A stretch of 64,000 nucleotides of DNA. It comes from Escherichia coli (GTDB lineage Bacteria > Pseudomonadota > Gammaproteobacteria > Enterobacterales > Enterobacteriaceae). How positions within the stretch are numbered: the first letter of the stretch is position 1; each line of letters opens with the position of its first letter. The notes beneath the pieces are model-generated. The model was not told the origin of the DNA, searched no databases, and saw only the letters and a list, made by a program, of their open reading frames with translations. Where the stretch lies: NCBI RefSeq assembly GCF_002854065.1, contig NZ_CP024147.1; one strand, given 5' to 3'. Positions 1 to 64,000 of the stretch are shown one piece after another. A program made the translations under genes and the position numbers.

Positions 1-10668: not shown

Positions 10669-11013
10669 GTTTCATCTCCTTATTCCATATTCTCATTCTC
10701 CATAAACTTGCTATAAAAACATGATTAAAAAGTGATGATTACTATTTATAAAATAATGATTTTGTTATGAGCGAATAGCTATCAGCCACTTACACTAGTA
10801 CGTCATCTTGTCTATATACAGATTTGTAACTGTTGATATGTTTTACTTAAACACACCTCGTATTTCTTATAACACTTGTTTGGTAACTATTTTCAATACA
10901 AATCATATTTGTTAGTTCTTCATTAACACACTGCGAGTGTTTTGTTACTCCCCGCATATATTTTATTCTCTTGTTCGATTCTATTTTTCTTAATCGATCA
11001 TATAATTTTCTTG

Positions 11014-11193
11014 TTAGTCGGATTTACGAATCATGAGACTTATAATGGAAGGAATGAGACTAAGCGGCCAGGTTAAACCTGTAATTATTGCAGCAAACAA
11101 CCGATATGTTACTTTTTCTTCCGAGAAGATAAATATTAAAGTCGATGTCACAACCAGACCTATCAGGTAAGCTAACAGTAATTTATTGATCAC
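11014..11193 (-). CDS. Hypothetical small membrane protein (59 aa, two predicted helices)
   Basis: GTG start 5 nt after GGGAGG; translation MINKLLLAYLIGLVVTSTLIFIFSEEKVTYRLFAAIITGLTWPLSLIPSIISLMIRKSD; absent from the ORF track (below 60 aa). Confidence 0.45.
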   Translation of the reverse strand: MINKLLLAYLIGLVVTSTLIFIFSEEKVTYRLFAAIITGLTWPLSLIPSIISLMIRKSD

Positions 11194-11259
11194 TTTTACC
11201 TCCCCTTTCGATTTCTCTTTGAGCGGTCCTTTTAATCCAGGACCGCCTCATTATGAAAA

Positions 11260-12870
11260 CTATTTAATTCCCTCATCATTGATAAGGTTGGACATCTCTT
11301 TCAACATGAGAGTCATTGAAGCTTTCGACCAATTTAGCGGAATGATAGGGCTTGGCGCTTCATGCAAAGTTCCCGACTTGTGGATATAGTTATAGCTTTC
11401 GGGAAGTGCCATTTCTGGTACGCTCCTGCCATTTGCACCAATCATATTCTCGCCTGTTATTTGGGCCAATGATCTATTCATAAATTGTACTGAGTCATTC
11501 AAATACTCTTCTTTTCTTGATTCTTTATAAACAATTGCTGCTGATTTTGCATACCATGAGTCAAAAAACCATTCTGCTTCTGTTGATGGAATGAAGCTCT
11601 TTTCTCTTTTTGCATGCGAATTTTGATCGGTATCGGTTTTAATATCATTGAACCAAAAATTTGCCGACTGATAATTATCCTTCTCGTATCTTTTTATACC
11701 ATACGGACCTGCTAGTTTTTTAACTATTTTTAGAACTTGCTCTTTTCTTCTGGTGTTTATCTTTGAAAGATTTGCAGGATAAATAACATTAAGTAAAGCC
11801 GCATCGGCTTCTCTGTAATGTTTATCTTTTTCCAGATAACCTGGGGATTCTCCCCCTAAATCAAGCTGTAACGTTATTCTTTCATAACCTTTATCTATGA
11901 GGTGGTTCAACCTCGTTGTTGAAAGAGGTTCATCCAGTTCATTGGCTTTAGCTTCGCGTAGTAAATCAGAGACAAAAACAGATTCTTTCTTCGAGAGTAA
12001 GTTCGACAAACGTTCCAGTCCAGAGGTCACCAGTGCAACGGAAGATGTGTTTAATCGGGCATCTTCCTCCCACGCTCCGGAATCTTCCATAACATAGAAA
12101 TTGGCTTTATCCAGATAAGCAATCAGCAACGCAACCGATTTTAATCGGTCACCTTTTTGCCAATCTTCAGCGTTAATAGTACCAGTATTGATTGCTTGTA
12201 TAAGGAGATCAAGATAAAGACCTAACGCATCATTTTGTTTATGGTTCCACAGCTGCGGCTTGCCTTCTTCCTGCACATCTGCCATCACGGGGGAGTTGCT
12301 GTCAAATCGGATATGCACAGCATTCATTTGCCCGGGAATACCATCCAGTCGTTTTGGGTTGCTAATGATGTCCTGCATCCGCTTAATCTGGTCGGGCGTA
12401 GACATATAATCCCACAGGGTGAGCAGAACCTTTTTTGCGGCTACACTATTTCCCTGGTCTGATACTAATGCCATATAGCCCCATAAACTATCCCTCAGCC
12501 AGACAGCATCATAGTGGGTTTCTGCCGCTGTTTTGTCATCTTCGAAAGTAGAAGCAAGAATAAACGTTACCCAGGGTTTCTCCGTCAACGTTAACTTTCG
12601 TGTGTTTTCTGTTAATGTTAGCAATCCTTGAATTTCGTCTTTGGTATAGTGGCTCTTTATTTCATTTTGTAATTTGGCTGAGTGAATCAGAAGACGATAA
12701 TTAGGATACTTATCTGGATTTAACGATAAATAACTTTTATCTGTTGCTGCCCCCGTGGAATTAAGAATGTTAAATACAGATTCACTCGTCACTTCTGCCC
12801 CTGTCGCCTGGCATGTGCCGCACGAAAATATACCAGCGAGCAGAAGAGTTAATGCAGATTTCCCTTTCAT
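11260..12870 (-). CDS. Secreted or lipoprotein glycoside hydrolase family 15-like protein
   Basis: 536-aa ORF from MKGKSALTLLLAGIFSCGTCQA (signal peptide with Cys); GH15-type motifs (AVWLRDS; GAWEEDARLNTSSVALV). The track's N-terminal extension to 12939 reads into IS2 and is rejected. Confidence 0.6.
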   Translation of the reverse strand: MKGKSALTLLLAGIFSCGTCQATGAEVTSESVFNILNSTGAATDKSYLSLNPDKYPNYRLLIHSAKLQNEIKSHYTKDEIQGLLTLTENTRKLTLTEKPWVTFILASTFEDDKTAAETHYDAVWLRDSLWGYMALVSDQGNSVAAKKVLLTLWDYMSTPDQIKRMQDIISNPKRLDGIPGQMNAVHIRFDSNSPVMADVQEEGKPQLWNHKQNDALGLYLDLLIQAINTGTINAEDWQKGDRLKSVALLIAYLDKANFYVMEDSGAWEEDARLNTSSVALVTSGLERLSNLLSKKESVFVSDLLREAKANELDEPLSTTRLNHLIDKGYERITLQLDLGGESPGYLEKDKHYREADAALLNVIYPANLSKINTRRKEQVLKIVKKLAGPYGIKRYEKDNYQSANFWFNDIKTDTDQNSHAKREKSFIPSTEAEWFFDSWYAKSAAIVYKESRKEEYLNDSVQFMNRSLAQITGENMIGANGRSVPEMALPESYNYIHKSGTLHEAPSPIIPLNWSKASMTLMLKEMSNLINDEGIK

Positions 12871-13002
12871 AAAATATTCCATCAATCGTTTGTTAAAAGC
12901 GTAGATAACCATAGACTGGCCCCCTGAATCTCCAGACAACCAATATCACTTAAATAAGTGATAGTCTTAATACTAGTTTTTAGACTAGTCATTGGAGAAC
13001 AG

Positions 13003-13368
13003 ATGATTGATGTCTTAGGGCCGGAGAAACGCAGACGGCGTACCACACAGGAAAAGATCGCAATTGTTCAGCAGAGCTTTGAACCGGGGATGACGGTCTC
13101 CCTCGTTGCCCGGCAACATGGTGTAGCAGCCAGCCAGTTATTTCTCTGGCGTAAGCAATACCAGGAAGGAAGTCTTACTGCTGTCGCCGCCGGAGAACAG
13201 GTTGTTCCTGCCTCTGAACTTGCTGCCGCCATGAAGCAGATTAAAGAACTCCAGCGCCTGCTCGGCAAGAAAACGATGGAAAATGAACTCCTCAAAGAAG
13301 CCGTTGAATATGGACGGGCAAAAAAGTGGATAGCGCACGCGCCCTTATTGCCCGGGGATGGGGAGTAA
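13003..13368 (+). CDS. insC: IS2 protein InsC (OrfA)
   Basis: 121-aa [21 protein letters not shown]..., RBS GGAG upstream; the track ORF starts 15 codons earlier inside the terminal repeat. Confidence 0.95.
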
Positions 13369-14231
13369 GCTTAGTCAGCCGTTGTCTCCGGGTGTCGCGT
13401 GCGCAGTTGCACGTCATTCTCAGACGAACCGATGACTGGATGGATGGCCGCCGCAGTCGTCACACTGATGATACGGATGTGCTTCTCCGTATACACCATG
13501 TTATCGGAGAGCTGCCCACGTATGGTTATCGTCGGGTATGGGCGCTGCTTCGCAGACAGGCAGAACTTGATGGTATGCCTGCGATCAATGCCAAACGTGT
13601 TTACCGGATCATGCGCCAGAATGCGCTGTTGCTTGAGCGAAAACCTGCTGTACCGCCATCGAAACGGGCACATACAGGCAGAGTGGCCGTGAAAGAAAGC
13701 AATCAGCGATGGTGCTCTGACGGGTTCGAGTTCTGCTGTGATAACGGAGAGAGACTGCGTGTCACGTTCGCGCTGGACTGCTGTGATCGTGAGGCACTGC
13801 ACTGGGCGGTCACTACCGGCGGCTTCAACAGTGAAACAGTACAGGACGTCATGCTGGGAGCGGTGGAACGCCGCTTCGGCAACGATCTTCCGTCGTCTCC
13901 AGTGGAGTGGCTGACGGATAATGGTTCATGCTACCGGGCTAATGAAACACGCCAGTTCGCCCGGATGTTGGGACTTGAACCGAAGAACACGGCGGTGCGG
14001 AGTCCGGAGAGTAACGGAATAGCAGAGAGCTTCGTGAAAACGATAAAGCGTGACTACATCAGTATCATGCCCAAACCAGACGGGTTAACGGCAGCAAAGA
14101 ACCTTGCAGAGGCGTTCGAGCATTATAACGAATGGCATCCGCATAGTGCGCTGGGTTATCGCTCGCCACGGGAATATCTGCGGCAGCGGGCTTGTAATGG
14201 GTTAAGTGATAACAGATGTCTGGAAATATAG
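13326..14231 (+). CDS. insD: IS2 transposase InsD (OrfB), IS3 family
   Basis: 301-aa ORF overlapping insC in the -1 frame; DDE-type integrase core. Confidence 0.95.
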
Positions 14232-14439
14232 GGGCAAATCCAAACCACTTATTTAACAACTTGAAAATAAGGTATTTTACCTGGGTTGTTATAAAAGGAT
14301 TGCATTGCGTAAACGCTTTTTATTTACAAAATAATGGGGAAGTGTTACTGCGATTGCGAAAAGTCTGAACCGATTGAATTAAGATAATATAGAAAATCAG
14401 ATACAACAAAAATGGCAGGTTGATGAGGTGAAGATAAAT

Positions 14440-14513
14440 TGGAGCGGGCGAAGGGAATCGAACCCTCGTATAGAGCTTGGGAAGCTCTCGTTCTACCATT
14501 GAACTACGCCCGC
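14440..14513 (-). tRNA. glyU: tRNA-Gly (anticodon CCC)
   Basis: Minus-strand 74-nt sequence GCGGGCGTAGTTCAATGGTAGAACGAGAGCTTCCCAAGCTCTATACGAGGGTTCGATTCCCTTCGCCCGCTCCA; cloverleaf with CCC anticodon and encoded CCA. Confidence 0.97.
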
Positions 14514-14591
14514 TTCGAGATGCGTAAGGCATTATAAACCTTACGCTCTCCTTAGCAAGTGCCGCGCTGCTGACTGCTGATTAATTCGCCA

Positions 14592-15347
14592 TCAGCATTT
14601 TGGCTTGCTGCCCTGCGGCGGCAAGTAACGTAGCGGATCAATTGCCGTTGCACGGTAACGAATCTGGAAATGCAGGCGAACAGATGCCGCATCCGTGCTC
14701 CCCATGGTGGCGATTTTTTGCCCAGCCTTCACGCTTTGCCCATTATTTACCAGCATCGTGTCATTATGGGCGTAAGCCGTAATGTAATCTTCACTGTGTT
14801 TAATCATGATGAGATTACCGTAGCCACGCAGCTGGTTGCCCACATACACCACCTTTCCTGCACCCGCGGCGTAAATAGGTGTACCCCGTGGAGCAGAGAT
14901 ATCAATCCCTTTATTGCCGCCATCTGCTGTCGAATACGGCATGATAACTTTCCCTGTCGTTGGCCATAACCAACAACGTTGCCCTACTGGCGGCCAGGAA
15001 GATTTCGGTACCGCTGATGACGGTGTAACCGATGCGGTTTTGGTCGTTGATTTGGCGGTTGATTTACGTGTACTACTGCTACTTTTCGCCCCACCCAGTT
15101 TTAGTTTCTGACCAACTTCAATGGTGTAAGGGGGGGAAATGCCGTTCAGTCGCGCCAGCTCTTTTACGCTGGTTCCCGTGGTGCGCGAAATACGATATAG
15201 CGTATCCCCCCGTTTCACGGTGTAAACGGAGCCGGAATACGTTCCTGTATCGGATGATTTGCTACCCGAACAGCCCGCCAAAAGCAGTCCAACCGATAAC
15301 AACATCACGATACCCAGAGATTTTTTATTCAGGCGTCCCGCACTCAA
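14592..15347 (-). CDS. ygeR: LysM/M23-peptidase-family lipoprotein
   Basis: Lipoprotein signal (LLLAGCSG), LysM region, C-terminal M23 fold; TTG start at 15347 preceded by GAGGAAAG (the track extends to another TTG at 15371). Confidence 0.85.
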   Translation of the reverse strand: MSAGRLNKKSLGIVMLLSVGLLLAGCSGSKSSDTGTYSGSVYTVKRGDTLYRISRTTGTSVKELARLNGISPPYTIEVGQKLKLGGAKSSSSTRKSTAKSTTKTASVTPSSAVPKSSWPPVGQRCWLWPTTGKVIMPYSTADGGNKGIDISAPRGTPIYAAGAGKVVYVGNQLRGYGNLIMIKHSEDYITAYAHNDTMLVNNGQSVKAGQKIATMGSTDAASVRLHFQIRYRATAIDPLRYLPPQGSKPKC

Positions 15348-15489
15348 AATCTTTCCTCGCTTAAAAAACAAGACGCCATATCATAGCAGCCAGCCTCTTG
15401 ATACCCAATCTCTTGCTTCTGGAAAAACGCGGTAGGTGATGCTGCCAACTTACTGATTTAGTGTATGATGGTGTTTTTGAGGTGCTCCA

Positions 15490-15765
15490 GTGGCTTCTGT
15501 TTCTATCAGCTGTCCCTCCTGTTCAGCTACTGACGGGGTGGTGCGTAACGGCAAAAGCACTGCCGGACATCAGCGCTATCTCTGCTCTCACTGCCGTAAA
15601 ACATGGCAACTGCAGTTCACTTACACCGCTTCTCAACCCGGTACGCACCAGAAAATCATTGATATGGCCATGAATGGCGTTGGATGCCGGGCAACCGCCC
15701 GCATTATGGGCGTTGGCCTCAACACGATTTTCCGCCATTTAAAAAACTCAGGCCGCAGTCGGTAA
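15490..15765 (+). CDS. insA: IS1 protein InsA
   Basis: Protein identical to the other two InsA copies; GTG start. Confidence 0.95.
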
Positions 15766-16187
15766 CCTCGCGCATACAGCCGGGCAGTGACGTCATCGTC
15801 TGCGCGGAAATGGACGAACAGTGGGGATACGTCGGGGCTAAATCGCGCCAGCGCTGGCTGTTTTACGCGTATGACAGGCTCCGGAAGACGGTTGTTGCGC
15901 ACGTATTCGGTGAACGCACTATGGCGACGCTGGGGCGTCTTATGAGCCTGCTGTCACCCTTTGACGTGGTGATATGGATGACGGATGGCTGGCCGCTGTA
16001 TGAATCCCGCCTGAAGGGAAAGCTGCACGTAATCAGCAAGCGATATACGCAGCGAATTGAGCGGCATAACCTGAATCTGAGGCAGCACCTGGCACGGCTG
16101 GGACGGAAGTCGCTGTCGTTCTCAAAATCGGTGGAGCTGCATGACAAAGTCATCGGGCATTATCTGAACATAAAACACTATCAATAA
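15684..16187 (+). CDS. insB: IS1 transposase InsB
   Basis: Protein identical to the other two InsB copies. Confidence 0.95.
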
Positions 16188-16468
16188 GTTGGAGTCATTA
16201 CCAACGCGGTAATAGAGAAAGAGGTTAATTTCATTTGGCAAAGGGAAGTATCATCAGCAAAATTTTCGCTGTAGAGGTATCGAATTTCCTGACTTTTTTA
16301 CCCTATTTCCCATCCTGATGCGTAATAATCCCAATTTATCACATTGATTTTATCGCCACTCATATTGATACGTATCACTGTCCCTATTCAGAGTCCTGTT
16401 TCGTATCATATCTGTGTTTTTTTAACGTCATCACACTTCCTTCCTCCCCTAACGCTTATCGTCGTTTC

Positions 16469-16484
16469 TGGCGTAAATCTTGCC
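16469..16484 (+). promoter_or_regulatory. Candidate sigma-54 (-24/-12) promoter upstream of xdhA
   Basis: TGGCGTAAATCTTGCC: GG at 16470-16471 and GC at 16482-16483 with canonical spacing and TTGC at -12; about 55 bp upstream of the xdhA start. Confidence 0.5.
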
Positions 16485-16539
16485 TGCTTAGACTAAATCT
16501 TTGCCATAAGAACCAAATGTTCAAATCGAGGGGATTTCT

Positions 16540-18837
16540 ATGGAAGCGCGGGAAGCAACCGCTACGGGTGAATCATGCATGCGCGTTGATGCCATTGCTA
16601 AGGTCACCGGGCGGGCACGATATACTGACGATTATGTTATGGCGGGCATGTGTTATGCGAAATATGTACGTAGCCCTATCGCACATGGTTATGCCGTAAG
16701 TATTAATGATGAACAAGCCAGAAGTTTACCAGGCGTACTGGCGATTTTTACCTGGGAAGATGTGCCTGATATCCCATTCGCTACAGCTGGGCATGCATGG
16801 ACACTTGACGAAAACAAGCGCGATACCGCCGATCGCGCACTGCTAACTCGCCATGTTCGTCATCATGGTGACGCCGTTGCCATCGTCGTGGCCCGCGATG
16901 AACTCACGGCAGAAAAAGCGGCGCAATTGGTCAGCATTGAGTGGCAAGAATTACCCGTTATCACCACGCCAGAAGCGGCGCTGGCAGAGGACGCTGCACC
17001 AATCCATAACGGCGGCAATTTACTGAAACAAAGCACGATGTCGACGGGCAATGTCCAACAAACAATCGATGCCGCCGACTACCAGGTACAGGGGCACTAT
17101 CAGACTCCCGTTATTCAACATTGTCACATGGAAAGCGTAACATCGCTGGCGTGGATGGAGGATGACTCGCGAATTACCATCGTTTCCAGCACCCAGATCC
17201 CGCACATTGTTCGCCGCGTGGTTGGTCAGGCGCTGGATATTCCCTGGTCATGCGTACGAGTCATCAAACCATTTGTCGGTGGCGGTTTTGGTAATAAACA
17301 GGATGTACTGGAAGAGCCAATGGCGGCATTCCTGACCAGCAAGCTTGGCGGCATTCCGGTGAAAGTTTCCCTTAGCCGTGAAGAGTGTTTCCTCGCAACC
17401 CGTACCCGCCACGCTTTTACTATTGACGGGCAAATGGGCGTGAGCCGCGACGGAACATTGAAAGGTTATAGTCTGGATGTTCTGTCTAACACCGGCGCTT
17501 ATGCATCTCACGGGCACTCCATCGCTTCTGCGGGGGGGAATAAAGTCGCTTACCTTTATCCTCGTTGTGCCTACGCTTACAGTTCAAAGACCTGCTATAC
17601 CAACCTCCCCTCGGCTGGTGCGATGCGTGGTTATGGCGCGCCACAAGTCGTATTTGCCGTTGAGTCTATGCTTGATGACGCCGCGACAGCGTTAGGTATT
17701 GATCCTGTTGAAATTCGTTTACGCAACGCCGCACGCGAAGGAGATGCTAATCCGCTCACGGGCAAACGTATTTACAGCGCAGGGTTGCCGGAGTGTCTTG
17801 AAAAAGGCCGGAAAATCTTTGAATGGGAAAAACGCCGTGTAGAATGCCAGAACCAGCAAGGCAATTTACGCCGCGGCGTTGGCGTCGCCTGTTTTAGCTA
17901 CACCTCTAATACCTGGCCTGTCGGCGTAGAAATAGCAGGCGCGCGCCTTCTGATGAATCAGGATGGAACCATCAACGTGCAAAGCGGCGCGACGGAAATC
18001 GGTCAGGGTGCCGACACCGTCTTCTCGCAAATGGTGGCAGAAACCGTGGGGGTTCCGGTCAGCGACGTTCGCGTTATTTCAACACAAGATACCGACGTTA
18101 CGCCGTTCGATCCCGGCGCATTTGCCTCACGCCAGAGCTATGTTGCTGCGCCTGCGCTGCGCAGTGCGGCACTGTTATTAAAAGAGAAAATCATCGCTCA
18201 CGCCGCAGTCATGCTACATCAGTCAGCGATGAATCTGACCCTGATAAAAGGCCATATCGTGCTGGTTGAACGACCGGAAGAGCCGTTAATGTCGTTAAAA
18301 GATTTGGCGATGGACGCTTTCTACCACCCTGAACGCGGCGGGCAGCTCTCTGCTGAAAGCTCCATCAAAACCACCACTAACCCACCGGCGTTCGGCTGTA
18401 CCTTTGTTGATCTGACGGTCGATATTGCGCTGTGCAAAGTCACCATCAACCGCATCCTCAACGTTCATGATTCGGGGCATATTCTAAATCCGCTGCTGGC
18501 AGAAGGTCAGGTACACGGCGGAATGGGAATGGGCATTGGCTGGGCGCTATTTGAAGAGATGATCATCGATGCGAAAAGCGGCGTGGTCCGTAACCCCAAT
18601 CTGCTGGATTACAAAATGCCGACCATGCCGGATCTGCCACAACTGGAAAGCGCGTTCGTCGAAATCAATGAGCCGCAATCCGCATACGGACATAAGTCAC
18701 TGGGTGAGCCACCAATAATTCCTGTTGCCGCTGCTATTCGTAACGCGGTGAAGATGGCTACCGGTGTTGCAATCAATACACTGCCGCTGACGCCAAAACG
18801 GTTATATGAAGAGTTTCATCTGGCAGGATTGATTTGA
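16540..18837 (+). CDS. xdhA: Xanthine dehydrogenase, molybdopterin-binding subunit
   Basis: 765-aa ORF; GAGGGG Shine-Dalgarno before the ATG at 16540; an alternative start at 16579 (MRVDAIAKVTGRARYTDDY) gives 752 aa. Confidence 0.92.
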   Translation: MEAREATATGESCMRVDAIAKVTGRARYTDDYVMAGMCYAKYVRSPIAHGYAVSINDEQARSLPGVLAIFTWEDVPDIPFATAGHAWTLDENKRDTADRALLTRHVRHHGDAVAIVVARDELTAEKAAQLVSIEWQELPVITTPEAALAEDAAPIHNGGNLLKQSTMSTGNVQQTIDAADYQVQGHYQTPVIQHCHMESVTSLAWMEDDSRITIVSSTQIPHIVRRVVGQALDIPWSCVRVIKPFVGGGFGNKQDVLEEPMAAFLTSKLGGIPVKVSLSREECFLATRTRHAFTIDGQMGVSRDGTLKGYSLDVLSNTGAYASHGHSIASAGGNKVAYLYPRCAYAYSSKTCYTNLPSAGAMRGYGAPQVVFAVESMLDDAATALGIDPVEIRLRNAAREGDANPLTGKRIYSAGLPECLEKGRKIFEWEKRRVECQNQQGNLRRGVGVACFSYTSNTWPVGVEIAGARLLMNQDGTINVQSGATEIGQGADTVFSQMVAETVGVPVSDVRVISTQDTDVTPFDPGAFASRQSYVAAPALRSAALLLKEKIIAHAAVMLHQSAMNLTLIKGHIVLVERPEEPLMSLKDLAMDAFYHPERGGQLSAESSIKTTTNPPAFGCTFVDLTVDIALCKVTINRILNVHDSGHILNPLLAEGQVHGGMGMGIGWALFEEMIIDAKSGVVRNPNLLDYKMPTMPDLPQLESAFVEINEPQSAYGHKSLGEPPIIPVAAAIRNAVKMATGVAINTLPLTPKRLYEEFHLAGLI

Positions 18838-18847
18838 AGATAACATC

Positions 18848-19726
18848 ATGTTTGATTTTGCTTCTTACCATCGCGCAGCAACCCTTGCCGATGCCATCAA
18901 CCTGCTGGCTGACAACCCGCAGGCCAAACTGCTCGCCGGTGGCACTGACGTACTGATTCAGCTCCACCATCACAATGACCGTTATCGCCATATTGTTGAT
19001 ATTCATAATCTGGCGGAGCTGCGGGGAATTACGCTGGCGGAAGATGGCTCGCTACGTATCGGCTCTGCAACGACATTTACCCAGCTAATAGAAGATCCTA
19101 TAACTCAACGTCATCTCCCGGCGTTATGTGCTGCGGCCTCGTCCATTGCTGGACCGCAGATCCGTAACGTCGCTACCTACGGTGGAAATATTTGCAACGG
19201 TGCCACCAGCGCAGATTCTGCCACGCCAACGCTCATTTATGACGCGAAACTGGAGATCCACTCCCCACGCAGTGTTCGTTTCGTCCCGATTAATGGCTTT
19301 CACACCGGGCCGGGCAAAGTGTCTCTTGAGCATGACGAAATCCTTGTCGCCTTTCATTTTCCGCCCCAGCCGAAAGAACACGTGGGCAGCGCGCATTTTA
19401 AATATGCCATGCGCGACGCAATGGATATTTCAACGATTGGCTGCGCCGCACATTGCCGACTGGATAACGGCAATTTCAGCGAATTACGTCTGGCATTTGG
19501 TGTTGCCGCGCCAACGCCGATTCGCTGCCAACATGCCGAACAGACTGCACAAAATGCGCCATTAAACCTGCAAACGCTTGAAGCTATCAGCGAATCTGTC
19601 CTGCAAGATGTCGCCCCGCGTTCTTCATGGCGGGCCAGTAAAGAGTTTCGTCTGCATCTCATCCAGACGATGACCAAAAAAGTGATTAGCGAAGCCGTCG
19701 CCGCGGCGGGGGGAAAATTGCAATGA
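18848..19726 (+). CDS. xdhB: Xanthine dehydrogenase, FAD-binding subunit
   Basis: 292-aa ORF; FAD-binding CO-dehydrogenase-flavoprotein-type fold ([11 protein letters not shown]). Confidence 0.92.
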
Positions 19727-20202
19727 ATCACAGCGAAACAATTACCATCGAATGCACCATTAACGGGATGCCTTTTCAGCTTCATGCCGCACCAGGCACG
19801 CCGCTCTCGGAATTACTCCGCGAACAAGGACTGCTAAGTGTCAAACAAGGGTGCTGCGTGGGTGAATGTGGTGCCTGTACGGTGCTGGTCGACGGCACAG
19901 CAATAGACAGTTGCTTATACCTTGCCGCCTGGGCTGAAGGAAAAGAGATCCGCACGCTGGAAGGTGAAGCGAAAGGCGGAAAACTTTCTCATGTTCAGCA
20001 GGCTTATGCGAAATCCGGCGCAGTGCAGTGCGGGTTTTGTACGCCTGGCCTGATTATGGCTACCACGGCAATGCTGGCGAAACCACGCGAGAAGCCATTA
20101 ACCATTACGGAAATTCGTCGCGGACTGGCGGGAAATCTTTGTCGCTGCACGGGGTATCAGATGATTGTAAATACAGTTCTGGATTGCGAGAAAACGAAGT
20201 AA
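19723..20202 (+). CDS. xdhC: Xanthine dehydrogenase, 2Fe-2S subunit
   Basis: 159-aa ORF with two Cys clusters ([11 protein letters not shown]; CGFCTPG ... CRCTGY); ATGA overlap with xdhB. Confidence 0.92.
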
Positions 20203-20208
20203 AAGGAT

Positions 20209-20232
20209 ATCCGGCCTGAATTCAGGCCGGAT
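20209..20232. other. Perfect 24-bp palindrome between convergent xdhC and ygeV
   Basis: ATCCGGCCTGAATTCAGGCCGGAT; no flanking U-run on either strand; possibly a bidirectional stem-loop. Confidence 0.4.
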
Positions 20233-20241
20233 TCACTGAGG

Positions 20242-22020
20242 TTATGTGTTTAACAACTCATATTTCTTAATCTTGCGATAGAGCGTAGCAATGCCGATGC
20301 CCAGTTCATCAGCAACTTGCTTCTTGCTGTTATGACGTGAAAGCGCCTCGCGGATCATTTGCTTTTCCATCTCCTCCAGCGCCGTGCCGCCCGCATCATC
20401 GAGTGACAGGTGTGCCTCAGTGACCTCTGTTACATCACTTTGCTCCGTTGTGCCATTATTCAGCAGATTTGGCGGCAATAGCGTGCTGTCGATAACTTCA
20501 CCTGAAGGAACAACGTTAACCAGATATTCCATCAAATTGCTTAACTCGCGCAGGTTTCCGGGCCAACGATGCTTACGCAATATTTCGACGACATCGGGAG
20601 CAATGCCAGGATAAACCGATCCCAGACGACGGGTATGCAGATGTAAAAAGTAATGCACCAGTAGTTCAATATCTTCCTGACGTTCACGCAGCGGTGGCAG
20701 AGTTATCGGGATAACATTAAGTCGGTAGAAGAGATCTTCGCGGAATTTACCTTCGGCAATGAACTGGGCCAAATTCTGGTTAGTTGCAGAAATGATGCGA
20801 ATGTCGACTTGTATTGGGCTACTGGCACCAATCGGCAGAATTTCACGTGCCTCAATAGCGCGCAGTAATTTAGCCTGCAACATTAATGGCATATCACCTA
20901 TTTCATCTAGAAACAGCGTGCCCGTATTCGCCGCCTGAATCAACCCTGTTTTACCGTTGGCAGAAGCGCCAGTAAATGCGCCTTTAACATAACCGAACAG
21001 TTCGCTCTCCAGAAGCTGCTCCGGAATCGCGGCACAGTTGATAGCAATAAAGGGTTTATTCCGTCTTCCGCTCAACTTATGGATTGCACGGGCGACGACT
21101 TCTTTACCCGTGCCGCTTTCACCAACCACCATAACGCTGGATGGGCTGGGTGCAATACGGCTAATGAGTCGTTTTAATTGCCGCATAACACGGCACTCGC
21201 CAACCAATTGTTCAATATGCGGTTCATCAGGTGCATTTGCTACAGAAAAACTGGTATGCGATTGGTGAAACGCCATTAAAAATAATTGTCGGCCCTGAAT
21301 GTTATGCAATTGGCCAATGATTAATTCACTTTTATCGTCCCACGAAACAATATGCTGCATATGTCCATGGGTAAAATTACTCTCAAATGTTAATGGTCTG
21401 AAACGGATAGGTTTCCCAATAATATTATTTTGTACAATACCAAGTGTTTTTAAGGCAGTCTGATTAACAAACTGAACCCGACTTTCATCATCAACAACTA
21501 ATACGCCCTGATCCATATTATCGATCATGGTCGCGAATATTTTACTGATGTTATCTCCTGGCCCCTGATCCTCCAGAAGTTTCGAAACAAAAATGGTGGA
21601 TATATGGCGAACATAATCAGAAAATTCGCGTAAATTATCACTGATATGCTCTTGTTGCTCGTGGGTAACGGCAATCAAACTTATCACCCCAACACAACGA
21701 TCCTGTAAAATGACAGGCGTACCCAGAAATGCTTTTTCGCGGCAATTTTCTTTACTATCGCAACCTTCGCAAAGGGGATCGAAGCGAGACTGTGTCACAA
21801 CTTTTTCAGTTTTCGTTTCCAGGACGTGGCGGAGCAGGCGTGAGTTGCCGCTCAACTGGCGACCAAGAAACTTCCCATACGCGCCAGTTCCGGCGACGCG
21901 ACACAAGTTTTCATCAACGATCTCAACCTCAAGCTGCAAAACGCTGGCAAGCATTCTGGCAAAACGCTGAATTGTCGGTTGAATTTGCATCAATACTGAC
22001 TGCGTAGTAGCAAGCTCCAT
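20242..22020 (-). CDS. ygeV: Sigma-54-dependent transcriptional activator (enhancer-binding protein)
   Basis: 592-aa ORF with central AAA+ domain (VVGESGTGKE Walker A; GAFTGA motif) and C-terminal HTH. Confidence 0.92.
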   Translation of the reverse strand: MELATTQSVLMQIQPTIQRFARMLASVLQLEVEIVDENLCRVAGTGAYGKFLGRQLSGNSRLLRHVLETKTEKVVTQSRFDPLCEGCDSKENCREKAFLGTPVILQDRCVGVISLIAVTHEQQEHISDNLREFSDYVRHISTIFVSKLLEDQGPGDNISKIFATMIDNMDQGVLVVDDESRVQFVNQTALKTLGIVQNNIIGKPIRFRPLTFESNFTHGHMQHIVSWDDKSELIIGQLHNIQGRQLFLMAFHQSHTSFSVANAPDEPHIEQLVGECRVMRQLKRLISRIAPSPSSVMVVGESGTGKEVVARAIHKLSGRRNKPFIAINCAAIPEQLLESELFGYVKGAFTGASANGKTGLIQAANTGTLFLDEIGDMPLMLQAKLLRAIEAREILPIGASSPIQVDIRIISATNQNLAQFIAEGKFREDLFYRLNVIPITLPPLRERQEDIELLVHYFLHLHTRRLGSVYPGIAPDVVEILRKHRWPGNLRELSNLMEYLVNVVPSGEVIDSTLLPPNLLNNGTTEQSDVTEVTEAHLSLDDAGGTALEEMEKQMIREALSRHNSKKQVADELGIGIATLYRKIKKYELLNT

Positions 22021-22389
22021 AGCTTTACCTTCCAGACTTACTTAAAAGTCGATCATTGAAGACGTTGATGGTTCACAGATCATGATGATATTAACTCAGG
22101 CGAAATTGGCTTTGATAAAAACATAAGATTTTTATCACTTTCTAATGAAATTATGGAAGAGATATCACATTTCTATATCAATATGAGAATTACGGCGGTG
22201 AGTTTATCAAACTGACGAGGGATAGCCTGCCCCTTTATCTTATTTCTGATACTTAGCAGCAAATAAATAACGCAATAAAAAAAGCCAAACGTTTTCGTAT
22301 TTTACAAACAACCGGAAGCTAGCATCAATTTGTGATCAACCCCACACATTATCCGTCAAATTAGTCTTTTGCAGCCCCGTGGATAATTC

Positions 22390-22405
22390 TGGCACACTTA
22401 TTGTT
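22390..22405 (+). promoter_or_regulatory. Candidate sigma-54 promoter upstream of ygeW (non-canonical -12)
   Basis: TGGCACACTTATTGTT: perfect -24 TGGCAC, but -12 is TTGT rather than TTGC; about 90 bp upstream of ygeW. Confidence 0.3.
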
Positions 22406-22495
22406 AGTCCCAGGTATAGCTGTGAAAACACCAATCACTTTGGCAAGTCACAGTGAAATAAACCACTTTGCCTGTCATTCCACTACCGGGACTTT

Positions 22496-23686
22496 ATGAT
22501 GAAAACTGTTAATGAGCTGATTAAGGATATCAATTCGCTGACCTCTCACCTTCACGAGAAAGATTTTTTGTTAACGTGGGAACAGACGCCAGATGAACTG
22601 AAACAAGTACTGGACGTTGCCGCAGCATTAAAAGCACTGCGTGCTGAAAACATCTCAACCAAAGTCTTTAATAGTGGATTAGGTATTTCCGTATTCCGCG
22701 ACAACTCCACTCGTACCCGCTTCTCTTATGCTTCCGCGCTTAACCTGCTCGGCCTTGCACAGCAAGATCTCGATGAAGGCAAATCACAAATCGCTCACGG
22801 CGAAACCGTGCGTGAAACCGCCAATATGATCTCCTTCTGCGCCGACGCTATTGGTATTCGCGACGATATGTATCTGGGCGCAGGCAACGCCTATATGCGT
22901 GAAGTTGGCGCTGCACTTGATGACGGTTACAAGCAGGGTGTACTGCCACAGCGTCCGGCTTTAGTGAACCTGCAATGCGATATTGACCACCCGACTCAGT
23001 CAATGGCTGACCTCGCGTGGTTACGTGAACACTTTGGTTCACTGGAAAACCTGAAAGGTAAAAAAATCGCCATGACCTGGGCCTACTCTCCAAGCTATGG
23101 CAAACCGCTCTCTGTACCACAAGGCATCATCGGTCTGATGACTCGCTTCGGTATGGATGTCACCCTGGCCCATCCGGAAGGCTACGACCTGATCCCGGAT
23201 GTGGTTGAAGTGGCGAAAAACAATGCTAAAGCCTCCGGTGGTAGCTTCCGTCAGGTCACCAGCATGGAAGAAGCCTTCAAAGACGCAGACATCGTTTATC
23301 CGAAGTCATGGGCACCTTACAAAGTGATGGAAGAGCGTACTGAATTGCTGCGTGCGAACGATCACGAAGGCTTAAAAGCACTGGAAAAACAGTGTCTGGC
23401 ACAGAACGCGCAACACAAAGACTGGCATTGTACTGAAGAGATGATGGAACTGACCCGTGATGGCGAAGCCCTGTACATGCACTGCCTGCCAGCTGATATC
23501 AGCGGCGTATCCTGCAAAGAAGGTGAAGTGACTGAAGGCGTATTCGAAAAATACCGTATCGCTACCTACAAAGAAGCCAGCTGGAAGCCTTATATCATCG
23601 CCGCGATGATCCTGTCCCGTAAATACGCCAAACCAGGTGCACTGCTCGAGCAACTGCTGAAAGAAGCGCAAGAACGCGTGAAATAA
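22496..23686 (+). CDS. ygeW: Carbamoyltransferase-family protein (OTCase/ATCase fold), substrate unknown from sequence
   Basis: 396-aa ORF with the carbamoyl-phosphate-binding STRTR motif. Confidence 0.9.
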   Translation: MMKTVNELIKDINSLTSHLHEKDFLLTWEQTPDELKQVLDVAAALKALRAENISTKVFNSGLGISVFRDNSTRTRFSYASALNLLGLAQQDLDEGKSQIAHGETVRETANMISFCADAIGIRDDMYLGAGNAYMREVGAALDDGYKQGVLPQRPALVNLQCDIDHPTQSMADLAWLREHFGSLENLKGKKIAMTWAYSPSYGKPLSVPQGIIGLMTRFGMDVTLAHPEGYDLIPDVVEVAKNNAKASGGSFRQVTSMEEAFKDADIVYPKSWAPYKVMEERTELLRANDHEGLKALEKQCLAQNAQHKDWHCTEEMMELTRDGEALYMHCLPADISGVSCKEGEVTEGVFEKYRIATYKEASWKPYIIAAMILSRKYAKPGALLEQLLKEAQERVK

Positions 23687-23743
23687 CCCCTCGGGCCGAT
23701 CAGCTGGTCGGCCCTCTATTTCCAGAGGCCAAAAGGATAGGAT

Positions 23744-24940
23744 ATGTCCGTTTTCTCATTGAAGATTGATATCGCCGATAACAAATTTTTCAACGGCGAA
23801 ACATCACCGCTCTTTTCGCAAAGCCAGGCCAAACTGGCGCGCCAGTTCCACCAGAAAATAGCTGGTTATCGCCCAACACCGCTTTGTGCGCTGGACGATC
23901 TCGCAAACCTTTTTGGTGTGAAGAAAATTCTTGTCAAAGACGAATCAAAACGATTCGGTCTGAACGCCTTCAAAATGCTCGGCGGTGCGTACGCCATCGC
24001 TCAATTATTGTGTGAAAAATATCATCTTGATATCGAAACGCTGTCATTTGAGCACCTGAAAAATGCCATCGGCGAAAAAATGACTTTCGCGACCACCACC
24101 GACGGCAACCACGGGCGCGGTGTGGCGTGGGCAGCGCAGCAACTCGGACAGAATGCGGTGATTTACATGCCGAAAGGTTCTGCTCAGGAACGCGTTGACG
24201 CCATTCTGAACCTCGGTGCCGAGTGCATCGTCACGGATATGAACTATGACGATACCGTTCGCCTGACCATGCAACACGCGCAGCAGCACGGCTGGGAAGT
24301 GGTACAGGACACGGCATGGGAAGGTTACACCAAAATCCCAACCTGGATCATGCAAGGCTACGCAACCCTGGCAGATGAAGCCGTCGAGCAAATGCGTGAA
24401 ATGGGCGTAACCCCGACGCACGTTCTGCTGCAAGCCGGTGTCGGAGCAATGGCCGGTGGTGTGCTGGGTTATCTGGTCGACGTCTATAGCCCGCAAAATC
24501 TGCACAGCATTATTGTTGAACCTGACAAAGCTGACTGTATTTATCGCTCCGGCGTCAAAGGCGACATCGTCAACGTTGGCGGTGATATGGCCACCATCAT
24601 GGCGGGCCTGGCCTGTGGCGAACCTAACCCGCTGGGCTGGGAAATCCTACGTAACTGCGCCACCCAATTCATCTCCTGCCAGGACAGCGTTGCCGCATTA
24701 GGTATGCGCGTGCTGGGTAATCCGTACGGCAACGACCCGCGCATCATCTCCGGTGAATCCGGCGCTGTCGGTTTGGGCGTTCTCGCGGCGGTTCATTATC
24801 ACCCGCAACGTCAAAGCCTGATGGAAAAACTGGCGCTGAACAAAGATGCCGTAGTGCTGGTTATCAGCACTGAAGGTGACACCGACGTGAAGCACTATCG
24901 CGAAGTTGTCTGGGAAGGCAAACACGCTGTAGCACCTTAA
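23744..24940 (+). CDS. ygeX: Diaminopropionate ammonia-lyase (PLP-dependent, fold type II)
   Basis: 398-aa ORF; AAGGA Shine-Dalgarno upstream. Confidence 0.9.
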   Translation: MSVFSLKIDIADNKFFNGETSPLFSQSQAKLARQFHQKIAGYRPTPLCALDDLANLFGVKKILVKDESKRFGLNAFKMLGGAYAIAQLLCEKYHLDIETLSFEHLKNAIGEKMTFATTTDGNHGRGVAWAAQQLGQNAVIYMPKGSAQERVDAILNLGAECIVTDMNYDDTVRLTMQHAQQHGWEVVQDTAWEGYTKIPTWIMQGYATLADEAVEQMREMGVTPTHVLLQAGVGAMAGGVLGYLVDVYSPQNLHSIIVEPDKADCIYRSGVKGDIVNVGGDMATIMAGLACGEPNPLGWEILRNCATQFISCQDSVAALGMRVLGNPYGNDPRIISGESGAVGLGVLAAVHYHPQRQSLMEKLALNKDAVVLVISTEGDTDVKHYREVVWEGKHAVAP

Positions 24941-24997
24941 TCACCCTATTGGAACTGCTCCCTGCAAAACGGGGAGTAAAAAATCTGGAGAAAAATA

Positions 24998-26209
24998 ATG
25001 GCTAAGAATATTCCATTCAAACTGATTCTTGAAAAAGCAAAAGATTACCAGACGGATATGACTCGCTTCCTGCGCGACATGGTTGCTATTCCCAGTGAAA
25101 GCTGCGACGAGAAACGCGTAGTACATCGTATTAAAGAAGAGATGGAAAAAGTCGGCTTCGATAAAGTTGAAATCGACCCGATGGGTAACGTTCTCGGTTA
25201 TATCGGCCACGGCCCGCGTCTGGTGGCAATGGACGCTCATATCGATACCGTCGGCATTGGCAACATCAAAAACTGGGACTTCGATCCGTACGAAGGCATG
25301 GAAACTGATGAGCTGATCGGTGGTCGCGGGACTTCCGACCAGGAAGGCGGCATGGCATCTATGGTTTATGCCGGTAAAATCATTAAAGACCTCGGTCTGG
25401 AAGATGAATATACCCTGCTGGTTACCGGTACTGTGCAGGAAGAAGACTGCGACGGTCTGTGCTGGCAGTACATTATTGAACAATCCGGCATTCGCCCGGA
25501 ATTTGTGGTCAGTACCGAACCAACCGACTGCCAGGTATACCGTGGTCAGCGCGGTCGTATGGAAATTCGTATTGATGTTCAGGGTGTTAGCTGCCACGGT
25601 TCTGCGCCAGAACGCGGTGACAACGCCATTTTCAAAATGGGTCCGATTCTTGGCGAATTACAAGAACTCTCCCAACGTCTGGGTTATGACGAATTCCTCG
25701 GCAAAGGCACCCTCACCGTTTCTGAAATCTTCTTCACATCCCCAAGCCGTTGCGCTGTAGCAGATAGCTGCGCCGTCTCTATTGACCGCCGTCTGACCTG
25801 GGGCGAAACCTGGGAAGGCGCGCTGGACGAAATCCGCGCCCTGCCTGCAGTACAGAAAGCTAACGCGGTTGTTTCTATGTACAACTACGACCGTCCGTCC
25901 TGGACTGGCCTGGTTTACCCAACCGAATGCTACTTCCCGACCTGGAAAGTGGAAGAAGATCACTTCACCGTTAAAGCACTGGTGAATGCCTACGAAGGGC
26001 TGTTTGGCAAAGCGCCGGTTGTTGATAAGTGGACCTTCTCAACTAACGGCGTATCTATCATGGGCCGTCACGGCATTCCGGTGATCGGCTTTGGCCCGGG
26101 TAAAGAACCTGAAGCGCATGCACCTAACGAAAAAACCTGGAAATCTCACCTGGTGACCTGTGCCGCGATGTACGCTGCAATCCCGTTAAGCTGGCTGGCA
26201 ACCGAATAA
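24998..26209 (+). CDS. ygeY: M20/ArgE/DapE-family metallopeptidase or amidohydrolase
   Basis: 403-aa ORF with M20-type metal-binding regions. Confidence 0.9.
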
Positions 26210-26226
26210 TTACTCTTCACTTATTC

Positions 26227-26251
26227 CCCTCCGGTTCGCCGGAGGGTTTTT
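26227..26251 (+). terminator. Intrinsic terminator or attenuator between ygeY and hyuA
   Basis: Stem CCCTCCGG/CCGGAGGG with TTCG loop, then TTTTT; the hyuA GGAG Shine-Dalgarno (26252-26255) follows directly. Confidence 0.6.
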
Positions 26252-26261
26252 GGAGTTTGCT

Positions 26262-27647
26262 ATGCGCGTATTGATCAAAAACGGCACTGTCGTTAACGCA
26301 GATGGACAAGCCAAACAGGATTTGCTGATTGAAAGCGGGATTGTTCGCCAGTTGGGCAACAATATTTCGCCGCAGCTCCCGTATGAAGAAATTGATGCCA
26401 CTGGCTGTTACGTTTTCCCTGGCGGCGTGGATGTCCATACGCATTTCAATATTGATGTCGGCATCGCGCGCAGTTGTGATGATTTTTTTACCGGTACCCG
26501 CGCAGCTGCGTGTGGCGGTACAACAACCATTATTGACCATATGGGATTTGGCCCAAACGGCTGTCGGTTACGCCATCAACTGGAGGTTTATCGTGGTTAT
26601 GCCGCCCATAAAGCGGTCATCGATTACAGCTTTCACGGTGTGATCCAGCACATTAATCACGCAATCCTCGACGAAATCCCGATGATGGTCGAGGAAGGAC
26701 TGAGCAGTTTTAAACTCTATTTAACCTATCAATACAAACTCAACGATGACGAGGTTTTGCAGGCATTACGCCGTCTGCATGAATCCGGCGCGCTGACCAC
26801 CGTGCACCCGGAAAATGATGCGGCTATCGCCAGCAAGCGGGCGGAGTTTATCGCCGCAGGGTTAACCGCGCCGCGCTATCACGCCTTGAGTCGCCCTCTG
26901 GAATGCGAAGCGGAAGCCATCGCCCGCATGATTAACCTGGCACAAATTGCCGGTAACGCCCCGCTCTATATCGTGCACCTGTCTAACGGCTTAGGTCTGG
27001 ATTATCTGCGTCTTGCCCGTGCGAATCACCAGCCAGTCTGGGTTGAAACCTGCCCACAATATCTCCTGTTGGACGAACGCAGCTACGATACAGAAGATGG
27101 CATGAAGTTCATTCTTAGCCCACCGCTGCGTAACGTACGCGAGCAGGACAAACTGTGGTGTGGCATCAGCGATGGTGCGATTGACGTGGTGGCGACCGAT
27201 CACTGCACGTTCTCAATGGCTCAACGCCTGCAAATTTCTAAAGGCGATTTCAGTCGCTGCCCAAATGGCTTACCCGGTGTGGAAAACCGCATGCAGTTAC
27301 TGTTTTCCAGTGGCGTGATGACGGGACGTATAACACCGGAACGTTTTGTTGAATTAACCAGCGCGATGCCCGCCAGGCTGTTTGGCCTGTGGCCGCAAAA
27401 AGGATTATTAGCGCCCGGTTCCGATGGCGACGTGGTGATTATCGACCCACGTCAGAGCCAACAAATTCAGCATCGCCATCTCCACGACAACGCCGACTAC
27501 TCGCCATGGGAGGGTTTTACCTGTCAGGGCGCGATTGTCAGAACCTTATCCCGTGGTGAAACGATTTTCTGTGACGGCACCTTTACAGGCAAAGCCGGGC
27601 GAGGTCGTTTCCTGCGACGCAAACCGTTTGTCCCTCCCGTGCTCTAA
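26262..27647 (+). CDS. hyuA: D-hydantoinase/dihydropyrimidinase-family amidohydrolase
   Basis: 461-aa ORF from MRVLIKNGTVVNADGQ with the metal-binding HxH motif (GGVDVHTHF); the track ORF starts 4 codons earlier at a TTG inside the terminator. Confidence 0.9.
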   Translation: MRVLIKNGTVVNADGQAKQDLLIESGIVRQLGNNISPQLPYEEIDATGCYVFPGGVDVHTHFNIDVGIARSCDDFFTGTRAAACGGTTTIIDHMGFGPNGCRLRHQLEVYRGYAAHKAVIDYSFHGVIQHINHAILDEIPMMVEEGLSSFKLYLTYQYKLNDDEVLQALRRLHESGALTTVHPENDAAIASKRAEFIAAGLTAPRYHALSRPLECEAEAIARMINLAQIAGNAPLYIVHLSNGLGLDYLRLARANHQPVWVETCPQYLLLDERSYDTEDGMKFILSPPLRNVREQDKLWCGISDGAIDVVATDHCTFSMAQRLQISKGDFSRCPNGLPGVENRMQLLFSSGVMTGRITPERFVELTSAMPARLFGLWPQKGLLAPGSDGDVVIIDPRQSQQIQHRHLHDNADYSPWEGFTCQGAIVRTLSRGETIFCDGTFTGKAGRGRFLRRKPFVPPVL

Positions 27648-27694
27648 CCACTGCCAGGGATCTATACACAATCAAGAATGATGAGTGAGGAAAA

Positions 27695-28627
27695 ATGAGT
27701 AAGAAAATTGTTCTCGCCCTGGGCGGGAATGCGCTGGGCGATGACCTGGCCGGACAAATGAAAGCGGTAAAAATTACTTCTCAGGCAATTGTTGATTTAA
27801 TTGCCCAGGGACATGAAGTTATCGTCACTCATGGTAACGGGCCGCAGGTGGGCATGATTAACCAGGCCTTTGAAGCTGCCGCAAAAACTGAAGCACACTC
27901 GCCAATGCTGCCGATGTCTGTCTGTGTTGCCTTAAGTCAGGGTTATATTGGTTACGATCTACAAAACGCTTTAAGAGAAGAACTGCTTTCTCGTGGCATT
28001 AATAAACCGGTAGCAACGCTGGTTACCCAGGTCGAAGTCGACGCTAACGATCCGGCATTCCTCAACCCGACCAAGCCGATCGGTTCGTTCTTTACCGAGC
28101 AAGAAGCAGAGCAACTGACAAAACAGGGTTACACTCTGAAAGAAGATGCTGGTCGCGGCTATCGCCGTGTTGTTGCCTCGCCAAAACCGGTTGATATCAT
28201 TGAAAAAGAAACGGTTAAAGCGTTGGTAGAAGCAGGCCAGGTAGTGATTACCGTTGGCGGTGGTGGTATCCCTGTTATTCGTGAAGGTAACCATCTGCGT
28301 GGTGCCAGCGCGGTTATCGATAAAGACTGGGCCAGCGCCCGTTTAGCAGAAATGATTGATGCCGATATGCTGATCATTCTGACTGCGGTAGAAAAAGTGG
28401 CCATTAACTTCGGTAAAGAGAATGAACAGTGGCTCGATCGCCTGTCATTAAGTGATGCTGAACGCTTTATCGAAGAAGGTCATTTTGCGAAAGGTTCTAT
28501 GCTGCCTAAAGTGGAAGCTGCCGCCTCGTTTGCTCGCTCTCGCGCAGGTCGTGAAGCACTGATTACCGTATTGAGCAAAGCGAAAGAAGGGATTGAAGGC
28601 AAAACCGGAACGGTGATTTGTCAGTAA
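27695..28627 (+). CDS. yqeA: Carbamate kinase-like protein
   Basis: 310-aa ORF starting MSKKIVLALGGNALG (amino-acid-kinase-family N-terminus). Confidence 0.9.
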   Translation: MSKKIVLALGGNALGDDLAGQMKAVKITSQAIVDLIAQGHEVIVTHGNGPQVGMINQAFEAAAKTEAHSPMLPMSVCVALSQGYIGYDLQNALREELLSRGINKPVATLVTQVEVDANDPAFLNPTKPIGSFFTEQEAEQLTKQGYTLKEDAGRGYRRVVASPKPVDIIEKETVKALVEAGQVVITVGGGGIPVIREGNHLRGASAVIDKDWASARLAEMIDADMLIILTAVEKVAINFGKENEQWLDRLSLSDAERFIEEGHFAKGSMLPKVEAAASFARSRAGREALITVLSKAKEGIEGKTGTVICQ

Positions 28628-28633
28628 TTTTAA

Positions 28634-28664
28634 GGCCGGGTGGGTAATACCATCCGGCCATTTT
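28634..28664 (+). terminator. Intrinsic terminator downstream of yqeA
   Basis: 10-bp stem GGCCGGGTGG/CCATCCGGCC (one G-U pair), then ATTTTCATTT. Confidence 0.6.
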
Positions 28665-28667
28665 CAT

Positions 28668-30293
28668 TTAAGCCACTTCCAGCACTTCTTTTGTCGCTTT
28701 CACGCCCTGATGCATCAACATCATTAACGCCTCAAGTACGCCGCCGCCAATCGCCCGGGCTTTATCAGAAACGCTGGTGAAATCAGCGGTTTCACCACGA
28801 GGATCGATATCACCAATTTTAAAACCACCAACCACTGCCAGGCCGTCGTTCAACAAGCCACGCACCATCCCCGTCAACGGTGCTTTAATTTCATGCTCAC
28901 CAATCCAGGCAATCACATCGCCCTCTTTCGCCAGAACGCCTAATTTCACGTTGGATCGCATAATGCCTGCAGCAGGAGCACGGATCACCCGTCGGGTGGT
29001 ATGCCCCATAATATTGCCAGGAACACCGGTATTCTCCTGCGCACAACCAGAGTAAATCACCTGACCGAGCCAGTGCCCGCGATTTGTTTCAATTACCGCA
29101 TGACAATCCTTCCCAGCAGTAAAGCCCGGCCCAAGCGCGATTGTTACTGGTGCCATATCTGCCCGCGTTCCCAAATTCTGTTTCGCCAGAATAGCGTCCA
29201 CCACGCAAAGCGGTTTCAGTTCATCAAGCAATGAACAGGCGGGATCTACCATCACAGGGATGAATCCGCGTTCGGTAAGTTTCATCGCTTCCGCAGAGCT
29301 GGTTGTCAGGCGAGCAGTGACGCCTTCGACCGTCATTTCGCCATCGAACACGGCCTGGGCAAACGCCACGGTACAACGAATCACTGTCGGTTTTTCCACT
29401 TCCAGCATGATCACTTTAAAACCCGCATGATACAGACGTAGCGCCACACCACTGGCGATATCCCCCGCACCGCGAATCACCACCAGCTGGTGTCCGGAAG
29501 GATGAGAAGGTTTCATCATCAGCCCACCCGGCGCGTTATTTTTCACCTGTAATATTTCTGCCAGCACGCTGATGGCGATCTCCTGCGGCGTTTCCGCACC
29601 TATGTTGTAACCAACGGGCGCATGTAAACGGGCAATATGTTCTTCAGCCACGCCTTTCTCACGCAATTGACGCAGGAAAAGCTGAACCTTGCGACGACTT
29701 GCCAGCAACCCCAACCATGCAATGGGCTGTTCAATGAGTTTGTCGAGGGCTTCACGATCCTGATTATTCGTGGCAATCAGGACAAAATTATCAGGGCGAA
29801 TATCCAGTGCTTCCACTGCCGCACCAAACGACTCAGCATGGAGAAGCGTGGTTGATGGTGGGAATAGTTCAGGATTGAGGCTTTCGCGATAAATATCAGC
29901 AACGGCAATATCAAATCCTAATAGCGCCGCACTCTGGGCTATCGCCCGGTTGACATGCCCCGCGCCAATCAACACCAGACGTGGACGCATACCATGGACG
30001 CTGATAAATACTGACATTGCACCTCCACAATCTGACCCGACAGCATCCGCACCGTTACGAGCCATACGTCCATGGAATAATCGCGGCTTACGTTCCTGCA
30101 ATGCCTGAAGCGACTCTTCAATCACCTTCCGCTCAACCATTCCGCCACCAATTGTACCGACGATAGAACCATCGGCGCGCACTAACATTTGTGCAGAATG
30201 GCGGGGAGTCGAGCCTCGGCTATCAACAATTTGCGCCATCGCAAACGGACAATTTTGCTCTTCGAGTTTTGCAGCCTCTGTGAAAATATTCAT
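28668..30293 (-). CDS. yqeB: XdhC/CoxI-family accessory protein (putative selenium-dependent molybdenum hydroxylase maturation factor)
   Basis: 541-aa ORF with Rossmann-like NAD-binding segments; family and function assignment from established comparative genomics, not shown by sequence alone. Confidence 0.85.
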   Translation of the reverse strand: MNIFTEAAKLEEQNCPFAMAQIVDSRGSTPRHSAQMLVRADGSIVGTIGGGMVERKVIEESLQALQERKPRLFHGRMARNGADAVGSDCGGAMSVFISVHGMRPRLVLIGAGHVNRAIAQSAALLGFDIAVADIYRESLNPELFPPSTTLLHAESFGAAVEALDIRPDNFVLIATNNQDREALDKLIEQPIAWLGLLASRRKVQLFLRQLREKGVAEEHIARLHAPVGYNIGAETPQEIAISVLAEILQVKNNAPGGLMMKPSHPSGHQLVVIRGAGDIASGVALRLYHAGFKVIMLEVEKPTVIRCTVAFAQAVFDGEMTVEGVTARLTTSSAEAMKLTERGFIPVMVDPACSLLDELKPLCVVDAILAKQNLGTRADMAPVTIALGPGFTAGKDCHAVIETNRGHWLGQVIYSGCAQENTGVPGNIMGHTTRRVIRAPAAGIMRSNVKLGVLAKEGDVIAWIGEHEIKAPLTGMVRGLLNDGLAVVGGFKIGDIDPRGETADFTSVSDKARAIGGGVLEALMMLMHQGVKATKEVLEVA

Positions 30294-30340
30294 ACCAACC
30301 TCAATGGATATCCTTTCAGTAACCCGGAATACCCGGGCCG

Positions 30341-31111
30341 CTAATTCACAAATCTGCGCGCGATTGCAGGATGTTCTTGTATATCGCCCAGCCAGATTGC
30401 CTCTACGTCATGTTGTTGCAGCGGTTGAAGGAGCTCGCTTTGTGCAATCGCATTCTCACATTGAGAAAAACGGTTAATGAACCAGACTCGCCGACAACCT
30501 TGCGGTACGTTTTTAAACGCCCCCTGAGGGTGGCGAACCAGCGCAACGAGATCGCTCAGTTGCAAGGTTGCATCAGGTGTTAACCCGGTAATATCAGCAA
30601 ACTGCGACCAGCGATGGACATTTTCTGTGCTCACTTTCGCGCCCAAAGTATGTCCTCCCATCACAGCAATCACGCAGCAACTGCTTTTGGGTATGCAAGG
30701 TTCGTGCTCATCAGGCGCTTTTAACGGCATTCCACGCGAGCCATCTGCTTCAATGAGAATTACGTCACACTCTGGTCGTTGCACCAGTGCATCAATCGCT
30801 TCTGGCGTAAATCCCTGCACTTTTCCCTGGTTCGCTTTCCAGCTGTGAAAACAAAATGAAATGGGGGATGTAAGAGACGCATGAGGAAGCATGGCGGGAT
30901 CACGACAGAAAACCACGGGCCAGTGTGACTTTGGCATAAACATATGTGTCGTCGTAGTGATTAACACACGCCTGCCGCGAGTCTGGAGCAGTTCTGCCAG
31001 CCAAAAAAGCAAGCTGGTTTTCCCCCCAGCACCAACAACAGAAATCACAGTGGGACGTTTCTGCGCACCTAAATCAATGAATAATGCCGATGGGTCAACT
31101 ATACTTTTCAC
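30341..31111 (-). CDS. yqeC: Putative selenium-dependent hydroxylase accessory protein YqeC (P-loop protein)
   Basis: 256-aa ORF with N-terminal Walker A (VVGAGGKTSL). Confidence 0.85.
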   Translation of the reverse strand: MKSIVDPSALFIDLGAQKRPTVISVVGAGGKTSLLFWLAELLQTRGRRVLITTTTHMFMPKSHWPVVFCRDPAMLPHASLTSPISFCFHSWKANQGKVQGFTPEAIDALVQRPECDVILIEADGSRGMPLKAPDEHEPCIPKSSCCVIAVMGGHTLGAKVSTENVHRWSQFADITGLTPDATLQLSDLVALVRHPQGAFKNVPQGCRRVWFINRFSQCENAIAQSELLQPLQQHDVEAIWLGDIQEHPAIARRFVN

Positions 31112-31213
31112 GAGTCTTTATGACCTCTCTGGGATAAATTACCCCCAACTTAATCCATCAGGAAGTAACGCAATTATCAGGCGTTATTAGCCCCTATAAA
31201 TAATGGAACCACT

Positions 31214-31792
31214 ATGTCAGCCATCGACTGTATAATTACCGCTGCCGGATTATCATCAAGAATGGGGCAATGGAAAATGATGTTACCCTGGCAACAGGGA
31301 ACAATTCTTGATACAAGTATCAAAAATGCGTTGCAGTTTTGTAGCCGAATTATTTTAGTCACCGGCTATCGTGGTAATGAACTGCACGAACGTTATGCGA
31401 ACCAGAGTAATATCACTATTATTCACAACCCAGATTATGCCCAGGGTTTACTAACATCAGTCAAGGCCGCAGTACCCGCAGTGCAAACAGAACATTGTTT
31501 TCTCACCCACGGTGACATGCCAACCCTCACCATTGATATTTTTAGAAAAATCTGGTCGTTACGAAATGATGGCGCAATACTGCCACTCCATAATGGCATC
31601 CCCGGCCATCCGATTTTAGTGTCAAAACCATGCTTGATGCAGGCATTCCAGCGACCCAATGTCACCAATATGCGTCAGGCACTCCTTATGGGAGATCATT
31701 ATTCCGTCGAAATAGAAAATGCAGAAATAATTTTAGATATTGATACTCCGGACGACTTTATTACAGCGAAGAAAAGGTATACTGAAATTTAG
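31214..31792 (+). CDS. mocA: Molybdenum cofactor cytidylyltransferase (MobA-like nucleotidyltransferase)
   Basis: 192-aa ORF with the N-terminal nucleotide-binding loop (ITAAGLSSRMG); K-12 synonym ygfJ. Confidence 0.88.
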   Translation: MSAIDCIITAAGLSSRMGQWKMMLPWQQGTILDTSIKNALQFCSRIILVTGYRGNELHERYANQSNITIIHNPDYAQGLLTSVKAAVPAVQTEHCFLTHGDMPTLTIDIFRKIWSLRNDGAILPLHNGIPGHPILVSKPCLMQAFQRPNVTNMRQALLMGDHYSVEIENAEIILDIDTPDDFITAKKRYTEI

Positions 31793-32016
31793 AAAACGTA
31801 GTTAAACGATTGCGTTCAAATATTTAACCCCTCCAGCACTCTTTATCATAATGATAAGGAATCACTGATTTTGAGAAAAGAGAAAAAGTGATAAATGGGC
31901 TGGCAATAATAATTTTCAGGAGTGATTTTAATTCTCATTTGGCACCTGTGAGTTCATTCACAAAAAGCCCTTAAGTTTCGAGCCGCCTCACATTTTTTTA
32001 TATTTCCCGCCAAACC

Positions 32017-32032
32017 TGGCAAGAGTGGTGCG
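32017..32032 (+). promoter_or_regulatory. Candidate sigma-54 promoter upstream of ygfK
   Basis: TGGCAAGAGTGGTGCG: GG and GC at canonical spacing, -12 region GTGC; about 85 bp upstream of ygfK. Confidence 0.35.
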
Positions 32033-32113
32033 ATTGTTGCTCTATCCCCCTAAACCACCGGATTTCTCAACACCGGTCACTCAATGATATCTGTATAAGC
32101 TAAGGAGAGGGTT

Positions 32114-35100
32114 ATGGGGGATATTATGCGTCCCATTCCGTTTGAGGAACTTTTGACGCGCATATTTGATGAATACCAACAACAACGCTCAATCTTTGGT
32201 ATTCCCGAGCAACAGTTTTACTCACCCGTAAAAGGTAAAACTGTTAGCGTCTTCGGTGAAACCTGTGCCACTCCCGTCGGCCCTGCCGCTGGCCCGCACA
32301 CGCAGCTCGCGCAAAATATTGTCACTTCCTGGCTGACTGGCGGACGCTTCATCGAACTAAAAACCGTCCAAATTCTTGACCGCCTGGAGCTGGAAAAGCC
32401 TTGTATCGATGCCGAAGACGAGTGCTTTAACACCGAATGGTCTACCGAATTTACCCTGCTTAAAGCCTGGGATGAATACCTCAAAGCCTGGTTTGCCCTG
32501 CACCTTCTCGAAGCGATCTTCCAGCCTTCTGATTCCGGTAAATCGTTCATCTTTAATATGAGCGTTGGTTACAACCTCGAAGGTATTAAGCAACCGCCGA
32601 TGCAACAGTTCATCGACAATATGATGGACGCATCTGACCATCCGAAATTCGCGCAATATCGCGATACGCTGAATAAATTACTCCAGGATGACGCATTTTT
32701 AGCCCGCCACGGATTGCAGGAAAAACGCGAAAGCTTGCAAGCCTTACCCGCTCGCATCCCCACCAGTATGGTGCAGGGCGTCACCCTCTCCACCATGCAC
32801 GGCTGTCCTCCGCATGAAATCGAAGCCATTTGCCGCTACATGCTGGAAGAAAAAGGGCTCAACACCTTTGTCAAACTTAACCCGACCTTACTCGGGTACG
32901 CGCGTGTTCGTGAGATCCTCGATGTCTGCGGTTTCGGTTACATAGGCTTAAAAGAAGAGTCATTTGATCACGACCTCAAGCTGACGCAAGCACTGGAAAT
33001 GCTGGAACGCCTGATGGCACTGGCAAAAGAAAAATCACTCGGCTTTGGCGTAAAACTGACTAACACTCTCGGCACCATCAACAATAAAGGCGCACTGCCC
33101 GGTGAAGAGATGTATATGTCAGGCCGTGCGCTGTTCCCGCTCTCCATCAATGTTGCAGCAGTTCTCTCTCGCGCCTTTGACGGCAAACTGCCCATTTCTT
33201 ATTCCGGTGGTGCCAGTCAGCTGACTATCCGCGATATTTTTGATACAGGTATTCGCCCTATTACTATGGCAACCGACCTGCTGAAACCTGGCGGCTATCT
33301 GCGCTTAAGTGCCTGCATGCGCGAGCTGGAAGGCTCCGACGCCTGGGGACTTGACCATGTTGACGTCGAACGACTGAACAGACTGGCAGCAGACGCGTTA
33401 ACCATGGAATACACCCAGAAACACTGGAAGCCAGAAGAGCGTATTGAAGTGGCAGAAGACCTGCCGCTGACCGACTGCTACGTTGCCCCCTGTGTTACTG
33501 CCTGCGCTATCAAGCAAGATATTCCGGAATACATCCGTCTGCTTGGCGAACACCGCTATGCCGACGCGCTGGAACTCATCTACCAACGCAACGCCCTACC
33601 TGCCATTACCGGTCATATTTGCGATCACCAGTGCCAATACAACTGTACCCGCCTGGATTACGACAGTGCGCTGAATATCCGCGAACTGAAAAAAGTCGCG
33701 CTGGAAAAAGGTTGGGATGAATATAAGCAACGTTGGCACAAACCAGCCGGTTCTGGTTCACGCCATCCGGTTGCCGTGATTGGTGCAGGTCCGGCGGGTC
33801 TGGCAGCAGGTTACTTTCTTGCCAGAGCGGGCCATCCGGTTACGCTGTTTGAACGCGAAGCCAATGCAGGCGGCGTGGTGAAAAATATCATCCCTCAGTT
33901 CCGTATTCCTGCAGAGTTAATTCAGCACGATATCGATTTTATTGCCGCTCACGGCGTGAAATTTGAGTATGGCTGCCCACCCGATTTAACCGTTGAACAG
34001 TTAAAAAATCAGGGCTTCCATTATGTTCTGATTGCCACAGGCACCGACAAAAATAGCGGTGTGAAACTGGCGGGCGACAACCAAAATGTCTGGAAATCAC
34101 TCCCCTTCCTGCGTGAATACAACAAGGGTACAGCGCTCAAGCTGGGCAAACATGTGGTCGTTGTCGGGGCGGGTAACACCGCAATGGACTGCGCTCGTGC
34201 GGCGTTACGCGTTCCAGGCGTAGAAAAAGCAACGATCGTTTACCGTCGTTCACTGCAAGAGATGCCCGCATGGCGCGAAGAGTATGAAGAAGCGTTGCAC
34301 GACGGCGTGGAGTTCCGTTTCCTGAACAATCCGGAACGTTTCGATGCTGATGGCACCTTAACCTTGCGCGTTATGTCGCTTGGCGAACCGGATGAGAAAG
34401 GTCGTCGTCGTCCGGTTGAAACCAACGAAACAGTAACACTGCTTGTAGACAGCCTGATCACCGCCATTGGTGAACAGCAGGATACTGAAGCCCTGAATGC
34501 GATGGGCGTGCCGCTGGACAAAAACGGCTGGCCAGACGTCGACCATAATGGCGAAACTCGTCTGACTGACGTCTTTATGATCGGCGACGTACAGCGCGGA
34601 CCATCCTCCATTGTCGCTGCTGTCGGAACCGCGCGTCGGGCGACCGATGCCATCCTTAGTCGGGAAAATATCCGTTCCCACCAGAACGATAAATACTGGA
34701 ACAACGTCAATCCGGCGGAAATCTATCAACGTAAAGGCGATATCTCTATCACGCTGGTGAACAGTGACGATCGTGACGCGTTTGTCGCCCAGGAAGCCGC
34801 TCGCTGCCTCGAATGTAACTACGTTTGCAGCAAGTGTGTGGATGTCTGCCCGAACCGCGCCAACGTCTCCATTGCGGTCCCAGGCTTCCAGAACCGTTTC
34901 CAGACGCTGCACCTCGACGCTTACTGTAACGAATGCGGCAACTGCGCTCAGTTCTGTCCGTGGAACGGTAAACCATACAAAGACAAAATCACCGTCTTCA
35001 GCCTGGCGCAAGACTTTGATAACAGCAGCAACCCAGGCTTCCTTGTGGAAGATTGCCGGGTACGAGTACGTCTGAATAACCAAAGCTGGGTGTTAAACAT

Positions 35101-35212
35101 CGACAGCAAAGGTCAGTTTAACAACGTACCACCGGAGCTGAACGATATGTGCCGCATCATCAGCCATGTCCACCAGCATCATCATTATATGCTGGGCCGC
35201 GTGGAGGTGTAA
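32114..35212 (+). CDS. ygfK: Large Fe-S/flavin oxidoreductase (putative selenate reductase-associated subunit)
   Basis: 1032-aa ORF with FAD/NAD(P) dinucleotide-binding motifs ([12 protein letters not shown]; VVVGAGNTAMD) and C-terminal ferredoxin-like Cys clusters. Confidence 0.9.
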   Translation: MGDIMRPIPFEELLTRIFDEYQQQRSIFGIPEQQFYSPVKGKTVSVFGETCATPVGPAAGPHTQLAQNIVTSWLTGGRFIELKTVQILDRLELEKPCIDAEDECFNTEWSTEFTLLKAWDEYLKAWFALHLLEAIFQPSDSGKSFIFNMSVGYNLEGIKQPPMQQFIDNMMDASDHPKFAQYRDTLNKLLQDDAFLARHGLQEKRESLQALPARIPTSMVQGVTLSTMHGCPPHEIEAICRYMLEEKGLNTFVKLNPTLLGYARVREILDVCGFGYIGLKEESFDHDLKLTQALEMLERLMALAKEKSLGFGVKLTNTLGTINNKGALPGEEMYMSGRALFPLSINVAAVLSRAFDGKLPISYSGGASQLTIRDIFDTGIRPITMATDLLKPGGYLRLSACMRELEGSDAWGLDHVDVERLNRLAADALTMEYTQKHWKPEERIEVAEDLPLTDCYVAPCVTACAIKQDIPEYIRLLGEHRYADALELIYQRNALPAITGHICDHQCQYNCTRLDYDSALNIRELKKVALEKGWDEYKQRWHKPAGSGSRHPVAVIGAGPAGLAAGYFLARAGHPVTLFEREANAGGVVKNIIPQFRIPAELIQHDIDFIAAHGVKFEYGCPPDLTVEQLKNQGFHYVLIATGTDKNSGVKLAGDNQNVWKSLPFLREYNKGTALKLGKHVVVVGAGNTAMDCARAALRVPGVEKATIVYRRSLQEMPAWREEYEEALHDGVEFRFLNNPERFDADGTLTLRVMSLGEPDEKGRRRPVETNETVTLLVDSLITAIGEQQDTEALNAMGVPLDKNGWPDVDHNGETRLTDVFMIGDVQRGPSSIVAAVGTARRATDAILSRENIRSHQNDKYWNNVNPAEIYQRKGDISITLVNSDDRDAFVAQEAARCLECNYVCSKCVDVCPNRANVSIAVPGFQNRFQTLHLDAYCNECGNCAQFCPWNGKPYKDKITVFSLAQDFDNSSNPGFLVEDCRVRVRLNNQSWVLNIDSKGQFNNVPPELNDMCRIISHVHQHHHYMLGRVEV

Positions 35213-35214
35213 TC

Positions 35215-36543
35215 ATGTTGATTCTGAAGAATGTCACCGCAGTGCAGTTACACCCGGCGAAAGTGCAGGAAGGCGTTGATATCGCTATCGAAAATGATGT
35301 GATTGTCGCTATCGGAGATGCCCTGACGCAACGCTATCCCGATGCCAGCTACAAAGAGATGCATGGTCGGATTGTGATGCCGGGAATTGTCTGCTCGCAC
35401 AACCATTTTTACTCGGGGCTTTCCCGCGGAATTATGGCAAACATCGCCCCTTGCCCGGATTTCATCTCAACGCTGAAAAATCTCTGGTGGCGGCTCGATC
35501 GCGCCCTTGATGAAGAGTCGCTCTATTACAGCGGACTGATTTGTTCCCTGGAAGCGATTAAGAGCGGATGTACATCGGTTATCGATCACCATGCCTCTCC
35601 GGCGTATATCGGCGGGTCGCTCTCCACATTGCGCGACGCATTTTTAAAAGTTGGCCTGCGCGCGATGACCTGTTTTGAAACTACTGACCGTAACAACGGC
35701 ATCAAAGAGTTGCAGGAAGGTGTAGAAGAAAACATCCGCTTCGCCCGTCAGATTGATGAGGCGAAGAAAGCAGCAACCGAGCCGTATCTGGTGGAAGCAC
35801 ATATCGGTGCTCACGCGCCGTTTACCGTGCCAGATGCCGGTCTGGAGATGCTGCGTGAAGCCGTGAAAGCCACAGGCCGTGGTTTGCATATTCACGCTGC
35901 GGAAGACCTTTACGACGTTTCCTACAGTCACCACTGGTACGGCAAAGACCTGCTGGCACGACTGGCGCAATTCGATCTCATCGACAGCAAAACGCTGGTC
36001 GCTCATGGGCTGTACTTGTCGAAAGATGACATCGCCCTACTCAATCAGCGCGATGCGTTCCTGGTGCATAACGCCCGTTCAAACATGAACAACCATGTCG
36101 GCTACAACCATCACCTTAGCGACATCCGCAATCTGGCATTGGGAACAGATGGCATTGGTTCGGACATGTTTGAAGAGATGAAATTTGCCTTCTTTAAACA
36201 TCGCGACGCGGGTGGTCCGCTGTGGCCTGACAGTTTTGCCAAAGCCCTGACTAACGGTAACGAACTGATGAGCCGCAACTTTGGCGCGAAATTTGGGCTT
36301 CTGGAAGCCGGTTACAAAGCTGATTTAACCATTTGCGATTACAACTGGCCGACGCCGCTGCTGGCAGACAATATCGCCGGGCATATCGCTTTCGGTATGG
36401 GCTCAGGCAGCGTTCACAGCGTGATGGTCAATGGTGTGATGGTCTATGAAGACCGTCAGTTTAACTTCGATTGCGATTCCATTTATGCACAAGCCAGAAA
36501 AGCCGCTGCCAGTATGTGGCGTCGGATGGATGCGCTGGCATAA
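35215..36543 (+). CDS. ssnA: Amidohydrolase-superfamily protein (chlorohydrolase/deaminase-like)
   Basis: 442-aa ORF from MLILKNVTAVQ with the metal-binding HNHF motif; ATG lies 2 nt after the ygfK stop. Confidence 0.9.
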   Translation: MLILKNVTAVQLHPAKVQEGVDIAIENDVIVAIGDALTQRYPDASYKEMHGRIVMPGIVCSHNHFYSGLSRGIMANIAPCPDFISTLKNLWWRLDRALDEESLYYSGLICSLEAIKSGCTSVIDHHASPAYIGGSLSTLRDAFLKVGLRAMTCFETTDRNNGIKELQEGVEENIRFARQIDEAKKAATEPYLVEAHIGAHAPFTVPDAGLEMLREAVKATGRGLHIHAAEDLYDVSYSHHWYGKDLLARLAQFDLIDSKTLVAHGLYLSKDDIALLNQRDAFLVHNARSNMNNHVGYNHHLSDIRNLALGTDGIGSDMFEEMKFAFFKHRDAGGPLWPDSFAKALTNGNELMSRNFGAKFGLLEAGYKADLTICDYNWPTPLLADNIAGHIAFGMGSGSVHSVMVNGVMVYEDRQFNFDCDSIYAQARKAAASMWRRMDALA

Positions 36544-36593
36544 ATGACAGATGCCCTCTTCCCGCAGGGAAGAGGGTTAAATAAGGAAAGAAG

Positions 36594-37373
36594 ATGATTG
36601 AACAATTTTTCAGGCCCGACTCTGTCGAACAGGCGCTGGAACTGAAGCGCCGCTACCAGGATGAAGCCGTCTGGTTCGCCGGGGGCAGCAAACTCAATGC
36701 TACACCAACCCGTACCGATAAAAAGATTGCCATCTCCTTACAGGATCTGGAACTGGACTGGGTTGACTGGGATAACGGTGCACTGCGGATTGGCGCAATG
36801 TCTCGCTTGCAGCCACTGCGTGATGCGCGATTTATTCCTGCAGCGCTGCGTGAAGCCCTCGGTTTTGTTTACTCACGCCATGTTCGTAATCAGTCGACCA
36901 TTGGTGGTGAAATCGCCGCCCGGCAGGAAGAGTCGGTGCTGCTTCCCGTCCTGCTGGCACTGGATGCTGAACTGGTTTTTGGCAACGGCGAAACGCTGTC
37001 AATCGAGGACTACCTGACCTGCCCATGCGATCGCCTGCTAACCGAAATTATCATTAAAGATCCGTATCGCACCTGTGCGACCCGCAAAATTAGCCGTTCT
37101 CAGGCAGGTTTAACCGTCGTGACGGCAGCCGTTGCAATAACAGACCACGACGGTATGCGAATTGCGCTGGATGGCGTCGCCAGTAAAGCACTGCGTCTGC
37201 ACGATATCGAAAAACAAAATCTGGAAGGCAATGCACTTGAACAGGCTGTCGCCAACGCCATTTTCCCGCAGGAAGATTTGCGGGGCAGCGTGGCCTATAA
37301 ACGCTATATCACGGGAGTTCTGGTAGCCGACCTGTATGCCGACTGCCAACAGGCTGGGGAGGAAGCCGTATGA
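36594..37373 (+). CDS. ygfM: FAD-binding subunit of a molybdo-enzyme (CO dehydrogenase flavoprotein-like)
   Basis: 259-aa ORF; FAD-binding domain (WFAGGSKL). Confidence 0.88.
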   Translation: MIEQFFRPDSVEQALELKRRYQDEAVWFAGGSKLNATPTRTDKKIAISLQDLELDWVDWDNGALRIGAMSRLQPLRDARFIPAALREALGFVYSRHVRNQSTIGGEIAARQEESVLLPVLLALDAELVFGNGETLSIEDYLTCPCDRLLTEIIIKDPYRTCATRKISRSQAGLTVVTAAVAITDHDGMRIALDGVASKALRLHDIEKQNLEGNALEQAVANAIFPQEDLRGSVAYKRYITGVLVADLYADCQQAGEEAV

Positions 37374-40240
37374 TCATCCACTTTACTTTAAATGGCGCGC
37401 CTCAGGAGCTAACCGTTAATCCAGGCGAAAACGTGCAAAAGCTATTGTTTAACATGGGAATGCACTCTGTACGCAACAGTGATGATGGCTTCGGGTTTGC
37501 CGGTTCTGACGCAATAATCTTTAACGGTAATATCGTTAACGCGTCCTTGCTTATTGCCGCACAGTTAGAGAAGGCAGATATTCGTACCGCAGAATCTCTG
37601 GGCAAATGGAACGAGTTAAGTCTGGTTCAACAGGCAATGGTTGATGTTGGCGTGGTGCAGTCTGGTTATAACGATCCAGCTGCAGCTCTGATTATCACCG
37701 ATCTTCTCGATCGCATCGCCGCACCTACCCGCGTAGAGATCGACGACGCGCTCTCAGGTCTGTTTAGCCGCGATGCTGGCTGGCAGCAATACTATCAGGT
37801 CATTGAACTGGCGGTTGCACGTAAAAATAATCCGCAGGCCACCATTGATATCGCTCCGACTTTCCGTGACGACCTTGAAGTCATTGGCAAGCATTATCCT
37901 AAAACTGATGCCGCAAAAATGGTGCAGGCGAAGCCCTGCTATGTTGAAGACCGCGTAACGGCTGACGCCTGCGTCATTAAAATGTTACGTAGCCCACACG
38001 CTCACGCACTGATTACTCATCTGGATGTCAGCAAAGCTGAAGCCTTACCGGGCGTCGTTCACGTTATTACTTATCTGAATTGCCCGGATATCTACTATAC
38101 CCCGGGGGGGCAGAGCGCGCCGGAACCGTCACCGCTTGACCGCCGTATGTTCGGCAAGAAAATGCGTCACGTCGGCGATCGTGTTGCTGCGGTGGTCGCA
38201 GAAAGTGAAGAAATTGCGCTCGAAGCACTGAAGCTTATCGACGTTGAATATGAAGTGCTTAAGCCGGTAATGTCGATCGACGAAGCAATGGCGGAAGATG
38301 CGCCTGTCGTGCACGATGAACCGGTGGTGTATGTTGCTGGTGCGCCAGATACTCTGGAAGACGATAACAGCCATGCAGCCCAGCGCGGCGAGCATATGAT
38401 CATTAACTTCCCGATCGGTTCTCGCCCCCGCAAAAATATCGCCGCCAGTATTCATGGTCATATTGGCGATATGGACAAAGGCTTTGCCGATGCCGATGTG
38501 ATCATTGAGCGAACCTATAACTCAACGCAGGCGCAGCAGTGCCCGACTGAAACACATATCTGCTTTACCCGCATGGATGGCGATCGTCTGGTTATCCACG
38601 CCTCCACCCAGGTACCATGGCACTTACGCCGCCAGGTCGCGCGCCTCGTGGGCATGAAACAGCATAAAGTTCATGTCATTAAAGAGCGAGTTGGCGGCGG
38701 TTTTGGTTCCAAACAGGACATCCTGCTGGAAGAAGTGTGCGCATGGGCAACCTGCGTGACCGGGCGTCCGGTACTGTTCCGCTACACCCGTGAAGAAGAG
38801 TTTATTGCTAACACCTCTCGTCACGTCGCGAAAGTCACCGTCAAACTGGGAGCGAAAAAAGATGGTCGCCTGACGGCAGTGAAGATGGATTTCCGCGCCA
38901 ACACTGGCCCTTACGGCAACCACTCACTCACCGTACCGTGTAACGGACCGGCGCTGTCGCTGCCCTTATATCCGTGCGATAACGTCGATTTCCAGGTCAC
39001 CACCTACTACAGCAACATTTGCCCAAATGGTGCTTATCAGGGTTATGGCGCACCGAAAGGTAACTTCGCTATCACCATGGCATTAGCGGAACTTGCTGAA
39101 CAGTTACAGATCGACCAACTGGAAATTATCGAACGTAACCGGGTACACGAAGGGCAAGAGCTGAAAATTCTCGGTGCAATCGGTGAAGGTAAAGCGCCAA
39201 CCTCAGTTCCTTCCGCCGCCAGCTGCGCACTGGAAGAGATCCTGCGTCAGGGTCGCGAGATGATCCAATGGTCGTCACCGAAACCGCAAAATGGTGACTG
39301 GCACATCGGTCGCGGCGTCGCCATTATCATGCAGAAATCGGGTATCCCGGATATCGATCAGGCTAACTGCATGATCAAACTGGAATCGGACGGCACCTTT
39401 ATCGTTCATTCTGGCGGTGCGGATATTGGTACTGGTCTGGATACTGTAGTGACGAAACTGGCAGCAGAAGTGCTGCACTGCCCACCGCAGGACGTGCATG
39501 TTATCTCCGGTGATACCGATCATGCGTTGTTTGATAAAGGCGCATATGCCTCGTCCGGTACTTGCTTCTCGGGTAACGCGGCGCGTTTGGCAGCGGAAAA
39601 TCTGCGGGAGAAAATTCTGTTCCACGGCGCGCAAATGTTGGGTGAGCCAGTGGCAGATGTTCAACTAGCAACGCCGGGCGTCGTGCGCGGCAAGAAAGGC
39701 GAAGTTAGTTTCGGGGATATTGCCCATAAAGGCGAAACCGGCACCGGCTTTGGTTCACTGGTGGGAACTGGCAGTTATATCACGCCTGATTTCGCTTTCC
39801 CGTATGGCGCAAACTTCGCTGAAGTTGCCGTCAACACGCGTACGGGTGAAATCCGCCTGGATAAATTCTACGCCTTGCTGGACTGCGGTACACCGGTCAA
39901 TCCAGAGTTAGCGTTGGGACAAATCTACGGGGCCACCCTGCGTGCTATCGGCCACAGTATGAGCGAAGAGATCATTTATGACGCCGAAGGTCACCCGTTA
40001 ACGCGTGATTTACGCAGTTACGGCGCACCGAAAATTGGTGACATTCCGCGTGATTTCCGCGCTGTGTTGGTGCCGAGCGACGATAAAGTCGGCCCGTTCG
40101 GGGCGAAATCGATCTCGGAAATTGGTGTAAATGGCGCAGCTCCGGCGATTGCTACCGCAATTCACGATGCCTGCGGCATCTGGTTACGCGAATGGCATTT
40201 CACACCGGAGAAAATACTCACCGCGCTGGAAAAAATATAA
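37370..40240 (+). CDS. xdhD: Fused 2Fe-2S/molybdopterin hydroxylase (xanthine dehydrogenase-family, putative selenium-dependent)
   Basis: 956-aa ORF with molybdopterin-binding large-subunit homology (GGGFGSKQD); ATGA overlap with ygfM. Confidence 0.9.
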   Translation: MIIHFTLNGAPQELTVNPGENVQKLLFNMGMHSVRNSDDGFGFAGSDAIIFNGNIVNASLLIAAQLEKADIRTAESLGKWNELSLVQQAMVDVGVVQSGYNDPAAALIITDLLDRIAAPTRVEIDDALSGLFSRDAGWQQYYQVIELAVARKNNPQATIDIAPTFRDDLEVIGKHYPKTDAAKMVQAKPCYVEDRVTADACVIKMLRSPHAHALITHLDVSKAEALPGVVHVITYLNCPDIYYTPGGQSAPEPSPLDRRMFGKKMRHVGDRVAAVVAESEEIALEALKLIDVEYEVLKPVMSIDEAMAEDAPVVHDEPVVYVAGAPDTLEDDNSHAAQRGEHMIINFPIGSRPRKNIAASIHGHIGDMDKGFADADVIIERTYNSTQAQQCPTETHICFTRMDGDRLVIHASTQVPWHLRRQVARLVGMKQHKVHVIKERVGGGFGSKQDILLEEVCAWATCVTGRPVLFRYTREEEFIANTSRHVAKVTVKLGAKKDGRLTAVKMDFRANTGPYGNHSLTVPCNGPALSLPLYPCDNVDFQVTTYYSNICPNGAYQGYGAPKGNFAITMALAELAEQLQIDQLEIIERNRVHEGQELKILGAIGEGKAPTSVPSAASCALEEILRQGREMIQWSSPKPQNGDWHIGRGVAIIMQKSGIPDIDQANCMIKLESDGTFIVHSGGADIGTGLDTVVTKLAAEVLHCPPQDVHVISGDTDHALFDKGAYASSGTCFSGNAARLAAENLREKILFHGAQMLGEPVADVQLATPGVVRGKKGEVSFGDIAHKGETGTGFGSLVGTGSYITPDFAFPYGANFAEVAVNTRTGEIRLDKFYALLDCGTPVNPELALGQIYGATLRAIGHSMSEEIIYDAEGHPLTRDLRSYGAPKIGDIPRDFRAVLVPSDDKVGPFGAKSISEIGVNGAAPAIATAIHDACGIWLREWHFTPEKILTALEKI

Positions 40241-40249
40241 GTAATAAAT

Positions 40250-40278
40250 GGCCGCTTCGGCGGCCTGTTTCTCTGTTT
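40250..40278 (+). terminator. Intrinsic terminator downstream of xdhD
   Basis: Stem GGCCGC/GCGGCC with TTCG loop, then TGTTTCTCTGTTT. Confidence 0.7.
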
Positions 40279-40404
40279 GAACGATGACTAAATAGTGACT
40301 GCGAAAATGAGATAAGCCGTTCTCAAGGCGTCCTGCGCCCCAAATTCGTGGGAATTTATTTTACTAATTCAGATGATCAAATTTACTTTAAAAGGAGTGA
40401 AGGG

Positions 40405-41805
40405 ATGTCTGATATAAACCATGCAGGTTCTGACCTTATATTTGAACTGGAGGATCGCCCTCCCTTTCATCAGGCTCTCGTTGGTGCCATTACCCATCTG
40501 TTGGCAATTTTCGTTCCGATGGTAACCCCCGCGTTAATCGTGGGTGCGGCCTTACAGCTTTCCGCTGAAACAACCGCCTATCTTGTTTCTATGGCGATGA
40601 TCGCCTCTGGTATTGGTACCTGGTTACAAGTAAACCGCTACGGCATCGTCGGTTCTGGCCTACTCTCAATTCAGTCAGTCAATTTTTCATTTGTTACGGT
40701 CATGATTGCGCTGGGCAGCAGCATGAAAAGCGACGGTTTTCACGAAGAGTTAATCATGTCGTCGCTTCTCGGCGTCTCCTTCGTTGGCGCATTTCTGGTT
40801 GTCGGATCTTCATTTATCTTGCCCTATTTACGTCGGGTTATTACGCCTACCGTCAGCGGTATTGTGGTACTGATGATCGGCTTAAGCCTGATTAAAGTCG
40901 GCATTATCGATTTTGGTGGAGGATTTGCAGCCAAAAGCAGCGGTACGTTCGGCAATTACGAACATCTCGGCGTTGGTTTATTGGTTTTAATTGTGGTGAT
41001 CGGCTTTAACTGCTGTCGCAGTCCGTTGCTACGCATGGGAGGGATCGCCATTGGGCTATGTGTCGGCTATATCGCATCGTTATGCCTGGGCATGGTGGAT
41101 TTCAGCAGTATGCGCAATTTGCCGTTAATCACCATCCCGCATCCGTTCAAATACGGCTTTAGTTTTAGCTTCCATCAGTTCCTGGTGGTTGGCACGATTT
41201 ATCTGCTTAGCGTGCTGGAAGCAGTCGGCGATATCACCGCCACGGCAATGGTTTCCCGCCGCCCCATTCAGGGGGAAGAGTATCAGTCCCGACTGAAAGG
41301 CGGCGTGCTGGCAGATGGTCTGGTTTCTGTTATCGCCTCCGCTGTTGGTTCATTACCATTAACCACGTTTGCGCAAAATAATGGGGTTATTCAGATGACT
41401 GGCGTCGCTTCACGTTATGTCGGGCGAACCATCGCGGTAATGCTGGTTATCCTCGGCTTATTTCCGATGATTGGCGGCTTCTTCACGACCATTCCCTCGG
41501 CAGTTCTGGGAGGCGCAATGACGTTGATGTTTTCCATGATTGCCATCGCTGGGATTCGCATCATCATCACCAACGGATTAAAGCGGCGTGAAACACTTAT
41601 TGTCGCCACTTCTTTAGGTTTAGGGCTTGGCGTCTCCTACGATCCCGAAATTTTTAAAATATTGCCAGCCTCTATTTATGTATTAGTTGAAAACCCTATT
41701 TGTGCTGGCGGGTTAACTGCGATTTTATTAAATATTATCCTCCCTGGTGGCTACCGACAGGAAAACGTTCTGCCTGGTATTACCTCAGCGGAAGAGATGG
41801 ATTAA
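40405..41805 (+). CDS. xanQ: Xanthine permease (NCS2/NAT family)
   Basis: 466-aa ORF from MSDINHAGSDLIFELEDRPPF with AAGGAG Shine-Dalgarno; the track ORF has a 19-codon upstream extension. Confidence 0.92.
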   Translation: MSDINHAGSDLIFELEDRPPFHQALVGAITHLLAIFVPMVTPALIVGAALQLSAETTAYLVSMAMIASGIGTWLQVNRYGIVGSGLLSIQSVNFSFVTVMIALGSSMKSDGFHEELIMSSLLGVSFVGAFLVVGSSFILPYLRRVITPTVSGIVVLMIGLSLIKVGIIDFGGGFAAKSSGTFGNYEHLGVGLLVLIVVIGFNCCRSPLLRMGGIAIGLCVGYIASLCLGMVDFSSMRNLPLITIPHPFKYGFSFSFHQFLVVGTIYLLSVLEAVGDITATAMVSRRPIQGEEYQSRLKGGVLADGLVSVIASAVGSLPLTTFAQNNGVIQMTGVASRYVGRTIAVMLVILGLFPMIGGFFTTIPSAVLGGAMTLMFSMIAIAGIRIIITNGLKRRETLIVATSLGLGLGVSYDPEIFKILPASIYVLVENPICAGGLTAILLNIILPGGYRQENVLPGITSAEEMD

Positions 41806-41819
41806 CAGTAAAGGAGTCA

Positions 41820-43139
41820 ATGATGTCAGGAGAACACACGTTAAAAGCGGTACGAGGCAGTTTTATTGATGTCACCCGTACGGTCGATAACCCGGAAGAG
41901 ATTGCCTCTGCGCTGCGGTTTATTGAGGATGGTTTATTACTCATTAAACAGGGAAAAGTGGAATGGTTTGGCGAATGGGAAAACGGAAAGCATCAAATTC
42001 CTGACACCATTCGCGTGCGCGACTATCGCGGCAAACTGATAGTACCGGGCTTTGTCGATACACATATCCATTATCCGCAAAGTGAAATGGTGGGGGCCTA
42101 TGGTGAGCAATTGCTGGAGTGGTTGAATAAACACACCTTCCCTACTGAACGTCGTTATGAGGATTTAGAGTACGCCCGCGAAATGTCGGCGTTCTTCATC
42201 AAGCAGCTTTTACGTAACGGAACCACCACGGCGCTGGTGTTTGGCACTGTTCATCCGCAATCCGTTGATGCGCTGTTTGAAGCCGCCAGTCATATCAATA
42301 TGCGTATGATTGCCGGTAAGGTGATGATGGACCGTAACGCACCGGATTATCTGCTCGACACTGCCGAAAGCAGCTATCACCAAAGCAAAGAACTGATTGA
42401 ACGCTGGCACAAAAATGGTCGTCTGCTATATGCGATTACACCACGCTTCGCCCCTACTTCTTCTCCTGAACAGATGGCGATGGCGCAACGCCTGAAAGAG
42501 GAATATCCGGATACGTGGGTACATACCCATCTCTGTGAAAACAAAGATGAAATTGCCTGGGTGAAATCGCTTTATCCTGACCATGATGGTTATCTGGATG
42601 TTTACCATCAGTACGGCCTGACCGGTAAAAACTGTGTCTTTGCTCACTGCGTCCATCTCGAAGAAAAAGAGTGGGATCGTCTCAGCGAAACCAAATCCAG
42701 CATTGCTTTCTGTCCGACCTCCAACCTTTACCTCGGCAGCGGCTTATTCAACTTGAAAAAAGCATGGCAGAAGAAAGTCAAAGTGGGCATGGGAACGGAT
42801 ATCGGTGCCGGAACCACTTTCAACATGCTGCAAACGCTGAACGAAGCCTACAAAGTGTTGCAATTACAAGGCTATCGCCTCTCGGCATATGAAGCGTTTT
42901 ACCTGGCCACGCTCGGCGGAGCGAAATCTCTGGGCCTTGACGATTTGATTGGCAACTTTTTACCTGGCAAAGAGGCTGATTTCGTGGTGATGGAACCCAC
43001 CGCCACTCCGCTACAGCAGCTGCGCTATGACAACTCTGTTTCTTTAGTCGACAAATTGTTCGTGATGATGACGTTGGGCGATGACCGTTCGATCTACCGC
43101 ACCTACGTTGATGGTCGTCTGGTGTACGAACGCAACTAA
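41820..43139 (+). CDS. guaD: Guanine deaminase
   Basis: 439-aa ORF from MMSGEHTLKAVRGSF with the metal-binding HxH motif (GFVDTHIHYPQ); the track extension overlaps the xanQ 3' end. Confidence 0.92.
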   Translation: MMSGEHTLKAVRGSFIDVTRTVDNPEEIASALRFIEDGLLLIKQGKVEWFGEWENGKHQIPDTIRVRDYRGKLIVPGFVDTHIHYPQSEMVGAYGEQLLEWLNKHTFPTERRYEDLEYAREMSAFFIKQLLRNGTTTALVFGTVHPQSVDALFEAASHINMRMIAGKVMMDRNAPDYLLDTAESSYHQSKELIERWHKNGRLLYAITPRFAPTSSPEQMAMAQRLKEEYPDTWVHTHLCENKDEIAWVKSLYPDHDGYLDVYHQYGLTGKNCVFAHCVHLEEKEWDRLSETKSSIAFCPTSNLYLGSGLFNLKKAWQKKVKVGMGTDIGAGTTFNMLQTLNEAYKVLQLQGYRLSAYEAFYLATLGGAKSLGLDDLIGNFLPGKEADFVVMEPTATPLQQLRYDNSVSLVDKLFVMMTLGDDRSIYRTYVDGRLVYERN

Positions 43140-43174
43140 TAATAAAACTTTAACATCCTCGTGAGGACATCATT

Positions 43175-44542
43175 ATGTCTGGAGACATCCTACAAACACC
43201 GGACGCACCAAAGCCACAGGGCGCGCTGGATAATTATTTTAAAATTACCGCTCGTGGCAGTACCGTTCGTCAGGAAGTACTGGCTGGCTTAACGACCTTT
43301 CTGGCTATGGTTTATTCCGTTATCGTCGTTCCGGGAATGCTGGGCAAAGCAGGTTTTCCTCCCGCAGCTGTGTTTGTTGCCACCTGTCTGGTCGCGGGCT
43401 TCGGCTCGTTGCTGATGGGATTATGGGCCAATTTGCCAATGGCGATTGGTTGCGCGATTTCCTTGACGGCGTTTACCGCATTCAGTCTGGTACTCGGGCA
43501 ACAAATTAGCGTTCCTGTCGCACTGGGCGCGGTATTTCTGATGGGCGTCATCTTCACCGCCATTTCCGTAACCGGTGTGCGTACCTGGATCTTACGTAAT
43601 TTGCCGATGGGTATCGCTCACGGTACAGGTATCGGTATCGGGCTGTTTCTGCTGCTGATTGCTGCTAACGGTGTGGGTATGGTTATCAAAAACCCGATTG
43701 AAGGCTTGCCAGTGGCGCTCGGTGCGTTTACCTCCTTCCCGGTGATGATGAGCTTGCTGGGGCTGGCGGTCATCTTCGGTCTGGAGAAGTGTCGCGTACC
43801 CGGCGGGATCTTGTTGGTGATTATTGCAATTTCGATCATCGGCTTAATCTTTGACCCAGCGGTGAAATACCACGGTCTGGTGGCGATGCCAAGCCTGACT
43901 GGCGAAGATGGTAAGTCTCTGATTTTCAGCCTCGATATTATGGGCGCACTCCAGCCAACTGTACTTCCGAGTGTACTGGCATTGGTGATGACCGCAGTGT
44001 TCGACGCTACTGGCACCATCCGTGCCGTCGCCGGTCAGGCGAATTTGTTGGATAAAGACAACCAGATCATCAACGGCGGCAAAGCCCTGACCAGTGACTC
44101 TGTAAGTTCAATATTCTCCGGCCTGGTGGGCGCAGCGCCCGCAGCGGTTTATATCGAATCAGCGGCAGGAACCGCCGCCGGGGGTAAAACAGGGTTAACC
44201 GCAACCGTAGTGGGGGCGTTATTCCTGCTGATTCTGTTCTTATCACCGCTGTCATTTTTGATCCCTGGTTACGCCACTGCACCCGCTCTGATGTACGTAG
44301 GTTTGCTGATGTTAAGTAACGTCTCGAAGCTGGATTTCAATGATTTTATTGACGCTATGGCTGGCCTGGTGTGTGCCGTGTTCATCGTTCTGACTTGTAA
44401 TATCGTTACCGGTATCATGCTGGGCTTTGTGACACTGGTCGTAGGCCGCGTCTTTGCACGCGAATGGCAAAAGCTGAATATTGGTACGGTGATCATTACT
44501 GCCGCACTGGTCGCATTTTACGCGGGTGGTTGGGCAATCTAA
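43175..44542 (+). CDS. ghxQ: Guanine/hypoxanthine permease (NCS2 family)
   Basis: 455-aa polytopic membrane ORF; K-12 synonym ygfQ. Confidence 0.9.
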
Positions 44543-44547
44543 TAGAT

Positions 44548-44577
44548 TCTCCGCGCCTTTCAGCGCGGAGATTTCTT
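44548..44577 (+). terminator. Intrinsic terminator downstream of ghxQ
   Basis: 9-bp stem TCTCCGCGC/GCGCGGAGA, then TTTCTTT; abuts the convergent ygfS stop. Confidence 0.65.
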
Positions 44578-45069
44578 TCACAGAGGATTCTCACCGCTGG
44601 CAACAATACGCTGCTGGCGGACTCGCCTGAGTTCTCTTTCAGTAAGCAACTGCAGCGCCTGTGTTGGGCAAGATTCAACGCAGGCTGGCCCCTCTTCCCG
44701 CTGTTCACAGAGATCGCATTTCACGATTTGTTGCCGGGTATCCCCCGGCAGCGACTGAATGGTGATCATTCCAAACGGGCACGCACTGACGCAACTCTGA
44801 CAGCCAATACAACGGGCAGAATTGGTCTGCACCACCTGCTCGCCCATCGTCAGCGCCCCCACGGGGCAAGCGCCAACACAAGGGGCGTTTTCACATTGGT
44901 GGCACATCACCGGCGCACTGATGCAGTCCAGTCGCTGTACCTTCAGCCGGGGTAAAAAGATATCGGCATTCAACTCCTGTTCTGAAGGGTGAGCGACCAC
45001 ACAGGCCACTTCACAAGTACGGCAGCCAATACAGTCAGCCGGATTAACGATAATTAACGATTTCATCAC
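44578..45069 (-). CDS. ygfS: 4Fe-4S ferredoxin-type protein
   Basis: 163-aa ORF with four CxxCxxCxxxCP-type clusters. Confidence 0.9.
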
Positions 45070-46985
45070 GATGCCTTCGTATCAAACAGAGTTAACATAT
45101 CGCGCGCCGCCTGCCTTCCTGCGGCCATGGCAGTGACAACCAGATCCGCGCCATGAACTGCATCCCCACCAGCAAAGACTTTTTTCAGATGCGTCTGGGT
45201 AGGTAAATACCCAACGTCGCCGGTTTGAATCAGGCCCCATTTATCGAGTTTAATTCCGCTGCCCTGCAACCACGGCATGGCATGCGCCTGGAAACCAAAG
45301 GCCATAATGAGAACATCGGCGGGCAATTCAAACTCTGAACCCGCAACCGGACGAGGACGACGGCGACCATCCGGCCCCGGCTCACCCATGGCGGTACGAA
45401 TCAGGCCCACCGCAGTTAAACGCCCATCTTCGTCACAAGCGATATATTGCGGCTGAACATTGAATTGAAACTCGACACCTTCCTCGCGCGCATTGACCAC
45501 CTCTTTGCGCGAGCCCGGCATACTGACTTCATCACGACGATACGCGCAGGTCACGCTGGCGGCATTGAGGCGGATGGAAGTCCGCAAACAATCCATTGTC
45601 GTATCGCCACCGCCCAATACCACGACTCGCTTACCTTCCACGTCCGTCAGCGGATACTCTTCAGACTCCGGCAATCCCATGAGCTGGCGGGTATGGGCAG
45701 TCAGGAACGGTAGAGCCTGAATGACACCGGGCGCATCTTCATGCGGCAGATCTGCTCGCATCATCCCGTAAGTCCCCACGCCGATGAAAACTGCATCATA
45801 TTCAGAAGTTAAATCGCTAAAGGTAATATCGCGGCCAATTTCACAGTTAAGATGAAAGTCGATTCCCATTGCGGTGAATATCTCTCGCCGCTGGCTTAAT
45901 ACCGTTTTATCGAGTTTGAAAGGAGGTATGCCAAAAGTCAGCATACCGCCAATTTCTGGATGGCGATCAAAGACATCAACCTGAACTCCTGCGCGCGCCA
46001 GAATATCAGCACACCCTAACCCTGCTGGTCCAGCGCCAATCACCGCCACTTTTTCGCTACGGGGAACAACTTTGCTGACATCGGGACGCCAGCCCATCGC
46101 CAGCGCGGTATCGGTGATGTAGCGTTCCAGATTACCGATAGAGACTGCGCCAGAGTGATCTTTCAAAGTACATGCGCCTTCACAAAGACGGTCCTGTGGA
46201 CATACCCTGCCGCAGATTTCTGGTAAGGAACTGGTCTGGTGGCAAAGTTCTGCCGCTTCAATAATCTTTCCTTCCTGTACCAGACGGATGTAATCCGGAA
46301 TAGCGTTATGCAGCGGGCAATGCCAGTTGCAGTTAGCTTTTTCGGCACAATAAACACAGCGGTCACTCTCATAAGTCGCTTGTTGTGGATCCAGCCCGCA
46401 ATAGATTTCGCCAAAGTGGTTTTTCCGTTCACTTGCTGAAATTTTATCTGCGCCTTTACGCGAGTTAACGGGGAGCAACGCTGCACTGCGAGATGGCTGA
46501 GCGTCTGATGACGCTTTTCCTGCTGCCGTTTTGCGCTGGCGGGCCACCTTTATCTGCTGTAACCCTTTATCGTCCATCAGTCGTAACGCCTGTGTTGGGC
46601 AAACTTCAATACAGGCTTGCGTGCCGGAACTGCGCTGTTTACAAAGGTCGCATTTCTGCGCAATCGTATCGACCATCTCAACGACGCCAAAGGGGCAAGC
46701 GATTGCGCATCTTTTACAACCAATACATTTTTGCTCGTCCAGTTGTACGCTATCGGACTGGAAAGTCAGAGCATTAACCGGACAAGCCGTAACGCAAGGG
46801 GCATTGTTGCAGTGATGGCAGGCCACCGGATTCGCAGCCAGGCCTTTCCCTACAACGTGGATACGTGGTCGAAAGTCACTGTGACTCAGCGGCCAGTTTT
46901 CTTGATTGTGTGCCACCGCACAGGCAATTTCACAAGCATGACAGCCTATACATTCCGCAGCTTCAGCAGCGATAAACTTATTCAT
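45066..46985 (-). CDS. ygfT: Fused Fe-S / FAD-NAD(P) pyridine nucleotide-disulfide oxidoreductase (GltD-like)
   Basis: 639-aa product from [15 protein letters not shown]; N-terminal ferredoxin Cys clusters and dinucleotide-binding motif ([12 protein letters not shown]); the track ORF has 5 extra N-terminal codons. Confidence 0.9.
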
Positions 46986-47336
46986 TTGCATCCCTTTCAT
47001 TTAATGAGTTATGTCTTCTCAAATTTCGCGATGCAATAAACGGGCATATATTAGGTAGCATGACCGTTTTAATTATAATTTTGCGACTGAGTTCAAATTA
47101 TTGCCCCTCAATCTATGCCGCTTTCATTATTTCAACATTGCCGATCAAAAGAGCGCTATCCAGATAAAAACGATTAAATGCGAGAGTGCGACATGCCAGA
47201 ATGATTAATGAAATATCAATATGAGAAAATTACAGATAATTCCATTGTCAGGTTCTCTTGTCATTTTCGTGGTTTAAGCACGATTATGTGATTGCCTCCG
47301 CAATTCCTGTCTCTAACTCCCCTTCCTCGCAAAAAC

Positions 47337-47352
47337 TGGCACTCCACGAGCA
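47337..47352 (+). promoter_or_regulatory. Candidate sigma-54 promoter upstream of uacT
   Basis: TGGCACTCCACGAGCA: perfect -24 TGGCAC, GC at canonical -12 spacing; about 70 bp upstream of the uacT start. Confidence 0.45.
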
Positions 47353-47420
47353 TGTGTTTAGACAGTTTCATTAACGTAAACGGTTGCTTTTTACTCTGGC
47401 GGGCGAAAGGAGAAACACTG

Positions 47421-48869
47421 ATGAGCGCCATAGATTCCCAACTTCCCTCATCTTCTGGGCAAGACCGCCCAACTGATGAGGTTGACCGCATATTATCACC
47501 AGGAAAGCTGATCATACTCGGTCTGCAACACGTCCTTGTCATGTACGCAGGTGCAGTCGCTGTTCCTCTTATGATTGGTGACCGACTGGGCCTCTCAAAA
47601 GAAGCTATTGCGATGCTCATTAGCTCGGATCTCTTTTGCTGCGGGATCGTCACATTATTGCAATGTATCGGTATCGGCCGCTTTATGGGGATCCGCCTGC
47701 CGGTGATTATGTCGGTGACCTTTGCTGCTGTAACACCAATGATAGCCATTGGGATGAACCCGGATATCGGCCTGCTGGGGATATTTGGTGCCACTATCGC
47801 CGCGGGTTTTATCACCACATTATTAGCGCCACTTATCGGTCGCTTGATGCCTTTATTCCCGCCACTGGTTACCGGTGTGGTTATTACTTCTATCGGACTT
47901 AGCATCATTCAGGTGGGTATTGACTGGGCCGCCGGAGGTAAAGGGAATCCGCAATATGGTAATCCCGTTTATTTAGGTATCTCCTTTGCCGTCTTAATTT
48001 TTATCTTGCTCATTACTCGCTATGCGAAAGGATTTATGTCCAACGTCGCCGTATTACTGGGGATTGTATTTGGCTTTTTACTTTCGTGGATGATGAATGA
48101 AGTCAATTTATCCGGGCTACATGATGCCTCGTGGTTTGCGATTGTTACGCCGATGTCGTTTGGTATGCCGATTTTCGATCCCGTTTCCATTCTGACCATG
48201 ACTGCCGTGTTAATCATCGTGTTTATCGAGTCGATGGGGATGTTCCTGGCACTGGGTGAAATAGTCGGTCGTAAACTCTCTTCGCACGATATTATTCGCG
48301 GGCTGCGTGTCGATGGCGTAGGGACAATGATAGGCGGAACGTTTAACAGCTTCCCCCATACGTCATTTTCTCAAAACGTTGGCCTGGTTAGCGTGACGCG
48401 CGTTCATAGCCGCTGGGTGTGTATTTCTTCGGGAATTATATTAATCCTGTTTGGCATGGTGCCAAAAATGGCGGTGCTGGTAGCCTCCATTCCGCAATTT
48501 GTGCTGGGCGGCGCTGGTCTGGTGATGTTCGGCATGGTACTGGCGACAGGGATTCGAATTCTGTCGAGCTGTAACTACACCACCAACCGTTACAACCTCT
48601 ATATTGTGGCGATCAGTCTCGGCGTTGGCATGACTCCGACGCTCTCTCACGATTTCTTTTCTAAGTTACCGGCCGTACTGCAACCGCTGCTACATAGCGG
48701 CATTATGCTCGCAACCCTTAGCGCCGTTGTGCTGAATGTCTTCTTTAATGGCTATCAGCATCATGCTGACCTGGTGAAGGAATCCGTCTCTGATAAAGAT
48801 TTAAAAGTCAGGACAGTACGTATGTGGCTTCTGATGCGCAAGCTGAAGAAAAATGAGCATGGAGAATAA
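47421..48869 (+). CDS. uacT: Uric acid:H+ symporter (NCS2/NAT family)
   Basis: 482-aa ORF from MSAIDSQLPSSSGQDRPTDE with AAAGGAG Shine-Dalgarno; the track ORF starts 43 codons upstream at a TTG. Confidence 0.92.
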   Translation: MSAIDSQLPSSSGQDRPTDEVDRILSPGKLIILGLQHVLVMYAGAVAVPLMIGDRLGLSKEAIAMLISSDLFCCGIVTLLQCIGIGRFMGIRLPVIMSVTFAAVTPMIAIGMNPDIGLLGIFGATIAAGFITTLLAPLIGRLMPLFPPLVTGVVITSIGLSIIQVGIDWAAGGKGNPQYGNPVYLGISFAVLIFILLITRYAKGFMSNVAVLLGIVFGFLLSWMMNEVNLSGLHDASWFAIVTPMSFGMPIFDPVSILTMTAVLIIVFIESMGMFLALGEIVGRKLSSHDIIRGLRVDGVGTMIGGTFNSFPHTSFSQNVGLVSVTRVHSRWVCISSGIILILFGMVPKMAVLVASIPQFVLGGAGLVMFGMVLATGIRILSSCNYTTNRYNLYIVAISLGVGMTPTLSHDFFSKLPAVLQPLLHSGIMLATLSAVVLNVFFNGYQHHADLVKESVSDKDLKVRTVRMWLLMRKLKKNEHGE

Positions 48870-48870
48870 T

Positions 48871-48996
48871 ATGAGTTTTTTAATGCGCGCTATATTCAGT
48901 CTGCTGTTGCTTTTTACTCTCTCTATTCCTGTCATTTCTGACTGTGTTGCAATGGCCATTGAAAGTCGCTTCAAATATATGATGCTACTTTTTTAA
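48871..48996 (+). CDS. yqfG: Small hydrophobic protein (41 aa), translationally coupled to uacT
   Basis: ATG 1 nt after the uacT stop, with GGAG 7 nt upstream; MSFLMRAIFSLLLLFTLSIPVISDCVAMAIESRFKYMMLLF; assignment to yqfG is tentative, from memory of a 41-aa K-12 small protein. Confidence 0.45.
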   Translation: MSFLMRAIFSLLLLFTLSIPVISDCVAMAIESRFKYMMLLF

Positions 48997-49118
48997 ATGG
49001 TTTTTACCTGTCGACATCCGCTCAAAACGGGCGGTTGTCGATAAACGCTCACTTGGTTAATCATTTCACTCTTCAATTATCTATAATGATGAGTGATCAG
49101 AATTACATGTGAGAAATT

Positions 49119-49667
49119 ATGCAAACGGAACACGTCATTTTATTGAATGCACAGGGAGTTCCCACGGGTACGCTGGAAAAGTATGCCGCACACACGGCAG
49201 ACACCCGCTTACATCTCGCGTTCTCCAGTTGGCTGTTTAATGCCAAAGGACAATTATTAGTTACCCGTCGCGCTCTGAGCAAAAAAGCATGGCCTGGCGT
49301 GTGGACTAACTCGGTTTGTGGGCACCCACAACTGGGAGAAAGCAACGAAGACGCGGTGATCCGCCGTTGCCGTTATGAGCTTGGCGTGGAAATTACGCCT
49401 CCTGAATCTATCTATCCTGACTTTCGCTATCGCGCCACCGATCCGAATGGCATTGTGGAAAATGAAGTGTGTCCGGTATTTGCCGCACGCACCACCAGTG
49501 CGTTACAGATCAACGATGATGAAGTGATGGATTATCAATGGTGTGATTTAGCTGATGTATTACGCGGTATTGATGCCACGCCATGGGCGTTCAGTCCGTG
49601 GATGGTGATGCAGGCGACAAATCGCGAAGCCAGAATACGATTATCTGCATTTACCCAGCTTAAATAA
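49119..49667 (+). CDS. idi: Isopentenyl-diphosphate delta-isomerase (Nudix fold)
   Basis: 182-aa ORF starting [25 protein letters not shown]. Confidence 0.95.
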
Positions 49668-49691
49668 AAAACCCCGACATTTGCCGGGGTT
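49662..49691 (-). terminator. Intrinsic terminator downstream of lysS
   Basis: Stem AACCCCG/CGGGGTT with 8-nt loop; on the minus strand followed by UUUUUAUUU; overlaps the idi stop. Confidence 0.65.
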
Positions 49692-49709
49692 GTGAGCATA
49701 ACGTAATGC

Positions 49710-51227
49710 TTATTTCACCGGACGCATCGCCGGGAACAGAATAACGTCGCGGATGGTATGGCTGTTGGTGAACAGCATTACCATACGGTCGATGCCAATC
49801 CCCAGACCTGCTGTCGGCGGTAAGCCATGTTCCAGTGCGGTAACGTAATCTTCATCGTAGAACATCGCTTCGTCGTCACCTGCGTCTTTCGCGGCAACCT
49901 GATCCAGGAAGCGTTGCGCCTGATCTTCCGCGTCATTCAGCTCGCTAAAGCCGTTACCGATTTCACGACCACCAATGAAGAACTCAAAGCGGTCTGTGAT
50001 TTCCGGGTTAACGTCGTTACGACGCGCCAGCGGAGAAACTTCTGCCGGATATTCAGTAATGAAGGTCGGCTGAATCAGATGTGCTTCTGCCACTTCTTCG
50101 AAGATCTCGGTAACGATACGGCCCAGACCCCAGCTCTTCTCAACGTGGATACCGATAGATTCAGCAATCGCTTTTGCAGAGTCGAAGTTGTCCAGATCCG
50201 CCATGTCGGTTTCCGGGCGATATTTCTTGATCGCTTCACGCATGGTCAGTTTTTCGAACGGTTTACCGAAGTCCAGCGTCACGTCGCCGTAGGTCACTTC
50301 CGTCTTACCGAGAATATCCTGTGCCAGAGTACGGAACAGCGATTCGGTCAGCTCAATCAGATCTTTGTAATCTGCGTAAGCCATATAGAGTTCCATCATG
50401 GTGAACTCTGGGTTATGACGTACGGAAATACCTTCGTTACGGAAGTTACGGTTGATTTCGAATACACGCTCGAATCCACCAACCACCAGACGCTTGAGGT
50501 ACAGTTCCGGCGCGATACGCAGGTACATGTCGAGATCCAGCGCGTTATGGTGGGTGATAAACGGACGCGCAGCGGCACCGCCTGGGATCACCTGCATCAT
50601 CGGCGTTTCAACTTCCATAAAGCCGCGGTTCACCATGAACTGGCGAATACCAGAGAGGATCTGCGAGCGCACTTTAAAGGTGTTACGGGATTCATCGTTA
50701 GAGATGAGATCCAGATAACGCTGACGATAGCGCGCTTCCTGATCCTGCAAGCCGTGGAATTTATCCGGCAGCGGACGCAGTGCTTTGGTCAGTAGACGCA
50801 GCTCGGTACAGTGGATAGACAGTTCGCCGGTTTTGGTTTTGAACAGTTTACCTTTCGCGCCGAGGATGTCGCCGAGGTCCCATTTTTTGAACTGCTCGTT
50901 GTAAACGCCTTCCGGCAGATCGTCACGGGCAACGTACAGCTGAATGCGACCGCCAACGTCCTGCAGGGTAACGAAAGACGCTTTACCCATAATACGACGG
51001 GTCATCATGCGGCCAGCAACGGCGACTTCGATGTTCAGCGCTTCCAGTTCTTCGTTCTCTTTGCCGTCGAATTCTGCGTGCAATTGGTCAGAGGTATGAT
51101 CGCGACGGAAATCGTTCGGGAAGGCAATCCCCTGCTCGCGCAGGTTCGCCAGCTTCTCACGACGCGTTTTCAGTTCATTGTTAAGATCGACTACCGCGTC
51201 AGCGCCCTGTGCGTGTTGTTCAGACAT
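49710..51227 (-). CDS. lysS: Lysyl-tRNA synthetase (class II)
   Basis: 505-aa ORF with class II aaRS motifs. Confidence 0.97.
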
Positions 51228-51236
51228 GTTGGTTCC

Positions 51237-52335
51237 TCATAACCCTGCTTTCAAACTTGCTTCGATAAATTGATCCAGGCTGCCGTCCAGCACGGCCTGC
51301 GTGTTGCGGGTTTCTACCCCGGTGCGCAGATCTTTAATGCGGGAGTCATCAAGGACATAAGAACGAATCTGGCTGCCCCAGCCGATGTCGGATTTGTTAT
51401 CTTCCATCGCCTGTTTCTCGGCATTTTTCTTCTGCATCTCCAGTTCATAAAGCTTCGCTTTCATCTGCTTCATGGCCTGGTCTTTGTTCTTGTGCTGGGA
51501 ACGGTCGTTCTGGCACTGGGTCACGATCCCGGTTGGGATGTGAGTAATACGCACCGCAGATTCGGTACGGTTAACGTGCTGACCGCCCGCGCCGGACGCG
51601 CGATAAACGTCAATGCGCAGATCCGCCGGGTTGATTTCGATATCAATATCGTCATCGACTTCCGGGTAAACAAACGCGGAGCTGAACGACGTATGGCGAC
51701 GACCGCCGGAGTCAAACGGGCTTTTACGCACCAGGCGGTGAACGCCGGTTTCTGTACGCAGCCAGCCGTAAGCGTAATCGCCGGAGATTTTGATAGTCAC
51801 GGATTTAATACCCGCCACTTCACCTTCCGACTCTTCGATGATTTCAGTTTTGAAACCACGCGATTCTGCCCAGCGCAGATACATACGCTCAAGCATGCTC
51901 GCCCAGTCCTGTGCTTCCGTACCGCCAGACCCCGCCTGAATATCGAGGTAGCAGTCGGCGCTGTCATATTCGCCAGAGAACATACGGCGGAACTCAAGCT
52001 GCGCTAGTTTTTCTTCCAGGGCGTCGAGTTCAGCAACGGCTTCGTTAAAGGTTTCTTCGTCGTTAGCTTCTACAGCCAGTTCCAGCAGACCAGAAACATC
52101 TTCCAGTCCCTGTTTCATTTGGTCGAGGGTGTCGACAACGGCTTCGAGGGAGGAACGCTCTTTACCCAGCGCCTGTGCGCGTTCGGGTTCGTTCCAGACA
52201 TCCGGCTGTTCCAGCTCGGCGTTTACTTCTTCCAGACGCTCTTTCTTGGCGTCGTAGTCAAAGATACCCCCTAAGAACGTCGGAGCGTTCCGTGAGGTCC
52301 TGAATGCGATTATTTACCGGATTAATTTCAAACAT
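51237..52335 (-). CDS. prfB: Peptide chain release factor 2, with programmed +1 frameshift
   Basis: Codons 1-25 at 52335-52261 (ATG ... AGG GGG TAT CTT) then in-frame TGA; a +1 shift at CTT-T (skipping 52260) joins the 1023-nt frame 52259-51237; GGQ motif in the product ([11 protein letters not shown]). Confidence 0.95.
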
Positions 52336-52425
52336 GGTCTGATTTCTTTTATTGAGCTAGTCAAAATGCGGTGATAAGAGCGGGATTGTACCCAATCCAC
52401 GCTCTTTTTTATAGAGAAGATGACG

Positions 52426-64000: not shown

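Follow-up and report, generated by a model that had tools for sequence, protein, structure and literature searches.

GhoT and OrtT of Escherichia coli are the closest described relatives of the protein considered here. Both are toxic when overproduced, causing membrane damage and a drop in ATP; GhoS does not neutralise OrtT, which is induced in the stringent response and under folate stress and has predicted transmembrane segments at residues 6-26 and 34-54 (PMC4344625). GhoT and GhoS make up a type V toxin-antitoxin system, and their ghoST locus is said to be well conserved among strains of E. coli (PMC7232551). A table in a review of ETT2 (E. coli type III secretion system 2), an SPI-1-type T3SS island, also lists, between ECs3734/eivF and ECs3736/pkgA, a 180-bp gene for an inner membrane protein, ECs3735, under the name ydcX (PMC3977695). 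We analysed this gene in a 64-kb stretch of E. coli DNA, referred to throughout, at its full length, as the window (Table 1). The name ydcX is the old name of ortT, and sequence comparison indicates that the gene is a third E. coli paralogue of ghoT and ortT; we read it as probably specifying an orphan two-helix inner-membrane toxin, held at low expression at the glyU-proximal edge of ETT2. The gene is already known, being an annotated and uncharacterised paralogue within a characterised toxin family, and it is not a discovery. The points that look forward are its pairing with a glycoside hydrolase gene and how cells tolerate a GhoT-like gene that is apparently unneutralised.

Table 1. Features at and around the gene (positions in the window)
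Feature	Position	Strand	Description and basis
eivF (InvF-like AraC regulator), downstream neighbour	9919..10668	-	ECs3734 / z4198; NCBIfam InvF model, E = 1.2e-53
AT-rich spacer	10669..11013	-	345 nt, downstream of the toxin gene; promoter and terminator scan, alignment, Rfam
GhoT/OrtT-family small membrane protein gene	11014..11193	-	59 aa, GTG start; ECs3735 / WP_001301699.1; ORF, Pfam, RefSeq, dN/dS, polymorphism
Shine-Dalgarno GGGGAGG	11199..11205	-	5-nt spacer (TAAAA) to the GTG; read from the sequence
GC-rich stem-loop	11221..11250	-	GAGGCGGTCC / GGACCGCTC; between GH15 stop codon and toxin ribosome-binding site; no U-tract after it
GH15-family glycoside hydrolase gene	11260..12870	-	536 aa; ECs3736/37 'pkgA'; Pfam PF00723, E = 3.3e-4; RefSeq name

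The 59-codon frame and its coding status

The frame runs from a GTG at 11193-11191 to a stop codon at 11016-11014 and encodes the product MINKLLLAYLIGLVVTSTLIFIFSEEKVTYRLFAAIITGLTWPLSLIPSIISLMIRKSD. An earlier sequence-only reading of this DNA had described a GTG-initiated frame 5 nt after a purine-rich ribosome-binding site, placed between a GH15-like gene and an InvF-like regulator on the same strand, and the layout in Table 1 agrees with it on every count. The Shine-Dalgarno, which is unpaired in the predicted fold, is conserved in the other allele group of E. coli, where it reads GGGAGG. Many public assemblies carry a 78-aa gene call because a 1-nt indel, which shifts the upstream frame between E. 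coli alleles (GAAAGGGGAGG versus GTAAGGGAGG; 11194-11250 in the window, about 2500-2565 in loci L004-L006), brings an upstream ATG into frame, but only in one of the allele groups. We reject the 78-aa product as the true protein and regard its extension, which runs through the hairpin, as an annotation artefact. Preservation of the Shine-Dalgarno, alignment of the N-terminus with that of GhoT and disruption of the longer frame by the indel all support the GTG as the true start.

Hydropathy bears out the two hydrophobic segments parted at EEK and the charged C-terminus that had been noticed by eye, with mean Kyte-Doolittle values of 2.54 for residues 5-23, -1.75 for the loop SEEKVTYR, 1.92 for residues 32-55 and -3.17 for the tail RKSD. 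AlphaFold2, run with the family alignment, returned a helical hairpin at a mean pLDDT of 84, with helices at residues 2-23, 28-40 and 46-58 and a kink at TWPLS.

The length of the frame alone is not significant, and one alternative to a gene is an untranslated frame that arose by chance in the AT-rich spacer: 25% of Markov-simulated 591-nt spacers of like composition hold an ORF of at least 59 aa, and the supplements of two EHEC Ribo-seq papers contain no entry for ECs3734-36 or Z4198-4200. Comparative data speak strongly against this alternative. The peptide matches Pfam PF10753 at E = 1.4e-11, and the frame is intact in samples from the 1325 genomes described below, with the Shine-Dalgarno and start codon conserved. 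At a locus whose GH15 protein is 99% identical to one named Escherichia albertii, and which we call E. albertii-type (L008), an intact 59-aa orthologue at 60% identity occupies the same synteny of GH15 gene, toxin gene, AraC regulator gene and sctC. Between the two orthologues, which have diverged to saturation at synonymous sites, dN/dS is 0.14 (pN 0.23, pS 0.69); the corresponding values for the neighbouring genes are 0.076 (GH15) and 0.061 (eivF). Within E. coli, six or seven of the seven or eight differences between allele groups are synonymous third-position changes, the sole amino acid change is I36V, and the chance of such a bias, with about 24% of sites synonymous, is by our arithmetic about 0.001. 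The sequence-only reading had proposed a genuine small membrane protein rather than a random frame, to be checked through homologous frames and synteny in related islands and through variation at synonymous sites. Because the orthologue is intact and the substitution pattern constrained, neither of the two comparative grounds that it gave for abandoning the proposal (no homologous frame, no coding constraint) applies, and the family match and the predicted hairpin favour the proposal as well. The 59-codon frame is thus, on comparative evidence, a real conserved gene for a predicted two-helix inner-membrane peptide; the comparative data effectively refute the chance-frame reading, to which we give almost no weight.

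Family membership, distribution and island context

The hmmscan match to PF10753 (Toxin_GhoT_OrtT, formerly DUF2566) scores 44.9 bits (the E-value above is the i-Evalue) and covers residues 4-46 against positions 3-46 of a 55-position model; all homologues carry the same precomputed assignment. Identity to K-12 GhoT is 39% over 46 aa and to OrtT 25%. An 18-sequence family alignment shows T41, W42 and P43 in every member and conserves Y9, R31, G39 and S45 at 90% or more; the window protein has them all, including the G-x-T-W-P-x-S motif of helix 2 and the equivalents of Y9 and R31. Its size (59 aa, where the family spans about 57-59), two transmembrane segments and short polar loop likewise fit the family. 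Phe38 of GhoT is needed for the toxicity of GhoT and OrtT, which F38R abolishes. The residue aligned with Phe38 is Ile36 in the window protein and Val in other E. coli alleles, and because this position is V, L, I or F across the family alignment, Phe38 is not family-defining. The family is small, with 13 matches among 1.84 billion representative proteins, and searches of NCBIfam, PADLOC, PHROGs and PDB sequences with the peptide returned nothing useful. The sequence-only reading was right in calling the product a small membrane protein and did not recognise it as related, by paralogy, to the toxins GhoT and OrtT.

That reading also called the gene unannotated, which is true only of its own track with a 60-aa cutoff; RefSeq and the ETT2 gene table already list it. 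Among 5426 complete E. coli genomes the 591-nt interval is present in 1327 and the ORF in 1325, always on the chromosome and at no less than 94.5% identity, and the RefSeq product name 'GhoT/OrtT family toxin' (e.g. WP_001301699.1) appears in all 60 of those sampled from the 1325. The O157:H7 allele is 100% identical to that of the window, and the sole match in the plasmid collection is a mislabelled chromosome. A scan of genome contigs yielded a single locus (L009), in which a 97% identical copy lies on a contig of a 'Collinsella sp.' MAG; the bin is most likely contaminated with E. coli. A third GhoT/OrtT paralogue is thus present in about one in four complete E. coli genomes, O157:H7 included. 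As a discovery this matters little, given that the gene stands in RefSeq and in the ETT2 tables and that its family is characterised. K-12 lacks the gene through an IS2-associated deletion that leaves only the GH15 fragments ygeQ and ygeP, which is probably why it has never been studied; studies of small proteins and toxin-antitoxin systems done in K-12 could not have covered it. In the literature searched we found no functional study of the ECs3735 paralogue, only its table entry.

The gene holds the expected ETT2 position, between eivF and the GH15 gene 'pkgA' near glyU (14440-14513), and XJ34 and four further E. coli genomes share this gene order. The window strain has lost nearly all of ETT2: we find yqeG (6015-7244), two IS1 copies, a truncated sctC/eivG of which only the first 315 codons remain, and then eivF, the toxin gene and the GH15 gene (regions 7436-9922 and 12958-14513); the toxin gene is intact even where the island has collapsed to a truncated sctC, eivF, itself and the GH15 gene. 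An IS2 copy lies between the GH15 gene and tRNA-Gly glyU, and the same contiguous junction is absent from the complete E. coli genomes in the collection.

On the far side of the toxin gene, the roughly 78 nt that precede the eivF start (10669-10746, minus strand) are near-identical between E. coli and the E. albertii-type locus, while the rest of the spacer is about 50% alike; unlike this block, the synonymous sites of eivF are heavily diverged. The block holds a seven-codon upstream frame, ATG GAG AAT GAG AAT ATG GAA TAA (10703-10680), whose stop codon abuts the GGAG of eivF, and it may serve that gene as a leader or in its regulation.

Expression, proposed action and alternatives

The 96-nt stretch that contains the stem-loop (11170-11265) folds at -25.9 kcal/mol (z = -4.2), and none of 200 shuffles folds as well. 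At the same position, a stem-loop with an unrelated sequence is present in every locus that we folded, namely the E. albertii-type locus and three Yersinia-type loci (L010, L011 and L020), and we infer a role as a 3' stabiliser or an attenuator. The stem and the GTG are just 27 nt apart in E. coli, so transcription of the gene must pass through the hairpin, whether it starts at the promoter of GH15 or within the 3' end of that gene, where a weak consensus promoter match lies at 11304-11275. We propose that the toxin would be made by read-through from the GH15 transcript or from this weak promoter, with the hairpin and the GTG start most likely holding its output low. Consensus promoter matches occur at chance frequency (7 found against 7.3 expected) and terminator-like sites are in excess (6 found against 1.6 expected). 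As none of these six sites lies on the coding strand in the interval from the toxin stop codon to eivF, transcripts may run on toward eivF. An Rfam search of 9800-13100 gave no family at or near its gathering score, with two sub-threshold chance matches.

By analogy with GhoT and OrtT, the peptide would insert into the inner membrane as a helical hairpin, with a first transmembrane segment at about residues 5-23, a polar SEEK loop and a second segment at about residues 32-55 that is kinked at T-W-P; in sufficient amount it might damage the membrane, lower ATP and slow growth. The window holds no GhoS homologue (the best tblastn match of K-12 GhoS has E = 0.024 over 34 aa), and the immediate neighbours are the GH15 gene and eivF rather than a GhoS gene (PF11080) in the same operon, which makes the gene an orphan like OrtT. 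Its mRNA is not free of MqsR sites: the ORF has three GCU sites, compared with none in K-12 ghoT and two in ortT. The case for toxicity is not secure, because Phe38 is replaced, the tail is RKSD, the N-terminus is shorter and the three GCU sites are present, and identities of only 39% and 25% to the tested toxins GhoT and OrtT also count against it. Since about a quarter of E. coli genomes keep an apparently unneutralised toxin gene intact, we expect either that its expression is tightly controlled or that its toxicity is low. The conserved GH15 linkage, for its part, hints at a different, non-toxin role.

The GH15 protein carries a lipoprotein-like signal, LLAGIFSC, and a PDB search with it found nothing. 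Its gene (for a protein of about 540 aa) adjoins the closest relatives of the toxin, those at about 40% identity or more, in six of the seven loci examined: the E. coli window, the E. albertii-type locus, L010, L011 (Y. enterocolitica), L020 (a 238-kb Yersinia contig) and L021. It lies directly upstream of the toxin gene in five of these six, the order in L021 being toxin then GH15 with an 856-nt gap. The other neighbours differ among the linked loci, and the two proteins diverge together, E. coli GH15 and toxin being 76% and 60% identical to their E. albertii-type counterparts and 58% and about 41% identical to those of the Yersinia type. More distant family members are found away from GH15 genes, as in K-12 ghoT and ortT, Serratia, Pluralibacter and another Yersinia paralogue; their contexts are a ghoS gene beside ghoT (K-12), a toxin gene followed by GhoS (Pluralibacter), orphan genes (K-12 ortT, Serratia, Yersinia) and an E. 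coli lambdoid prophage. We found no report of the GH15 linkage in the literature searched, and a DNA-pattern scan of metagenomes for the Yersinia-type motif found nothing. A 639-aa protein (P0085) that resembled a GH15-toxin fusion was rejected as a repeat artefact. The linkage is real, but it could be simple co-inheritance.

Several side observations concern the same genes. In the two Pluralibacter gergoviae-type loci (L015:4001-4496 and L016:4001-4496) the GhoT-like gene comes before ghoS, whereas in K-12 ghoS comes first, and the prophage member of PF10753 (P0115, 59 aa; L023:30-209) sits beside antiterminator-Q-like, Fic and Hok genes. One GH15 homologue at 65% identity (L025:1-7647) stands next to a block of SPI-1-type secretion genes (prgH, needle genes, prgK, orgA and SLT), together with ParA/ParB-like and SopD-like genes, so that this GH15 subfamily adjoins Inv/Mxi/Spa-type T3SS genes in at least three lineages (E. 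coli ETT2, the E. albertii-type locus and L025). The Yersinia-type locus L021 keeps an InvH gene beside its toxin-GH15 pair.

The linkage supplies a concrete hypothesis for what an 'orphan' toxin does, namely that the peptide is no stress toxin but the membrane partner of the secreted GH15 glycosidase in a conserved two-gene unit, anchoring or regulating the enzyme or helping to release it or its substrate. The adjacency itself, most often with GH15 directly upstream, the turnover of the flanking genes, the co-divergence of the pair and the lack of a GH15 neighbour in more distant family members would all be expected of such a unit. However, the six linked loci represent only about four or five lineages, so that the pattern is explained by two neighbouring genes having descended together; the close toxin relative at L024 has no GH15 gene visible in its 2.3-kb contig; and the GH15 homologues at L025 (65% identity) and at L026 and L027 (54%) have no GhoT-like ORF within 6 kb, which leads us to reject obligate coupling, given two GH15 homologues (65% and 54%) that lack a toxin gene. 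The enzyme, moreover, has its own signal peptide, and a stable hairpin between the genes argues against tight stoichiometric co-expression. We judge a partnership of this kind unlikely, and we consider rather improbable the more specific version in which the two genes form an old co-inherited Escherichia/Yersinia module whose peptide gates, anchors, releases or controls the enzyme through the shared transcript and its hairpin. If true, such a module would represent a function of the GhoT/OrtT fold outside toxin-antitoxin biology.

Two further readings supply the toxin with an antitoxin. In a split type V system, the mRNA would be checked in trans by the chromosomal GhoS endoribonuclease of ghoST, a locus whose broad conservation in E. 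coli (PMC7232551) suits the idea, as do the standing of GhoT as the closest characterised relative (39%) and the GhoS-paired family members in other genera (Pluralibacter). This arrangement seems very unlikely to us, as there is no GhoS gene adjacent to the toxin gene or anywhere in the 64-kb window, and OrtT, at 63% identity to GhoT, is not inactivated by GhoS (PMC4344625), which makes GhoS control of the more distant ETT2 paralogue less likely still; the three GCU sites, against none in ghoT, further indicate that the regulatory design of ghoT is not common to the ETT2 gene. Repression by a cis-antisense or adjacent small RNA, in the manner of a type I toxin, would suit a small hydrophobic membrane protein, since such toxins are commonly of type I, and could draw on a promoter-like match at 10725-10754 in the antisense direction, together with a weak terminator-like hairpin at 11069-11081. 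Promoter matches of this kind are nevertheless no commoner than chance, the Rfam search already described brought up no RNA family, and the spacer beside the 3' end of the ORF shows little conservation when E. coli is compared with the E. albertii-type locus, except in its eivF-proximal block. We know of no member of the GhoT/OrtT family that is a type I toxin, and we regard this possibility as extremely slight. An orphan inner-membrane toxin kept at low expression is the reading that we carry into the comparison below.

Comparison with known systems

Small hydrophobic helical peptides of the inner membrane also include phage holins and type I toxins such as Hok and TisB, which the peptide resembles by functional analogy only. 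A PHROG search gave no significant match (the best, E = 0.009, was to a family of unknown function), and there is no endolysin partner because GH15 is not a muramidase family; with no holin-family match, endolysin linkage or phage context, and with a GH15 protein that carries its own signal peptide, we see no evidence that it is a phage holin.

With GhoT (YjdO; type V GhoT/GhoS) the peptide shares PF10753, a similar length (59 against 57 aa), two transmembrane helices, an S-x-E-K loop and the motif G-x-T-W-P-x-S. Unlike GhoT, whose gene lies at the dcuS-lysU locus, it is encoded in an island behind a GH15 gene and has no adjacent ghoS; it contains three GCU sites where ghoT has none, Ile or Val in place of Phe38, an N-terminus shorter by two residues and a charged C-terminus (...MIRKSD) where GhoT ends in ...LLFSLF. 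As encoded here, the locus is not a type V GhoT/GhoS system. OrtT (YdcX) belongs to the same family and, like the ETT2 gene, which the ETT2 tables label 'ydcX', stands alone without a cognate antitoxin neighbour, but the two proteins share only 25% identity and their genes differ in locus and neighbours.

The nearest relatives are the GH15-linked E. albertii and Yersinia proteins (P0082/P0089, P0083, P0084, P0088 and P0090), at 60% and about 40-44% identity respectively. The Yersinia-type proteins differ in being 57 aa long and in lacking the charged tail, and no T3SS genes were seen in the Yersinia-type stretches examined, which are rich in IS elements and partly short contigs. Most of these loci share with the window the order of GH15 gene then toxin gene, those that were folded share a hairpin between the two, and the E. 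albertii-type locus shares the ETT2 synteny as well.

Follow-up and report, generated by a model that had tools for sequence, protein, structure and literature searches.

We propose that a full-length ygeQ, the gene of a predicted exported GH15-like protein, has received a complete IS2 just upstream of its start codon, that the insertion probably silences the gene, and that it adds to the erosion of the ETT2 island by insertion sequences. This joint reading is the best explanation that we have for the locus, with a probability of about 0.6. The literature or standard annotation already had the gene itself, its likeness to glucoamylase, its terminal position in ETT2, and the erosion that insertion sequences have caused there. 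The IS2 allele is particular to this strain and most probably silences ygeQ, with little wider significance for the window (the whole 64,000-nucleotide stretch of Escherichia coli DNA that was analyzed, to which all positions refer). The locus contains the following features:

8975–9922, minus strand: sctC/eivG (secretin gene), cut short by IS1 so that a 5′ fragment of 315 of ~567 codons is left (TIGR02516, N-terminal part only)
9919–10668, minus strand: eivF, InvF-like AraC-family regulator of ETT2 (NCBIfam InvF, E = 1.2e-53; RefSeq name EivF)
11014–11193, minus strand: gene for a small membrane protein (59 aa, GhoT/OrtT family), with GGAGG as ribosome-binding site; it follows ygeQ after 66 bp
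11194–11259, minus strand: 66-bp spacer between ygeQ and the ghoT-like gene, containing a stable hairpin of –19.5 kcal/mol and lacking a U-run
11260–12870, minus strand: full-length ygeQ, 536-aa GH15-like (glucoamylase-like) protein, predicted to be exported
12871–12911, minus strand: 41-bp remnant of the native 5′ region, its last 5 bp (12907–12911, AACCA) being one copy of the target duplication
12912–14242, plus strand: complete IS2, left end (IRL) beside ygeQ and transposase transcribed away from ygeQ (from identity to IS2H, open ORFs, and terminal repeats)
14243–14247, no strand: second AACCA copy of the target duplication (from alignment with the uninterrupted spacer)
14248–14439, minus strand: displaced distal 192 bp of the native glyU–ygeQ spacer, 31% GC
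14440–14513, minus strand: glyU, tRNA-Gly(CCC), on the same strand as ygeQ and integration site of the ETT2 island (ARAGORN; RefSeq annotation in relatives)
14531–14558, minus strand: promoter-like site of glyU, TTGCTA-16-TATAAT (score reached by 3/1000 shuffles)

The longest mechanical ORF runs from 11260 to 12939 on the minus strand (559 aa) and takes a TTG start within IS2. The 536-aa reading, with its ATG at 12870 and the N-terminus MKGKSALTLLLAGIFSCGTCQATG..., uses the start that RefSeq annotates for ygeQ of K-12 and other E. coli. An earlier note on this DNA had given the 536-aa ORF the interval 11260–12911; the ORF is present, but the interval also takes in the 41-bp upstream remnant. 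This ORF is ygeQ in full length, lying outermost in ETT2 and adjoining the tRNA gene glyU. The gene occurs in ~73% of complete E. coli genomes, and exactly the same 536-aa sequence is found in other E. coli (identical protein on 45 contigs), under the RefSeq name "glycoside hydrolase family 15 protein". In Shigella flexneri M90T, ygeQ is truncated and differs in sequence from that of the window.

The surroundings are those of ETT2, i.e., a low-GC block at glyU with the adjacent SPI-1-like genes eivF and the sctC fragment (40.6% GC vs. 50.1% in the window; 36–41% GC for the block). The island edge has the same synteny in E. coli and E. albertii, in agreement with the literature. The secretion regulator that the earlier note placed next to ygeQ is indeed nearby, but the 59-aa ORF lies between the two. 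This ORF, which is probably co-transcribed with ygeQ, is named "GhoT/OrtT family toxin" by RefSeq and is conserved in E. albertii; the identical product of another E. coli assembly, L006, has a precomputed match to PF10753, and no NCBIfam model matched the ORF. An IS1 lies at 8212–8979, sctC is full-length in L006 (567 aa), and the region from yqeH through mid-sctC has been replaced by IS1 copies in this strain. We considered an inversion between inverted IS1 copies and rejected it, the gene order and orientation being as in K-12.

The element upstream of ygeQ has the hallmarks of IS2 (IS3 family): a length of 1331 bp, imperfect terminal inverted repeats, two overlapping transposase frames that are both open (12958–13368 and 13326–14231), and a flanking 5-bp duplication. 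It is identical to K-12 IS2H at 1330/1331 positions and begins, as had been claimed, 41 bp upstream of the ygeQ ATG. A comparison with a strain lacking the IS2, which the earlier note had called for, gave a clear result: the spacer of the window minus IS2 and one repeat is 233 bp long and 100% identical to that of L006, where the 233-bp glyU–ygeQ spacer is uninterrupted. A complete IS2 has evidently transposed into this spacer, duplicating 5 bp, and all DNA upstream of the 41-bp remnant has been displaced by 1336 bp. The insertion is strain-specific and probably recent, because the IS2–ygeQ junction was absent from all 5426 complete E. coli genomes searched and the ORF is still identical to the protein on the 45 contigs. 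In other lineages, IS2 is found at four other sites of this locus.

The displacement bears out part of the claim that the native promoter now lies ~1.3 kb away, but no native promoter was recognizable in the spacer. In the native 233-bp spacer, no sigma-70-like promoter stood out, the best score being reached by 933/1000 shuffles. The dRNA-seq table of S. flexneri M90T, in which ygeQ is truncated, has no sense-strand start site in the glyU–ygeQ spacer, and the ROSE supplement has no start-site entry for ygeQ. Consensus and weight-matrix scans located no ygeQ promoter, either native or at the IS2 junction; a consensus scan, also one of the junction, would miss promoters that are weak and AT-rich or that need an activator. 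The native promoter of ygeQ is thus one that we infer rather than locate. The only strong sigma-70 match on the ygeQ strand upstream of the gene is the glyU promoter. The 41-bp remnant has no promoter-like site scoring above shuffled sequence and is too short for a promoter plus leader.

The insertion places the glyU promoter and the remaining 192 bp of the spacer 1336 bp farther off, and neither IRL nor the remnant offers a recognizable promoter, so that ygeQ and the small GhoT/OrtT-like gene after it would most likely be transcribed much less or not at all. Silencing is more likely than expression driven by IS2, because the spacer has no recognizable promoter, IRL is turned toward the gene, and the junction has no promoter-like site. 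It may be that ygeQ was already silent in laboratory conditions, or was fed by read-through from glyU, in which case the insertion would change little that is measurable.

Transcription by glyU read-through or from a weak spacer promoter might also cross IS2 antisense to the transposase and leave ygeQ expression merely reduced, which we regard as rather unlikely. The two genes are on the same strand, no hairpin with a U-run was found after glyU, and neither strand of IS2 showed an intrinsic terminator-like site (none within 12700–14600). However, Rho-dependent termination typically acts on RNA of this kind, untranslated and antisense over 1.3 kb, and a Rho-dependent polarity of IS2 insertions is reported in older literature, going by a title cited in PMC12095673. 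In the study PMC12095673, a neighboring reporter was detectably expressed only from promoters ≤150 bp from the IS end.

The earlier note had instead made ygeQ expression dependent on read-out from the IS2 end. On that reading, an outward or hybrid promoter at this end would drive the gene and keep or raise its expression. IS2 is documented to form hybrid promoters for genes beside it, among them ampC, acrEF, and neoR (PMC9330008), and the AT-rich target site makes –10-like hexamers frequent. Yet in IS3-family elements, IS2 among them, the outward –35 sits in the right end, IRR (PMC9330008), whereas it is IRL that faces ygeQ here, with the transposase transcribed away from the gene. The best promoter candidates at the junction score 3.7–6.9, against 10–12 for the glyU promoter, and 756/1000 shuffles do as well; a stricter scan of IRL plus the 41 bp returned nothing. 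With no promoter-like site above chance at the junction, we consider such read-out very unlikely, and silencing remains our preferred reading.

What would be lost is a protein with the N-terminus of an exported one:

12802–12870, minus strand: putative Sec-type signal peptide, codons 1–23, in which Cys17 may belong to a lipobox or signal peptidase I may cut after Ala23

The earlier claim of a signal peptide agrees with a basic n-region (K2, K4) followed by an 11-residue hydrophobic core, as judged by inspection and pattern matching. By pattern match, I-F-S-C17 fits a relaxed lipobox, although Phe at –2 is unusual, and C-Q-A23 is an alternative signal peptidase I site. The AlphaFold model of YgeQ has a low-confidence helix at residues 4–18, followed by disorder. 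K-12 annotation reads "putative lipoprotein YgeQ", and the E. albertii homologue has V-L-A-C in the alignment column of I-F-S-C17. A hydrophobic N-terminus is present in 80 of 111 full-length homologues, and a lipobox-like motif in 30. YgeQ is therefore best predicted to be a Sec-exported protein, probably a lipoprotein.

The likeness to GH15 is already in the literature: Chaudhuri et al. (2010; PMC2808357) cite Pallen (2003) for a glucoamylase-like ygeQ. Our HMM search upheld it with a weak but significant match to PF00723 (i-E = 3.3e-4, 20.1 bits, model positions 35–309 of 427). Among 32 diverse homologues, 19 matched this model at E ≤ 0.001 and 29 at E ≤ 0.1 (best E = 2.7e-7); no NCBIfam model matched YgeQ. 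The protein has an (alpha/alpha)6-barrel catalytic domain that is closest to solved GH15 structures. Sequence searches of the PDB, with the single sequence and with a profile up to E = 10, returned only two phosphorylase kinase (PhK) subunits, alpha and beta, and no canonical GH15 enzyme. In the profile search with the YgeQ family, PhK alpha was matched at E = 1.8e-7, with its Glu185 aligned to E268. PhK alpha Glu185 and Glu371 have been named a catalytic pair (PMC10978961).

Of the two acidic residues of such a site, the general acid has a counterpart in YgeQ and the general base a candidate one; E268 and E491 are both invariant in the 32 homologues. E268, in D-S-G-A-W-E-E, aligns also with the W-E-E of Aspergillus niger glucoamylase (Glu179) and thus takes the place of the general-acid glutamate of both proteins. 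E491 is a candidate general base: its motif, L-P-E-S-Y-N, resembles on inspection the S-E-Q-Y-D of the general base (A. niger Glu400, PhK alpha Glu371), and the spacing R394–E491 is 97 residues, compared with 95 for R305–E400 in glucoamylase. Tool alignments stop short of E491, the Pfam match breaking off at model position 309 of 427, and a local alignment covering the C-terminal parts was rejected as spurious. Aligning the family profile by hhalign with A. niger glucoamylase gave a probability of 4.75% with the first three motifs in register, which serves as a lead only.

From these motifs, YgeQ would most likely be an active inverting exo-glycosidase in the periplasm or at the outer membrane. 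It could alternatively be a noncatalytic carbohydrate-binding pseudoenzyme resembling the PhK alpha and beta domains, its closest solved relatives; these are the sole PDB matches by sequence, and no glucoamylase activity of the PhK domains was detectable on maltose, isomaltose, or glycogen (PMC10978961). Against this, ~70 positions are invariant across phyla, a pattern that fits purifying selection on an active site, and the invariant W-E-E, P-E-S-Y-N, W-x-R-D, and R-Y-x-x-D-x-Y-x-x-x-N-x-W-F correspond to motifs of the glucoamylase active site, and we hold a pseudoenzyme to be unlikely. That YgeQ is an ETT2 (type III) effector, a label tentatively given to it in the literature, and not an enzyme exported by Sec is highly improbable: ygeQ does stay beside eivF in E. 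coli and E. albertii, but the classical Sec or lipoprotein signal argues against the published label, as do the lack of neighboring type III secretion genes at homologues of 40–60% identity in Yersinia, Commensalibacter, Bifidobacterium, Elusimicrobiota, and Bdellovibrionales, and clear lipoboxes in several of these homologues.

The YgeQ family (~500–550 aa, in many bacterial phyla) is the closest bacterial relative of the PhK glucoamylase-like domains. Around the homologues of Yersinia, Bifidobacterium, Commensalibacter, and a 0.84-Mb MAG, no partner gene was conserved, and nothing in these neighborhoods hinted at a substrate. We speculate, with no great expectation, that the family is a free-living, catalytically active counterpart of the PhK domain with a substrate that is perhaps not maltose, isomaltose, or glycogen, and that in Escherichia YgeQ may cooperate with the downstream GhoT/OrtT-like peptide. 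If so, the substrate of YgeQ could point to the ligand or activity of the PhK domain.

At the scale of the island, IS1 has already removed most of ETT2 in this strain, leaving four genes, and the IS2 at ygeQ would be a further step along the same path. It is ordinary decay of an island largely destroyed by insertion sequences already.

The locus may be compared with several known systems. In cases of the IS2–ampC type, where IS2 forms a hybrid promoter, the setting is likewise a complete IS2 and its 5-bp target duplication close upstream of a gene; in those activating cases, however, IRR supplies the outward –35, whereas here IRL faces ygeQ and no hybrid promoter is recognizable. The glucoamylase-like protein gene at the ETT2 edge of other E. 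coli (ygeQ/EC042_3075) is the same gene in the same place, between glyU and eivF. In K-12, ygeQ is cut to 264 aa and followed by the ygeP pseudogene and IS2H, whereas the ORF of the window is intact with IS2 41 bp upstream; the two proteins have four differences in the first 264 residues. GH15 enzymes (glucoamylase, glucodextranase, isomaltose glucohydrolase 5z3a, and dextran dextrinase) are only 12–16% identical to YgeQ. Bacterial GH15 enzymes carry a large beta-sandwich N-domain, instead of which YgeQ has a short N-terminal region of ~90 residues. The glucoamylase-like D1 domains of PhK alpha and beta are N-terminal modules of cytosolic regulatory subunits of 1000–1200 residues, with no hydrolase activity detected (PMC10978961); YgeQ, unlike them, is a stand-alone bacterial protein that is predicted to be exported.

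The open frame downstream of IS2 is full-length ygeQ. Taken to its full length, this minus-strand frame (12939-11260, 559 codons) begins at a TTG, and the ATG at 12870 is the start used by RefSeq for ygeQ of K-12 and other E. coli; the first residue of the E. albertii orthologue is the equivalent Met. The interval 11260-12911 that the earlier note assigned to the gene comprises the ORF plus a 41-bp remnant of its upstream spacer, because the gap between ATG and IS2 is 12871-12911; the 41-bp distance is thus exact, and both the ORF and the IS2 position had been read accurately. The features of the locus are as follows.

11014-11193, minus strand: GhoT/OrtT-family small membrane protein gene, 59 aa, GTG start, GGAGG ribosome-binding site
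11194-11259: 66-bp spacer between ygeQ and the small ORF, with a hairpin (-19.5 kcal/mol) and no U-run
11260-12870, minus strand: ygeQ, full-length, ATG at 12870, 536 aa, N-terminus MKGKSALTLLLAGIFSCGTCQATG
12907-12911 and 14243-14247: AACCA, 5-bp IS2 target duplication, direct repeat
12912-14242, plus strand: complete IS2, 1331 bp, 1330/1331 identical to K-12 IS2H, both transposase frames open
14440-14513, minus strand (that of ygeQ): glyU, tRNA-Gly(CCC)

When IS2 and one AACCA copy were deleted in silico, the 41 bp joined to 14248-14439 gave a 233-bp spacer up to glyU, identical at 233/233 positions to that of L006 (an E. coli assembly with an identical YgeQ protein and an uninterrupted spacer) and aligned without gaps to those of strains AB66 and VE-V10-F; a simple transposition accordingly explains the insertion. 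Across the left junction, a 200-bp probe matched no record with at least 80% coverage among 5426 complete E. coli genomes, so the allele is specific to the strain or its lineage. The intact element, the perfect duplication and an ORF found identical elsewhere fit a recent insertion.

The insertion has pushed all sequence beyond the 41 bp preceding the ATG a further 1336 bp away. In a strict consensus scan of 12700-14600, the glyU promoter (TTGCTA-16-TATAAT, 14558-14531) was the sole hit, and nothing resembling a terminator came up. The weight matrix gave the restored spacer a top score of 7.5 (reached by 933 of 1000 shuffles) and the glyU promoter 12.3 (equalled by 3/1000). The K-12 spacer lacks 78 bp adjoining glyU that are present in the window (14362-14439) and in other E. 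coli; this deletion takes out TTGTTG-17-TATCTT, which is among the better-scoring sites of the spacer, still at chance level. In the 41-bp remnant, the only promoter-like sites have a -10 hexamer ending at the ATG; 41 bp is too short for a -35/-10 pair and a leader with a ribosome-binding site, and the source of ygeQ transcription, whatever its nature, lies upstream of the insertion point. The promoter displacement claimed in the earlier note thus holds for the upstream DNA, which has physically moved, but there is no known native promoter to anchor it.

No hairpin with a U-run was found 3′ of glyU, so native ygeQ mRNA may arise from transcripts that run on through glyU. In the start-site table of S. 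flexneri M90T, the consecutive entries 213733(+), 214238(-), and 215127(+) (PMC7132871, supplementary file 3) leave the spacer between tRNA-Gly (214139-214212) and a truncated ygeQ (214446-214997) with no recorded sense-strand start, which is weak evidence because the glyU start is likewise missing from the table. The M90T primary start at 214238 (dRNA-seq) lies on the strand opposite glyU and ygeQ, 26 nt past the glyU 3′ end; its counterpart in the window, at ~14414 (+) between IS2 and glyU, is conserved, and RNA antisense to glyU may also be made in this strain.

A complete IS2 inserted 41 bp upstream would silence ygeQ or strongly reduce its transcription, and we consider this the most likely of three outcomes (probability about 0.6). 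Residual read-through from the glyU side across IS2 ranks second and seems unlikely: no intrinsic terminator was seen within the scanned 12700-14600, but transcripts would have to pass 1.3 kb of IS2 in antisense, and RNA that is not translated is expected to be subject to Rho-dependent polarity. Reporter work on IS3-family elements detected expression of the neighbouring reporter only when promoters lay within 150 bp of the IS end (PMC12095673). Expression driven by IS2 itself, the read-out proposed in the earlier note, is the least probable and is disfavoured by orientation, given that the left end (IRL) abuts ygeQ with the transposase genes directed away from it, that the outward -35 which forms hybrid promoters in IS3-family elements, including IS2, sits in the right end, IRR (PMC9330008), and that the junction has no promoter-like site above chance (none in the strict scan; over the terminal 150 bp of IS2, taken in the outward direction together with the 41 bp, the best site was reached by 756/1000 shuffles).

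The GhoT/OrtT-like ORF is probably co-transcribed with ygeQ and would therefore share its fate after the insertion. The pair is kept in ETT2, the type III secretion island, of E. coli and E. albertii, and the small gene is absent beside the ygeQ homologues of Yersinia, Commensalibacter, Bifidobacterium, and a Bdellovibrio-like MAG. The small gene has no evident GhoS-like antitoxin gene as a neighbour.

Pfam PF00723 matches YgeQ (i-E = 3.3e-4, model positions 35-309 of 427), in agreement with the proposed GH15 relationship; no NCBIfam model matched, and sequence matches in the PDB were limited to phosphorylase kinase (PhK), its subunits alpha and beta. The link appears remote by sequence and stronger with the whole family considered. 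At E <= 0.001 the family has 257 homologues, from E. albertii, Yersinia enterocolitica, Commensalibacter, Elusimicrobiota, Planctomycetota, Synergistaceae, Clostridiales, Bifidobacterium, and Bdellovibrionales; PF00723 was matched at E <= 0.001 by 19 of 32 diverse members, the family profile reached PhK alpha (E = 1.8e-7), and the AlphaFold model from the family alignment was confident (pLDDT 89.1, pTM 0.90). E268 (D-S-G-A-W-E-E) aligned tentatively with W-E-E of A. niger glucoamylase, and R-Y-x-x-D-x-Y-x-x-x-N-x-W-F of YgeQ matches glucoamylase R-Y-P-E-D-T-Y-Y-N-G-N-P-W-F. E268 also aligned with PhK alpha Glu185, one of two named catalytic glutamates (PMC10978961), and is the predicted, conserved general acid. 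E491 (L-P-E-S-Y-N) is a candidate general base from its likeness to S-E-Q-Y-D and its spacing; it is invariant across aligned homologues and lies outside every tool alignment. About 70 positions invariant across phyla suggest an active enzyme, not a decayed domain.

By inspection and pattern match, the putative signal peptide has two lysines in a basic n-region, then an 11-residue hydrophobic core and either a relaxed lipobox (I-F-S-C17) or a site for signal peptidase I (C-Q-A23). V-L-A-C stands in the column of I-F-S-C17 in E. albertii, and more distant members carry textbook lipoboxes (e.g., L-V-G-C-A-S, L-S-S-C-A-S). Across 111 full-length homologues, the N-terminus was hydrophobic in 80 and a lipobox-like motif occurred in 30; Bifidobacterium and Clostridiales members lacked a signal. 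Residues 4-18 of the AlphaFold model form a low-confidence helix, followed by disorder. A tentative label of ETT2 effector seems disfavoured because of the predicted Sec-type signal and of homologue loci without type III secretion genes.

Of 5426 complete E. coli genomes, 3988 contained sequence matching ygeQ, always on the chromosome, and 2982 covered at least 80% of the gene; the identical protein occurs on 45 contigs elsewhere. In K-12, ygeQ is shortened to 264 aa (annotated "putative lipoprotein YgeQ"), and the ygeP pseudogene and then IS2H come after it. A second YgeQ-family paralogue, 472-549 aa long and 48-50% identical to YgeQ, is encoded in some E. coli genomes. In several E. coli assemblies with identical YgeQ, phage-type integrase genes and other phage-like genes occupy the position immediately upstream of ygeQ where actS would be expected, a hint of additional integrative elements around glyU.

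The gene sits at the ETT2 end that adjoins glyU: more complete ETT2 islands (E. coli L006, E. albertii) have the order actS, glyU, ygeQ, GhoT/OrtT-like ORF, eivF (the ETT2 regulator), sctC, and E. albertii YgeQ is 76% identical in protein. The GC content of ygeQ (40.6% vs 50.1% in the window) fits the description of ETT2 as a low-GC, horizontally acquired island adjoining glyU (PMC11068852; PMC7058095). From lysR to yqeG, K-12 and the window (1-7420) are collinear (98.5% identity), and insertion sequences occupy further sites.

7421-8188 and 8212-8979: two identical direct IS1 copies, 23 bp apart
15435-16202: third identical IS1, inverted, in the divergent actS-xdhA intergenic region, 9-bp target duplication
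K-12: IS2H at the ygeP/ygeO junction
AB66: IS2 inside sctC
VE-V10-F: IS2 between the eivF remnant and the small ORF
Res13: IS2 inside ygeQ

The two direct IS1 copies stand in place of the part of ETT2 that runs from yqeH into the middle of sctC/eivG, the secretin gene, of which 315 of ~567 codons remain; all that is left of ETT2 here is this secretin fragment with eivF, the small ORF, and ygeQ. The copies at 8212-8979 and 15435-16202 bracket these genes; order and orientation match K-12, with no inversion between them. The third IS1 may affect the actS and xdhA promoters. IS2 has inserted independently at four other sites in other lineages, which makes five positions within a ~6-kb locus (window 9000-14300) when the insertion upstream of ygeQ is counted, and suggests that IS2 repeatedly targets the AT-rich edge of the island.

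The GH15-like assignment is correct but already known: RefSeq names the product "glycoside hydrolase family 15 protein", and Chaudhuri et al. (PMC2808357) already treat ygeQ, citing Pallen (2003) for its likeness to glucoamylase. The erosion by insertion sequences in this strain is likewise the attrition of ETT2 already described. Ren et al. in 2004 reportedly used the words "mutational attrition" of ETT2 in their title. What remains of interest is the YgeQ family itself, predicted to be exported, widespread, and the closest bacterial relative of the glucoamylase-like domains of PhK.

Follow-up and report, generated by a model that had tools for sequence, protein, structure and literature searches.

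Between the glycoside hydrolase gene pkgA and the tRNA gene glyU, the stretch of Escherichia coli DNA analysed here (64,000 nucleotides; hereafter the window) carries a complete copy of the insertion sequence IS2. Comparison with related genomes makes it very probable that this copy results from one clean, recent IS2 transposition into the glyU-pkgA spacer, independent of IS2H, the copy that K-12 carries near the same tRNA gene. The insertion is specific to the lineage of the window; IS2 is an already-known element, and the site, although new, is unremarkable. We describe below the element and its target duplication, the genomes in which the site is still empty, the decaying island in which the insertion lies, and the accumulation of IS2-family copies at this end of the island. 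Coordinates are collected in Table 1.

The element and its target duplication

The interval 12907-14247 corresponds exactly to IS2 plus the two copies of AACCA. The left end of the element (TAGACTGG... / TAGACTGGCCCCC...) lies at 12912 and the right end (...GCAAATCCA / ...GGGGCAAATCCA) at 14242, and each of these ends occurs once within the 64-kb window. The original prediction, made from the letters of the window, held that identical AACCA pentamers flank a 1331-bp IS2, and this was confirmed at 12907-12911 and 14243-14247, with an identity of exactly 5 bp. On both sides the likeness of the flanks stops after those 5 bp (upstream AAGCGTAGAT versus GGCAAATCCA; downstream TAGACTGGCC versus CTTATTTAAC), and a 5-bp match arising by chance at the local composition (31% G+C) has a probability of ∼0.002.

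Table 1. Features of the window, followed by the IS2-family target sites mapped around glyU in other genomes
Feature	Position	Strand	Basis
Two IS1 copies, same orientation, 23 bp apart, between yqeG and truncated sctC	7421-8188 and 8212-8979		
GH15-family gene pkgA, intact, 536 aa, last ETT2 island gene	11260..12870	-	ORF; annotated 1611-nt 'glycoside hydrolase family 15 protein'
Left target-site duplication copy, AACCA	12907..12911	.	Single AACCA in K-12 and in 12 further empty-site loci
IS2, complete, 1331 bp	12912..14242	+	Direct reading of window; comparison with K-12 IS2H
Left inverted repeat (IRL), 42 bp, starts 5'-TA	12912..12953	+	Equals IRL in oligonucleotide of PMC3219604; inverted repeat I1, 33 nt, 79% complementary
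orfA (InsC / IS2 TnpA repressor), 121 aa	13003..13368	+	NF006928 match
Slippery site A AAA AAG (A6G), programmed -1 frameshift	13320..13326	+	X_XXY_YYZ register of orfA
orfB frame (InsD / IS2 TnpB)	13326..14231	+	NF006918 match
Right inverted repeat (IRR), 41 bp, ends CA-3'	14202..14242	+	41-bp IRR per PMC3219604
Right target-site duplication copy, AACCA	14243..14247	.	Direct reading of window
glyU, tRNA-Gly(CCC)	14440..14513	-	ARAGORN; K-12 glyU annotation
Third IS1, between actS and xdhA, perfect 9-bp duplication AACGCGGTA	15435-16202		
Sites inside pkgA (n=7): TATAG, GTTTC, CTCCG, TCTTC, CAAAC (inverted), CTCCC, CTGTT			
Sites upstream of ghoT (n=2): CACTT, CAGCC			
Sites in other ETT2 genes (n=5): GTATA (sctC), GATCA (beside orgA/sctJ remnants), GTTGG (sctT), two ATCAT (sctR)			
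Sites in actS-xdhA spacer (n=2): GTTCC, ATCAC			

As judged from its sequence, the copy in the window is a canonical, complete IS2 (IS3 family, IS2 group) with no sign of a defect. Four other E. coli strains (L018, L021, L029 and L033) have copies that agree with it at 1331/1331 bp, and it shares 1330 of 1331 bases with K-12 IS2H, the sole difference falling at IS2 position 606 (window 13517). Copies identical to that of the window are annotated as 'IS3-like element IS2 family transposase, programmed frameshift' (WP_088895425.1). Both reading frames match the corresponding protein families over their full length: orfA scored 276.4 bits against NF006928 'IS2 repressor TnpA' (cut-off 229) and orfB scored 727.6 bits against NF006918 'IS2 transposase TnpB' (cut-off 597; positions 1-301). 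A -1 shift at the A6G motif, which has been described for IS2 (PMC3219604), joins them into an OrfAB transposase of 409 aa (13003-14231) that is free of stops. IRR is imperfect, and its reverse complement aligns with IRL. In length, inverted repeats, orfA/orfB organization, A6G -1 frameshift and 5-bp target duplication the copy agrees with the K-12 IS2 copies annotated insC/insD; the element itself is thus no different from known IS2, and its chromosomal position alone differs.

IS2 is known to move by a copy-out-paste-in pathway that proceeds via a figure-of-eight and a minicircle carrying the Pjunc promoter (PMC3219604, PMC3299598). Pjunc is formed from the TAGACT start of IRL and the end of IRR, and the window's copy has both. 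By analogy with the family, a donor IS2 elsewhere in the genome would have given rise to a double-stranded minicircle by copying-out, the ends joined in this minicircle would then have been cleaved so that both 3'-OH ends could attack the target 5 bp apart, and repair of the staggered cut at the target would have produced the two copies of AACCA.

Empty sites and competing readings

For comparison with other genomes we reconstructed the empty site by removing IS2 and one AACCA, joining window 10712-12911 to 14248-15400 (3353 bp). This sequence aligned to an NCBI assembly contig of E. coli (L008) in one alignment at 100.000% identity, with 0 mismatches and 0 gaps, and a further contig (L010) matched equally well across the 3182 bp that it covers. 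The original prediction had proposed to look in relatives for an empty AACCA site, and such a site was indeed found: the exact 40-nt sequence GTTAAAAGCGTAGATAACCA/CTTATTTAACAACTTGAAAA occurs in 13/13 loci checked, these being K-12 MG1655 and 12 other E. coli. In a wider search, 3351 of 5426 complete genomes held at least 80% of a 1200-bp version of the reconstructed empty site in one place, while the filled site had no colinear match among the 5426 complete RefSeq E. coli genomes. Since the flanks are contiguous and AACCA is single in relatives, the arrangement in the window points to one simple, recent transposition. The further claim that IS2 arrived by transposition rather than recombination is in agreement with the perfect 5-bp duplication and with the fact that in-silico excision restores a sequence identical to that of existing genomes.

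Copies of IS2 that have taken part in rearrangements do exist at this locus, and it is worth considering whether the window's copy could likewise reflect recombination between two IS2 copies, or a deletion adjacent to IS2, instead of a clean insertion. K-12 IS2H adjoins a deletion and, like a copy in strain BY63, lacks a duplication, and in E. coli CUWW06 an identical IS2 without a duplication lies between ghoT and 294 bp of an integrase island. Against such an origin in the window stand its perfect 5-bp duplication, flanks that follow each other without interruption in empty-site genomes, with 100% identity over 3353 bp, and the lack of a second IS2 end within the 64 kb. The perfect empty site refutes the rearrangement reading, and we regard it as extremely unlikely.

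Among RefSeq genomes the closest relative found was CUWW06 (NZ_CP182139.1, L033), which matches the window at 99.97-100% identity in the DNA that both have and carries IS2 at ∼8 places. One of these copies (L033 6001-7625) is near glyU, in the same orientation as the window's copy and identical to it at 1331/1331 positions. Its surroundings differ: a deletion running up to its left end has removed the DNA corresponding to window 11191-12911, the whole of pkgA included, and leaves ghoT on that side, whereas directly beyond its right end lie 294 bp that remain of an integrase island integrated at glyU and that are 100% identical to the glyU-proximal end of the island in L009/L012. Unlike the window's IS2 it has no duplication (TTGAT versus CCATA). 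The target site has been lost in CUWW06, so the empty state cannot be seen there. The rearranged copy might be a descendant of the window's insertion or might stem from a separate event; the data are compatible with both.

We also weighed the view that the window simply inherited by descent the ancestral insertion represented in K-12 by IS2H. The two are the same element (b2860/b2861 in K-12) in the same glyU-proximal neighbourhood of the ETT2 island: both are canonical IS2, they differ at 1/1331 bases, and both lie within ∼1.3 kb of glyU. In K-12 MG1655, however, IS2H (2996361-2997691) is on the minus strand, as is glyU (2998984-2999057), and lies between the pseudogenes ygeO and ygeP, which makes it inverted relative to the window's IS2 and places it 1292 nt from glyU versus 197 nt in the window. 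The nearest IS2H flank maps 1177 bp from the AACCA target of the window. The flanks of IS2H (TTTAT versus AACTT) show no duplication, and its ygeO-side flank fails to map to the reference locus, which is consistent with an adjacent deletion. IS2H thus borders on a deletion that took away part of ETT2, and it interrupts the GH15 gene, whereas the window has an intact GH15 gene and a clean insertion. Above all, K-12 retains an intact, empty AACCA site, so that shared descent with IS2H is refuted, and we attach practically no probability to it. The original prediction had stated that the position and orientation of the IS2 near glyU in K-12 are different, and this proved accurate: K-12 was looked at for the same IS2 at the same site and in the same orientation, and its IS2H is ∼1177 bp away, inverted and without a duplication.

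An error in the source assembly, in which a repeat was collapsed or misplaced, would be conceivable for an element that is multicopy (∼8 places in CUWW06), the more so as the right junction has no independent support; the sequence ...GCAAATCCA/AACCACTTATT that spans it had 0 hits in a scan of JGI metagenome contigs. In exact-protein look-ups, neither of the two ORFs that cross the junctions (50 aa and 559 aa) was on record. The left junction, in contrast, is crossed by a contig from an independent short-read run (L014, run ERR3970133), which matches window 8953-12940 with 1 mismatch in 3988 bp and reaches 29 nt into the left end of IS2 at exactly the window's site; independent sequence support appears to cover this junction only. 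Moreover, relatives have the target in single copy, and its matching duplication over 5 bp is not what a misplaced repeat would be expected to yield. We consider an assembly error very unlikely, and favour the clean transposition.

The glyU end of ETT2 and probable consequences of the insertion

ETT2 adjoins glyU and has a G+C content of 36.9% (PMC3977695). The IS2 was predicted to sit between island cargo and glyU, and it does lie between pkgA, the last ETT2 gene, and the tRNA gene, with its left end 41 nt from the pkgA ATG and its right end 197 nt from the 3' end of glyU; actS/ygeR is on the far side of glyU. The spacer that holds it is AT-rich (31% G+C). The gene pkgA corresponds to ECs3736/3737 of O157 Sakai and to b2863/b2862, its K-12 counterparts ygeP/ygeQ being fragments of the full-length gene. 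The exact GH15 protein of the window is recorded in many E. coli assemblies. We noted, directly beside the right AACCA, an AT-rich inverted repeat with 13-nt arms (CTTATTTAACAAC / GTTGTTATAAAAG) separated by 24 nt (window 14248-14297).

Widespread mutational attrition of ETT2 has been described (Ren et al. 2004, as cited in PMC3977695 and PMC7058095), and the window shows what, on that description, is the same process: a deletion beside a pair of IS1 copies has removed most of ETT2, sctC is truncated, and IS2 lies at the glyU end. The island is nearly gone, the order after yqeG being two IS1, truncated sctC, eivF and ghoT/ortT; the EivF protein is identical to AUJ97281.1 / WP_101969505.1 (E. 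coli). The three IS1 copies of the window, and the lack of the filled site among RefSeq E. coli, had raised the idea of a Shigella origin, which was rejected on account of this E. coli EivF record and of the 99.97-100% identity to E. coli CUWW06. In contrast to this general attrition, the window's IS2 breaks no coding sequence, being located in the 5' non-coding region of pkgA. The first of the paired IS1 copies (7421-8188) has a 9-bp duplication, GCATAACTT. The second (8212-8979) abuts sctC at codon 315, and most of ETT2, from yqeH to sctC, is absent there. At the corresponding site CUWW06 has one IS1 and a larger deletion that extends to window 10596.

Together with its duplication, IS2 has moved everything upstream of position -41 of pkgA away by 1336 bp; because of this displacement pkgA has probably been cut off from any native promoter upstream of -41. 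A scan of the glyU-pkgA spacer predicted no promoter-like or terminator-like sites, and neither inspection by eye nor the scan revealed a convincing outward hybrid promoter at either end of IS2. The scan gave a single strong promoter-like site, located upstream of glyU (14558-14531, TTGCTA-16-TATAAT), and glyU itself appears to be untouched by the insertion. Taken alone, the insertion is of little weight: it is a textbook IS2 event, whose main use is to mark the lineage and to provide a clean, datable stage of ETT2 decay.

Several assemblies that encode the exact GH15 protein of the window (L007, L009, L011, L012 and L013) carry differing integrase-bearing islands at the 3' end of glyU, between glyU and pkgA. 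A 23-bp overlap between the flanks of the islands in L009, L012 and L013 suggests an att repeat. These islands indicate that glyU, besides adjoining ETT2, continues to be used actively for integration. On the other side of glyU, the IS1 at 15435-16202 is absent from the near-identical relative CUWW06, and is therefore a recent, lineage-specific insertion too.

IS2-family copies around glyU

The original prediction saw in the window's IS2 a sign of independent IS activity at a hotspot, and a survey of other genomes upheld this as far as accumulation is concerned. Our IS2 search joins pieces on one strand only, and an inverted-IS2 query was run separately. The first survey had returned copies near glyU exclusively in the orientation of the window's IS2, but this orientation bias was an artefact of the one-strand search, as the inverted query added 29 more genomes as well as K-12 derivatives. 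With wider flanks, IS2-family copies at the glyU locus were found in 39 genomes in the window's orientation and in 29 in the opposite one, the K-12 derivatives being additional. At a control locus 25 kb away (xdhD-xanQ), the same query design returned 2 genomes, compared with 39 at glyU in the same orientation, a comparison that uses one control locus and counts genomes, not insertion events. An initial control in xdhA was confounded, since at 2-4 kb from glyU it recaptured the same IS2 copies, and it was replaced by xdhD-xanQ. On one control and counting genomes, the accumulation of IS2 at the glyU end of ETT2 is real.

We fetched 20 representative loci (CUWW06 among them) and mapped 19 of them together with K-12. 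Besides that of the window, this gave 16 distinct IS2-family sites around glyU, and at every one of them the element has a 5-bp duplication of its own (Table 1). The mapped copies in K-12 and BY63 lack a duplication, as does that of CUWW06. The 17 duplicated pentamers share no target consensus. The locus shows the full series from the empty site, through a clean insertion as in the window, to IS2-adjacent deletions as in K-12 and CUWW06. Of all that surrounds the insertion, only this regional build-up near glyU is of some mild interest, and the glyU region could be a convenient natural setting in which to study how IS2 chooses its targets and how IS elements erode horizontally acquired islands.

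The accumulation might reflect tolerance, in that an insertion is neutral in an island already silenced and decaying, and is retained, with no target preference on the part of IS2. We give this an even chance of being the explanation. The attrition for which ETT2 is known (PMC7058095, PMC3977695) fits well with it, as does the accumulation at this locus, in various strains, of IS1, IS421, IS1203, IS903B and IS100; many of the ETT2 genes that were hit are, in addition, already pseudogenes. Two cases of closely placed insertions argue the other way. The pentamer TCTTC in pkgA is occupied, in the same orientation, by canonical IS2 in L005/L029 and by a variant in L027. The flanks at this shared site are near-identical (0/400 and 3/400 mismatches), and the variant has 58 differences spread over positions 10-1305. 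In sctR, insertions of these two IS types in L022 and L028 lie 3 bp apart in an ATC repeat. The reuse of TCTTC by two IS2 types and the pair 3 bp apart suggest some real fine-scale target preference, or else replacement of a whole element. Tolerance and target preference can both be true. A stronger proposal is that the glyU-proximal 2-4 kb of ETT2, comprising pkgA and its surroundings, form a true IS2-family hotspot with fine-scale preference, and that IS2 is a principal driver of ETT2 erosion from the glyU end, acting via clean insertions and then adjacent deletions such as those in K-12 and CUWW06; we put this forward tentatively and think it somewhat more likely to be wrong than right.

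An IS2-like element of 1331 bp, ∼95.6-95.9% identical to IS2, is common at the locus (L003, L026, L027, L028 and L031) and is annotated only as 'IS3 family transposase' (e.g. WP_089541817.1). Four of its copies differ from one another by just 1-3 bases, and that of L003 differs from those four by 22-25. The copy in L023 is a further variant, 97.8% identical to IS2.

Follow-up and report, generated by a model that had tools for sequence, protein, structure and literature searches.

The window, by which we mean the whole 64,000-nucleotide stretch of Escherichia coli contig NZ_CP024147.1 that was analysed, carries an IS1 element between the divergent genes actS (formerly ygeR) and xdhA. The features from actS to the right end of the insertion are the following.

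14592..15347, minus strand: actS, intact, encoding an amidase activator lipoprotein, with a TTG start at 15347
15374..15408, minus strand: core promoter of actS, with the transcription start site (TSS) at 15374, the -10 element TATGAT at 15385-15380 and the -35 element TTGGGT at 15408-15403
15426..15434, unstranded: 9-bp target-site duplication, left copy, AACGCGGTA, abutting IS1
15435..16202, plus strand: complete IS1 of 768 bp, IS1B-type, with IRL towards actS and IRR towards xdhA
15435..15457, plus strand: IRL, an imperfect repeat in which 18 of 23 positions agree with the right end read in reverse complement
15490..15765, plus strand: insA, 91 aa, with the A6C -1 frameshift motif at 15741-15747
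15684..16187, plus strand: insB' frame, -1 relative to insA, giving the InsAB' transposase by frameshifting
16180..16202, minus strand: IRR, located by comparison of the two ends
16203..16211, unstranded: 9-bp target-site duplication, right copy, AACGCGGTA

Both ends of the element are canonical when read from the letters, the left one starting with GGTGATGCTGCC at 15435 and the right one finishing with GGAGTCATTACC at 16202. Apart from the two copies flush against IS1, the 9-bp sequence AACGCGGTA is absent from the 64-kb window. When the element and one repeat were removed in silico, the resulting 200 bp were identical at 200 of 200 positions to the uninterrupted loci of seven public E. coli contigs (L003-L009), which are loci that encode exactly the XdhA of the window. 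The insA and insB' frames both matched the IS1 transposase family NCBIfam NF033558, at profile positions 1-81 and 76-199, respectively, and the copy shows 100% identity over its 768 bp to copies annotated as 'IS1-like element IS1B' on E. coli chromosomes and plasmids. Length and ends, the insA-insB' pair with its A6C motif, the 9-bp duplication and the near-identity to reference copies all identify the element as IS1, and it is a real, complete and ordinary insertion of an already known kind.

A 39-nt IS1 end was found at three places in the window, at 8150-8188 (minus strand), 8941-8979 (minus strand) and 15435-15473 (plus strand), and the three IS1 copies are mutually 100% identical. The original prediction had described the third IS1 copy of the window, bordered by a perfect 9-bp duplication, at 87 bp upstream of ygeR and about 270 bp from a candidate sigma-54 promoter of xdhABC. 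This description was confirmed, with 87 nt between the actS TTG and IS1 and 267 nt between the last IS1 base and the TGGC (16469) of the xdhA promoter (258 nt when counted from the outer edge of the duplication). The other insertion sequences of the window are listed below.

7421..8188, minus strand: IS1 copy 1, with the 9-bp duplication GCATAACTT
8212..8979, minus strand: IS1 copy 2, without a duplication
12912..14242: complete IS2 of 1331 bp, about 200 bp from glyU

Copies 1 and 2 are identical, have the same orientation and lie 23 bp apart. Copy 2 cuts short a type III secretin gene (8975-9922), and the resulting 315-aa product was seen on no more than five public contigs, all of them short. 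The glyU gene is located at 14440-14513, to the left of actS, and was the sole RNA family match in an Rfam search of 14200-16700.

Neither the left nor the right junction of the insertion was found in 5,426 complete E. coli genomes, and the arrangement of the ETT2 remnant seen in the window was not found in complete RefSeq E. coli genomes. We compared positions 1-19108 of the window with positions 3762000-3782000 (L098) of E. coli CUWW06 (NZ_CP182139.1; wastewater, Thailand), and a single mismatch was observed in the approximately 14 kb of non-IS sequence aligned in this 20-kb stretch. CUWW06 shares IS1 copy 1, inserted at the same site, but has neither copy 2 nor copy 3. Its IS2 is 100% identical to that of the window and is inserted at another point, after window position 11190 instead of 12911, and its ETT2 remnant shows IS-adjacent deletions. 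A Shigella origin of the window, at first suspected from the numerous identical IS1 copies and from the lack of the junction in the 5,426 E. coli genomes, was rejected on the strength of this comparison, the host being E. coli. The DNA between IS2 and glyU in the window also differs from CUWW06, which suggests an IS2-associated rearrangement of the ETT2 remnant. Judging from the three identical copies and from the near-identical CUWW06 without this copy, the IS1 insertion is recent. Because CUWW06 is near-identical and lacks the insertion, it is a natural near-isogenic comparator suited to an expression comparison.

Control regions on either side of the insertion

The empty actS-xdhA intergenic region is 415 bp long and has a GC content of 39%, compared with 50% for the whole window. 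Homology with other Escherichia species and with Citrobacter species extends from actS to approximately 15416-15426 and resumes at approximately 16326-16334, where the first of the conserved upstream sites of xdhA begins (site A, below). The only intergenic part without cross-species homology consists of 16212-16325 (114 bp) and 15427-15434 (8 bp), and IS1 is thus positioned at the actS-side edge of a spacer of about 120 bp that is not conserved and that separates the two regulatory modules. A sigma-70-like sequence, TTGGCA-17-CAAAAT, is present in this spacer to the right of IS1 at 16235-16263 on the plus strand, directed towards xdhA, as a match to the consensus only.

On the actS side, the gene product scored 454.9 bits against the ActS family NCBIfam NF040883 (cut-off 375). 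In the Reg-Seq study, which used plasmid constructs and a limited set of conditions, a single RACE-derived TSS at K-12 position 2999918 was taken for ygeR (Ireland et al., 2020, PMC7567609). An alignment of K-12 to the window places this TSS at 15374 and the edge of IS1 at -61. The same study reported footprints at -10 and -35, which agree with the TATGAT and TTGGGT hexamers, none upstream of -54, and the architecture (0,0), that is, no transcription factor sites in the mutagenised region from -115 to +45 (PMC7567609).

On the xdhA side, the region contains the following features.

16212..16325, unstranded: AT-rich spacer, 37% GC, without cross-species homology
16337..16347, plus strand: site A, TATCACATTGA, predicted enhancer site, 132 bp from TGGC
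16360..16370, minus strand: site B, TATCAATATGA, predicted enhancer site, 109 bp from TGGC
16430..16440, plus strand: conserved ATCACACTTCC box (ATCACA), preceded by a T-run, recognised by inspection of the anchored sequences
16468..16484, plus strand: sigma-54 promoter of xdhA, CTGGCGTAAATCTTGCC, with -24 GG and -12 GC
16579..18837, plus strand: xdhA, intact, counted from the start used in K-12, with an alternative in-frame ATG call at 16540

The spacing of the -24 and -12 elements is canonical (TGGCGT-N5-TTGCC at 16469-16484), and the 17-mer CTGGCGTAAATCTTGCC is identical to the motif for xdhA in a sigma-54 ChIP-seq study of K-12 (Bonocora et al., 2015, PMC4591121), which makes this promoter firmer than the candidate originally proposed. 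Sigma-54 promoters are described upstream of both xdhABC and ygeWXY, and the YgeV iModulon includes both operons (PMC10602906). A TGGCGT-N5-TTGC promoter approximately 80-125 bp before xdhA is present in 33 of the 34 genomes that were scanned, which range from Escherichia to Morganella, Edwardsiella and Aeromonas, the exception being Serratia oryzae (L043), in which only a different match, at -209, was found. The xdhB, xdhC and ygeV genes and the rest of the downstream yge/ygf cluster are full-length open reading frames, and the intact ygeV encodes a sigma-54 activation domain.

Our literature search found no paper mapping any YgeV binding site; therefore, the xdhA loci of other species were fetched and compared. 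The upstream regions of the window and of 27 other genomes of Enterobacterales and Aeromonas (28 in total) were anchored at the promoter, and 260 bp were examined in each. Two conserved TATCA-N3-TGA sites, usually inverted and 22-23 bp apart, were found upstream of the xdhA promoter in these 28 anchored sequences. The regions contain 51 exact sites, all of them between -153 and -108 from TGGC, compared with 0.3 expected from composition-matched shuffles, and no further TATCA-N3-TGA was present elsewhere in the 260 bp of any of the 28 sequences. In the 64-kb window the motif occurs 13 times against 1.9 expected, a 7-fold enrichment, and eight of these 13 sites are located in the four spacers bearing the sigma-54 promoters of xdhA, ygeW, ygfK and ygfT. 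Instances near promoters of the cluster include those at 16337-16347, 16360-16370, 22080-22090, 22176-22186, 22205-22215, 31844-31856 and 47214-47224.

The conservation of sites A and B points to a role as enhancer sites of the sigma-54 activator of the cluster, most plausibly YgeV, and TATCA-N3-TGA is probably the predicted YgeV enhancer box of the whole YgeV regulon. As the literature that we found maps no YgeV binding site, the assignment of the two sites to YgeV is made by inference only. The motif was derived in the present analysis, and no description of it was found in the literature searched. An earlier candidate activator site, the palindrome TGATACGTATCA (16366-16377), which overlaps site B, was dropped in favour of the cross-species motif. 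A partial resemblance of TATCA-N3-TGA to AT-rich Fur-type repeats was considered. A perfectly palindromic instance, TATCATCTTGATA, is located at 24020-24032 within the coding region of ygeX and could be a chance occurrence or an internal regulatory site. The ATCACACTTCC box lies between sites A and B and the sigma-54 promoter and is found from Escherichia to Aeromonas; its position would be typical of an IHF site.

Predicted effects of the insertion on actS and xdhABC

Taken as a whole, the locus is best explained by a recent, simple IS1 transposition into a spacer that belongs to neither regulatory module, a reading to which we give a probability of roughly 0.7. An active-looking IS1 of the IS1B type would have transposed recently into the AT-rich spacer between the divergent control regions of actS and xdhABC. 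To the left of the element, the TSS, -10 and -35 of actS are still joined to the gene, since the edge of IS1 at -61 leaves the core promoter with actS. To the right, both predicted enhancer sites, the ATCACA box and the -24/-12 promoter still stand together before xdhA. IS1 lies neither between a promoter and its cis-acting sites nor inside such sites, as it is located in unconserved DNA, at -61 from the actS TSS and outside site A, with 125 nt from the duplication to that site. The comparative evidence marks the host DNA at the insertion site as seemingly dispensable for both neighbouring promoters.

The alternative that retains most weight, although we regard it as unlikely, is an altered expression of actS, which the original prediction had also raised, either because IS1 cuts off a sigma-E-type promoter or other elements beyond -61 or because it places an IS1 end beside the core promoter. 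EcoCyc places a putative sigma-E consensus 186 nt before the actS TTG, as cited by Gurnani Serrano et al. (2021, PMC8360153), who argue that ActS matters under envelope stress. This position maps to approximately 16311, beyond IS1 as seen from actS, and a weak terminator-like hairpin is present on the minus strand at the IRR junction. However, no match of at least 9 of 12 to GGAACTT-N15-17-TCAAA was found near 16311, the best matches (9 of 12) being elsewhere, and the stretch around this position is without cross-species homology, even between Escherichia species. Moreover, the experimentally mapped TSS is retained with its -10 and -35, the Reg-Seq footprints do not extend beyond -54, and natural strains have an intact actS with IS1 even nearer, at 15412 (-38) and at 15428. 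The effect of IS1 on the main actS promoter is probably small, and an effect on stress-induced transcription of actS is possible, if weakly supported.

It is considerably less probable that IS1 cuts xdhABC off from activator (YgeV) sites upstream of it, a separation that the original prediction had suggested for xdhA, and thereby lowers or abolishes induction of the operon. The idea is prompted by the position of IS1 upstream of a ChIP-seq-supported sigma-54 promoter, by the requirement of such promoters for upstream activator sites, and by the lack of an experimental mapping of YgeV sites in the literature that we found. The comparative evidence contradicts it: the sole conserved upstream elements, 109-132 bp from the -24 element, are on the promoter side of IS1, so that xdhA is not separated from them. 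Neither the 114 bp from IS1 to these elements (16212-16325) nor the final 8 bp on the actS side (15427-15434) is conserved even between Escherichia species, and TATCA-N3-TGA is absent from the actS side and from the interior of IS1. The other three promoters of the cluster have the motif approximately 170-310 bp upstream, the 310 bp referring to one site between ygeV and ygeW.

Least probable of all is that IS1 drives xdhABC independently of sigma-54, by read-through from its own promoter, which was detected at IRL (15442-15469), or from a hybrid promoter at IRR: insA and insB' are oriented towards xdhA and IS1 ends reportedly can form hybrid promoters, but the element's own promoter is weak and under repression by InsA, xdhA begins only after some 375 nt of untranslated DNA, and when the region was scanned for promoters and terminators, no outward or hybrid sigma-70 promoter was detected at the two IS1 ends and no site spanning a junction, including that at IRR.

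Returning to the reading of a simple insertion between two intact modules, little or no immediate effect on the sigma-54- and YgeV-dependent expression of xdhABC is predicted, because the conserved sites, the ATCACA box and the promoter are kept together, and we infer that xdhABC expression is unchanged by IS1. As a counterpoint, enhancer-dependent promoters can need a particular DNA bending or topology, and the 777 bp inserted at a distance of 125 nt might disturb it. As an insertion, the element is of little importance, as IS1 is common and neither promoter is hit in its functional parts. A by-product of the analysis is that the enhancer sites of the xdhA promoter, and probably those of the YgeV regulon as a whole, can now be predicted at the sequence level.

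IS1 beside actS and loss of the purine/urate cluster in E. coli

IS1 is present in 4,970 of the 5,426 complete E. coli genomes, with a median of 11 places among the carriers. Within approximately 700 bp to the right of actS, an IS1 was found in 21 complete genomes in the same orientation as in the window and in 71 in the opposite one (about 92 of 5,426, or about 1.7%). Eighteen of these approximately 92 loci were inspected and their junctions were mapped on the window. At 17 of them (L001, L078-L087, L092-L097) IS1 joins distant DNA without a target duplication, so that they represent deletion junctions, with 15-34 kb removed; the deletions take out the block from xdhA to ygfT and sometimes extend through uacT and idi. 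The remaining locus, CUVM53, is an IS1-IS1 inversion. No simple IS1 insertion with an intact cluster was found among the 18 inspected loci, and the right-hand junction of a simple insertion in the same orientation was found in none of the complete genomes.

The left breakpoints, which are partly forced to cluster by the search bound of at most 700 bp from actS, map to window positions 15412, 15428, 16245, 16293-16297, 16322, 16353, 16362, 16378, 16395, 16570, 16650 and 16749, with 15412, 16296/16297, 16322 and 16362 being recurrent. The right breakpoints are located at 31171 (before mocA), 45870 (in ygfT), 47007-47086 (in the ygfT-uacT spacer), 47898-48144 (in uacT) and 49087-49667 (around idi). 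The IS1 variants at the inspected loci differ, with 93-99.7% identity to the window copy, and are present in both orientations. Of the 5,426 complete genomes, 123 lack the interior of xdhA. Our literature search found no published IS1 deletions of xdhA.

In the window, IS1 keeps its duplication and both original flanks, and therefore no deletion or inversion has occurred here. The window copy is the undeleted, intact state and at most a potential deletion precursor. Since an IS1 in this position is, in other E. coli, the mark of a deleted xdh-ygf cluster, the long-term consequence of the insertion is more likely to be structural than regulatory, in that IS1 at this site could seed loss of the purine/urate cluster. 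A broader and more tentative reading, for which we see somewhat less than even odds, is that the actS-xdhA spacer is a hot region for IS1 targeting and that the window represents a rarely seen intact precursor of a recurrent excision of the 15-34 kb YgeV-regulated cluster. The excision would be carried out by IS1 residing in the spacer or by IS1 reaching into it from the spacers at ygfT-uacT and idi, both routes being part of the same tentative reading.

Should the remaining loci resemble the 18 that were inspected, IS1 beside actS could explain as many as about three quarters of the 123 genomes that lack xdhA, and, if this is true, it would suggest a niche-dependent selection for loss of the purine/urate catabolism cluster. 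Another by-product of the analysis is that IS1 at actS is tightly linked to the natural loss of the cluster for anaerobic urate/purine degradation, a pathway currently attracting interest in gut microbiology.

Comparison with known systems

The element resembles the known members of the IS1 family (IS1A and IS1B, from E. coli K-12 and from plasmids) in its length of 768 bp, its imperfect inverted repeats of about 23 bp, its insA and insB' frames with the A6C -1 frameshift motif and its 9-bp target duplication in AT-rich DNA. The element itself shows no difference, and novelty is confined to the insertion site.

The activation of bgl by IS1 or IS5 and the IS elements upstream of flhDC are examples of regulatory IS insertions. 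The likeness of the present locus to these is only positional, in that an IS lies in an AT-rich divergent promoter region. In contrast, the IS1 of the window is located outside both conserved modules.

The adjacent deletions and inversions made by IS1, classically in the gal region, through intramolecular transposition, are resembled by the IS1 that other E. coli have at this site or up to a few hundred bp from it, which is without a duplication. Some pairs of E. coli loci share one junction and differ at the other, which is the signature of IS1 adjacent deletion. The window copy differs from these in retaining the duplication and both flanks.

Finally, although activator-DNA contacts at xdhA are predicted only, the promoter resembles enhancer-dependent sigma-54 promoters such as glnAp2 with its NtrC sites: it has a -24 GG and -12 GC core, paired upstream sites about two helical turns apart and approximately 110-130 bp upstream, and the gene of an activator, ygeV, in its own cluster.

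Follow-up and report, generated by a model that had tools for sequence, protein, structure and literature searches.

Sigma-54-type motif upstream of xdhABC

Does the sigma-54-type motif in front of xdhABC drive transcription of this operon, and which activator would work on it? The stretch of E. coli DNA that we analyzed (64,000 nt, hereafter the window) had been described by a sequence-only reading as carrying TGGCGT-N5-TTGCC, with canonically spaced GG and GC doublets, approximately 55 bp 5' of xdhA. Inspection of the sequence confirmed this description: TGGCGTAAATCTTGCC was read at exactly 16469-16484 on the plus strand, with GG at 16470-71 and GC at 16482-83, giving the canonical GG-N10-GC spacing. 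The motif is intergenic and oriented toward xdhA, and its distance from the gene is typical of a sigma-54 promoter; the RefSeq xdhA ATG (16540) lies 55 nt past the end of the motif, and the older K-12 start (16579) lies 94 nt past it. The features of the operon are as follows, with the genes taken from open reading frames and from the RefSeq annotation of matching E. coli records.

16468..16484, plus strand: sigma-54 (-24/-12) promoter of xdhABC, cTGGCGTAAATCTTGCC, read as cTGGCGT-AAATC-TTGCC
16495, plus strand: predicted start of transcription, 12 nt 3' of the C in the GC doublet
16528..16542, plus strand: Shine-Dalgarno GAGGGG and ATG (16540), with the AG of the Shine-Dalgarno invariant across genera
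16540-18837, plus strand: xdhA
18848-19726, plus strand: xdhB
19723-20202, plus strand: xdhC

The predicted transcription start follows the convention of Bonocora et al. (motif centre plus 19 bp downstream) and would give a leader of 45 nt before ATG 16540. The 84-bp distance given by Bonocora et al., when counted from 16495, lands on the K-12 start at 16579. A mapped 5' end of the xdhA transcript was not found in the searchable literature. The two annotated xdhA starts, the RefSeq ATG at 16540 (765 aa) and the older K-12 start at 16579 (752 aa), are 39 nt apart. The longer predicted form is favoured because GAGGGG, 6 nt before 16540, is kept across genera and the ATG itself in most of them.

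The motif was scored with a weight matrix built from 46 published sigma-54 ChIP sites, from which the four sites of this region had been left out. The xdhA site scored 14.2 bits, outscored 10 of the 46 training sites, and was the second-best match on both strands of the window, the first being the ygeW promoter. In the 337-nt intergenic region, no other match on either strand reached 6 bits, and approximately 0.005 equally good matches on the correct strand are expected there by chance. However, dinucleotide-preserving shuffles yielded approximately two matches at this score per 64-kb window, and the bare core TGGC-N8-TGC was not enriched in the window (18 found vs 14.5 expected). Scoring, which the sequence-only reading had proposed as a check, thus placed the site near the top of the window, but the score alone was not rarer than chance, and the case was therefore rested on position and conservation.

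Published evidence for the promoter in K-12

The motif is a real sigma-54 promoter of xdhABC, and it is not a discovery because it has already been catalogued and experimentally supported in K-12. In the K-12 sigma-54 ChIP-seq data of Bonocora et al. (2015), peak OS29, 11-fold above threshold, carries the identical 17-mer (CTGGCGTAAATCTTGCC), and the table of that study flags OS29 as an experimentally confirmed EcoCyc promoter. Zhao, Liu and Burgess (2010) counted xdhA as a new member of the sigma-54 regulon and gave tttcTGGCGTAAATCTTGCCTGctta as its site; in their microarray analysis, xdhA expression rose 4.9-fold on sigma-54 overexpression and changed by -2.1 in an rpoN deletion.

As Bonocora et al. 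pointed out, a ChIP peak indicates binding and does not show productive transcription, and many of their sigma-54 sites are not known promoters. Sigma-54 might be bound here in a poised or unproductive state, with transcription of xdhABC coming from another promoter in the intergenic region, of the sigma-70 or sigma-S type; the published glucose repression of the cluster and the CRP site at ygeW would be in keeping with such an arrangement. However, xdhA mRNA followed the sigma-54 level in both directions (Zhao 2010), and the only sigma-70-like match in the region (9/12) was at chance level. The site is also correctly oriented, with a predicted start 45 nt before the ATG and a conserved Shine-Dalgarno sequence, and it forms the most conserved block of the region in 11 genera. 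We therefore regard an unproductive site as very unlikely. An Rfam scan of 15300-16800 gave no matches.

Conservation of the promoter across genera

The window is chromosomal DNA of E. coli type: a match to the segment 16213-16600, annotated as the beginning of xdhA, was present in 5,356 of the 5,426 complete E. coli genomes. When one genome was scanned for each species, 32 loci encoding XdhA relatives were obtained. In 29 of 29 loci scanned, the best sigma-54 match within 400 nt upstream was TGGCGT-N5-TTGCY, located 38-66 nt before the start codon. By pattern search, 33 of the 36 loci fetched carried this sequence at that position; it was missing from a locus truncated at its 5' end, from a fragment of 459 bp and from a distant Chloroflexi homologue. 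Among the loci that contain the xdhA 5' region, it was accordingly kept in 33 of 33, covering 11 genera (Escherichia, Citrobacter, Kluyvera, Atlantibacter, Buttiauxella, Hafnia, Yokenella, Enterobacillus, Klebsiella [K. indica], Trabulsiella and Pluralibacter). The 5-nt spacer takes at least 10 forms and the flanks drift, while TGGCGT and TTGC are invariant. In an intergenic alignment of 15 sequences from 12 genera (mean column identity, 40%), the promoter was the most conserved block. The same alignment contains three more conserved blocks, two of them at the upstream palindromes described below and one between these and the promoter.

16419..16438, plus strand: conserved T-tract and CATCACA block (-76 to -57), with TCAC invariant and the adjacent columns nearly so

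At the mismatch limit applied, neither the IHF nor the CRP consensus was matched in this last block, which may serve as a bending element, as an IHF-like one or as an extra half-site.

The shuffle counts and the unenriched core described above are what would be expected if the motif were a chance match without function. This explanation is refuted by the published ChIP data and the conservation: ChIP-seq and expression data exist for the exact sequence, and all 33 loci keep the -24 and -12 elements unchanged amid diverging surroundings. Its probability is negligible. The claim that the motif is a sigma-54 promoter is thus supported by the published K-12 ChIP-seq data, the response to rpoN and the conservation.

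YgeV as the candidate activator

A gene for a sigma-54 activator, ygeV, had been placed just downstream of the operon, and it was indeed found there.

20242..22020, minus strand: ygeV, sigma-54-dependent activator, 592 aa, directly after xdhC (RefSeq annotation)

YgeV is full length and intact. Pfam analysis detected Sigma54_activat (residues 272-439, E 2e-70), AAA_lid_14, HTH_8 (548-587, E 3e-13) and PAS (162-205), together with a weak GAF match, and a GAFTGA loop is present at residue 347. The protein has the AAA+ sigma-54 interaction domain, the GAFTGA loop and the helix-turn-helix that define this class of activators. No receiver domain was detected in YgeV by Pfam, which suggests an activator that senses a ligand and not a response regulator.

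The ygeV gene adjoins xdhC in Escherichia, Citrobacter, Atlantibacter, Buttiauxella, Yokenella, Klebsiella indica, Trabulsiella and Pluralibacter. Kluyvera, Hafnia and Enterobacillus have the promoter and the palindromes, but ygeV was not found within 6 kb in these three genera. The Pluralibacter locus L030 carries a second sigma-54 activator gene (4978-5769) that ends just 5' of xdhA; its product shares 37% identity with the AAA+/HTH part of YgeV, and the true ygeV is located downstream, on contig L022, the companion of L030.

The YgeV iModulon includes xdhABC with the rest of the cluster and has been taken as a putative YgeV regulon. ygeV has been cited as being involved in urate consumption, and one paper renames YgeV as IsrR and ties it to indole signalling. 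In the searchable literature, no YgeV binding data were found, and no study that directly measured xdhA expression in ygeV mutants. Co-regulation, synteny, the intact domains and a shared enhancer-like palindrome make YgeV a plausible activator of xdhA.

Palindromes upstream of the xdhA promoter

Two imperfect copies of a 13-bp palindrome, TATCA-N3-TGATA, lie upstream of the promoter (centres counted from the predicted start at 16495).

16337..16349, plus strand: palindrome 1, candidate enhancer (YgeV) site, TATCACATTGAtt, centre at -152
16358..16370, plus strand: palindrome 2, acTCATATTGATA, centre at -131, 21 bp from palindrome 1

Both palindromes are kept across genera in the alignment, where they coincide with the conserved islands TATCACATTGA (16337-16347) and CTCATATTGATA (16359-16370) among the 15 sequences from 12 genera. 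Their spacing of 21 bp would put both on one face of the helix. On the minus strand, palindrome 2 reads TATCAATATGAG, a 12-mer that also occurs at ygeW and at ygfT/uacT. The reverse complement of palindrome 1 resembles the IHF core with one mismatch.

An FNR-like sequence, TTGATACGTATCAC (one mismatch), overlaps palindrome 2 at 16365-16378. It is not conserved outside E. coli and was rejected as an FNR site.

Recurrence of the palindrome in the purine and urate cluster

The pattern TATCA-N3-TGA occurred 13 times in the window (1.9 expected), a count reached in none of 100 shuffles. When the whole 13-mer was searched with at most one mismatch, six copies were found in the window (16337, 22078, 22176, 24020, 31844 and 47214), and those at 22078 and 22176 both lie between ygeV and ygeW. 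Five of the six lie 100-350 bp upstream of four ChIP-supported sigma-54 sites; these intervals make up 1.6% of the window, and the binomial P-value is approximately 5e-9, for an interval that was chosen post hoc. The promoters and palindromes outside xdhA are listed below.

22176..22188, plus strand: palindrome TATCAATATGAGA, 213 bp before the ygeW -24 element
22389..22405, plus strand: ygeW sigma-54 promoter, CTGGCACACTTATTGTT, best weight-matrix match in the window (15.9 bits)
31844..31856, plus strand: TATCATAATGATA, a perfect palindrome 181 bp 5' of the ygfK sigma-54 promoter
32025-32041: ygfK sigma-54 promoter, fourth-best weight-matrix match in the window, ChIP-seq site OS31
47032-47048, minus strand: ygfT sigma-54 site, ChIP-seq site OS32
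47214..47226, plus strand: palindrome TATCAATATGAGA between ygfT and uacT, 5' of the sigma-54 site of ygfT

The ygeW promoter corresponds to ChIP-seq site OS30 (Bonocora 2015), and an RpoN gSELEX peak has been reported between ygeV and ygeW. The ygeW palindrome was present in most ygeW-containing loci, 213-214 bp from the promoter in nearly all of them, as TATCAATATGAGA in most genera and as TATCAAATTGATA in Buttiauxella. In the Kluyvera loci, a ygfK-type promoter and its palindrome are arranged relative to each other as at ygfK in the window, and there they lie directly 3' of xdhC.

In the ygfT-uacT region, CTGGCACTCCACGAGCA (47336-47352) lies approximately 70 nt before the uacT start codon and 143 bp downstream of the 47214 palindrome; its -24 element is perfect, its -12 element is poor, and it scores 5.8 bits. 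Given this spacing, the single palindrome at 47214 might serve both divergent genes, ygfT and uacT. A further perfect palindrome, TATCATCTTGATA, is located at 24020-24032 inside the coding region of ygeX (dpaL) and is perfect in Escherichia and Citrobacter loci. Coding constraint alone could account for its retention, or it might serve genes further downstream as an internal enhancer.

These palindromes bear on a further explanation, namely that the sigma-54 promoter is genuine and that its activator is not YgeV, but another protein such as NtrC or FhlA, or several of them, with the palindromes bound by a different factor such as IHF. An NtrC gSELEX peak has been reported inside xdhB/xdhC, and urate breakdown by E. 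coli has been found to depend on formate; the IHF-like core in palindrome 1 and the three genera in which ygeV is not adjacent to xdhC are also compatible with this explanation. However, pattern searches of the intergenic region found no NtrC or CRP site, and the palindromes are symmetric and located at -130 to -330, unlike an IHF site. Moreover, each of the four sigma-54 promoters in the cluster has the palindrome, which is rare elsewhere in the 64 kb, ygeV is syntenic in most genera, and xdhABC co-varies with the YgeV iModulon. An activator other than YgeV is unlikely on this evidence, and YgeV remains the preferred candidate.

No description of the palindrome sequences relevant to E. coli was found among the papers listed in the searchable literature, and the conserved upstream palindrome is the sole element at this locus that may be new. 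Whether TATCA-N3-TGATA is a previously undescribed YgeV enhancer, placed upstream of xdhA, ygeW, ygfK and ygfT/uacT, is in our judgement evenly balanced.

IS1 insertion upstream of xdhA

A complete IS1 element interrupts the region between actS and xdhA in the window.

15435-16202: complete IS1, 768 bp, between actS (ygeR) and xdhA

It is flanked by a 9-bp target duplication, AACGCGGTA, at 15426-34 and 16203-11. The element is upstream of both genes: 88 bp separate it from the actS start and 134 bp from the first xdhA palindrome. Because of this last distance, the conserved regulatory blocks of xdhA are intact. The IS1 junction was shared by none of the 5,426 complete E. coli genomes. Zhao et al. 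(2010) reported a sigma-54 transcript upstream of flhDC that originates from an IS1 end, and the same end faces xdhA here. As a candidate for such a promoter, the best site, at 16098 (CTGGGACGGAAGTCGCT), scored 7.2 bits, below every training site, and was rejected.

The genome closest to the window at the xdhA promoter is that of E. coli strain 100416 (L035). In this strain (about 38362-41478 of L035), ygeW and a truncated ghxQ are separated by an IS1; ygeX through guaD are absent, and xdhABC, ygeV and ygeW are retained.

Proposed mechanism of xdhABC activation

We assign a probability of roughly 80% to the reading in which the motif is the sigma-54 promoter of xdhABC, transcription starts near 16495, and YgeV is the probable activator, acting through the palindromes. 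Sigma-54 RNA polymerase occupies the -24 element TGGCGT and the -12 element TTGCC as a closed complex, which is unable to open the DNA alone and requires an ATP-driven activator bound upstream; transcription would then begin near 16495. The most likely activator is YgeV, with its sensor region (PAS and possibly GAF), its AAA+ domain with GAFTGA and its Fis-type helix-turn-helix. YgeV is predicted to bind both TATCA-N3-TGATA palindromes (-152 and -131) on the same helix face and to reach the promoter by DNA looping, perhaps aided by the T-tract/TCACA block at -76 to -57. The ygeW, ygfK and ygfT promoters are preceded by similar palindromes, so that one regulator could control the whole cluster; YgeV may in this way activate all of the purine and urate catabolic genes.

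Interest in this cluster has grown since gut bacteria use it for uric acid breakdown, which is relevant to gout, and the regulation of the uric-acid cluster genes was described in one recent paper as still poorly understood. If the enhancer assignment is true, TATCA-N3-TGATA would define the YgeV regulon, and one sensor protein would switch on the whole cluster for anaerobic purine and urate degradation. A shared enhancer motif would also provide a direct handle on what YgeV senses and on the engineering of pathway expression.

Comparison with known systems

The xdhA promoter of K-12 is identical to that of the window in its 17-mer, in its position relative to xdhA and in its downstream genes. 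The two differ upstream, where K-12 and the remaining complete E. coli genomes have no IS1 at this site. Within the cluster, the ygeW, ygfK and ygfT promoters resemble that of xdhA in being sigma-54 sites with TATCA-N3-TGATA-type palindromes 130-330 bp upstream, and they belong to the same iModulon. The xdhA site differs from them in carrying TGGCGT instead of TGGCAC at -24, with TTGCC at -12, and in having two adjacent imperfect palindromes, whereas ygeW, ygfK and ygfT have a single one.

PrpR-prpBCDE and NorR-norVW are ligand-sensing sigma-54 activator systems without a receiver domain. In both, the activator is encoded beside its catabolic target operon, as ygeV is beside xdhABC, and the target has a -24/-12 promoter with upstream inverted-repeat enhancers, as at xdhA, where the palindromes are candidate enhancers. 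An N-terminal sensor replaces the phosphorylation domain in PrpR and NorR, and the domain architecture of YgeV is the same in this respect. For YgeV (IsrR), one paper has instead made a link to indole signalling.

Follow-up and report, generated by a model that had tools for sequence, protein, structure and literature searches.

Palindromes beside sigma-54 promoters suggest control of the Escherichia coli uric-acid cluster by YgeV, a counterpart of clostridial DioR

It is probable that the gene cluster between xdhA and uacT in E. coli is driven by YgeV, a ligand-sensing sigma-54 activator, acting via palindromes. In enterobacteria YgeV corresponds to the clostridial regulator DioR, and the contribution of this analysis is the palindrome found beside each sigma-54 site, which is the upstream site predicted for DioR in clostridia. 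Motif ranks, the co-occurrence of palindromes with promoters and their conservation were observed here; sigma-54 occupancy, co-expression, urate induction and enzymology are the work of others.

The window (the whole stretch analysed, 64 kb) is E. coli chromosome, and the cluster, a well-studied locus for anaerobic uric-acid and purine breakdown, starts at the xdhA promoter and finishes where uacT ends (16469-48869). The region has 100% identity with the annotated E. coli chromosome, and this annotation bore out the gene content given in an earlier note on this DNA. The plus strand carries the xanthine dehydrogenase operon xdhA-xdhB-xdhC (16540-20202; RefSeq annotation of the identical sequence), ygeW-ygeX(dpaL)-ygeY-hyuA-yqeA(arcC) (22499-28659, terminator at 28634-28659), ygfK-ssnA-ygfM-xdhD (32114-40265, terminator at 40250-40265) and the urate/proton symporter gene uacT (47421-48869). 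On the minus strand are ygeV itself (20242-22020), encoding a sigma-54 enhancer-binding protein, yqeB (28668-30293), annotated for maturation of the selenium-dependent molybdenum cofactor, and the urate-induced ygfT-ygfS operon (44578-46985). The remaining genes are yqeC, mocA and xanQ-guaD-ghxQ.

The pathway was solved in 2025 and runs from urate via 2,8-dioxopurine and diaminopropionate to pyruvate, ammonia and ATP. The reduction of urate to 2,8-dioxopurine is catalysed by XdhD-YgfM. YgfK, SsnA and HyuA are then responsible for purine reduction and ring opening, the two ureido groups are taken off by YgeY and YgeW, with YgeW freeing carbamoyl phosphate, YqeA next makes ATP and YgeX gives pyruvate and ammonia (bioRxiv 10.1101/2025.04.24.650524; PMC12507026). 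This enzymology confirmed the suggestion in the earlier note that a complete pathway is encoded here, and its remark that several substrates were not evident has been overtaken by the two papers.

Regulation has also been studied. Occupancy by sigma-54 in vivo was mapped at xdhA, ygeW, ygfK and ygfT (Bonocora 2015, PMC4591121), and a YgeV iModulon, a set of 13 co-expressed genes that takes in ygfT and the operons xdhABC and ygeWXY, was proposed in 2023 (Lamoureux et al., PMC10602906). A list drawn from this iModulon by a later study comprises xdhABC, ygeWXY, hyuA, ygfK, ssnA, ygfM, xdhD, ygfT and uacT (PMC12133099). The YgeV iModulon is seldom active and its authors tie it to ethanol stress in baeR/cpxR mutants; as cited there at second hand, expression of ygfT is lower in a ygeV mutant (PMC10602906). 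Urate strongly induces ygfK and ygfT. Because the 2025 work had settled the pathway and control by sigma-54 and YgeV was an existing proposal, the reading in the earlier note is mostly right but not new.

A sigma-54 weight matrix was trained on 130 published ChIP sites, with the five from this cluster left out. Its top three matches on both strands of the 64 kb were those at xdhA, ygfK and ygeW, all intergenic and all correctly oriented. The PxdhA element CTGGCGTAAATCTTGCC (16468-16484, plus strand) ranked first with 15.4 bits and corresponds to ChIP-seq site OS29 (FAT 11); transcription is predicted to start at about 16495. PygfK, GTGGTGCGATTGTTGCT (32025-32041, plus strand), ranked second with 14.4 bits (OS31, FAT 26; predicted start about 32052) and is kept in Enterobacter sp. 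Bisph1, the one close orthologous locus outside E. coli that was compared. PygeW, CTGGCACACTTATTGTT (22389-22405, plus strand), ranked third with 13.7 bits (OS30, FAT 3; predicted start about 22416) and has a near-identical copy in Bisph1; a peak at ygeV/ygeW has also been reported by RpoN gSELEX. At ygfK the motif at 32017, the likely choice of the earlier reader, has 8.5 bits and is unconserved; the overlapping site at 32025 is the conserved one, and a 9-base correction is required.

Two further sites in the cluster, both weak, are among the five mapped by ChIP-seq. One, TGAGCACGAACCTTGCA (30694-30710, minus strand; IS34, FAT 7; 9.0 bits), lies within yqeC, 399 bp upstream of yqeB and directed at it, and the arrangement in Bisph1 is similar. 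The other is upstream of ygfT (TATGCCCGTTTATTGCA, 47032-47048, minus strand; OS32, FAT 3; 5.5 bits) and is without the -24 GG in both E. coli and Bisph1. The candidate PuacT element CTGGCACTCCACGAGCA (47336-47352, plus strand) has a degenerate -12 region, 5.8 bits and rank 174; it scores below every training site, 231 positions in the window reach at least 5 bits and the published ChIP-seq has no sigma-54 peak at uacT. On sequence alone the ygfT and uacT motifs are at chance level. The matching uacT position in Bisph1 is TTGGCACAGCTTACGCA, which at 14.3 bits is the third best in that locus. Thus, of the four operon heads that the earlier note had credited with -24/-12-like motifs, xdhA, ygeW and ygfK hold strong ones, being the top three matrix matches with sigma-54 occupancy in vivo (PMC4591121), and the motif at uacT was not borne out on this evidence. 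The heads of xanQ, mocA, yqeC and ygeV gave no matrix match (best scores at most 1.8 bits). Simple consensus searches of the window showed no enrichment, with 18 matches to TGGC-N8-TGC against 14.5 expected and 46 to TGGCAC-N5-TTGCW with up to two mismatches against 43.

A CRP-like box, TGTGATCAACCCCACA (22331-22346), with one mismatch to TGTGA-N6-TCACA, lies between the candidate upstream activating sequence (UAS) and PygeW and is conserved in Bisph1; Li et al. report a native site for Crp between ygeV and ygeW (PMC12507026). Between the UAS and PygfK is a perfect consensus, TGTGAGTTCATTCACA (31947-31962), the only zero-mismatch match in the window. Glucose repression of these genes has been published. 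Such boxes would fit the possibility that the sigma-54 sites are mostly non-productive and that sigma-70, under CRP and anaerobic control, drives the operons, with YgeV acting only on ygfT or indirectly. Bonocora et al. emphasise the possibility that many sigma-54 sites are never active (PMC4591121), the ChIP signal is weak at ygeW and ygfT (FAT 3 at both), and Li et al. name only the Crp site, constitutive promoters in place of which raised expression of the pathway (PMC12507026). We consider this unlikely, however: no convincing sigma-70 promoter was found (22 matches against 20.3 expected), the genes respond to urate with the entire set co-expressed, and the -24/-12 elements and palindromes are conserved jointly in Enterobacter and across phyla.

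These palindromes, of the type TTATCA-N3-TGATAA, accompany every sigma-54 site here. When the window was searched with a matrix built solely from 13 published clostridial DioR sites, the five best matches were those at ygfT|uacT, ygeV|ygeW, mocA|ygfK, in yqeC and upstream of xdhA. The first, AAATATCAATATGAGAAAA (47211-47229, palindrome 47214-47226; 20.8 bits), is separated from the ygfT site by 180 bp and from the candidate PuacT by 124 bp; in Bisph1, TCTCACAATGAGA precedes the uacT promoter by 131 bp. The second and main candidate UAS of the ygeV-ygeW region, CTATATCAATATGAGAATT (22173-22191, palindrome 22176-22188; 18.7 bits), is 215 bp from the centre of PygeW in a block conserved in Bisph1. 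The third, upstream of ygfK, is CTTTATCATAATGATAAGG (31841-31859, palindrome 31844-31856; 18.5 bits), 183 bp from the centre of PygfK; it is conserved in Bisph1 and shares 18 of 19 positions with the DioR site ATTTATCATAATGATAAGG of C. botulinum. The fourth, TCTCACATTGAGA (30451-30469; 16.4 bits), is in the yqeC coding sequence about 240 bp downstream of the internal sigma-54 site, with the yqeB start a further 160 bp or so away, and its counterpart at the equivalent place in Bisph1 is TCTCAGTTTGAGA. Upstream of PxdhA (16334-16373) there are two: TATCACATTGATT (16337-16349), at a distance of 133 bp from the centre of the promoter, and TATCAATATGAGT (16358-16370, minus strand), at 112 bp. The 19-mer ranked fifth here, and with the 13-nt core the ranks were 6 and 8. 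A further palindrome, GATCATGATGATA (22075-22093), 58 bp upstream of the ygeV start, has 5.6 bits in E. coli and is conserved but stronger in Bisph1 (TTTCATATTGATA, 16.3 bits); it may serve autoregulation and is weak in E. coli.

The 64 kb holds three copies of the 12-mer TATCAATATGAG, all located in these intergenic regions, and none of 1000 simulations gave a 12-mer common to three regions. Exact matches to T[AC]TCA-N3-TGA[GT]A number five in the window (0.18 expected) and four in the Enterobacter locus (0.04 expected), all four of the latter in intergenic regions with strong sigma-54 motifs. Counting against the proposed role, one strong palindrome lies within ygeX at 24020 with no promoter nearby, and the one in yqeC is on the downstream side of its sigma-54 site.

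YgeV comprises a GAF domain (residues 1-150), a PAS domain, an AAA+ domain with GAFTGA and HTH_8, and has no receiver domain; no NCBIfam equivalog reaches its cut-off. The nitrogen link proposed in the earlier note is not supported by this architecture, nor by the gSELEX signal for RpoN at ygeV/ygeW, which was unchanged by added NtrC (53% versus 55%). In Firmicutes and Fusobacteria, homologues with 36-39% identity adjoin genes of the same pathway, in loci that have sigma-54 motifs of 17-20 bits and three or four exact palindromes each. YgeV, its Bisph1 orthologue and four pathway-adjacent homologues (L003, L006, L007 and L011) have one and the same recognition helix, LGIGIATLYRKI, in which a Citrobacter paralogue (L005) differs by an S at one position. 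The corresponding helix of DioR is likewise identical to that of YgeV.

The palindrome is therefore predicted to be bound by YgeV, although no demonstration of direct YgeV-DNA binding was found in the accessible literature. That it belongs to another protein, such as a global or an iron or anaerobiosis regulator, and merely coincides with YgeV-linked promoters is very unlikely. The motif is AT-rich and by inspection the ygfK copy resembles a Fur box in part, sharing ATAATGATAA. The Fur consensus has half-sites in the order TGATA...TATCA, however, the opposite of the TATCA...TGATA seen here, which is also unlike FNR. Moreover, the motif tracks the presence of the YgeV/DioR gene in Proteobacteria, Firmicutes and Fusobacteria, the sole regulator gene of these clusters has an invariant HTH, and no palindrome was found upstream of the paralogue aegA. 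It is highly improbable that YgeV (IsrR) is mainly an indole-responsive virulence regulator with purine catabolism secondary: in EHEC ygeV is among the most indole-induced genes, and effects on LEE expression and on the virulence of C. rodentium are described, but the source paper gives no binding sites, its label 'orphan response regulator' is at odds with the absent receiver domain, and the neighbourhood, UAS and sigma-54 promoters favour the purine cluster in commensals and in Firmicutes lacking the LEE.

In the preferred reading, activation by YgeV, dimers would bind palindromes of the TTATCA-N3-TGATAA type (half-site T[A/C]TCA), located some 110-315 bp ahead of the promoters, probably in response to urate or a urate-derived purine, and would spend ATP to open closed sigma-54 complexes. 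PxdhA, PygeW and PygfK would be the core targets, and ygfT, uacT and the intragenic yqeB promoter probable ones, together transcribing the anaerobic uric-acid (2,8-dioxopurine) pathway, the urate importer and possibly cofactor maturation; the CRP boxes at ygeW and ygfK may add catabolite control. We regard yqeB as a candidate because the clostridial DioR regulon includes it and the ChIP site in yqeC is directed at it. Membership of mocA and yqeC is not supported. The xanQ-guaD-ghxQ operon, preceded by a strong terminator, has no sigma-54 motif, palindrome or ChIP peak and is missing from the iModulon-derived list. The single regulon envisaged in the earlier note thus has support for the core operons but not for guaD and two of the three transporters.

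Among known GAF-domain sigma-54 activators, NifA, FhlA and NorR have UAS unlike those of YgeV and DioR, FhlA and NifA sites being of the TGT-N10-ACA type, and YgeV and DioR further have a PAS domain, while their GAF domain contains a conserved C-x2-C-x5-C motif. The iModulon (PMC10602906) and ChIP-seq (PMC4591121) studies share the hypothesis of one sigma-54 activator for these operons, but are older than the pathway biochemistry, give no YgeV binding motif, omit yqeB and point to an ethanol-stress signal. The 2,8-dioxopurine papers (Liu et al. 2025, bioRxiv 10.1101/2025.04.24.650524; Li et al. 2025, PMC12507026) cover the same genes but deal with enzymology rather than regulation, ygeV being merely the neighbour of an engineered promoter insertion. 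The closest system is the DioR regulon of Clostridiales, a computational reconstruction in which the function was given as 'Unknown' (Nie, Dong & Yang 2019, PMC6615313); no paper linking YgeV to the DioR motif was found in the literature searched. E. coli YgeV differs in being only 36-39% identical to the compared homologues, its promoters are weaker and more degenerate (the ygeW -12 is TTGT, and ygfT and uacT are at chance), the CRP boxes are an E. coli addition and for ygeV itself no sigma-54 promoter turned up, in contrast to the listing of dioR as self-regulated. The two nevertheless share the GAF-PAS-AAA+(GAFTGA)-HTH_8 architecture, the UAS TTATCA-N3-TGATAA (with TCTCA/TGAGA variants in C. 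difficile), which for DioR lies roughly 120-240 bp upstream of TTGGCA-N7-TGC promoters, and the targets dpaL/ygeX, ygeW-ygfK-ssnA-ygeY, xdhABC, yqeB and the purine permease pbuX.

The region 16203-54108 is 99.99% identical to the chromosome of E. coli CUWW06, and the urate cluster was found in 5341 of 5426 complete E. coli genomes. Gene names and coordinates were taken from the RefSeq annotation and converted to those of the window: xdhA, xdhB and xdhC (16540-20202, +), ygeV (20242-22020, -), ygeW, ygeX/dpaL, ygeY, hyuA and yqeA/arcC (22499-28627, +), yqeB (28668-30293, -), yqeC (30341-31111, -), mocA (31214-31792, +), ygfK, ssnA, ygfM and xdhD (32114-40240, +), xanQ, guaD and ghxQ (40405-44542, +), ygfS and ygfT (44578-46985, -) and uacT (47421-48869, +). 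On these coordinates the span 16469-48869, proposed in the earlier note as a single sigma-54 regulon of YgeV, opens with the first base of the -24 motif of xdhA and closes with the stop codon of uacT. The transcription units are delimited by strong terminator-like hairpins behind yqeA (28634-28659), xdhD (40250-40265) and ghxQ (44548-44571).

As loose consensus counts of -24/-12 motifs showed no enrichment over shuffles (18 vs 14.5; 46 vs 43), a weight matrix was used instead. This 17-nt matrix was built from 130 sigma-54 ChIP-seq sites (Bonocora et al. 2015, PMC4591121), excluding the five sites of the cluster, and both strands of the full 64 kb were scanned. A sigma-54 element was taken to be GG and GC (or a close variant) 10 bp apart in the context TGGCAC-N5-TTGCW, upstream of a gene and facing it. 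Only three window positions scored at least 13.5 bits, and all three were such elements: xdhA (16468-16484, 15.4 bits), ygfK (32025-32041, 14.4 bits) and ygeW (22389-22405, 13.7 bits). The -12 element of ygeW is TTGT, like those of the pspA and pspG sites in the Bonocora list. Three further candidates were weak or marginal: one inside yqeC (30694-30710, -; 9.0 bits, rank 40), one at uacT (47336-47352, 5.8 bits, rank 174) and one at ygfT (47032-47048, -; 5.5 bits, rank 198). Transcription is predicted to begin at about 16495 (xdhA), 22416 (ygeW) and 32052 (ygfK), all on the plus strand, and, less certainly, at 47363 (uacT, +), 47021 (ygfT, -) and 30683 (yqeB, -). The uacT candidate scores below the weakest training site (7.4 bits), and 231 window positions reach 5 bits or more. 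At the heads of xanQ, mocA, yqeC and ygeV the best matrix score was 1.8 bits or less. An alternative ygfK motif at 32017 (8.5 bits) is unconserved in Enterobacter and the motif at 32025 was preferred. The fourth best match in the window is an antisense motif, ATGGCGCATTTTGTGCA, inside xdhB (19546-19562, -; 12.8 bits), about 200 bp away from a published RpoN gSELEX peak labelled xdhB/xdhC.

Sigma-54 occupancy has been reported by ChIP-seq at five sites of the cluster (PMC4591121). These are xdhA (site OS29, peak value FAT 11), ygeW (OS30, FAT 3), ygfK (OS31, FAT 26, at the 32025 motif), ygfT (OS32, FAT 3, with the lowest motif score among intergenic sense-oriented sites) and IS34 (FAT 7), which lies within yqeC and is directed at yqeB. 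No sigma-54 peak was found for uacT (ygfU) in the tables of that study or the supplements checked, and by coordinate mapping the uacT candidate is about 300 bp from the ygfT peak. A "putative YgeV regulon" of 13 genes has been described as an iModulon, a co-expressed gene set, and the sigma-54 promoters of xdhABC and ygeWXY were named (Lamoureux et al. 2023, PMC10602906); according to work cited in that paper, ygfT expression is lower in a ygeV mutant. The iModulon list of a later study comprises xdhABC, ygeWXY, hyuA, ygfK, ssnA, ygfM, xdhD, ygfT and uacT (PMC12133099).

A second sequence accompanies these promoters. Three of the four spacers share TATCAATATGAG, which has exactly three copies in the 64 kb, at 16359 (-), 22176 and 47214; a 12-mer common to three of four regions arose in 0 of 1000 simulations. 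A literature search with the 12-mer gave nothing relevant. The counterpart in the ygfK spacer is TATCATAATGATA at 31844. The palindrome T[AC]TCA-N3-TGA[GT]A is matched exactly five times in the window, where 0.18 matches would be expected: at 22176, 31844 and 47214 and, within coding sequence, at 24020 (ygeX) and 30454 (yqeC). Palindromes lie 112 and 133 bp from the -24/-12 centre at xdhA, 215 and 313 bp at ygeW, 183 bp at ygfK, 180 bp at ygfT and 124 bp at the uacT candidate. By inspection, the order of the half-sites makes Fur and FNR unlikely readers of the palindrome. The match in ygeX (24020-24032), TATCATCTTGATA, is a perfect palindrome of the same family; it has no sigma-54 motif nearby, is absent from Enterobacter ygeX and may be a chance occurrence or an internal site.

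Colinearity with the reference strain is lost upstream of 16203. Three identical copies of IS1 (7419-8188, 8212-8980 and 15435-16204) and one IS2 (12912-14242) flank remnants of the ETT2 type III secretion island, with a truncated SctC-like ORF and an InvF-like AraC regulator (8975-10668). One IS1 lies within the actS-xdhA spacer, its end some 130 bp from the palindromes of xdhA, and none of the 5426 complete genomes contains an exact full-length match to its junction. When the ygeW and ygfK promoters (22397-32033) are placed on the published MG1655 coordinates (U00096.2), their offsets are 180 bp different, implying that an indel of about this length relative to K-12 lies somewhere between the two.

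The regulon of a clostridial activator, DioR, was reconstructed earlier, its function being given as "Unknown", and the upstream activating sites (UAS) listed include ATTTATCATAATGATAAGG (C. botulinum) and ATTTCCCAATATGAGAATT (C. difficile) (Nie et al. 2019, PMC6615313). A symmetric matrix was made from 13 clostridial sites only and is independent of the palindrome definition used here. Its five best matches in the window were the ygfT/uacT intergenic region (20.8 bits), the ygeV/ygeW intergenic region (18.7 bits), the mocA/ygfK intergenic region (18.5 bits), the inside of yqeC (16.4 bits) and the region upstream of xdhA (13.4 bits); the next match in the remaining 60 kb scored 12.9 bits. Upstream of aegA, a ygfT paralogue also implicated in urate use, no DioR-type site was found (best 5.8 bits in the spacer), and nothing in the whole aegA region, which served as a control, exceeded 9.2 bits with this matrix.

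A perfect CRP consensus, TGTGAGTTCATTCACA (31947-31962), occurs just once in the window and is located between the UAS and the ygfK promoter. A one-mismatch box (22331-22346) is similarly placed between the UAS and the ygeW promoter and is conserved in Enterobacter. Another (30754-30769) is about 50 bp 5' of the yqeC-internal sigma-54 site, so that CRP-like boxes stand beside three sigma-54 sites. To our knowledge, it is unusual for CRP to act positively at sigma-54 promoters. The boxes at ygfK and ygeW fit both the tendency of glucose to suppress anaerobic urate consumption by E. coli (Liu et al. 2022) and the "native Crp-binding site" that was replaced by Li et al. (2025, PMC12507026). The ygeV-ygeW spacer also contains AGCCAAACGTTTTCGT (22283-22298). 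This resembles the PurR operator consensus, ACGCAAACGTTTTCNT, and falls in an alignment gap relative to Enterobacter sp. Bisph1, where it is not conserved.

Bisph1 provided the sole close orthologous locus from a scan of genome contigs with YgeV, in which generic AAA+ patterns dominated; a protein homologue search was uninformative, yielding 120 near-identical variants from E. coli. Footprinting within the species was dropped: among the 5315 E. coli genomes with the ygfT-uacT spacer, almost all have it at 97-100% identity (one at 90-95%). The Bisph1 YgeV is 69% identical to that of E. coli and is encoded in a compact cluster with ygeWXY-hyuA-yqeA, a yqeB-like gene, ygfK-ssnA, ygfT and uacT. 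Its top three sigma-54 scores are the promoters of ygfK (14.9 bits), ygeW (14.8 bits) and uacT (TTGGCACAGCTTACGCA, 14.3 bits). Exact palindromes number four against 0.04 expected, all of them in the intergenic regions bearing these three motifs, at 216 bp (ygeW), 163 and 359 bp (ygfK) and 131 bp (uacT) from the promoter centre. In alignments of the two species (about 70-75% identity) the palindromes, the -24/-12 elements and the CRP-like box form conserved blocks. At the yqeB-like gene a sigma-54 match of the xAGCA type is closely followed on its 3' side by a TCTCA-N3-TGAGA palindrome, as in E. coli.

The E. coli uacT element retains TGGCAC and a correctly spaced GC and looks like a shortened form of the Enterobacter promoter. 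When the leaders are compared (47336-47375 with 19175-19230 of the Bisph1 locus), E. coli lacks some 21 nt between TGGCAC and CGAGCATG, a loss that would have removed the original -12 element and moved GAGCA into its place. The element may thus be weak but real, which would fit the presence of uacT in the iModulon.

Three operons, xdhABC, ygeW-yqeA and ygfK-xdhD, are secure members of the proposed regulon, and ygfT-ygfS, uacT and yqeB are probable further units. The four -24/-12 motifs noted originally were borne out at xdhA, ygeW and ygfK, the top three in the window, while that at uacT is doubtful by sequence and draws comparative support from Enterobacter. This set of units, with genes under other control interspersed, describes the region better than a single 32-kb regulon. 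The inclusion of xanQ-guaD-ghxQ was not upheld: these genes lie behind the xdhD terminator, have neither a sigma-54 nor a DioR-type site and are absent from the iModulon list. Nothing was found to support membership of mocA and yqeC either.

The suggestion that the cluster encodes a complete pathway was correct, and this pathway was solved in two papers of 2025 (Liu et al., bioRxiv 10.1101/2025.04.24.650524; Li et al., PMC12507026). XdhD-YgfM reduces urate to 2,8-dioxopurine, which is dearomatised by YgfK; SsnA and HyuA open the rings, YgeY and YgeW take off the ureido groups, YqeA converts carbamoyl phosphate to ATP and YgeX yields pyruvate and ammonia. The observation in the earlier note is thus largely real and its interpretation mostly right and already published; with both the YgeV-regulon hypothesis and the pathway in print, it is a rediscovery and brings nothing new. 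The addition made by the present analysis, the apparent correspondence of YgeV with DioR and their common palindrome, is modest. The palindrome gives a precise predicted YgeV site at each promoter for mutation or footprinting, ties E. coli to the existing clostridial prediction and points to yqeB as a possible further target. Gut bacteria remove urate with this cluster, which makes it relevant to gout and hyperuricaemia, and E. coli engineered to over-express it is already under test as a probiotic. The palindrome could also help to explain the strain- and medium-dependent differences in urate consumption noted in the pathway papers.

YgeV has the features of an enhancer-binding protein: an AAA+ sigma-54 interaction domain (PF00158, E 2.1e-70, residues 272-439) with intact Walker A (GESGTGKE) and GAFTGA loop, both conserved in the homologue alignment, a C-terminal HTH and an N-terminal regulatory domain. 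Its Pfam domains are PAS, Sigma54_activat, AAA lid and HTH_8. No receiver domain was detected by Pfam or fold search, and residues 1-150 have no sequence relatives among solved structures. No NCBIfam equivalog reached its cut-off; the NtrC model matched the AAA+/HTH part only, below cut-off. NtrC-type activators have a phosphorylatable receiver domain and respond to nitrogen limitation, whereas YgeV, with PAS, AAA+ and HTH_8 and no receiver, would be a ligand-sensing activator in the style of NifA, FhlA or NorR. In published gSELEX the RpoN peak at ygeV/ygeW was the same with NtrC (53% vs 55%). The nitrogen-linked regulator originally envisaged therefore found no support, and no link to nitrogen limitation emerged.

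Urate strongly induces ygfK and ygfT (Liu et al. 2022). As urate acts as an inducer in E. coli, in two Firmicutes and in one Actinobacterium, the signal of YgeV is likely to be urate or a downstream purine. A C-x2-C-x5-C motif (C84, C87, C93; ygeV codons 84-93, 21742-21771, -) in the GAF domain is present in 10 of 11 YgeV-type sequences from three phyla, the exception being a paralogue away from purine genes. Its conservation suggests that the sensor may contain a metal or redox site.

Full-length YgeV homologues (36-39% identity) occur in four Firmicutes/Fusobacteria loci, from a Clostridium MAG, Eubacterium multiforme, Sedimentibacter hydroxybenzoicus and Propionigenium maris, beside homologues of xdhABC, ygeW, ygeX, ygeY, ssnA, hyuA, ygfK and yqeA. 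The operon heads carry sigma-54 motifs of 17-20 bits, and exact TATCA-N3-TGATA palindromes number 3-4 per locus, where about 0.2 would be expected, most of them about 90-230 bp 5' of these promoters. In an alignment of YgeV homologues, E. coli, Enterobacter and these four share an identical HTH recognition segment, LGIGIATLYRKI. A Citrobacter werkmanii locus (L005, 7207-11740) encodes a YgeV paralogue (38% identity) with almost the same HTH, differing at one residue of the segment. Its neighbours are only dpaL-like and ygeY-like genes, with a 14.4-bit sigma-54 motif 5' of them and no exact palindrome in the locus, and it may represent a separate diaminopropionate-type regulon.

Judged by sequence, YgeV of E. 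coli seems to correspond to DioR of clostridia and to share its palindrome. A wider proposal is offered tentatively, as possible but less likely than not: YgeV and DioR would form one ancient family that, through the same 13-bp palindrome in at least three phyla, fires anaerobic urate catabolism on urate or 2,8-dioxopurine; the sensor would be the GAF domain with its triad C84-x2-C87-x5-C93, which might bind metal or sense redox, and the E. coli regulon would reach the Se/Mo cofactor maturation gene yqeB via the promoter and site inside yqeC. DioR-type regulons are marked by UAS of the form TTATCA-N3-TGATAA or TCTCA/TGAGA within a few hundred bp of sigma-54 promoters, and such sites were found in E. 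coli. Their target set is dpaL/ygeX, ygeW, ygfK, ssnA, ygeY, xdh, yqeB and a purine permease, with the activator gene in the cluster, and this set was recovered in the gene maps of the window, the Bisph1 locus (L081) and the four Firmicutes/Fusobacteria loci (L003, L006, L007 and L011).

Follow-up and report, generated by a model that had tools for sequence, protein, structure and literature searches.

A single-copy palindrome between the convergent Escherichia coli genes xdhC and ygeV is very probably an RNA hairpin at the 3′ ends of both transcripts

The xdhC–ygeV spacer and its palindrome

The window that we analysed is a 64,000-nucleotide stretch of E. coli DNA in which xdhC, the last gene of xdhABC, and ygeV, coding for a sigma-54-dependent regulator, converge on a spacer of 39 nt. 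The features of this locus are as follows.

19723..20202, plus strand: xdhC coding sequence, last gene of xdhABC, with its stop TAA at 20200-20202, 6 nt before the palindrome
20200..20208, minus strand: tail of the ygeV transcript past the stem, AUCCUUUUA, with a distal U-run, found by terminator scan; its complement includes the xdhC stop TAA
20204..20237, plus strand: optional lower-stem extension with bulges, in which AGGA (20204-20207) pairs with UC.CU (20233-20237), by RNA fold
20209..20232, either strand: perfect 24-bp palindrome, as RNA a 10-bp stem with 7 G-C pairs and a 4-nt AAUU loop
20242..22020, minus strand: ygeV coding sequence, with its stop (TTA on the plus strand) at 20242-20244, 9 nt from the palindrome

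The palindrome, ATCCGGCCTGAATTCAGGCCGGAT at 20209-20232, consists of two 12-nt arms without a spacer, and both its perfection and its convergent setting are as the initial annotation had described them: the open reading frames end at 20202 (xdhC) and 20242 (ygeV, minus strand), so that the reported gaps of 6 nt to the xdhC stop and 9 nt to the ygeV stop are correct. Its centre is an EcoRI site (GAATTC, window 20218-20223) that E. coli E69 (GAATGC) and Citrobacter sp. R56 (GAGTGC) have lost. The palindrome exceeds chance expectation, as 100 shuffles yielded zero matches to the 24-mer at up to 3 mismatches, and an inverted repeat with a perfect arm of at least 12 nt and a spacer of 0-8 nt arose once when the entire window was shuffled 30 times at first order (a rough figure). 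Folded as RNA, the hairpin has the same energy on both strands (–18.8 kcal/mol, z –7.2), and an Rfam scan of the region with E values up to 10 returned noise only and no known RNA family.

What follows the stem differs between the strands. The initial annotation had stated that neither strand carries a U-run, and for the xdhC (plus) strand, with its tail TCACTGAGG, this is correct; the RNA tail UCACUGAG has 2 U in 8 nt and lacks the U-tract of an intrinsic terminator, taken here as about 7-9 U-rich nt directly past the stem. For the ygeV (minus) strand the statement does not hold, as the stem is followed by ATCCTTTTAC, with 5 T in 8 nt, and the distal U-run (AUCCUUUUAC) is caught by a terminator scan. 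This run is 4 long and begins 4 nt past the stem; the RNA tail AUCCUUUU has 5 U in 8 nt with a poor proximal part (AUCC), and passes a simple terminator scan.

Positions 20134-20334 of the window equal NC_000913.3 3003900-3004100 base for base (201 bp checked), and K-12 data are therefore transferable to the locus with an offset of 2,983,766; the palindrome itself corresponds to NC_000913.3 3003975-3003998. The window as a whole is not K-12: over most of its length it is 98–99% identical to MG1655 (BLAST), with a different IS content that includes extra IS1 copies. Three IS1 copies are present (7436-8133, 8227-8924 and 15490-16187), two of which are tandemly oriented at a spacing of about 790 bp, IS2 (12912-14243) is inverted relative to MG1655 in a rearranged region, and the yqeH-ygeO region, an ETT2 remnant, is mostly missing. 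None of the complete E. coli genomes searched has the same IS1 junction upstream of xdhA, and the strain may therefore be Shigella-like or unsampled.

A hairpin at this position is typical of the neighbourhood, as seven of the eight convergent spacers in the MG1655 equivalent of the 64-kb window hold comparable hairpins with z scores of –4 or lower. Four of these are short one-hairpin spacers, some without a good U-tract (fldB-ygfX and bglA-ygfF), and two hold true REPs. The longest perfect inverted repeat of the window lies elsewhere, at 7255-7289, with 16-nt arms and a 3-nt spacer (GAATGGTTCAAAATTG CTA CAATTTTGAACCATTC); it starts 10 nt past the yqeG stop and IS1 comes shortly after it. In Term-seq the primary 3′ end of yqeG falls at MG1655 2987127, some 6 nt past the equivalent hairpin, and we therefore take this repeat to be the yqeG terminator.

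RNA 3′ ends at the hairpin

Mapping of the two 3′ ends had been named beforehand as a test of the palindrome, and published data place the ends of both ygeV and xdhC at the hairpin. A re-analysis (PMC10687069) of the Term-seq data of Dar & Sorek 2018 lists primary 3′ ends for both genes, whose peak coordinates were converted to NC_000913.3 and then mapped onto the window. These peaks, and a Rho-dependent termination region nearby, are as follows.

20199..20209, dominant 20201, minus strand (NC_000913.3 3003965-3003975, dominant 3003967): primary ygeV 3′-end peak, Term-seq signal 0.97, adjusted p 6e-67, 1e-38 and 2e-49; 8 nt past the stem, at the last U
20232..20239, dominant 20235, plus strand (NC_000913.3 3003998-3004005, dominant 3004001): primary xdhC (xdhABC) 3′-end peak, Term-seq signal 0.64, adjusted p 4e-9, 1 and 0; 3 nt past the stem, without a U-tract
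20046 (NC_000913.3 3003812), minus strand: peak of a Rho-dependent termination region, Rho score 3.06, p 8.4e-5 (PMC7815308, Supplementary file 2)

The ygeV RNA ends in ...GGCCGGAUAUCCUUUU and the xdhC RNA in ...GGCCGGAUUCA, with UCA between stem and RNA end in the latter, and a stretch of 35 nt spanning the hairpin is common to both transcripts. Steady-state 3′ ends do not separate termination from exonuclease trimming. The xdhC end is significant in only two of the three Term-seq replicates; both genes are poorly expressed in LB, where xdh is barely expressed at all. Both ends are absent from the RNAtag-seq sheet of PMC10687069, which leaves Term-seq as the sole data set showing them among those examined, and the TERMITe supplements do not mention ygeV or xdhC.

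On both strands the 10-bp, GC-rich stem and 4-nt loop fall within the range of intrinsic terminators (stem of 5-14 bp, loop of 3-8 nt). The ygeV side has intrinsic-terminator geometry, with a stem, a distal U-run and an RNA end 8 nt past the stem, inside the usual 7-9 nt, whereas the xdhC end, at 3 nt, falls outside it. The E. coli locus differs from an intrinsic terminator in that the plus strand has no U-tract and the minus-strand run is only 4 long and set 4 nt away from the stem. Because this run is distal and short and the proximal part of the tail reads AUCC, the intrinsic efficiency on the ygeV side is probably low. This is in line with the DirectRNA-seq of Adams et al. 2021 (PMC7815308), performed with and without bicyclomycin, in which the peak of the Rho region lies antisense to xdhC and 163 nt beyond the hairpin on the ygeV strand, which shows that part of ygeV transcription runs past the hairpin and is then ended by Rho. 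No plus-strand Rho region is listed for the xdhC–ygeV spacer in the same study.

On the xdhC side a closer likeness is found in the precise 3′ ends that Dar & Sorek 2018 (PMC6061677) described right after stable stem-loops without U-tracts, which protect Rho-terminated RNAs from 3′-5′ exonucleases. The xdhC end likewise follows a stable, U-less stem-loop immediately and is precise, and by analogy an end 3 nt past such a stem appears typical of a protective or pausing hairpin. The likeness is incomplete, as the protective stem-loops belong to Rho-terminated RNAs, whereas the sole Rho signal here is on the strand opposite xdhC.

Both sides together recall the bidirectional, hairpin-encoding elements that Wang et al. 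(10.1101/2022.10.23.513370), summarising Ju et al. 2019, describe as terminators for convergent gene pairs of E. coli and report to act as pause sites at which converging polymerases collide. As far as they are characterised there, the elements of Ju, Li & Liu 2019 share with our locus a single hairpin in a short convergent spacer (here 39 nt), 3′ ends at both feet (20201 on the minus and 20235 on the plus strand), overlapping RNAs (35 nt) and one side that is not canonical intrinsic-terminator-like. Going by the same account, the locus differs from them in that its ygeV side has a usable U-run.

Copy number and conservation

Our searches covered 5426 E. coli genomes, using a 39-mer (blastn, E up to 10) and a 30-mer (megablast). 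The 39-nt query matched two places per genome in 5276 genomes, these being both strands of one palindrome, and the 30-nt query, which in megablast requires an exact 28-mer spanning the entire palindrome, gave a single match per genome in 5232 genomes. The palindrome is therefore unique per genome and almost invariant, being exact in at least 5232 of the 5276 E. coli genomes. Copies elsewhere in the genome, which had been suggested as a further test, were not found in these searches, each E. coli genome holding the palindrome in one place.

While the palindrome holds, the 15 remaining bases of the spacer are polymorphic, with several common variants. In about 1078 genomes, including a sampled O25:H4 strain, the flanks show coordinated changes, namely A-to-T and T-to-A substitutions and the deletion of one G. 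Among the sampled strains the variant sites are window 20205-20206, 20235 and 20237: TCACTG has become TCTCAG by two substitutions in both sampled variants, and the G deletion is found in the O25:H4 strain only. Single sampled strains each carry A20207G, G20240T or T20232C, the last affecting the outermost pair. When folded, the phylogroup-B2-like flank changes retain a different lower-stem extension on both strands.

Two further observations concern the distribution of the element. In E. coli ECOD1 (NZ_CM129827.1) IS1A is inserted at the 3′ end of xdhC, and the palindrome is deleted together with ygeV and everything through to just short of uacT; since the whole ygeV-ygfT block is gone, it is dispensable in this strain. 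A 20-nt exact partial copy, GGCCTGAATTCAGGCCGGAT, occurs at about 16 places in small (3-7 kb) Col-like plasmids of Escherichia, Klebsiella and Salmonella (for example NZ_JCAPUO010000003.1), in unannotated DNA whose flanks are unrelated to the xdhC–ygeV spacer, and is probably an independent hairpin without a link to this locus.

Beyond E. coli, an XdhC probe led to 80 loci, from which the spacer was extracted wherever ygeV was the convergent neighbour, yielding 21 enterobacterial spacers. Eighteen of these are 30-63 nt long, and most hold a strong GC-rich hairpin, often of unrelated sequence, those of Buttiauxella sp. B2 and Arsenophonus being weaker. The core GGCCTGAATTCAGGCC is found in Escherichia sp. 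E1V33, E. whittamii, ‘Citrobacter’ sp. MGH106 and E. coli E69, and also in Citrobacter sp. R56 and Klebsiella indica, and among the homologous hairpins the loop varies (AATT, AATG, AGTG). Hairpins of unrelated sequence occupy the same site in Trabulsiella, Atlantibacter, C. freundii M-21, Pluralibacter, Yokenella, Buttiauxella and Arsenophonus.

Where the stems vary, pairing is kept. In Klebsiella indica two basal pairs are changed on both sides (A-U to G-C and U-A to A-U), a compensatory C-G to G-C change separates two Trabulsiella strains, and one G-U wobble occurs among the orthologous stems. An alignment of 11 sequences shows double changes in 4 of 12 pairs, and its covariation score was matched by two of 500 shuffles, with all slid controls far lower; the sample is small and the core 8 pairs hardly vary. 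As the structure is kept across genera and the sequence is not, these comparisons argue for an RNA element rather than a protein operator.

The xdhC-side tail follows a different course. Directly past the stem on the plus strand the three deepest Escherichia lineages sampled (Escherichia sp. E1V33, E. whittamii and ‘Citrobacter’ sp. MGH106) carry TTTTTT, which makes the hairpin a canonical xdhC terminator in these strains (the E1V33 tail on this side reads TTTTTGATG). The corresponding tail is TTCACTG or TTCTCAG in E. coli (window 20233-20241) and TTTACGG in E69. By parsimony among these sequences, the xdhC-side U-tract seems to have been lost on the line to E. coli.

Alternative readings and a probable role

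A palindrome between convergent genes could owe its presence to the spread of an element rather than to a local function, as a member or remnant of the REP/BIME repeats. The likeness is considerable: REPs (Harris et al. 2026, 10.64898/2026.03.23.713779) are extragenic palindromes found between convergent genes, they share the GCCGGAT/ATCCGGC core and serve as 3′-UTR terminators and stabilisers, and the arms AGGCCGGAT / ATCCGGCCT match the outer stem GCCGGATGCGGCG...CGCCTTATCCGTCCTAC of a Y-type REP seen in the nearby yqeA-yqeB spacer. REP/BIME-like repeats also fill the xdhC–ygeV spacer itself in Citrobacter amalonaticus, a Citrobacter MAG and Buttiauxella agrestis, the last with a 349-nt array of about five tandem units, and the site has been repeatedly colonised by extragenic palindromes. 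However, the E. coli palindrome is single-copy whereas REPs number hundreds per genome; it lacks the GTAG/CTAC that adjoins a REP stem (its flanks are GGAT| and |TCAC), is perfect over its 24 nt where a REP is about 35 nt long, imperfect and internally mismatched, and has the arms in swapped order. GCCGGAT/ATCCGGC stems are found in plain terminators too, for instance on the minus strand at window 899-925, where a canonical terminator, GGGCCGGATGT(GCTGT)ACATCCGGCCC followed by TTTTTT, has the same core; the core is widespread among E. coli terminators, and its presence does not identify a REP. We therefore rejected REP/BIME membership on copy number, the missing GTAG, length and perfection, and regard this origin as very unlikely. 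By analogy, the xdhC–ygeV hairpin probably has the same two effects on RNA as REPs do, as terminator and stabiliser.

The initial annotation had also offered a binding site for a dimeric protein, and the perfect two-fold symmetry across 24 bp and the very high conservation within E. coli would suit an operator in duplex DNA, bound by YgeV, which we take to have a C-terminal DNA-binding domain as in sigma-54 activators, or by another regulator of the purine-catabolism cluster. This part of the annotation was not borne out. The site is not near a promoter, as it is enclosed by the stop codons of both genes, with the ygeV/ygeW promoter region 1.8 kb and the xdhA start 3.7 kb away, and gSELEX peaks for RpoN and NtrC are reported elsewhere, in the ygeV/ygeW spacer and at the xdhB/xdhC boundary. 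Nor does the motif recur: it has one place per genome, and a search of the window for the 24-mer (up to 3 mismatches) and for 9-mer and 12-mer half-sites gave no real further copy, the three half-site matches with one mismatch being chance matches inside IS1 coding sequence. Finally, the sequence is not conserved alongside the regulator, as the symmetry centre is altered in relatives (AATG, AGTG) and genera whose YgeV is 77–82% identical bear hairpins of unrelated sequence at the same place. We rejected a transcription-factor operator on these three counts and regard it as very unlikely.

Very unlikely, too, is a chance palindrome or a purely DNA-level structure (a cruciform, a recombination or a replication signal) without an RNA role, to which the absent spacer, the central EcoRI site GAATTC and the recurrence of the 20-nt part in small Col-like plasmids might point: chance is improbable by the shuffle tests, a length of 24 bp is small for a stably extruded cruciform, the palindrome is where RNA 3′ ends map, and the compensatory changes and the G-U wobble across genera make sense only in RNA.

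We consider it highly likely, in contrast to these alternatives, that the palindrome is a single-copy RNA hairpin acting from both strands as the 3′-end element of the convergent xdhABC and ygeV units. The bidirectional RNA stem-loop that the initial annotation had put forward as its other option is thus supported by the same stable fold on both strands and by Term-seq ends of both genes at its foot, and it is further backed by the other genera, which keep the hairpin without its sequence and with compensatory changes.

What the data show are the hairpin, its occurrence once per genome, its conservation and the mapped ends; from here on we infer how polymerase may be released on each strand. 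On the ygeV side the palindrome would act as a modest intrinsic terminator, the stem being followed by the uridine-containing tail described above and the RNA end 8 nt on, and polymerases that escape it would be halted by Rho about 160 nt on, within antisense xdhC. On the xdhC side, where the U-tract is missing, the hairpin most likely brings about no classical polymerase release. Instead, it probably defines the stable end by blocking 3′-to-5′ exonucleases once termination has taken place further downstream, and/or by pausing polymerase so that converging polymerases meet there.

The feature is real but ordinary, and genome-wide 3′-end maps of K-12 have already captured it. The only mildly new point, suggested by the comparison between species, is that the xdhC side has lost its U-tract in a lineage-specific way. 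A far-reaching reading of this loss, which we regard as improbable, is that in E. coli xdhABC transcription ends by a leaky, non-canonical route, through either polymerase collision or Rho plus trimming, and that under induction read-through antisense to ygeV would damp this gene in an excludon-like manner. If true, the decay of one half of a bidirectional terminator would have given rise to excludon-like feedback on a putative sigma-54 regulator.

For annotation, the xdhABC and ygeV units gain defined 3′ ends, at MG1655 3004001 and 3003967, respectively. Read in one direction, the hairpin would serve as a weak intrinsic terminator; read in the other, where no U-tract follows, it would protect the RNA end or pause polymerase. 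Sister species have the xdhC-side U-tract and E. coli does not, and the locus may be regarded as a small natural experiment on the decay of a bidirectional terminator, and as such it would be useful for studies of collision- or Rho-assisted termination at convergent genes.

Follow-up and report, generated by a model that had tools for sequence, protein, structure and literature searches.

A sigma-54 element without the canonical C at -12, conserved upstream of ygeW and probably the promoter of the ygeW operon in Escherichia coli

We have analyzed a segment of the Escherichia coli chromosome of 64,000 nucleotides (referred to here as the window) that contains xdhABC, ygeV, ygeW-ygeX-ygeY-hyuA-yqeA, yqeBC, mocA, ygfK-ssnA-ygfM-xdhD and more genes. 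A -24/-12 element located between ygeV and ygeW is very probably (at about 85% by our own estimate) the core promoter of the ygeWXY-hyuA-yqeA operon, used by the sigma-54 RNA polymerase with YgeV as the most likely activator. The element is not new, as it is already a published sigma-54 binding site. What sequence comparison adds here is modest: the lack of C at -12 throughout the lineage, a candidate YgeV enhancer and a CRP-like site kept at a fixed distance.

Position and context of the element

The core motif TGGCACACTTATTGT was located by a pattern search of the window at positions 22390–22404 of the + strand. Its -24 element, TGGCAC (22390–22395, with the GG at 22391–22392), is perfect, and TTG at 22401–22403 places the G at -13 (22403) exactly 10 nt past the GG, i.e., the canonical GG-N10-G(C) spacing. 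The -12 base (22404) is a T, where the consensus has C. The pairing of TGGCAC with TTGT between the divergent genes, pointed out in a preliminary description of this DNA, is thus confirmed at its place, strand and spacing. The motif lies within the 475 nt spacer that separates ygeV from ygeW, is oriented toward ygeW and is found 80 nt ahead of the ygeW ATG. The coordinates of this and the other features are collected in Table 1.

The predicted transcription start plus 80 nt falls on 22496, the first ygeW ATG. The gene opens with ATGATG (22496–22501); its start is placed at 22496 in the ORF list and in the older annotation of MG1655, and at 22499 in RefSeq. In the literature searched we found no mapped ygeW start and no ygeW transcript dependent on RpoN or YgeV. 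A riboswitch or structured leader was rejected, since an Rfam search of 21900–22700 gave zero matches and the predicted 95 nt ygeW leader folds no better than its shuffles (z = -0.2).

When the published MG1655 coordinates were compared with those of the window, one single offset fitted the xdhA and ygeW sites, and the offset was 180 nt larger at the ygfK and ygfT sites. This indicates that, relative to MG1655, the strain has an indel of ~180 nt located somewhere from ygeW to ygfK (~22400–32000).

Table 1. Coordinates in the window of the ygeW element, its neighbors and the other sigma-54 sites of the cluster.
Feature	Sequence	Position	Strand	Remarks
Sigma-54 -24/-12 element upstream of ygeW	CTGGCACACTTATTGTT	22389–22405	+	Full 17-mer; sequence, matrix, ChIP-seq, conservation
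Predicted ygeW transcription start		22416	+	19 nt past motif centre 22397 (rule of Bonocora et al., 2015); leader 80–83 nt
ygeW, knotted carbamoyltransferase		22496–23686	+	First gene of ygeW-ygeX(dpaL)-ygeY-hyuA-yqeA(arcC)
ygeV (isrR), sigma-54 enhancer-binding protein gene		20242–22020	-	Divergent from ygeW
Candidate YgeV enhancer, palindrome 1	ATATCAATATGAGAA	22175–22189	.	Two mismatches to TTATCA-N3-TGATAA; 214 nt before motif
Candidate YgeV enhancer, palindrome 2	TTATCAAACTGACGA	22204–22218	.	185 nt before motif, 29 nt from palindrome 1
CRP-like site	TGTGATCAACCCCACA	22331–22346	.	One mismatch to TGTGA-N6-TCACA; centred ~-77.5 from predicted start
xdhA sigma-54 promoter (OS29)	CTGGCGTAAATCTTGCC	16468–16484	+	Palindrome TTATCACATTGATTT at 16336–16350
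ygfK sigma-54 promoter (OS31)	GTGGTGCGATTGTTGCT	32025–32041	+	Perfect palindrome TTATCATAATGATAA at 31843–31857
Perfect CRP core upstream of ygfK	TGTGAGTTCATTCACA	~31947–31962		TGTGA-N6-TCACA; starts 78 nt before ygfK motif
ygfT sigma-54 site (OS32)	TATGCCCGTTTATTGCA	47032–47048	-	Palindrome ATATCAATATGAGAA at 47213–47227
Intragenic sigma-54 site IS34	TGAGCACGAACCTTGCA	30694–30710	-	Inside yqeC

Binding data and earlier predictions

The identical 17-mer was reported as OS30, a high-stringency sigma-54 ChIP-seq site (Table 1 of Bonocora et al., 2015; PMC4591121), on the + strand, with ygeW as the downstream gene, a predicted distance of 80 nt from start to gene and a FAT of 3. It was absent from EcoCyc at the time of that study. 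With this FAT the site ranks within the bottom six of the 42 sense-oriented intergenic sites in those data, which have a median of 11. The RpoN ChIP-chip region described by Cho et al. (2014) covers the site, and genomic SELEX with the reconstituted RpoN holoenzyme (Shimada, 2021) gives a peak in the ygeV/ygeW spacer of 53%, and of 55% with NtrC. These in vivo and in vitro data show that the sigma-54 holoenzyme occupies the ygeW element.

There are also earlier predictions for this location. Francke et al. (2011) predicted a sigma-54 promoter for b2870 (ygeW), and a passage in Lamoureux et al. (2023) states, with reference to Reitzer and Schneider (2001), that xdhABC and ygeWXY each have an identified sigma-54 promoter in front. 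Lamoureux et al. described a co-expression module of 13 genes, named YgeV, that includes ygeWXY, xdhABC, ygfK-ssnA-ygfM-xdhD and ygfT. The expression of ygfT is reduced in a ygeV mutant. The conservation table of Bonocora et al. (2015) gives high scores to the homologous position in Citrobacter, Yokenella and Raoultella. In total, five published sigma-54 sites fall within the window. One of them, the intragenic IS34, was proposed by the same authors as a promoter of yqeB.

Matrix score and expectation by chance

The bare pattern carries little weight by itself. It is expected 0.27 times per window and at least one match was found in 26 of 100 shuffles, which is not significant. Neither were the one-mismatch matches to TGGCAC-N5-TTGC enriched, with 6 in the window vs. 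7.1 in the shuffles. A more demanding measure was a position matrix made from 130 published E. coli sigma-54 sites, with the four other published sites of the window excluded. The ygeW site obtained 13.70 bits, rank 3 among the 127,968 positions of the window, and only the xdhA and ygfK promoters scored higher (15.4 and 14.4 bits). It scores better than 37% of the ChIP-verified sites used to train the matrix, and with a C at -12 it would reach 18.8 bits. In simulated sequence ~2.8 matches of this quality appeared per 64 kb, and the probability of finding one on the right strand of the ygeV/ygeW spacer was ~0.6–1%.

Among the matrix matches there were also three identical copies of CCGGCAGTGCTTTTGCC, at 8057–8073 (+), 8848–8864 (+) and 15550–15566 (-), that are probably part of some repeat or mobile element in the region upstream of xdhA.

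These expectations, together with the low ChIP occupancy, are what speaks for a chance match, or for a non-productive binding site with no part in the expression of ygeW. Bonocora et al. (2015) themselves noted that many E. coli sigma-54 binding sites are not known promoters and may be non-functional. Against such an explanation, the three best matrix positions of the window are all intergenic, sense-oriented and part of one regulon, and the comparison of orthologous loci described below makes it extremely improbable.

Conservation upstream of ygeW

We fetched 80 loci encoding relatives of YgeW and ran the matrix along 400 nt of upstream sequence in each. In those where YgeW was at least 78% identical (Edwardsiella, Pluralibacter, Serratia, Enterobacter, Hafnia, Kosakonia, Cedecea, Erwinia, Aeromonas, Photobacterium, Endozoicomonas and a Rhodocyclaceae MAG), all 19 loci had a sigma-54 motif ending 69–141 nt before the ATG (232 in one Photobacterium). 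The scores were between 12.5 and 15.5 bits in 18 of them and 7.7 in Endozoicomonas, and at most loci the motif was the single best matrix match in ~9 kb. Seventeen spacers could be aligned. Their mean column identity was 40%, and the bases TGGCA and TTG of the pattern TGGCA-N6-TTG were the sole invariant columns before the ATG. This invariance within spacers that are otherwise so divergent settles that the motif exceeds chance. Its position and orientation relative to ygeW are also kept, and it is accompanied by a conserved enhancer-like palindrome and by a neighboring activator gene (see below). The preliminary description had left the choice between a weak or atypical sigma-54 promoter and a chance match; the former is supported by ChIP-seq, ChIP-chip, SELEX and conservation, and the latter can be discarded. 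Weakness, in turn, agrees with the low occupancy in vivo (FAT 3).

The Firmicutes loci that we fetched had no strong sigma-54 motif directly upstream of ygeW, with the exception of L058. A metagenome scan with TTGGCACNNTTATTGNT, in which the -12 base is left free, produced 80 loci, only one of which (L110, with T at -12) precedes ygeW, the others being unrelated, so that the scan adds almost nothing to the sample of promoters.

Within the species, the native 40-mer around the motif was found exact in 4,206 complete E. coli genomes, and in 655 more with one mismatch near an end. The same 40-mer with C at -12 had no match in 5,426 complete E. coli genomes. A divergent minority lineage of E. coli, represented by strain EF5-18-41, has CTGGCATAGTTATTGTT aligned to 22389–22405, a sequence compatible with the consensus and also with T at -12. 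From its second base onward it equals the sequence of Hafnia. In another 61 nt comparison around the ygeW promoter, 209 genomes were just 90–95% identical, and this variation might relate to the reported differences among strains in the consumption of urate.

The base at -12

A C at -12 is the rule among sigma-54 promoters. In the 134 other high-stringency ChIP sites we counted C in 125, A in 6 and T in 3, and the two GG positions were G in 129 and 133 of these 134 reference sites, respectively. Schaefer (2015) gives a conservation of 96% for this C and reports that it is less conserved at promoters with activator-bypass transcription. The same paper notes that, according to in vitro work, the C at -12 restrains basal transcription.

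Two promoters confirmed experimentally have the T that is found at ygeW, pspA (TTGGCACGCAAATTGTA, FAT 21) and pspG (TTGGCATGATTCTTGTA, FAT 15) (Bonocora et al., 2015). Therefore, T is rare at this position but compatible with strong binding and with function, and the ygeW element is indeed atypical, as had been proposed, yet with precedents. The three sites share TTGT at -12 and the GG-N10-G spacing. They differ in occupancy (FAT 21 and 15 vs. 3) and in the -11 base, which is A in the psp promoters and T in ygeW. The psp promoters depend on the activator PspF with looping assisted by IHF and respond to envelope stress, while ygeW belongs to catabolism.

Across 20 species, E. coli included, the -12 base was T in 11, A in 7, G in 2 and C in none, and in the 17 aligned spacers the base that follows it was T with a frequency of 90% or more. 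Bases other than C were found in Enterobacterales, Aeromonadales, Vibrionales, Oceanospirillales and in the betaproteobacterial MAG. Judging from these alignments, the missing C is a conserved feature of the whole lineage and appears to be a variant tolerated as in pspA and pspG. That it is a selected property and not drift, with the fork-junction lock deliberately weakened, is a tentative idea that we consider rather doubtful. If the -12 base was neutral, the probability of zero C in perhaps 8–10 independent lineages would be ~0.05–0.1, which are not strong statistics, and the absence is striking only against the preference of sigma-54 for C. Under selection, the benefit could be a low occupancy together with firing that depends on CRP-assisted looping from the distant enhancer; alternatively, the uric-acid pathway could be provided with a low basal level independent of the activator.

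YgeV and a candidate enhancer

YgeV has a PAS domain, an AAA+ sigma-54 interaction domain (PF00158, E 9e-71) with Walker A and GAFTGA motifs, and a C-terminal helix-turn-helix of the Fis type (HTH_8). By this domain architecture it is a complete sigma-54 enhancer-binding protein. It has been renamed IsrR because its expression is induced by indole, and, according to a study quoted in another paper, the formate-dependent degradation of urate requires ygeV. In 14 of the related loci ygeV and ygeW are divergent neighbors. In Aeromonas popoffii (L011, 1704–3569) both genes run in the same direction, with ygeV lying upstream.

Each of the four sigma-54 sites of the co-expression module (ygeW, xdhA, ygfK and ygfT) is preceded, at a distance of 130–215 nt, by a palindrome of the form TTATCA-N3-TGATAA. 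The ygeW spacer contains two of them, the first of which is identical over its 15 nt to the one at ygfT, and the pair at -214 and -185 recurs in Enterobacter sp. BIGb0383 and Cedecea neteri. Allowing up to two mismatches, we found the palindrome in 18 of the 19 regions upstream of ygeW vs. 0.8 expected from composition-matched simulations, and in the orthologs it mostly starts 213–228 nt before the motif. It is probably the enhancer (UAS) recognized by YgeV. No description of a YgeV binding site was found in the literature searched. A Fur box was rejected by inspection as the identity of the palindrome, its half-sites being in the reverse orientation (TTATCA-N3-TGATAA, not TGATAAT-N-ATTATCA). 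By eye, we saw no clear IHF consensus between enhancer and promoter.

The element could also be a functional sigma-54 promoter that responds to another activator, e.g., NtrC or some other enhancer-binding protein of E. coli. In its favor there are three orthologous loci, from A. lacus, the Rhodocyclaceae MAG and Endozoicomonas (L009, L013 and L019), with motif and palindrome present and no ygeV homologue within 4 kb. We consider such an activator very unlikely, given the divergent position of ygeV in 14 loci and the palindrome common to the four sites of the YgeV module. As for NtrC, the SELEX signal was practically unchanged by its addition. YgeV thus stays as the most likely activator.

The CRP-like site and the possibility of a sigma-70 promoter

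The start of the CRP-like site is separated from the sigma-54 motif by 57–59 nt, both in E. coli and in 10 other species, 8 of them Enterobacterales and 2 Aeromonas (~59 nt in loci L002–L012). A recent paper (PMC12507026, 2025) mentions a 'native Crp-binding site' in the ygeV/ygeW spacer and refers to the repression of the pathway by glucose. The conserved site and that one sentence suggest a possible role of CRP at ygeW. At xdhA, ygfK, ygfT and three orthologs there are weaker CRP-like matches that start roughly one helical turn closer, 48 nt ahead of the motif.

These observations could also be read as signs of a CRP-dependent sigma-70 promoter that mainly drives ygeW, with the sigma-54 complex acting as a poised competitor or modulator. 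The conserved CRP-like site ~50 nt upstream of the motif, the reported Crp site with glucose repression, and a GATAAT hexamer at 22382–22387 would fit such a promoter. However, our scan gave no pair of -35 and -10 boxes on the + strand upstream of the motif, the sole + strand match overlapping the ATG. The GATAAT hexamer is not conserved in the orthologs, while the sigma-54 element is, and from a start driven by it the CRP centre would be at ~-56, which is no standard class I or class II position. A sigma-70 promoter as the main driver is therefore unlikely, and the sigma-54 element continues to be the best candidate for the core promoter. On the ygeV strand, a sigma-70-like pair, TTGATG-18-TAAAAT, is found at 22299–22328 (-), adjoining the CRP-like site. 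This pair could be the promoter of ygeV, in which case the leader would measure ~270 nt.

Discussion

The arrangement described here suggests the following sequence of events at ygeW. The sigma-54 holoenzyme binds TGGCAC (-24) and TTGT (-12) as a closed complex, which should be inactive until remodelled by an AAA+ activator, most likely the divergently encoded YgeV. This protein would sit on the pair of palindromes centred ~205 and 234 nt upstream of the predicted start, and would reach the promoter by looping of the DNA, probably assisted by the bending produced by cAMP-CRP near -77.5. Such a CRP-assisted arrangement would also explain the glucose repression reported for the pathway. The T at -12 probably lowers the occupancy of the closed complex in vivo. 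It may also relax the fork-junction lock at this position, which normally prevents basal transcription.

The other promoters of the cluster provide a reference for this model. Those of xdhA and ygfK belong to the same co-expression module, have the same upstream palindrome and obtain similar middling matrix scores. Their imperfection is the reverse of that found in ygeW, since they have the canonical C at -12 and an imperfect -24 element (TGGCGT and TGGTGC, respectively), whereas ygeW combines a perfect -24 with an imperfect -12. The catabolic sigma-54 promoters of the prpBCDE type resemble the layout proposed for ygeW, as they serve catabolic operons under catabolite control, with the activator gene in divergent orientation and the enhancer far upstream. 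They differ in the member of the activator family and in the signal. In a different phylum, the sigma-54 activator DioR of Clostridiales controls operons with dpaL, ygeW-ygfK-ssnA-ygeY and yqeB/yqeC, which indicates that sigma-54 control of the pathway is widespread.

For the biology of sigma-54 this element adds little, being one more natural promoter without C at -12; even so, with other bases maintained in 20 species, it is a good place to examine what the -12 position does. The operon itself encodes the lower half of the anaerobic uric-acid (2,8-dioxopurine) pathway of gut bacteria, which was solved recently. YgeW cleaves 2,3-diureidopropanoate and, together with the carbamate kinase YqeA, yields ATP. 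Probiotics against gout are being engineered with this pathway, and strains of E. coli that have nearly identical enzymes differ in their rate of urate consumption, something that has been attributed to regulation. The proposed layout of candidate YgeV enhancer, CRP-like site and sigma-54 core with its non-consensus -12 would provide targets to look for the origin of these strain differences and to tune the expression of the pathway.

Follow-up and report, generated by a model that had tools for sequence, protein, structure and literature searches.

Hairpins between the cistrons of the Escherichia coli ygeW-yqeA operon and a predicted leaky terminator in front of hyuA

The genes ygeW, ygeX, ygeY, hyuA, and yqeA of Escherichia coli follow each other on the same strand, and the literature is divided on the transcription unit to which they belong. 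The PRECISE-1K paper uses the wording "ygeWXY operon" (PMC10602906), elsewhere the block is named the "ygeW-...-arcC operon", and in the gSELEX tables ygeW is entered as a unit by itself. The window analysed here is a stretch of 64,000 nucleotides (RefSeq assembly GCF_002854065.1, contig NZ_CP024147.1). The block matches 5182 of the 5426 complete E. coli genomes, and the genes are annotated as ygeW, dpaL (ygeX), ygeY, hyuA, and arcC (yqeA). The promoter and the genes are as follows:

22389..22405, plus strand: sigma54 promoter of the operon, CTGGCACACTTATTGTT, with one mismatch to TGGCAC-N5-TTGC
22499..23686, plus strand: ygeW, knotted carbamoyltransferase (RefSeq annotation of a 99.9% identical record; biochemical role from the literature)
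23744..24940, plus strand: ygeX / dpaL, diaminopropionate ammonia-lyase (list of open reading frames and annotation)
24998..26209, plus strand: ygeY, M20-family hydrolase (list of open reading frames and annotation)
26262..27647, plus strand: hyuA, D-hydantoinase-type amidohydrolase (annotation and literature)
27695..28627, plus strand: yqeA / arcC, carbamate kinase (annotation and literature)

In the reductive uric acid (2,8-dioxopurine) pathway, the five genes cover the lower part. That they belong to one pathway had already been proposed in the sequence-only reading and is borne out by published experiments, according to which HyuA, YgeW, YgeY, and YgeX work sequentially in reductive urate degradation, and carbamoyl phosphate from YgeW is used by YqeA to generate ATP (PMC12507026; bioRxiv 10.1101/2025.04.24.650524).

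The sigma54 promoter is identical to the ChIP-seq site OS30, which has been assigned to ygeW (PMC4591121), and the divergent neighbour ygeV is annotated as encoding a sigma54 activator. Upstream of hyuA, the motif scans revealed neither a sigma54 motif above background nor a good sigma70 motif near the 52-nt spacer between ygeY and hyuA, the nearest sigma70-like match being located about 900 nt upstream within ygeY. An internal hyuA promoter was rejected on these grounds. In addition, the YgeV iModulon includes hyuA along with ygeWXY, and the conversion of urate to acetate is impaired in a hyuA mutant. Because there is no promoter motif ahead of hyuA, the spacer comprises only 52 nt, the iModulon is shared, and the mutant has a phenotype, expression of hyuA is expected to need read-through. 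A leaky stop after ygeY would give exactly the split seen in the naming of the operon. It could also be imagined that the stop is efficient and that there are two units, ygeWXY ending at 26251 and hyuA-yqeA being transcribed from its own, unrecognised promoter. Both the name "ygeWXY operon" and the separate ygeW entry in the gSELEX tables would agree with this arrangement, as would the high terminator score described below. However, the absence of promoter-like sites and the co-regulation of hyuA with ygeWXY speak against it, and most relatives are without a U tract and have the hyuA Shine-Dalgarno sequence 3-5 nt past the ygeY hairpin. Two separate units are therefore improbable in our view.

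Three spacers of the operon, and its end, contain hairpins:

23693..23714, plus strand: hairpin 1, after ygeW, GGGCCGATC-AGCT-GGTCGGCCC; 9 pairs, -18.3 kcal/mol, z = -4.4
24956..24978, plus strand: hairpin 2, after ygeX, with a CAAAA loop and the tail AAAAAATC; 9 pairs including G-U, about -13 to -14 kcal/mol, z = -3.0
26227..26246, plus strand: hairpin 3, between ygeY and hyuA, CCCTCCGG-TTCG-CCGGAGGG; 8-bp stem, 7 of 8 pairs G-C, -16.6 kcal/mol
26247..26251, plus strand: U5 tract of the predicted intrinsic terminator, T5 from the first base after the stem
26252..26255, plus strand: hyuA Shine-Dalgarno sequence GGAG, 6 nt before the ATG at 26262
28634..28659, no strand assigned: end-of-operon hairpin between the convergent yqeA and yqeB; 10-bp stem, tail ATTTTCATTT, -22.6 kcal/mol, z = -6.0

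In E. coli, hairpin 3 and the U5 tract together display all the sequence features of an intrinsic terminator, and this element in front of hyuA resembles a leaky stop for transcription. The hairpin begins 17 nt past the ygeY stop codon, its stem is GC-rich and, like its loop, within the size range of such terminators (about 5-14 bp and 3-8 nt), and the U tract reaches a tail score of 3.89. In a d'Aubenton-Carafa-style discriminant, hairpin 3 scores +29 compared to about +1.5 for the operon-end hairpin (calculated by hand) and -4.6 for the hairpin after ygeW. The T5 ends at 26251 and the GGAG begins at 26252, so that the U tract directly adjoins the Shine-Dalgarno sequence of hyuA; the GC-rich hairpin with T5 at 26227-26251, which had been noted before, is hereby confirmed, with the T run abutting GGAG directly. 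For a strong terminator, a tract of five U ahead of GGAG is short, and the T run could instead persist as a U-rich element beside the ribosome-binding site. Perfect-stem hairpins of -12 kcal/mol or below that are followed by at least five T in six bases occur at only two positions on the plus strand of the whole window (26227 and 44548), while first-order Markov simulations expect 0.1 such sites per strand. A broader scan for terminator-like elements showed no overall enrichment (14 found, 11.3 expected in shuffles).

Hairpins 1 and 2 are of a different kind. The hairpin after ygeW, which starts 6 nt past the stop codon, had been placed at about 23693-23721 in the sequence-only reading. It is real, spanning 23693-23714, but it is not a canonical terminator, as its tail (TCTATTTCCA / TCTATTTCC) is poor and contains no real U tract, and only 3 of 53 distinct sequences from relatives have a positive terminator score. 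Hairpin 2, which had been overlooked in that reading, is located 15 nt ahead of the GGAG of ygeY. Its tail AAAAAATC does not qualify as a U tract, none of 31 relatives has a positive terminator score, and it is missing where the spacer between ygeX and ygeY is short, for example in Kluyvera and Pluralibacter. The 47-nt spacer between hyuA and yqeA in the window did not yield a hairpin on folding.

All three hairpins show compensatory base changes across Enterobacterales, for which sets of 26 to 43 relatives were compared. For hairpin 1, based on 39 relatives, 90% of the cells are paired and 46 cells are compensatory compared to 16.8 in shuffles. Covariation is present but weaker in hairpin 2; for both, plain MAFFT alignments were used. 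The MAFFT alignment of the ygeY-hyuA spacer had E. coli out of register and the spacer was re-aligned with a covariance model. In this alignment 91.7% of the cells of hairpin 3 are paired, double changes are found in seven of the eight pairs, and 53 cells are compensatory versus 15.5; such an alignment is biased towards structure, but controls with slid partners were nevertheless far lower. Hairpins of -12 kcal/mol or below are present in 46 of 53 distinct Enterobacterales spacers between ygeY and hyuA and in 44 of 53 between ygeW and ygeX, but in none of 41 between hyuA and yqeA; in terms of significant hairpins, the 46 of 53 compare with 1 of 41 in this control spacer. Each hairpin occurs at one locus per genome (in more than 5160 genomes), and 5113 of 5174 E. 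coli genomes share an identical hairpin 1. It is hard to imagine that such elements are chance palindromes or remnants of REP/BIME-like mobile repeats without function. The missing enrichment in the broader scan would be compatible with chance, but the single copy of every hairpin, the compensatory changes in many genera, and the nearly empty hyuA-yqeA control spacer leave this reading with hardly any credibility. REP/BIME elements and mobile repeats in particular were rejected, as these are defined by a many-copy consensus and each hairpin is found at one place per genome. A protein-binding DNA palindrome, such as a site for YgeV, was judged unlikely given that the sequences change while their complementarity is kept.

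The conservation of the U tract is another matter. Among eight E. coli strains with local identities down to 93.9%, no variation is seen in the stem of hairpin 3, the U5, or the Shine-Dalgarno sequence, and the differences are confined to the loop (TTCG, TTTG, TTCA or TTTA). GGAG or GAGG is found at the same position of hyuA in nearly all relatives. The tract itself, whose conservation would support a terminator without defining it, is not conserved, most Enterobacteriaceae having UCU-GGAG or UUCU-GGAG. It reads T6 in E. whittamii, TTTTCT in Escherichia sp. E1V33, TTTCT in Citrobacter sp. MGH106, and TCT in Klebsiella, Raoultella, and Kluyvera. A terminator-grade tract is limited to Escherichia, Hafnia, Morganella, and a few others, and only 16 of the 53 distinct ygeY-hyuA hairpins score as terminators. 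T5 or T6 has arisen again independently in Hafnia, Morganella, Enterobacillus, and Serratia sp. Ag1. As most Enterobacteriaceae have lost the U tract but retain the hairpin, termination cannot explain the conservation of the hairpin, and the conserved function is that of the RNA structure itself. In the Enterobacteriaceae the 3' end of the ygeY hairpin is at a near-constant distance of 11-16 nt from the hyuA ATG, and the hairpin remains beside the Shine-Dalgarno sequence despite insertions of 175-360 nt upstream of it. Also, all three hairpins are stable, conserved, and located where a cistron ends, which are the structural characteristics of protective stem-loops.

It could be possible that the three hairpins act in stability and processing only, either as exonuclease barriers or as a papBA-like 5' cap after RNase E cleavage, and that the T5 terminates little or not at all and persists for a different reason, for example because U-rich sequence beside the Shine-Dalgarno sequence aids ribosome binding. 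The covariation and persistence of hairpin 3, its fixed spacing and position, and the clear lack of U tracts after hairpins 1 and 2 would all be explained, and precedents are known (PMC5927463). Against this stand the E. coli element itself, which combines all sequence criteria of an intrinsic terminator and scores above the terminal hairpin of the operon, the independent T5 and T6 tracts in the four other lineages, and the invariance of T5 among the E. coli strains sampled. We consider a role in stability alone a serious but rather unlikely alternative.

Another explanation, in line with the attenuation suggested in the sequence-only reading, is a regulated attenuator, in which a metabolite, a protein, or the position of the ribosome on ygeY shifts termination at 26251 and hence the ratio of HyuA/YqeA to YgeWXY. 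The location directly in front of a ribosome-binding site and the conservation of the hairpin would suit such a device. However, hairpin 3 is kept in both the minimum free energy and the centroid structure of its 211-nt context, and there is neither a competing fold nor an upstream copy of its 3' arm CCGGAGGG in that context, nor was an upstream competitor for its 5' arm found there; an antiterminator was rejected accordingly. Rfam has no match in 21500-29500 at E-values up to 1, and nothing reached the gathering threshold in seven related loci. Based on the size of ribosome footprints, the distance of 17 nt from the stop codon was judged to be outside the reach of a terminating ribosome. The minimum free energy fold pairs ACUCU (26212-26216) with the Shine-Dalgarno sequence of hyuA. 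Pairing of this kind is disfavoured, as in 39 species the natural flanks leave the Shine-Dalgarno sequence more accessible than shuffled ones (median percentile 0.77, none below 0.1), and translational coupling by its unmasking was rejected on the same basis. Regulated attenuation is thus very unlikely. From the earlier suggestion of attenuation or differential expression, differential expression remains a reasonable expectation given the covariation, the terminator features, and the stem and U5 that are invariant in eight strains, whereas the regulated part finds no support in an antiterminator fold or an RNA family.

The explanation that we favour, and to which we would give about an even chance, combines a single operon under sigma54/YgeV control with a leaky intrinsic terminator ahead of hyuA and with hairpins that probably also serve as protective 3' structures. 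Transcription would start ahead of ygeW, at the sigma54/YgeV promoter, and proceed as one unit through yqeA. The hairpin at 26227-26246 with its U5 would act as a factor-independent terminator and release a fraction of the polymerases after ygeY, so that the ygeWXY message would exceed that of hyuA-yqeA. In the read-through mRNA, hairpin 3 would be placed 5 nt upstream of the ribosome-binding site of hyuA and translation would be normal. The hairpins after ygeW and ygeX, which do not have a U tract, would most likely be barriers to 3'-to-5' exonucleases, and the same may hold for the ygeY hairpin. Upon endonucleolytic cleavage, the upstream segments would outlive the downstream ones. We infer that hairpin 3 terminates transcription partially and that the hairpins stabilise the upstream RNA; as a net result, the expression ratio of the genes along the operon would be graded and hard-wired and not set by a regulated switch.

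Some published observations can be compared with this expectation. In the reconstitution of the pathway in vitro, YgeW and YgeY were supplied at ten times the amount of HyuA, and YgeX at the same low level as HyuA (bioRxiv 10.1101/2025.04.24.650524). This fits a greater need for YgeW and YgeY among the three upstream products, and because of YgeX the enzyme-demand argument is a partial one. In a microarray study of O157:H7, ygeW was the only one of these genes above the 2-fold cut-off, which is a hint of a more abundant upstream segment. We did not find 3'-end, northern, or half-life data for these genes in the supplements of Adams 2021, Choe 2022, and two further 3'-end studies, nor expression data for them in the PRECISE-1K supplements. 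The tables of Dar and Sorek 2018 (PMC5927463) do not contain the operon.

Among the partial intrinsic terminators that lie within operons of E. coli are the rplL-rpoB attenuator and the rpsU-dnaG terminator. As in these systems, a GC-rich hairpin with a U run is located between two cistrons of one operon, and a drop of distal gene expression by a fixed factor would be expected in which neither a ligand nor an alternative fold takes part. In contrast to them, termination between ygeY and hyuA is a prediction, the U run is short (five) and fused to the next Shine-Dalgarno sequence, and most related genera retain the hairpin without a U run. Protective hairpins, including consecutive ones in one operon, have been described for malE-malF and menBCE (Dar and Sorek 2018, PMC5927463). 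Like these, the urate-operon hairpins are stable and conserved, follow the 3' ends of upstream cistrons, and do not require a U tract, and with menBCE they share the presence of several consecutive hairpins in one operon. However, most of the protective structures in that study are inside coding regions, whereas those of the urate operon are in spacers, and the element of malE-malF is a REP present in many copies while the urate-operon hairpins are single copy. In papBA, a 5' hairpin shields the downstream cistron after RNase E cleavage (PMC5927463). Similarly, hairpin 3 is close upstream of a downstream ribosome-binding site and preceded by an A/U-rich single-stranded stretch. With REP/BIME elements the hairpins have in common that they are GC-rich intergenic palindromes in E. 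coli operons, but they differ between genera in sequence, with their pairing kept, and are present once per genome.

The operon encodes the lower half of the pathway by which gut bacteria degrade urate anaerobically. A link between this pathway and the urate levels of the host has recently been made, and work is under way to build the pathway into probiotic E. coli (PMC12507026). If the terminator is indeed leaky, a strong promoter before ygeW, as in strain CBT2.0, would over-express ygeWXY more than hyuA and yqeA, and deleting or weakening the hairpin or the U5 would be a simple way to rebalance the flux. The inconsistent operon names (ygeWXY and ygeW-yqeA) would be settled as well. More speculatively, and with rather little confidence, the ygeY-hyuA hairpin might be an ancient dual-purpose module, which ends or protects the ygeWXY message and also gives the hyuA ribosome-binding site a structured 5' edge, with the length of the U run (0 to 6 U across genera) as an evolvable dial for the ratio of YgeW/X/Y to HyuA/YqeA. 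Evolution would then have tuned the efficiency of termination rather than promoter strength in this purine-degradation operon. In general, punctuation by hairpins is an ordinary way to set unequal expression within one operon. The locus is a tidy but unsurprising example of it.

The start coordinates show small differences between the annotation and those taken from the sequence-only reading or the list of open reading frames. The annotated start of ygeW is the ATG at 22499, with a second in-frame ATG at 22496, and that of hyuA is the ATG at 26262 and not the TTG at 26250.

Of 5426 complete E. coli genomes, 5182 carry a match to the operon stretch (95-100% identity); ygeV, the sigma54 activator gene, lies divergently upstream of it and yqeB convergently downstream. 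The sequence-only reading had placed hairpins behind ygeW and between ygeY and hyuA, and both positions were confirmed exactly. A third hairpin in the ygeX-ygeY spacer, about 15 nt 5' of the ygeY GGAG, was absent from that reading, and folding the hyuA-yqeA spacer of the window gave no hairpin.

Features of the operon in the window
22389-22405, plus strand: sigma54 promoter sequence CTGGCACACTTATTGTT (motif match)
22499-23686, plus strand: ygeW, knotted carbamoyltransferase (annotation)
23693-23714, plus strand: ygeW hairpin, GGGCCGATC-AGCT-GGTCGGCCC, -18.3 kcal/mol, z = -4.4, tail TCTATTTCC
23744-24940, plus strand: ygeX, annotated dpaL (annotation)
24956-24978, plus strand: ygeX hairpin, TGCTCCCTG-CAAAA-CGGGGAGTA, z = -3.0, tail AAAAAATC
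24998-26209, plus strand: ygeY (annotation)
26227-26246, plus strand: ygeY-hyuA hairpin, CCCTCCGG-TTCG-CCGGAGGG, -16.6 kcal/mol
26247-26251, plus strand: TTTTT, followed by GGAG (26252-26255) and ATG (26262)
26262-27647, plus strand: hyuA, ATG start (annotation)
27695-28627, plus strand: yqeA, annotated arcC (annotation)
28634-28659: operon-closing hairpin after yqeA, 10 bp stem

A TTG at 26250 from an ORF listing was rejected as hyuA start in favour of the annotated ATG. The promoter sequence is identical to a sigma54 ChIP-seq site that Bonocora et al. assigned to ygeW (PMC4591121).

In general, the hairpins are a new, well-conserved case of known intra-operon punctuation. A HyuA scan with one genome per species yielded 80 loci, and the gene order ygeV / ygeW-X-Y-hyuA-yqeA is maintained across Enterobacterales, Aeromonas, and Photobacterium. 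Among distinct Enterobacterales spacers, a hairpin with a perfect stem and an energy of -12 kcal/mol or better was present in 44 of 53 ygeW-ygeX, 13 of 52 ygeX-ygeY (25 of the 52 are significant against shuffles), 46 of 53 ygeY-hyuA, and 0 of 41 hyuA-yqeA spacers, the last often just 12 nt long. The ygeX hairpin is missing in relatives with a short ygeX-ygeY spacer. The ygeY-hyuA stem varies in sequence by genus while complementarity is maintained, the arms being CCCTCCGG/CCGGAGGG in Escherichia, CTCCCGTCG/CGGCGGGAG in Kluyvera, GCCCCGTAC/GTGCGGGGC in Morganella, and CCACTCCGGCCA/TGGCTGGAGTGG in Hafnia. In a covariance-model alignment of 42 distinct sequences 91.7% of its cells were paired, with 53 compensatory cells versus 15.5 in shuffles and both-side changes in 7 of 8 pairs; slid-partner controls were just 37-60% paired. 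Plain MAFFT alignments gave 90.3% paired and 46 versus 16.8 compensatory cells for the ygeW hairpin, and 78.8% and 26 versus 12.3 for the ygeX hairpin. For each of the three, 0 of 500 shuffles reached the observed value, and this covariation excludes a chance origin. The ygeW and ygeY-hyuA hairpins, the two searched for copy number, occur once per E. coli genome and are therefore not REP-type repeats. At window 26239-26255, the 3' arm of the latter, CCGGAGGG, is SD-like, and its 5' arm CCCTCC is anti-SD-like; the ygeX hairpin has the matching C-rich-then-G-rich orientation (CTCCC / GGGAG), a likeness for which shared descent could account.

The three hairpins differ in their tails. Terminators were scored with a d'Aubenton-Carafa-style discriminant, whose values are approximate, the energies being taken from modern parameters. 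Terminator-grade scores were reached in 3/53 distinct sequences for the ygeW hairpin (E. coli -4.6) and 0/31 for the ygeX hairpin, and neither of these two has ever had a U run. The ygeY-hyuA hairpin reached them in 16/53, namely in Escherichia (+23 to +38), Hafnia (+38), Morganella (+7 to +47), some Citrobacter, and a few others, the E. coli element exceeding the operon-end hairpin (about +1.5 by hand calculation). Klebsiella, Raoultella, Kluyvera, Trabulsiella, Yokenella, and Pluralibacter, with at most TCT, TAC or TGTT between stem and GGAG/GAGG, were negative, as were Kosakonia, Buttiauxella, and Edwardsiella. The distance from hairpin 3' end to ATG is a near-constant 11-16 nt in Enterobacteriaceae. 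Eight E. coli strains (to 93.9% local identity) share stem, T5, SD, and spacer unchanged with a TTCG, TTTG, TTCA or TTTA loop, and the surrounding 41 nt are at least 99% identical in 4216 of 5163 genomes. Spacer insertions of 175-360 nt, some containing GGGGAGAGGGTTAGGGTGAGGGG-type repeat units, occur in Escherichia sp. E1V33, E. whittamii, Klebsiella indica, and Serratia oryzae (related hyuA loci L002 5771-6000, L051 5783-6000, L008 5741-6000, and L048 5620-6000, locus-internal coordinates); despite these upstream insertions the hairpin still adjoins the hyuA SD in the two Escherichia and the Serratia.

Judged by sequence, the E. coli element before hyuA has all features of an intrinsic terminator. 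Only two perfect-stem hairpins (-12 kcal/mol or better) trailed by at least five T in six bases are found on the plus strand of the 64-kb window, where Markov simulations expect 0.1. The predicted terminator cannot be fully efficient, because motif scans of the 52-nt spacer and its vicinity turned up nothing promoter-like for hyuA, the YgeV iModulon contains hyuA together with the co-regulated ygeWXY (PMC10602906), and urate-to-acetate conversion is impaired in a hyuA mutant. The missing promoter-like site also speaks against a fully efficient terminator combined with a hidden hyuA promoter, which is thus quite unlikely. A leaky stop, as predicted, would account for the split naming in the literature, 'ygeWXY operon' (PMC10602906) versus 'ygeW-...-arcC operon'. 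That the element only stabilises RNA, with no real termination, is a plausible but less likely alternative. The sequence-only reading had proposed attenuation or differential expression and is partly supported; differential expression is a reasonable view, but a regulated attenuator is highly improbable, as an Rfam search and a fold of the surrounding sequence revealed neither antiterminator fold nor sensor. Ribosome-dependent unmasking of the hyuA SD, a form of this idea, failed its test.

Across genera the conserved feature is the hairpin and not the U run. Since, in addition, two of the three hairpins lack a U run, their common function would most likely be RNA-level shielding of upstream segments from 3' exonucleases. 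Such protection is documented for malE-malF and for menBCE, which has consecutive hairpins (PMC5927463). Leaky termination and shielding together would set a hard-wired gradient, with ygeW, then ygeX and ygeY, at levels above hyuA-yqeA. The earlier guess that the five genes form one pathway was right and is now established: in 2025 two groups showed ring opening of the hydantoin by HyuA, loss of both ureido groups through YgeW and YgeY, and conversion of diaminopropionate to pyruvate by YgeX, and carbamoyl phosphate from YgeW yields ATP via YqeA (PMC12507026; bioRxiv 10.1101/2025.04.24.650524). The in vitro reconstitution used YgeW and YgeY at ten-fold the HyuA amount and YgeX at a low level (bioRxiv 10.1101/2025.04.24.650524); the former matches the predicted gradient but the latter does not. 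In an O157:H7 array study ygeW alone passed the cut-off, a weak hint at the gradient. The hairpins are useful for annotation and engineering of the urate operon, and will not surprise the specialist.

The divergent ygeV-ygeW spacer (window 22021-22498) is A+T-rich and 478 nt long; one paper reports a CRP site in it (PMC12507026), and YgeV activator sites presumably lie there too. An IS1-sized element is present in three identical copies of 768-770 bp (window 7421-8188, 8212-8979, and 15435-16202), each with 91-aa and 167-aa ORFs; the copies flank a segment just upstream of xdhA in a composite-transposon-like manner, two in tandem 791 bp apart and the third inverted about 6.5 kb off. In Photobacterium species a bipartite hairpin about 75 nt long is conserved after ygeY, TTCCGTCCCGAGGG...CCCCTCGGGATGG then ATTTTC (locus L072, about 5755-5830; same place in L061, L073, L074, and L078-L081), with compensatory changes in L073, a single copy per locus, no Rfam family match, and a second, perfect 20 bp hairpin behind it. 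Serratia marcescens, Symbiopectobacterium, and Lonsdalea (loci L059, L070, and L076) encode a reduced ygeV-ygeX-hyuA set without ygeW, ygeY, and yqeA; at a HyuA identity of about 65-67%, these loci may represent a different hydantoin-type pathway.
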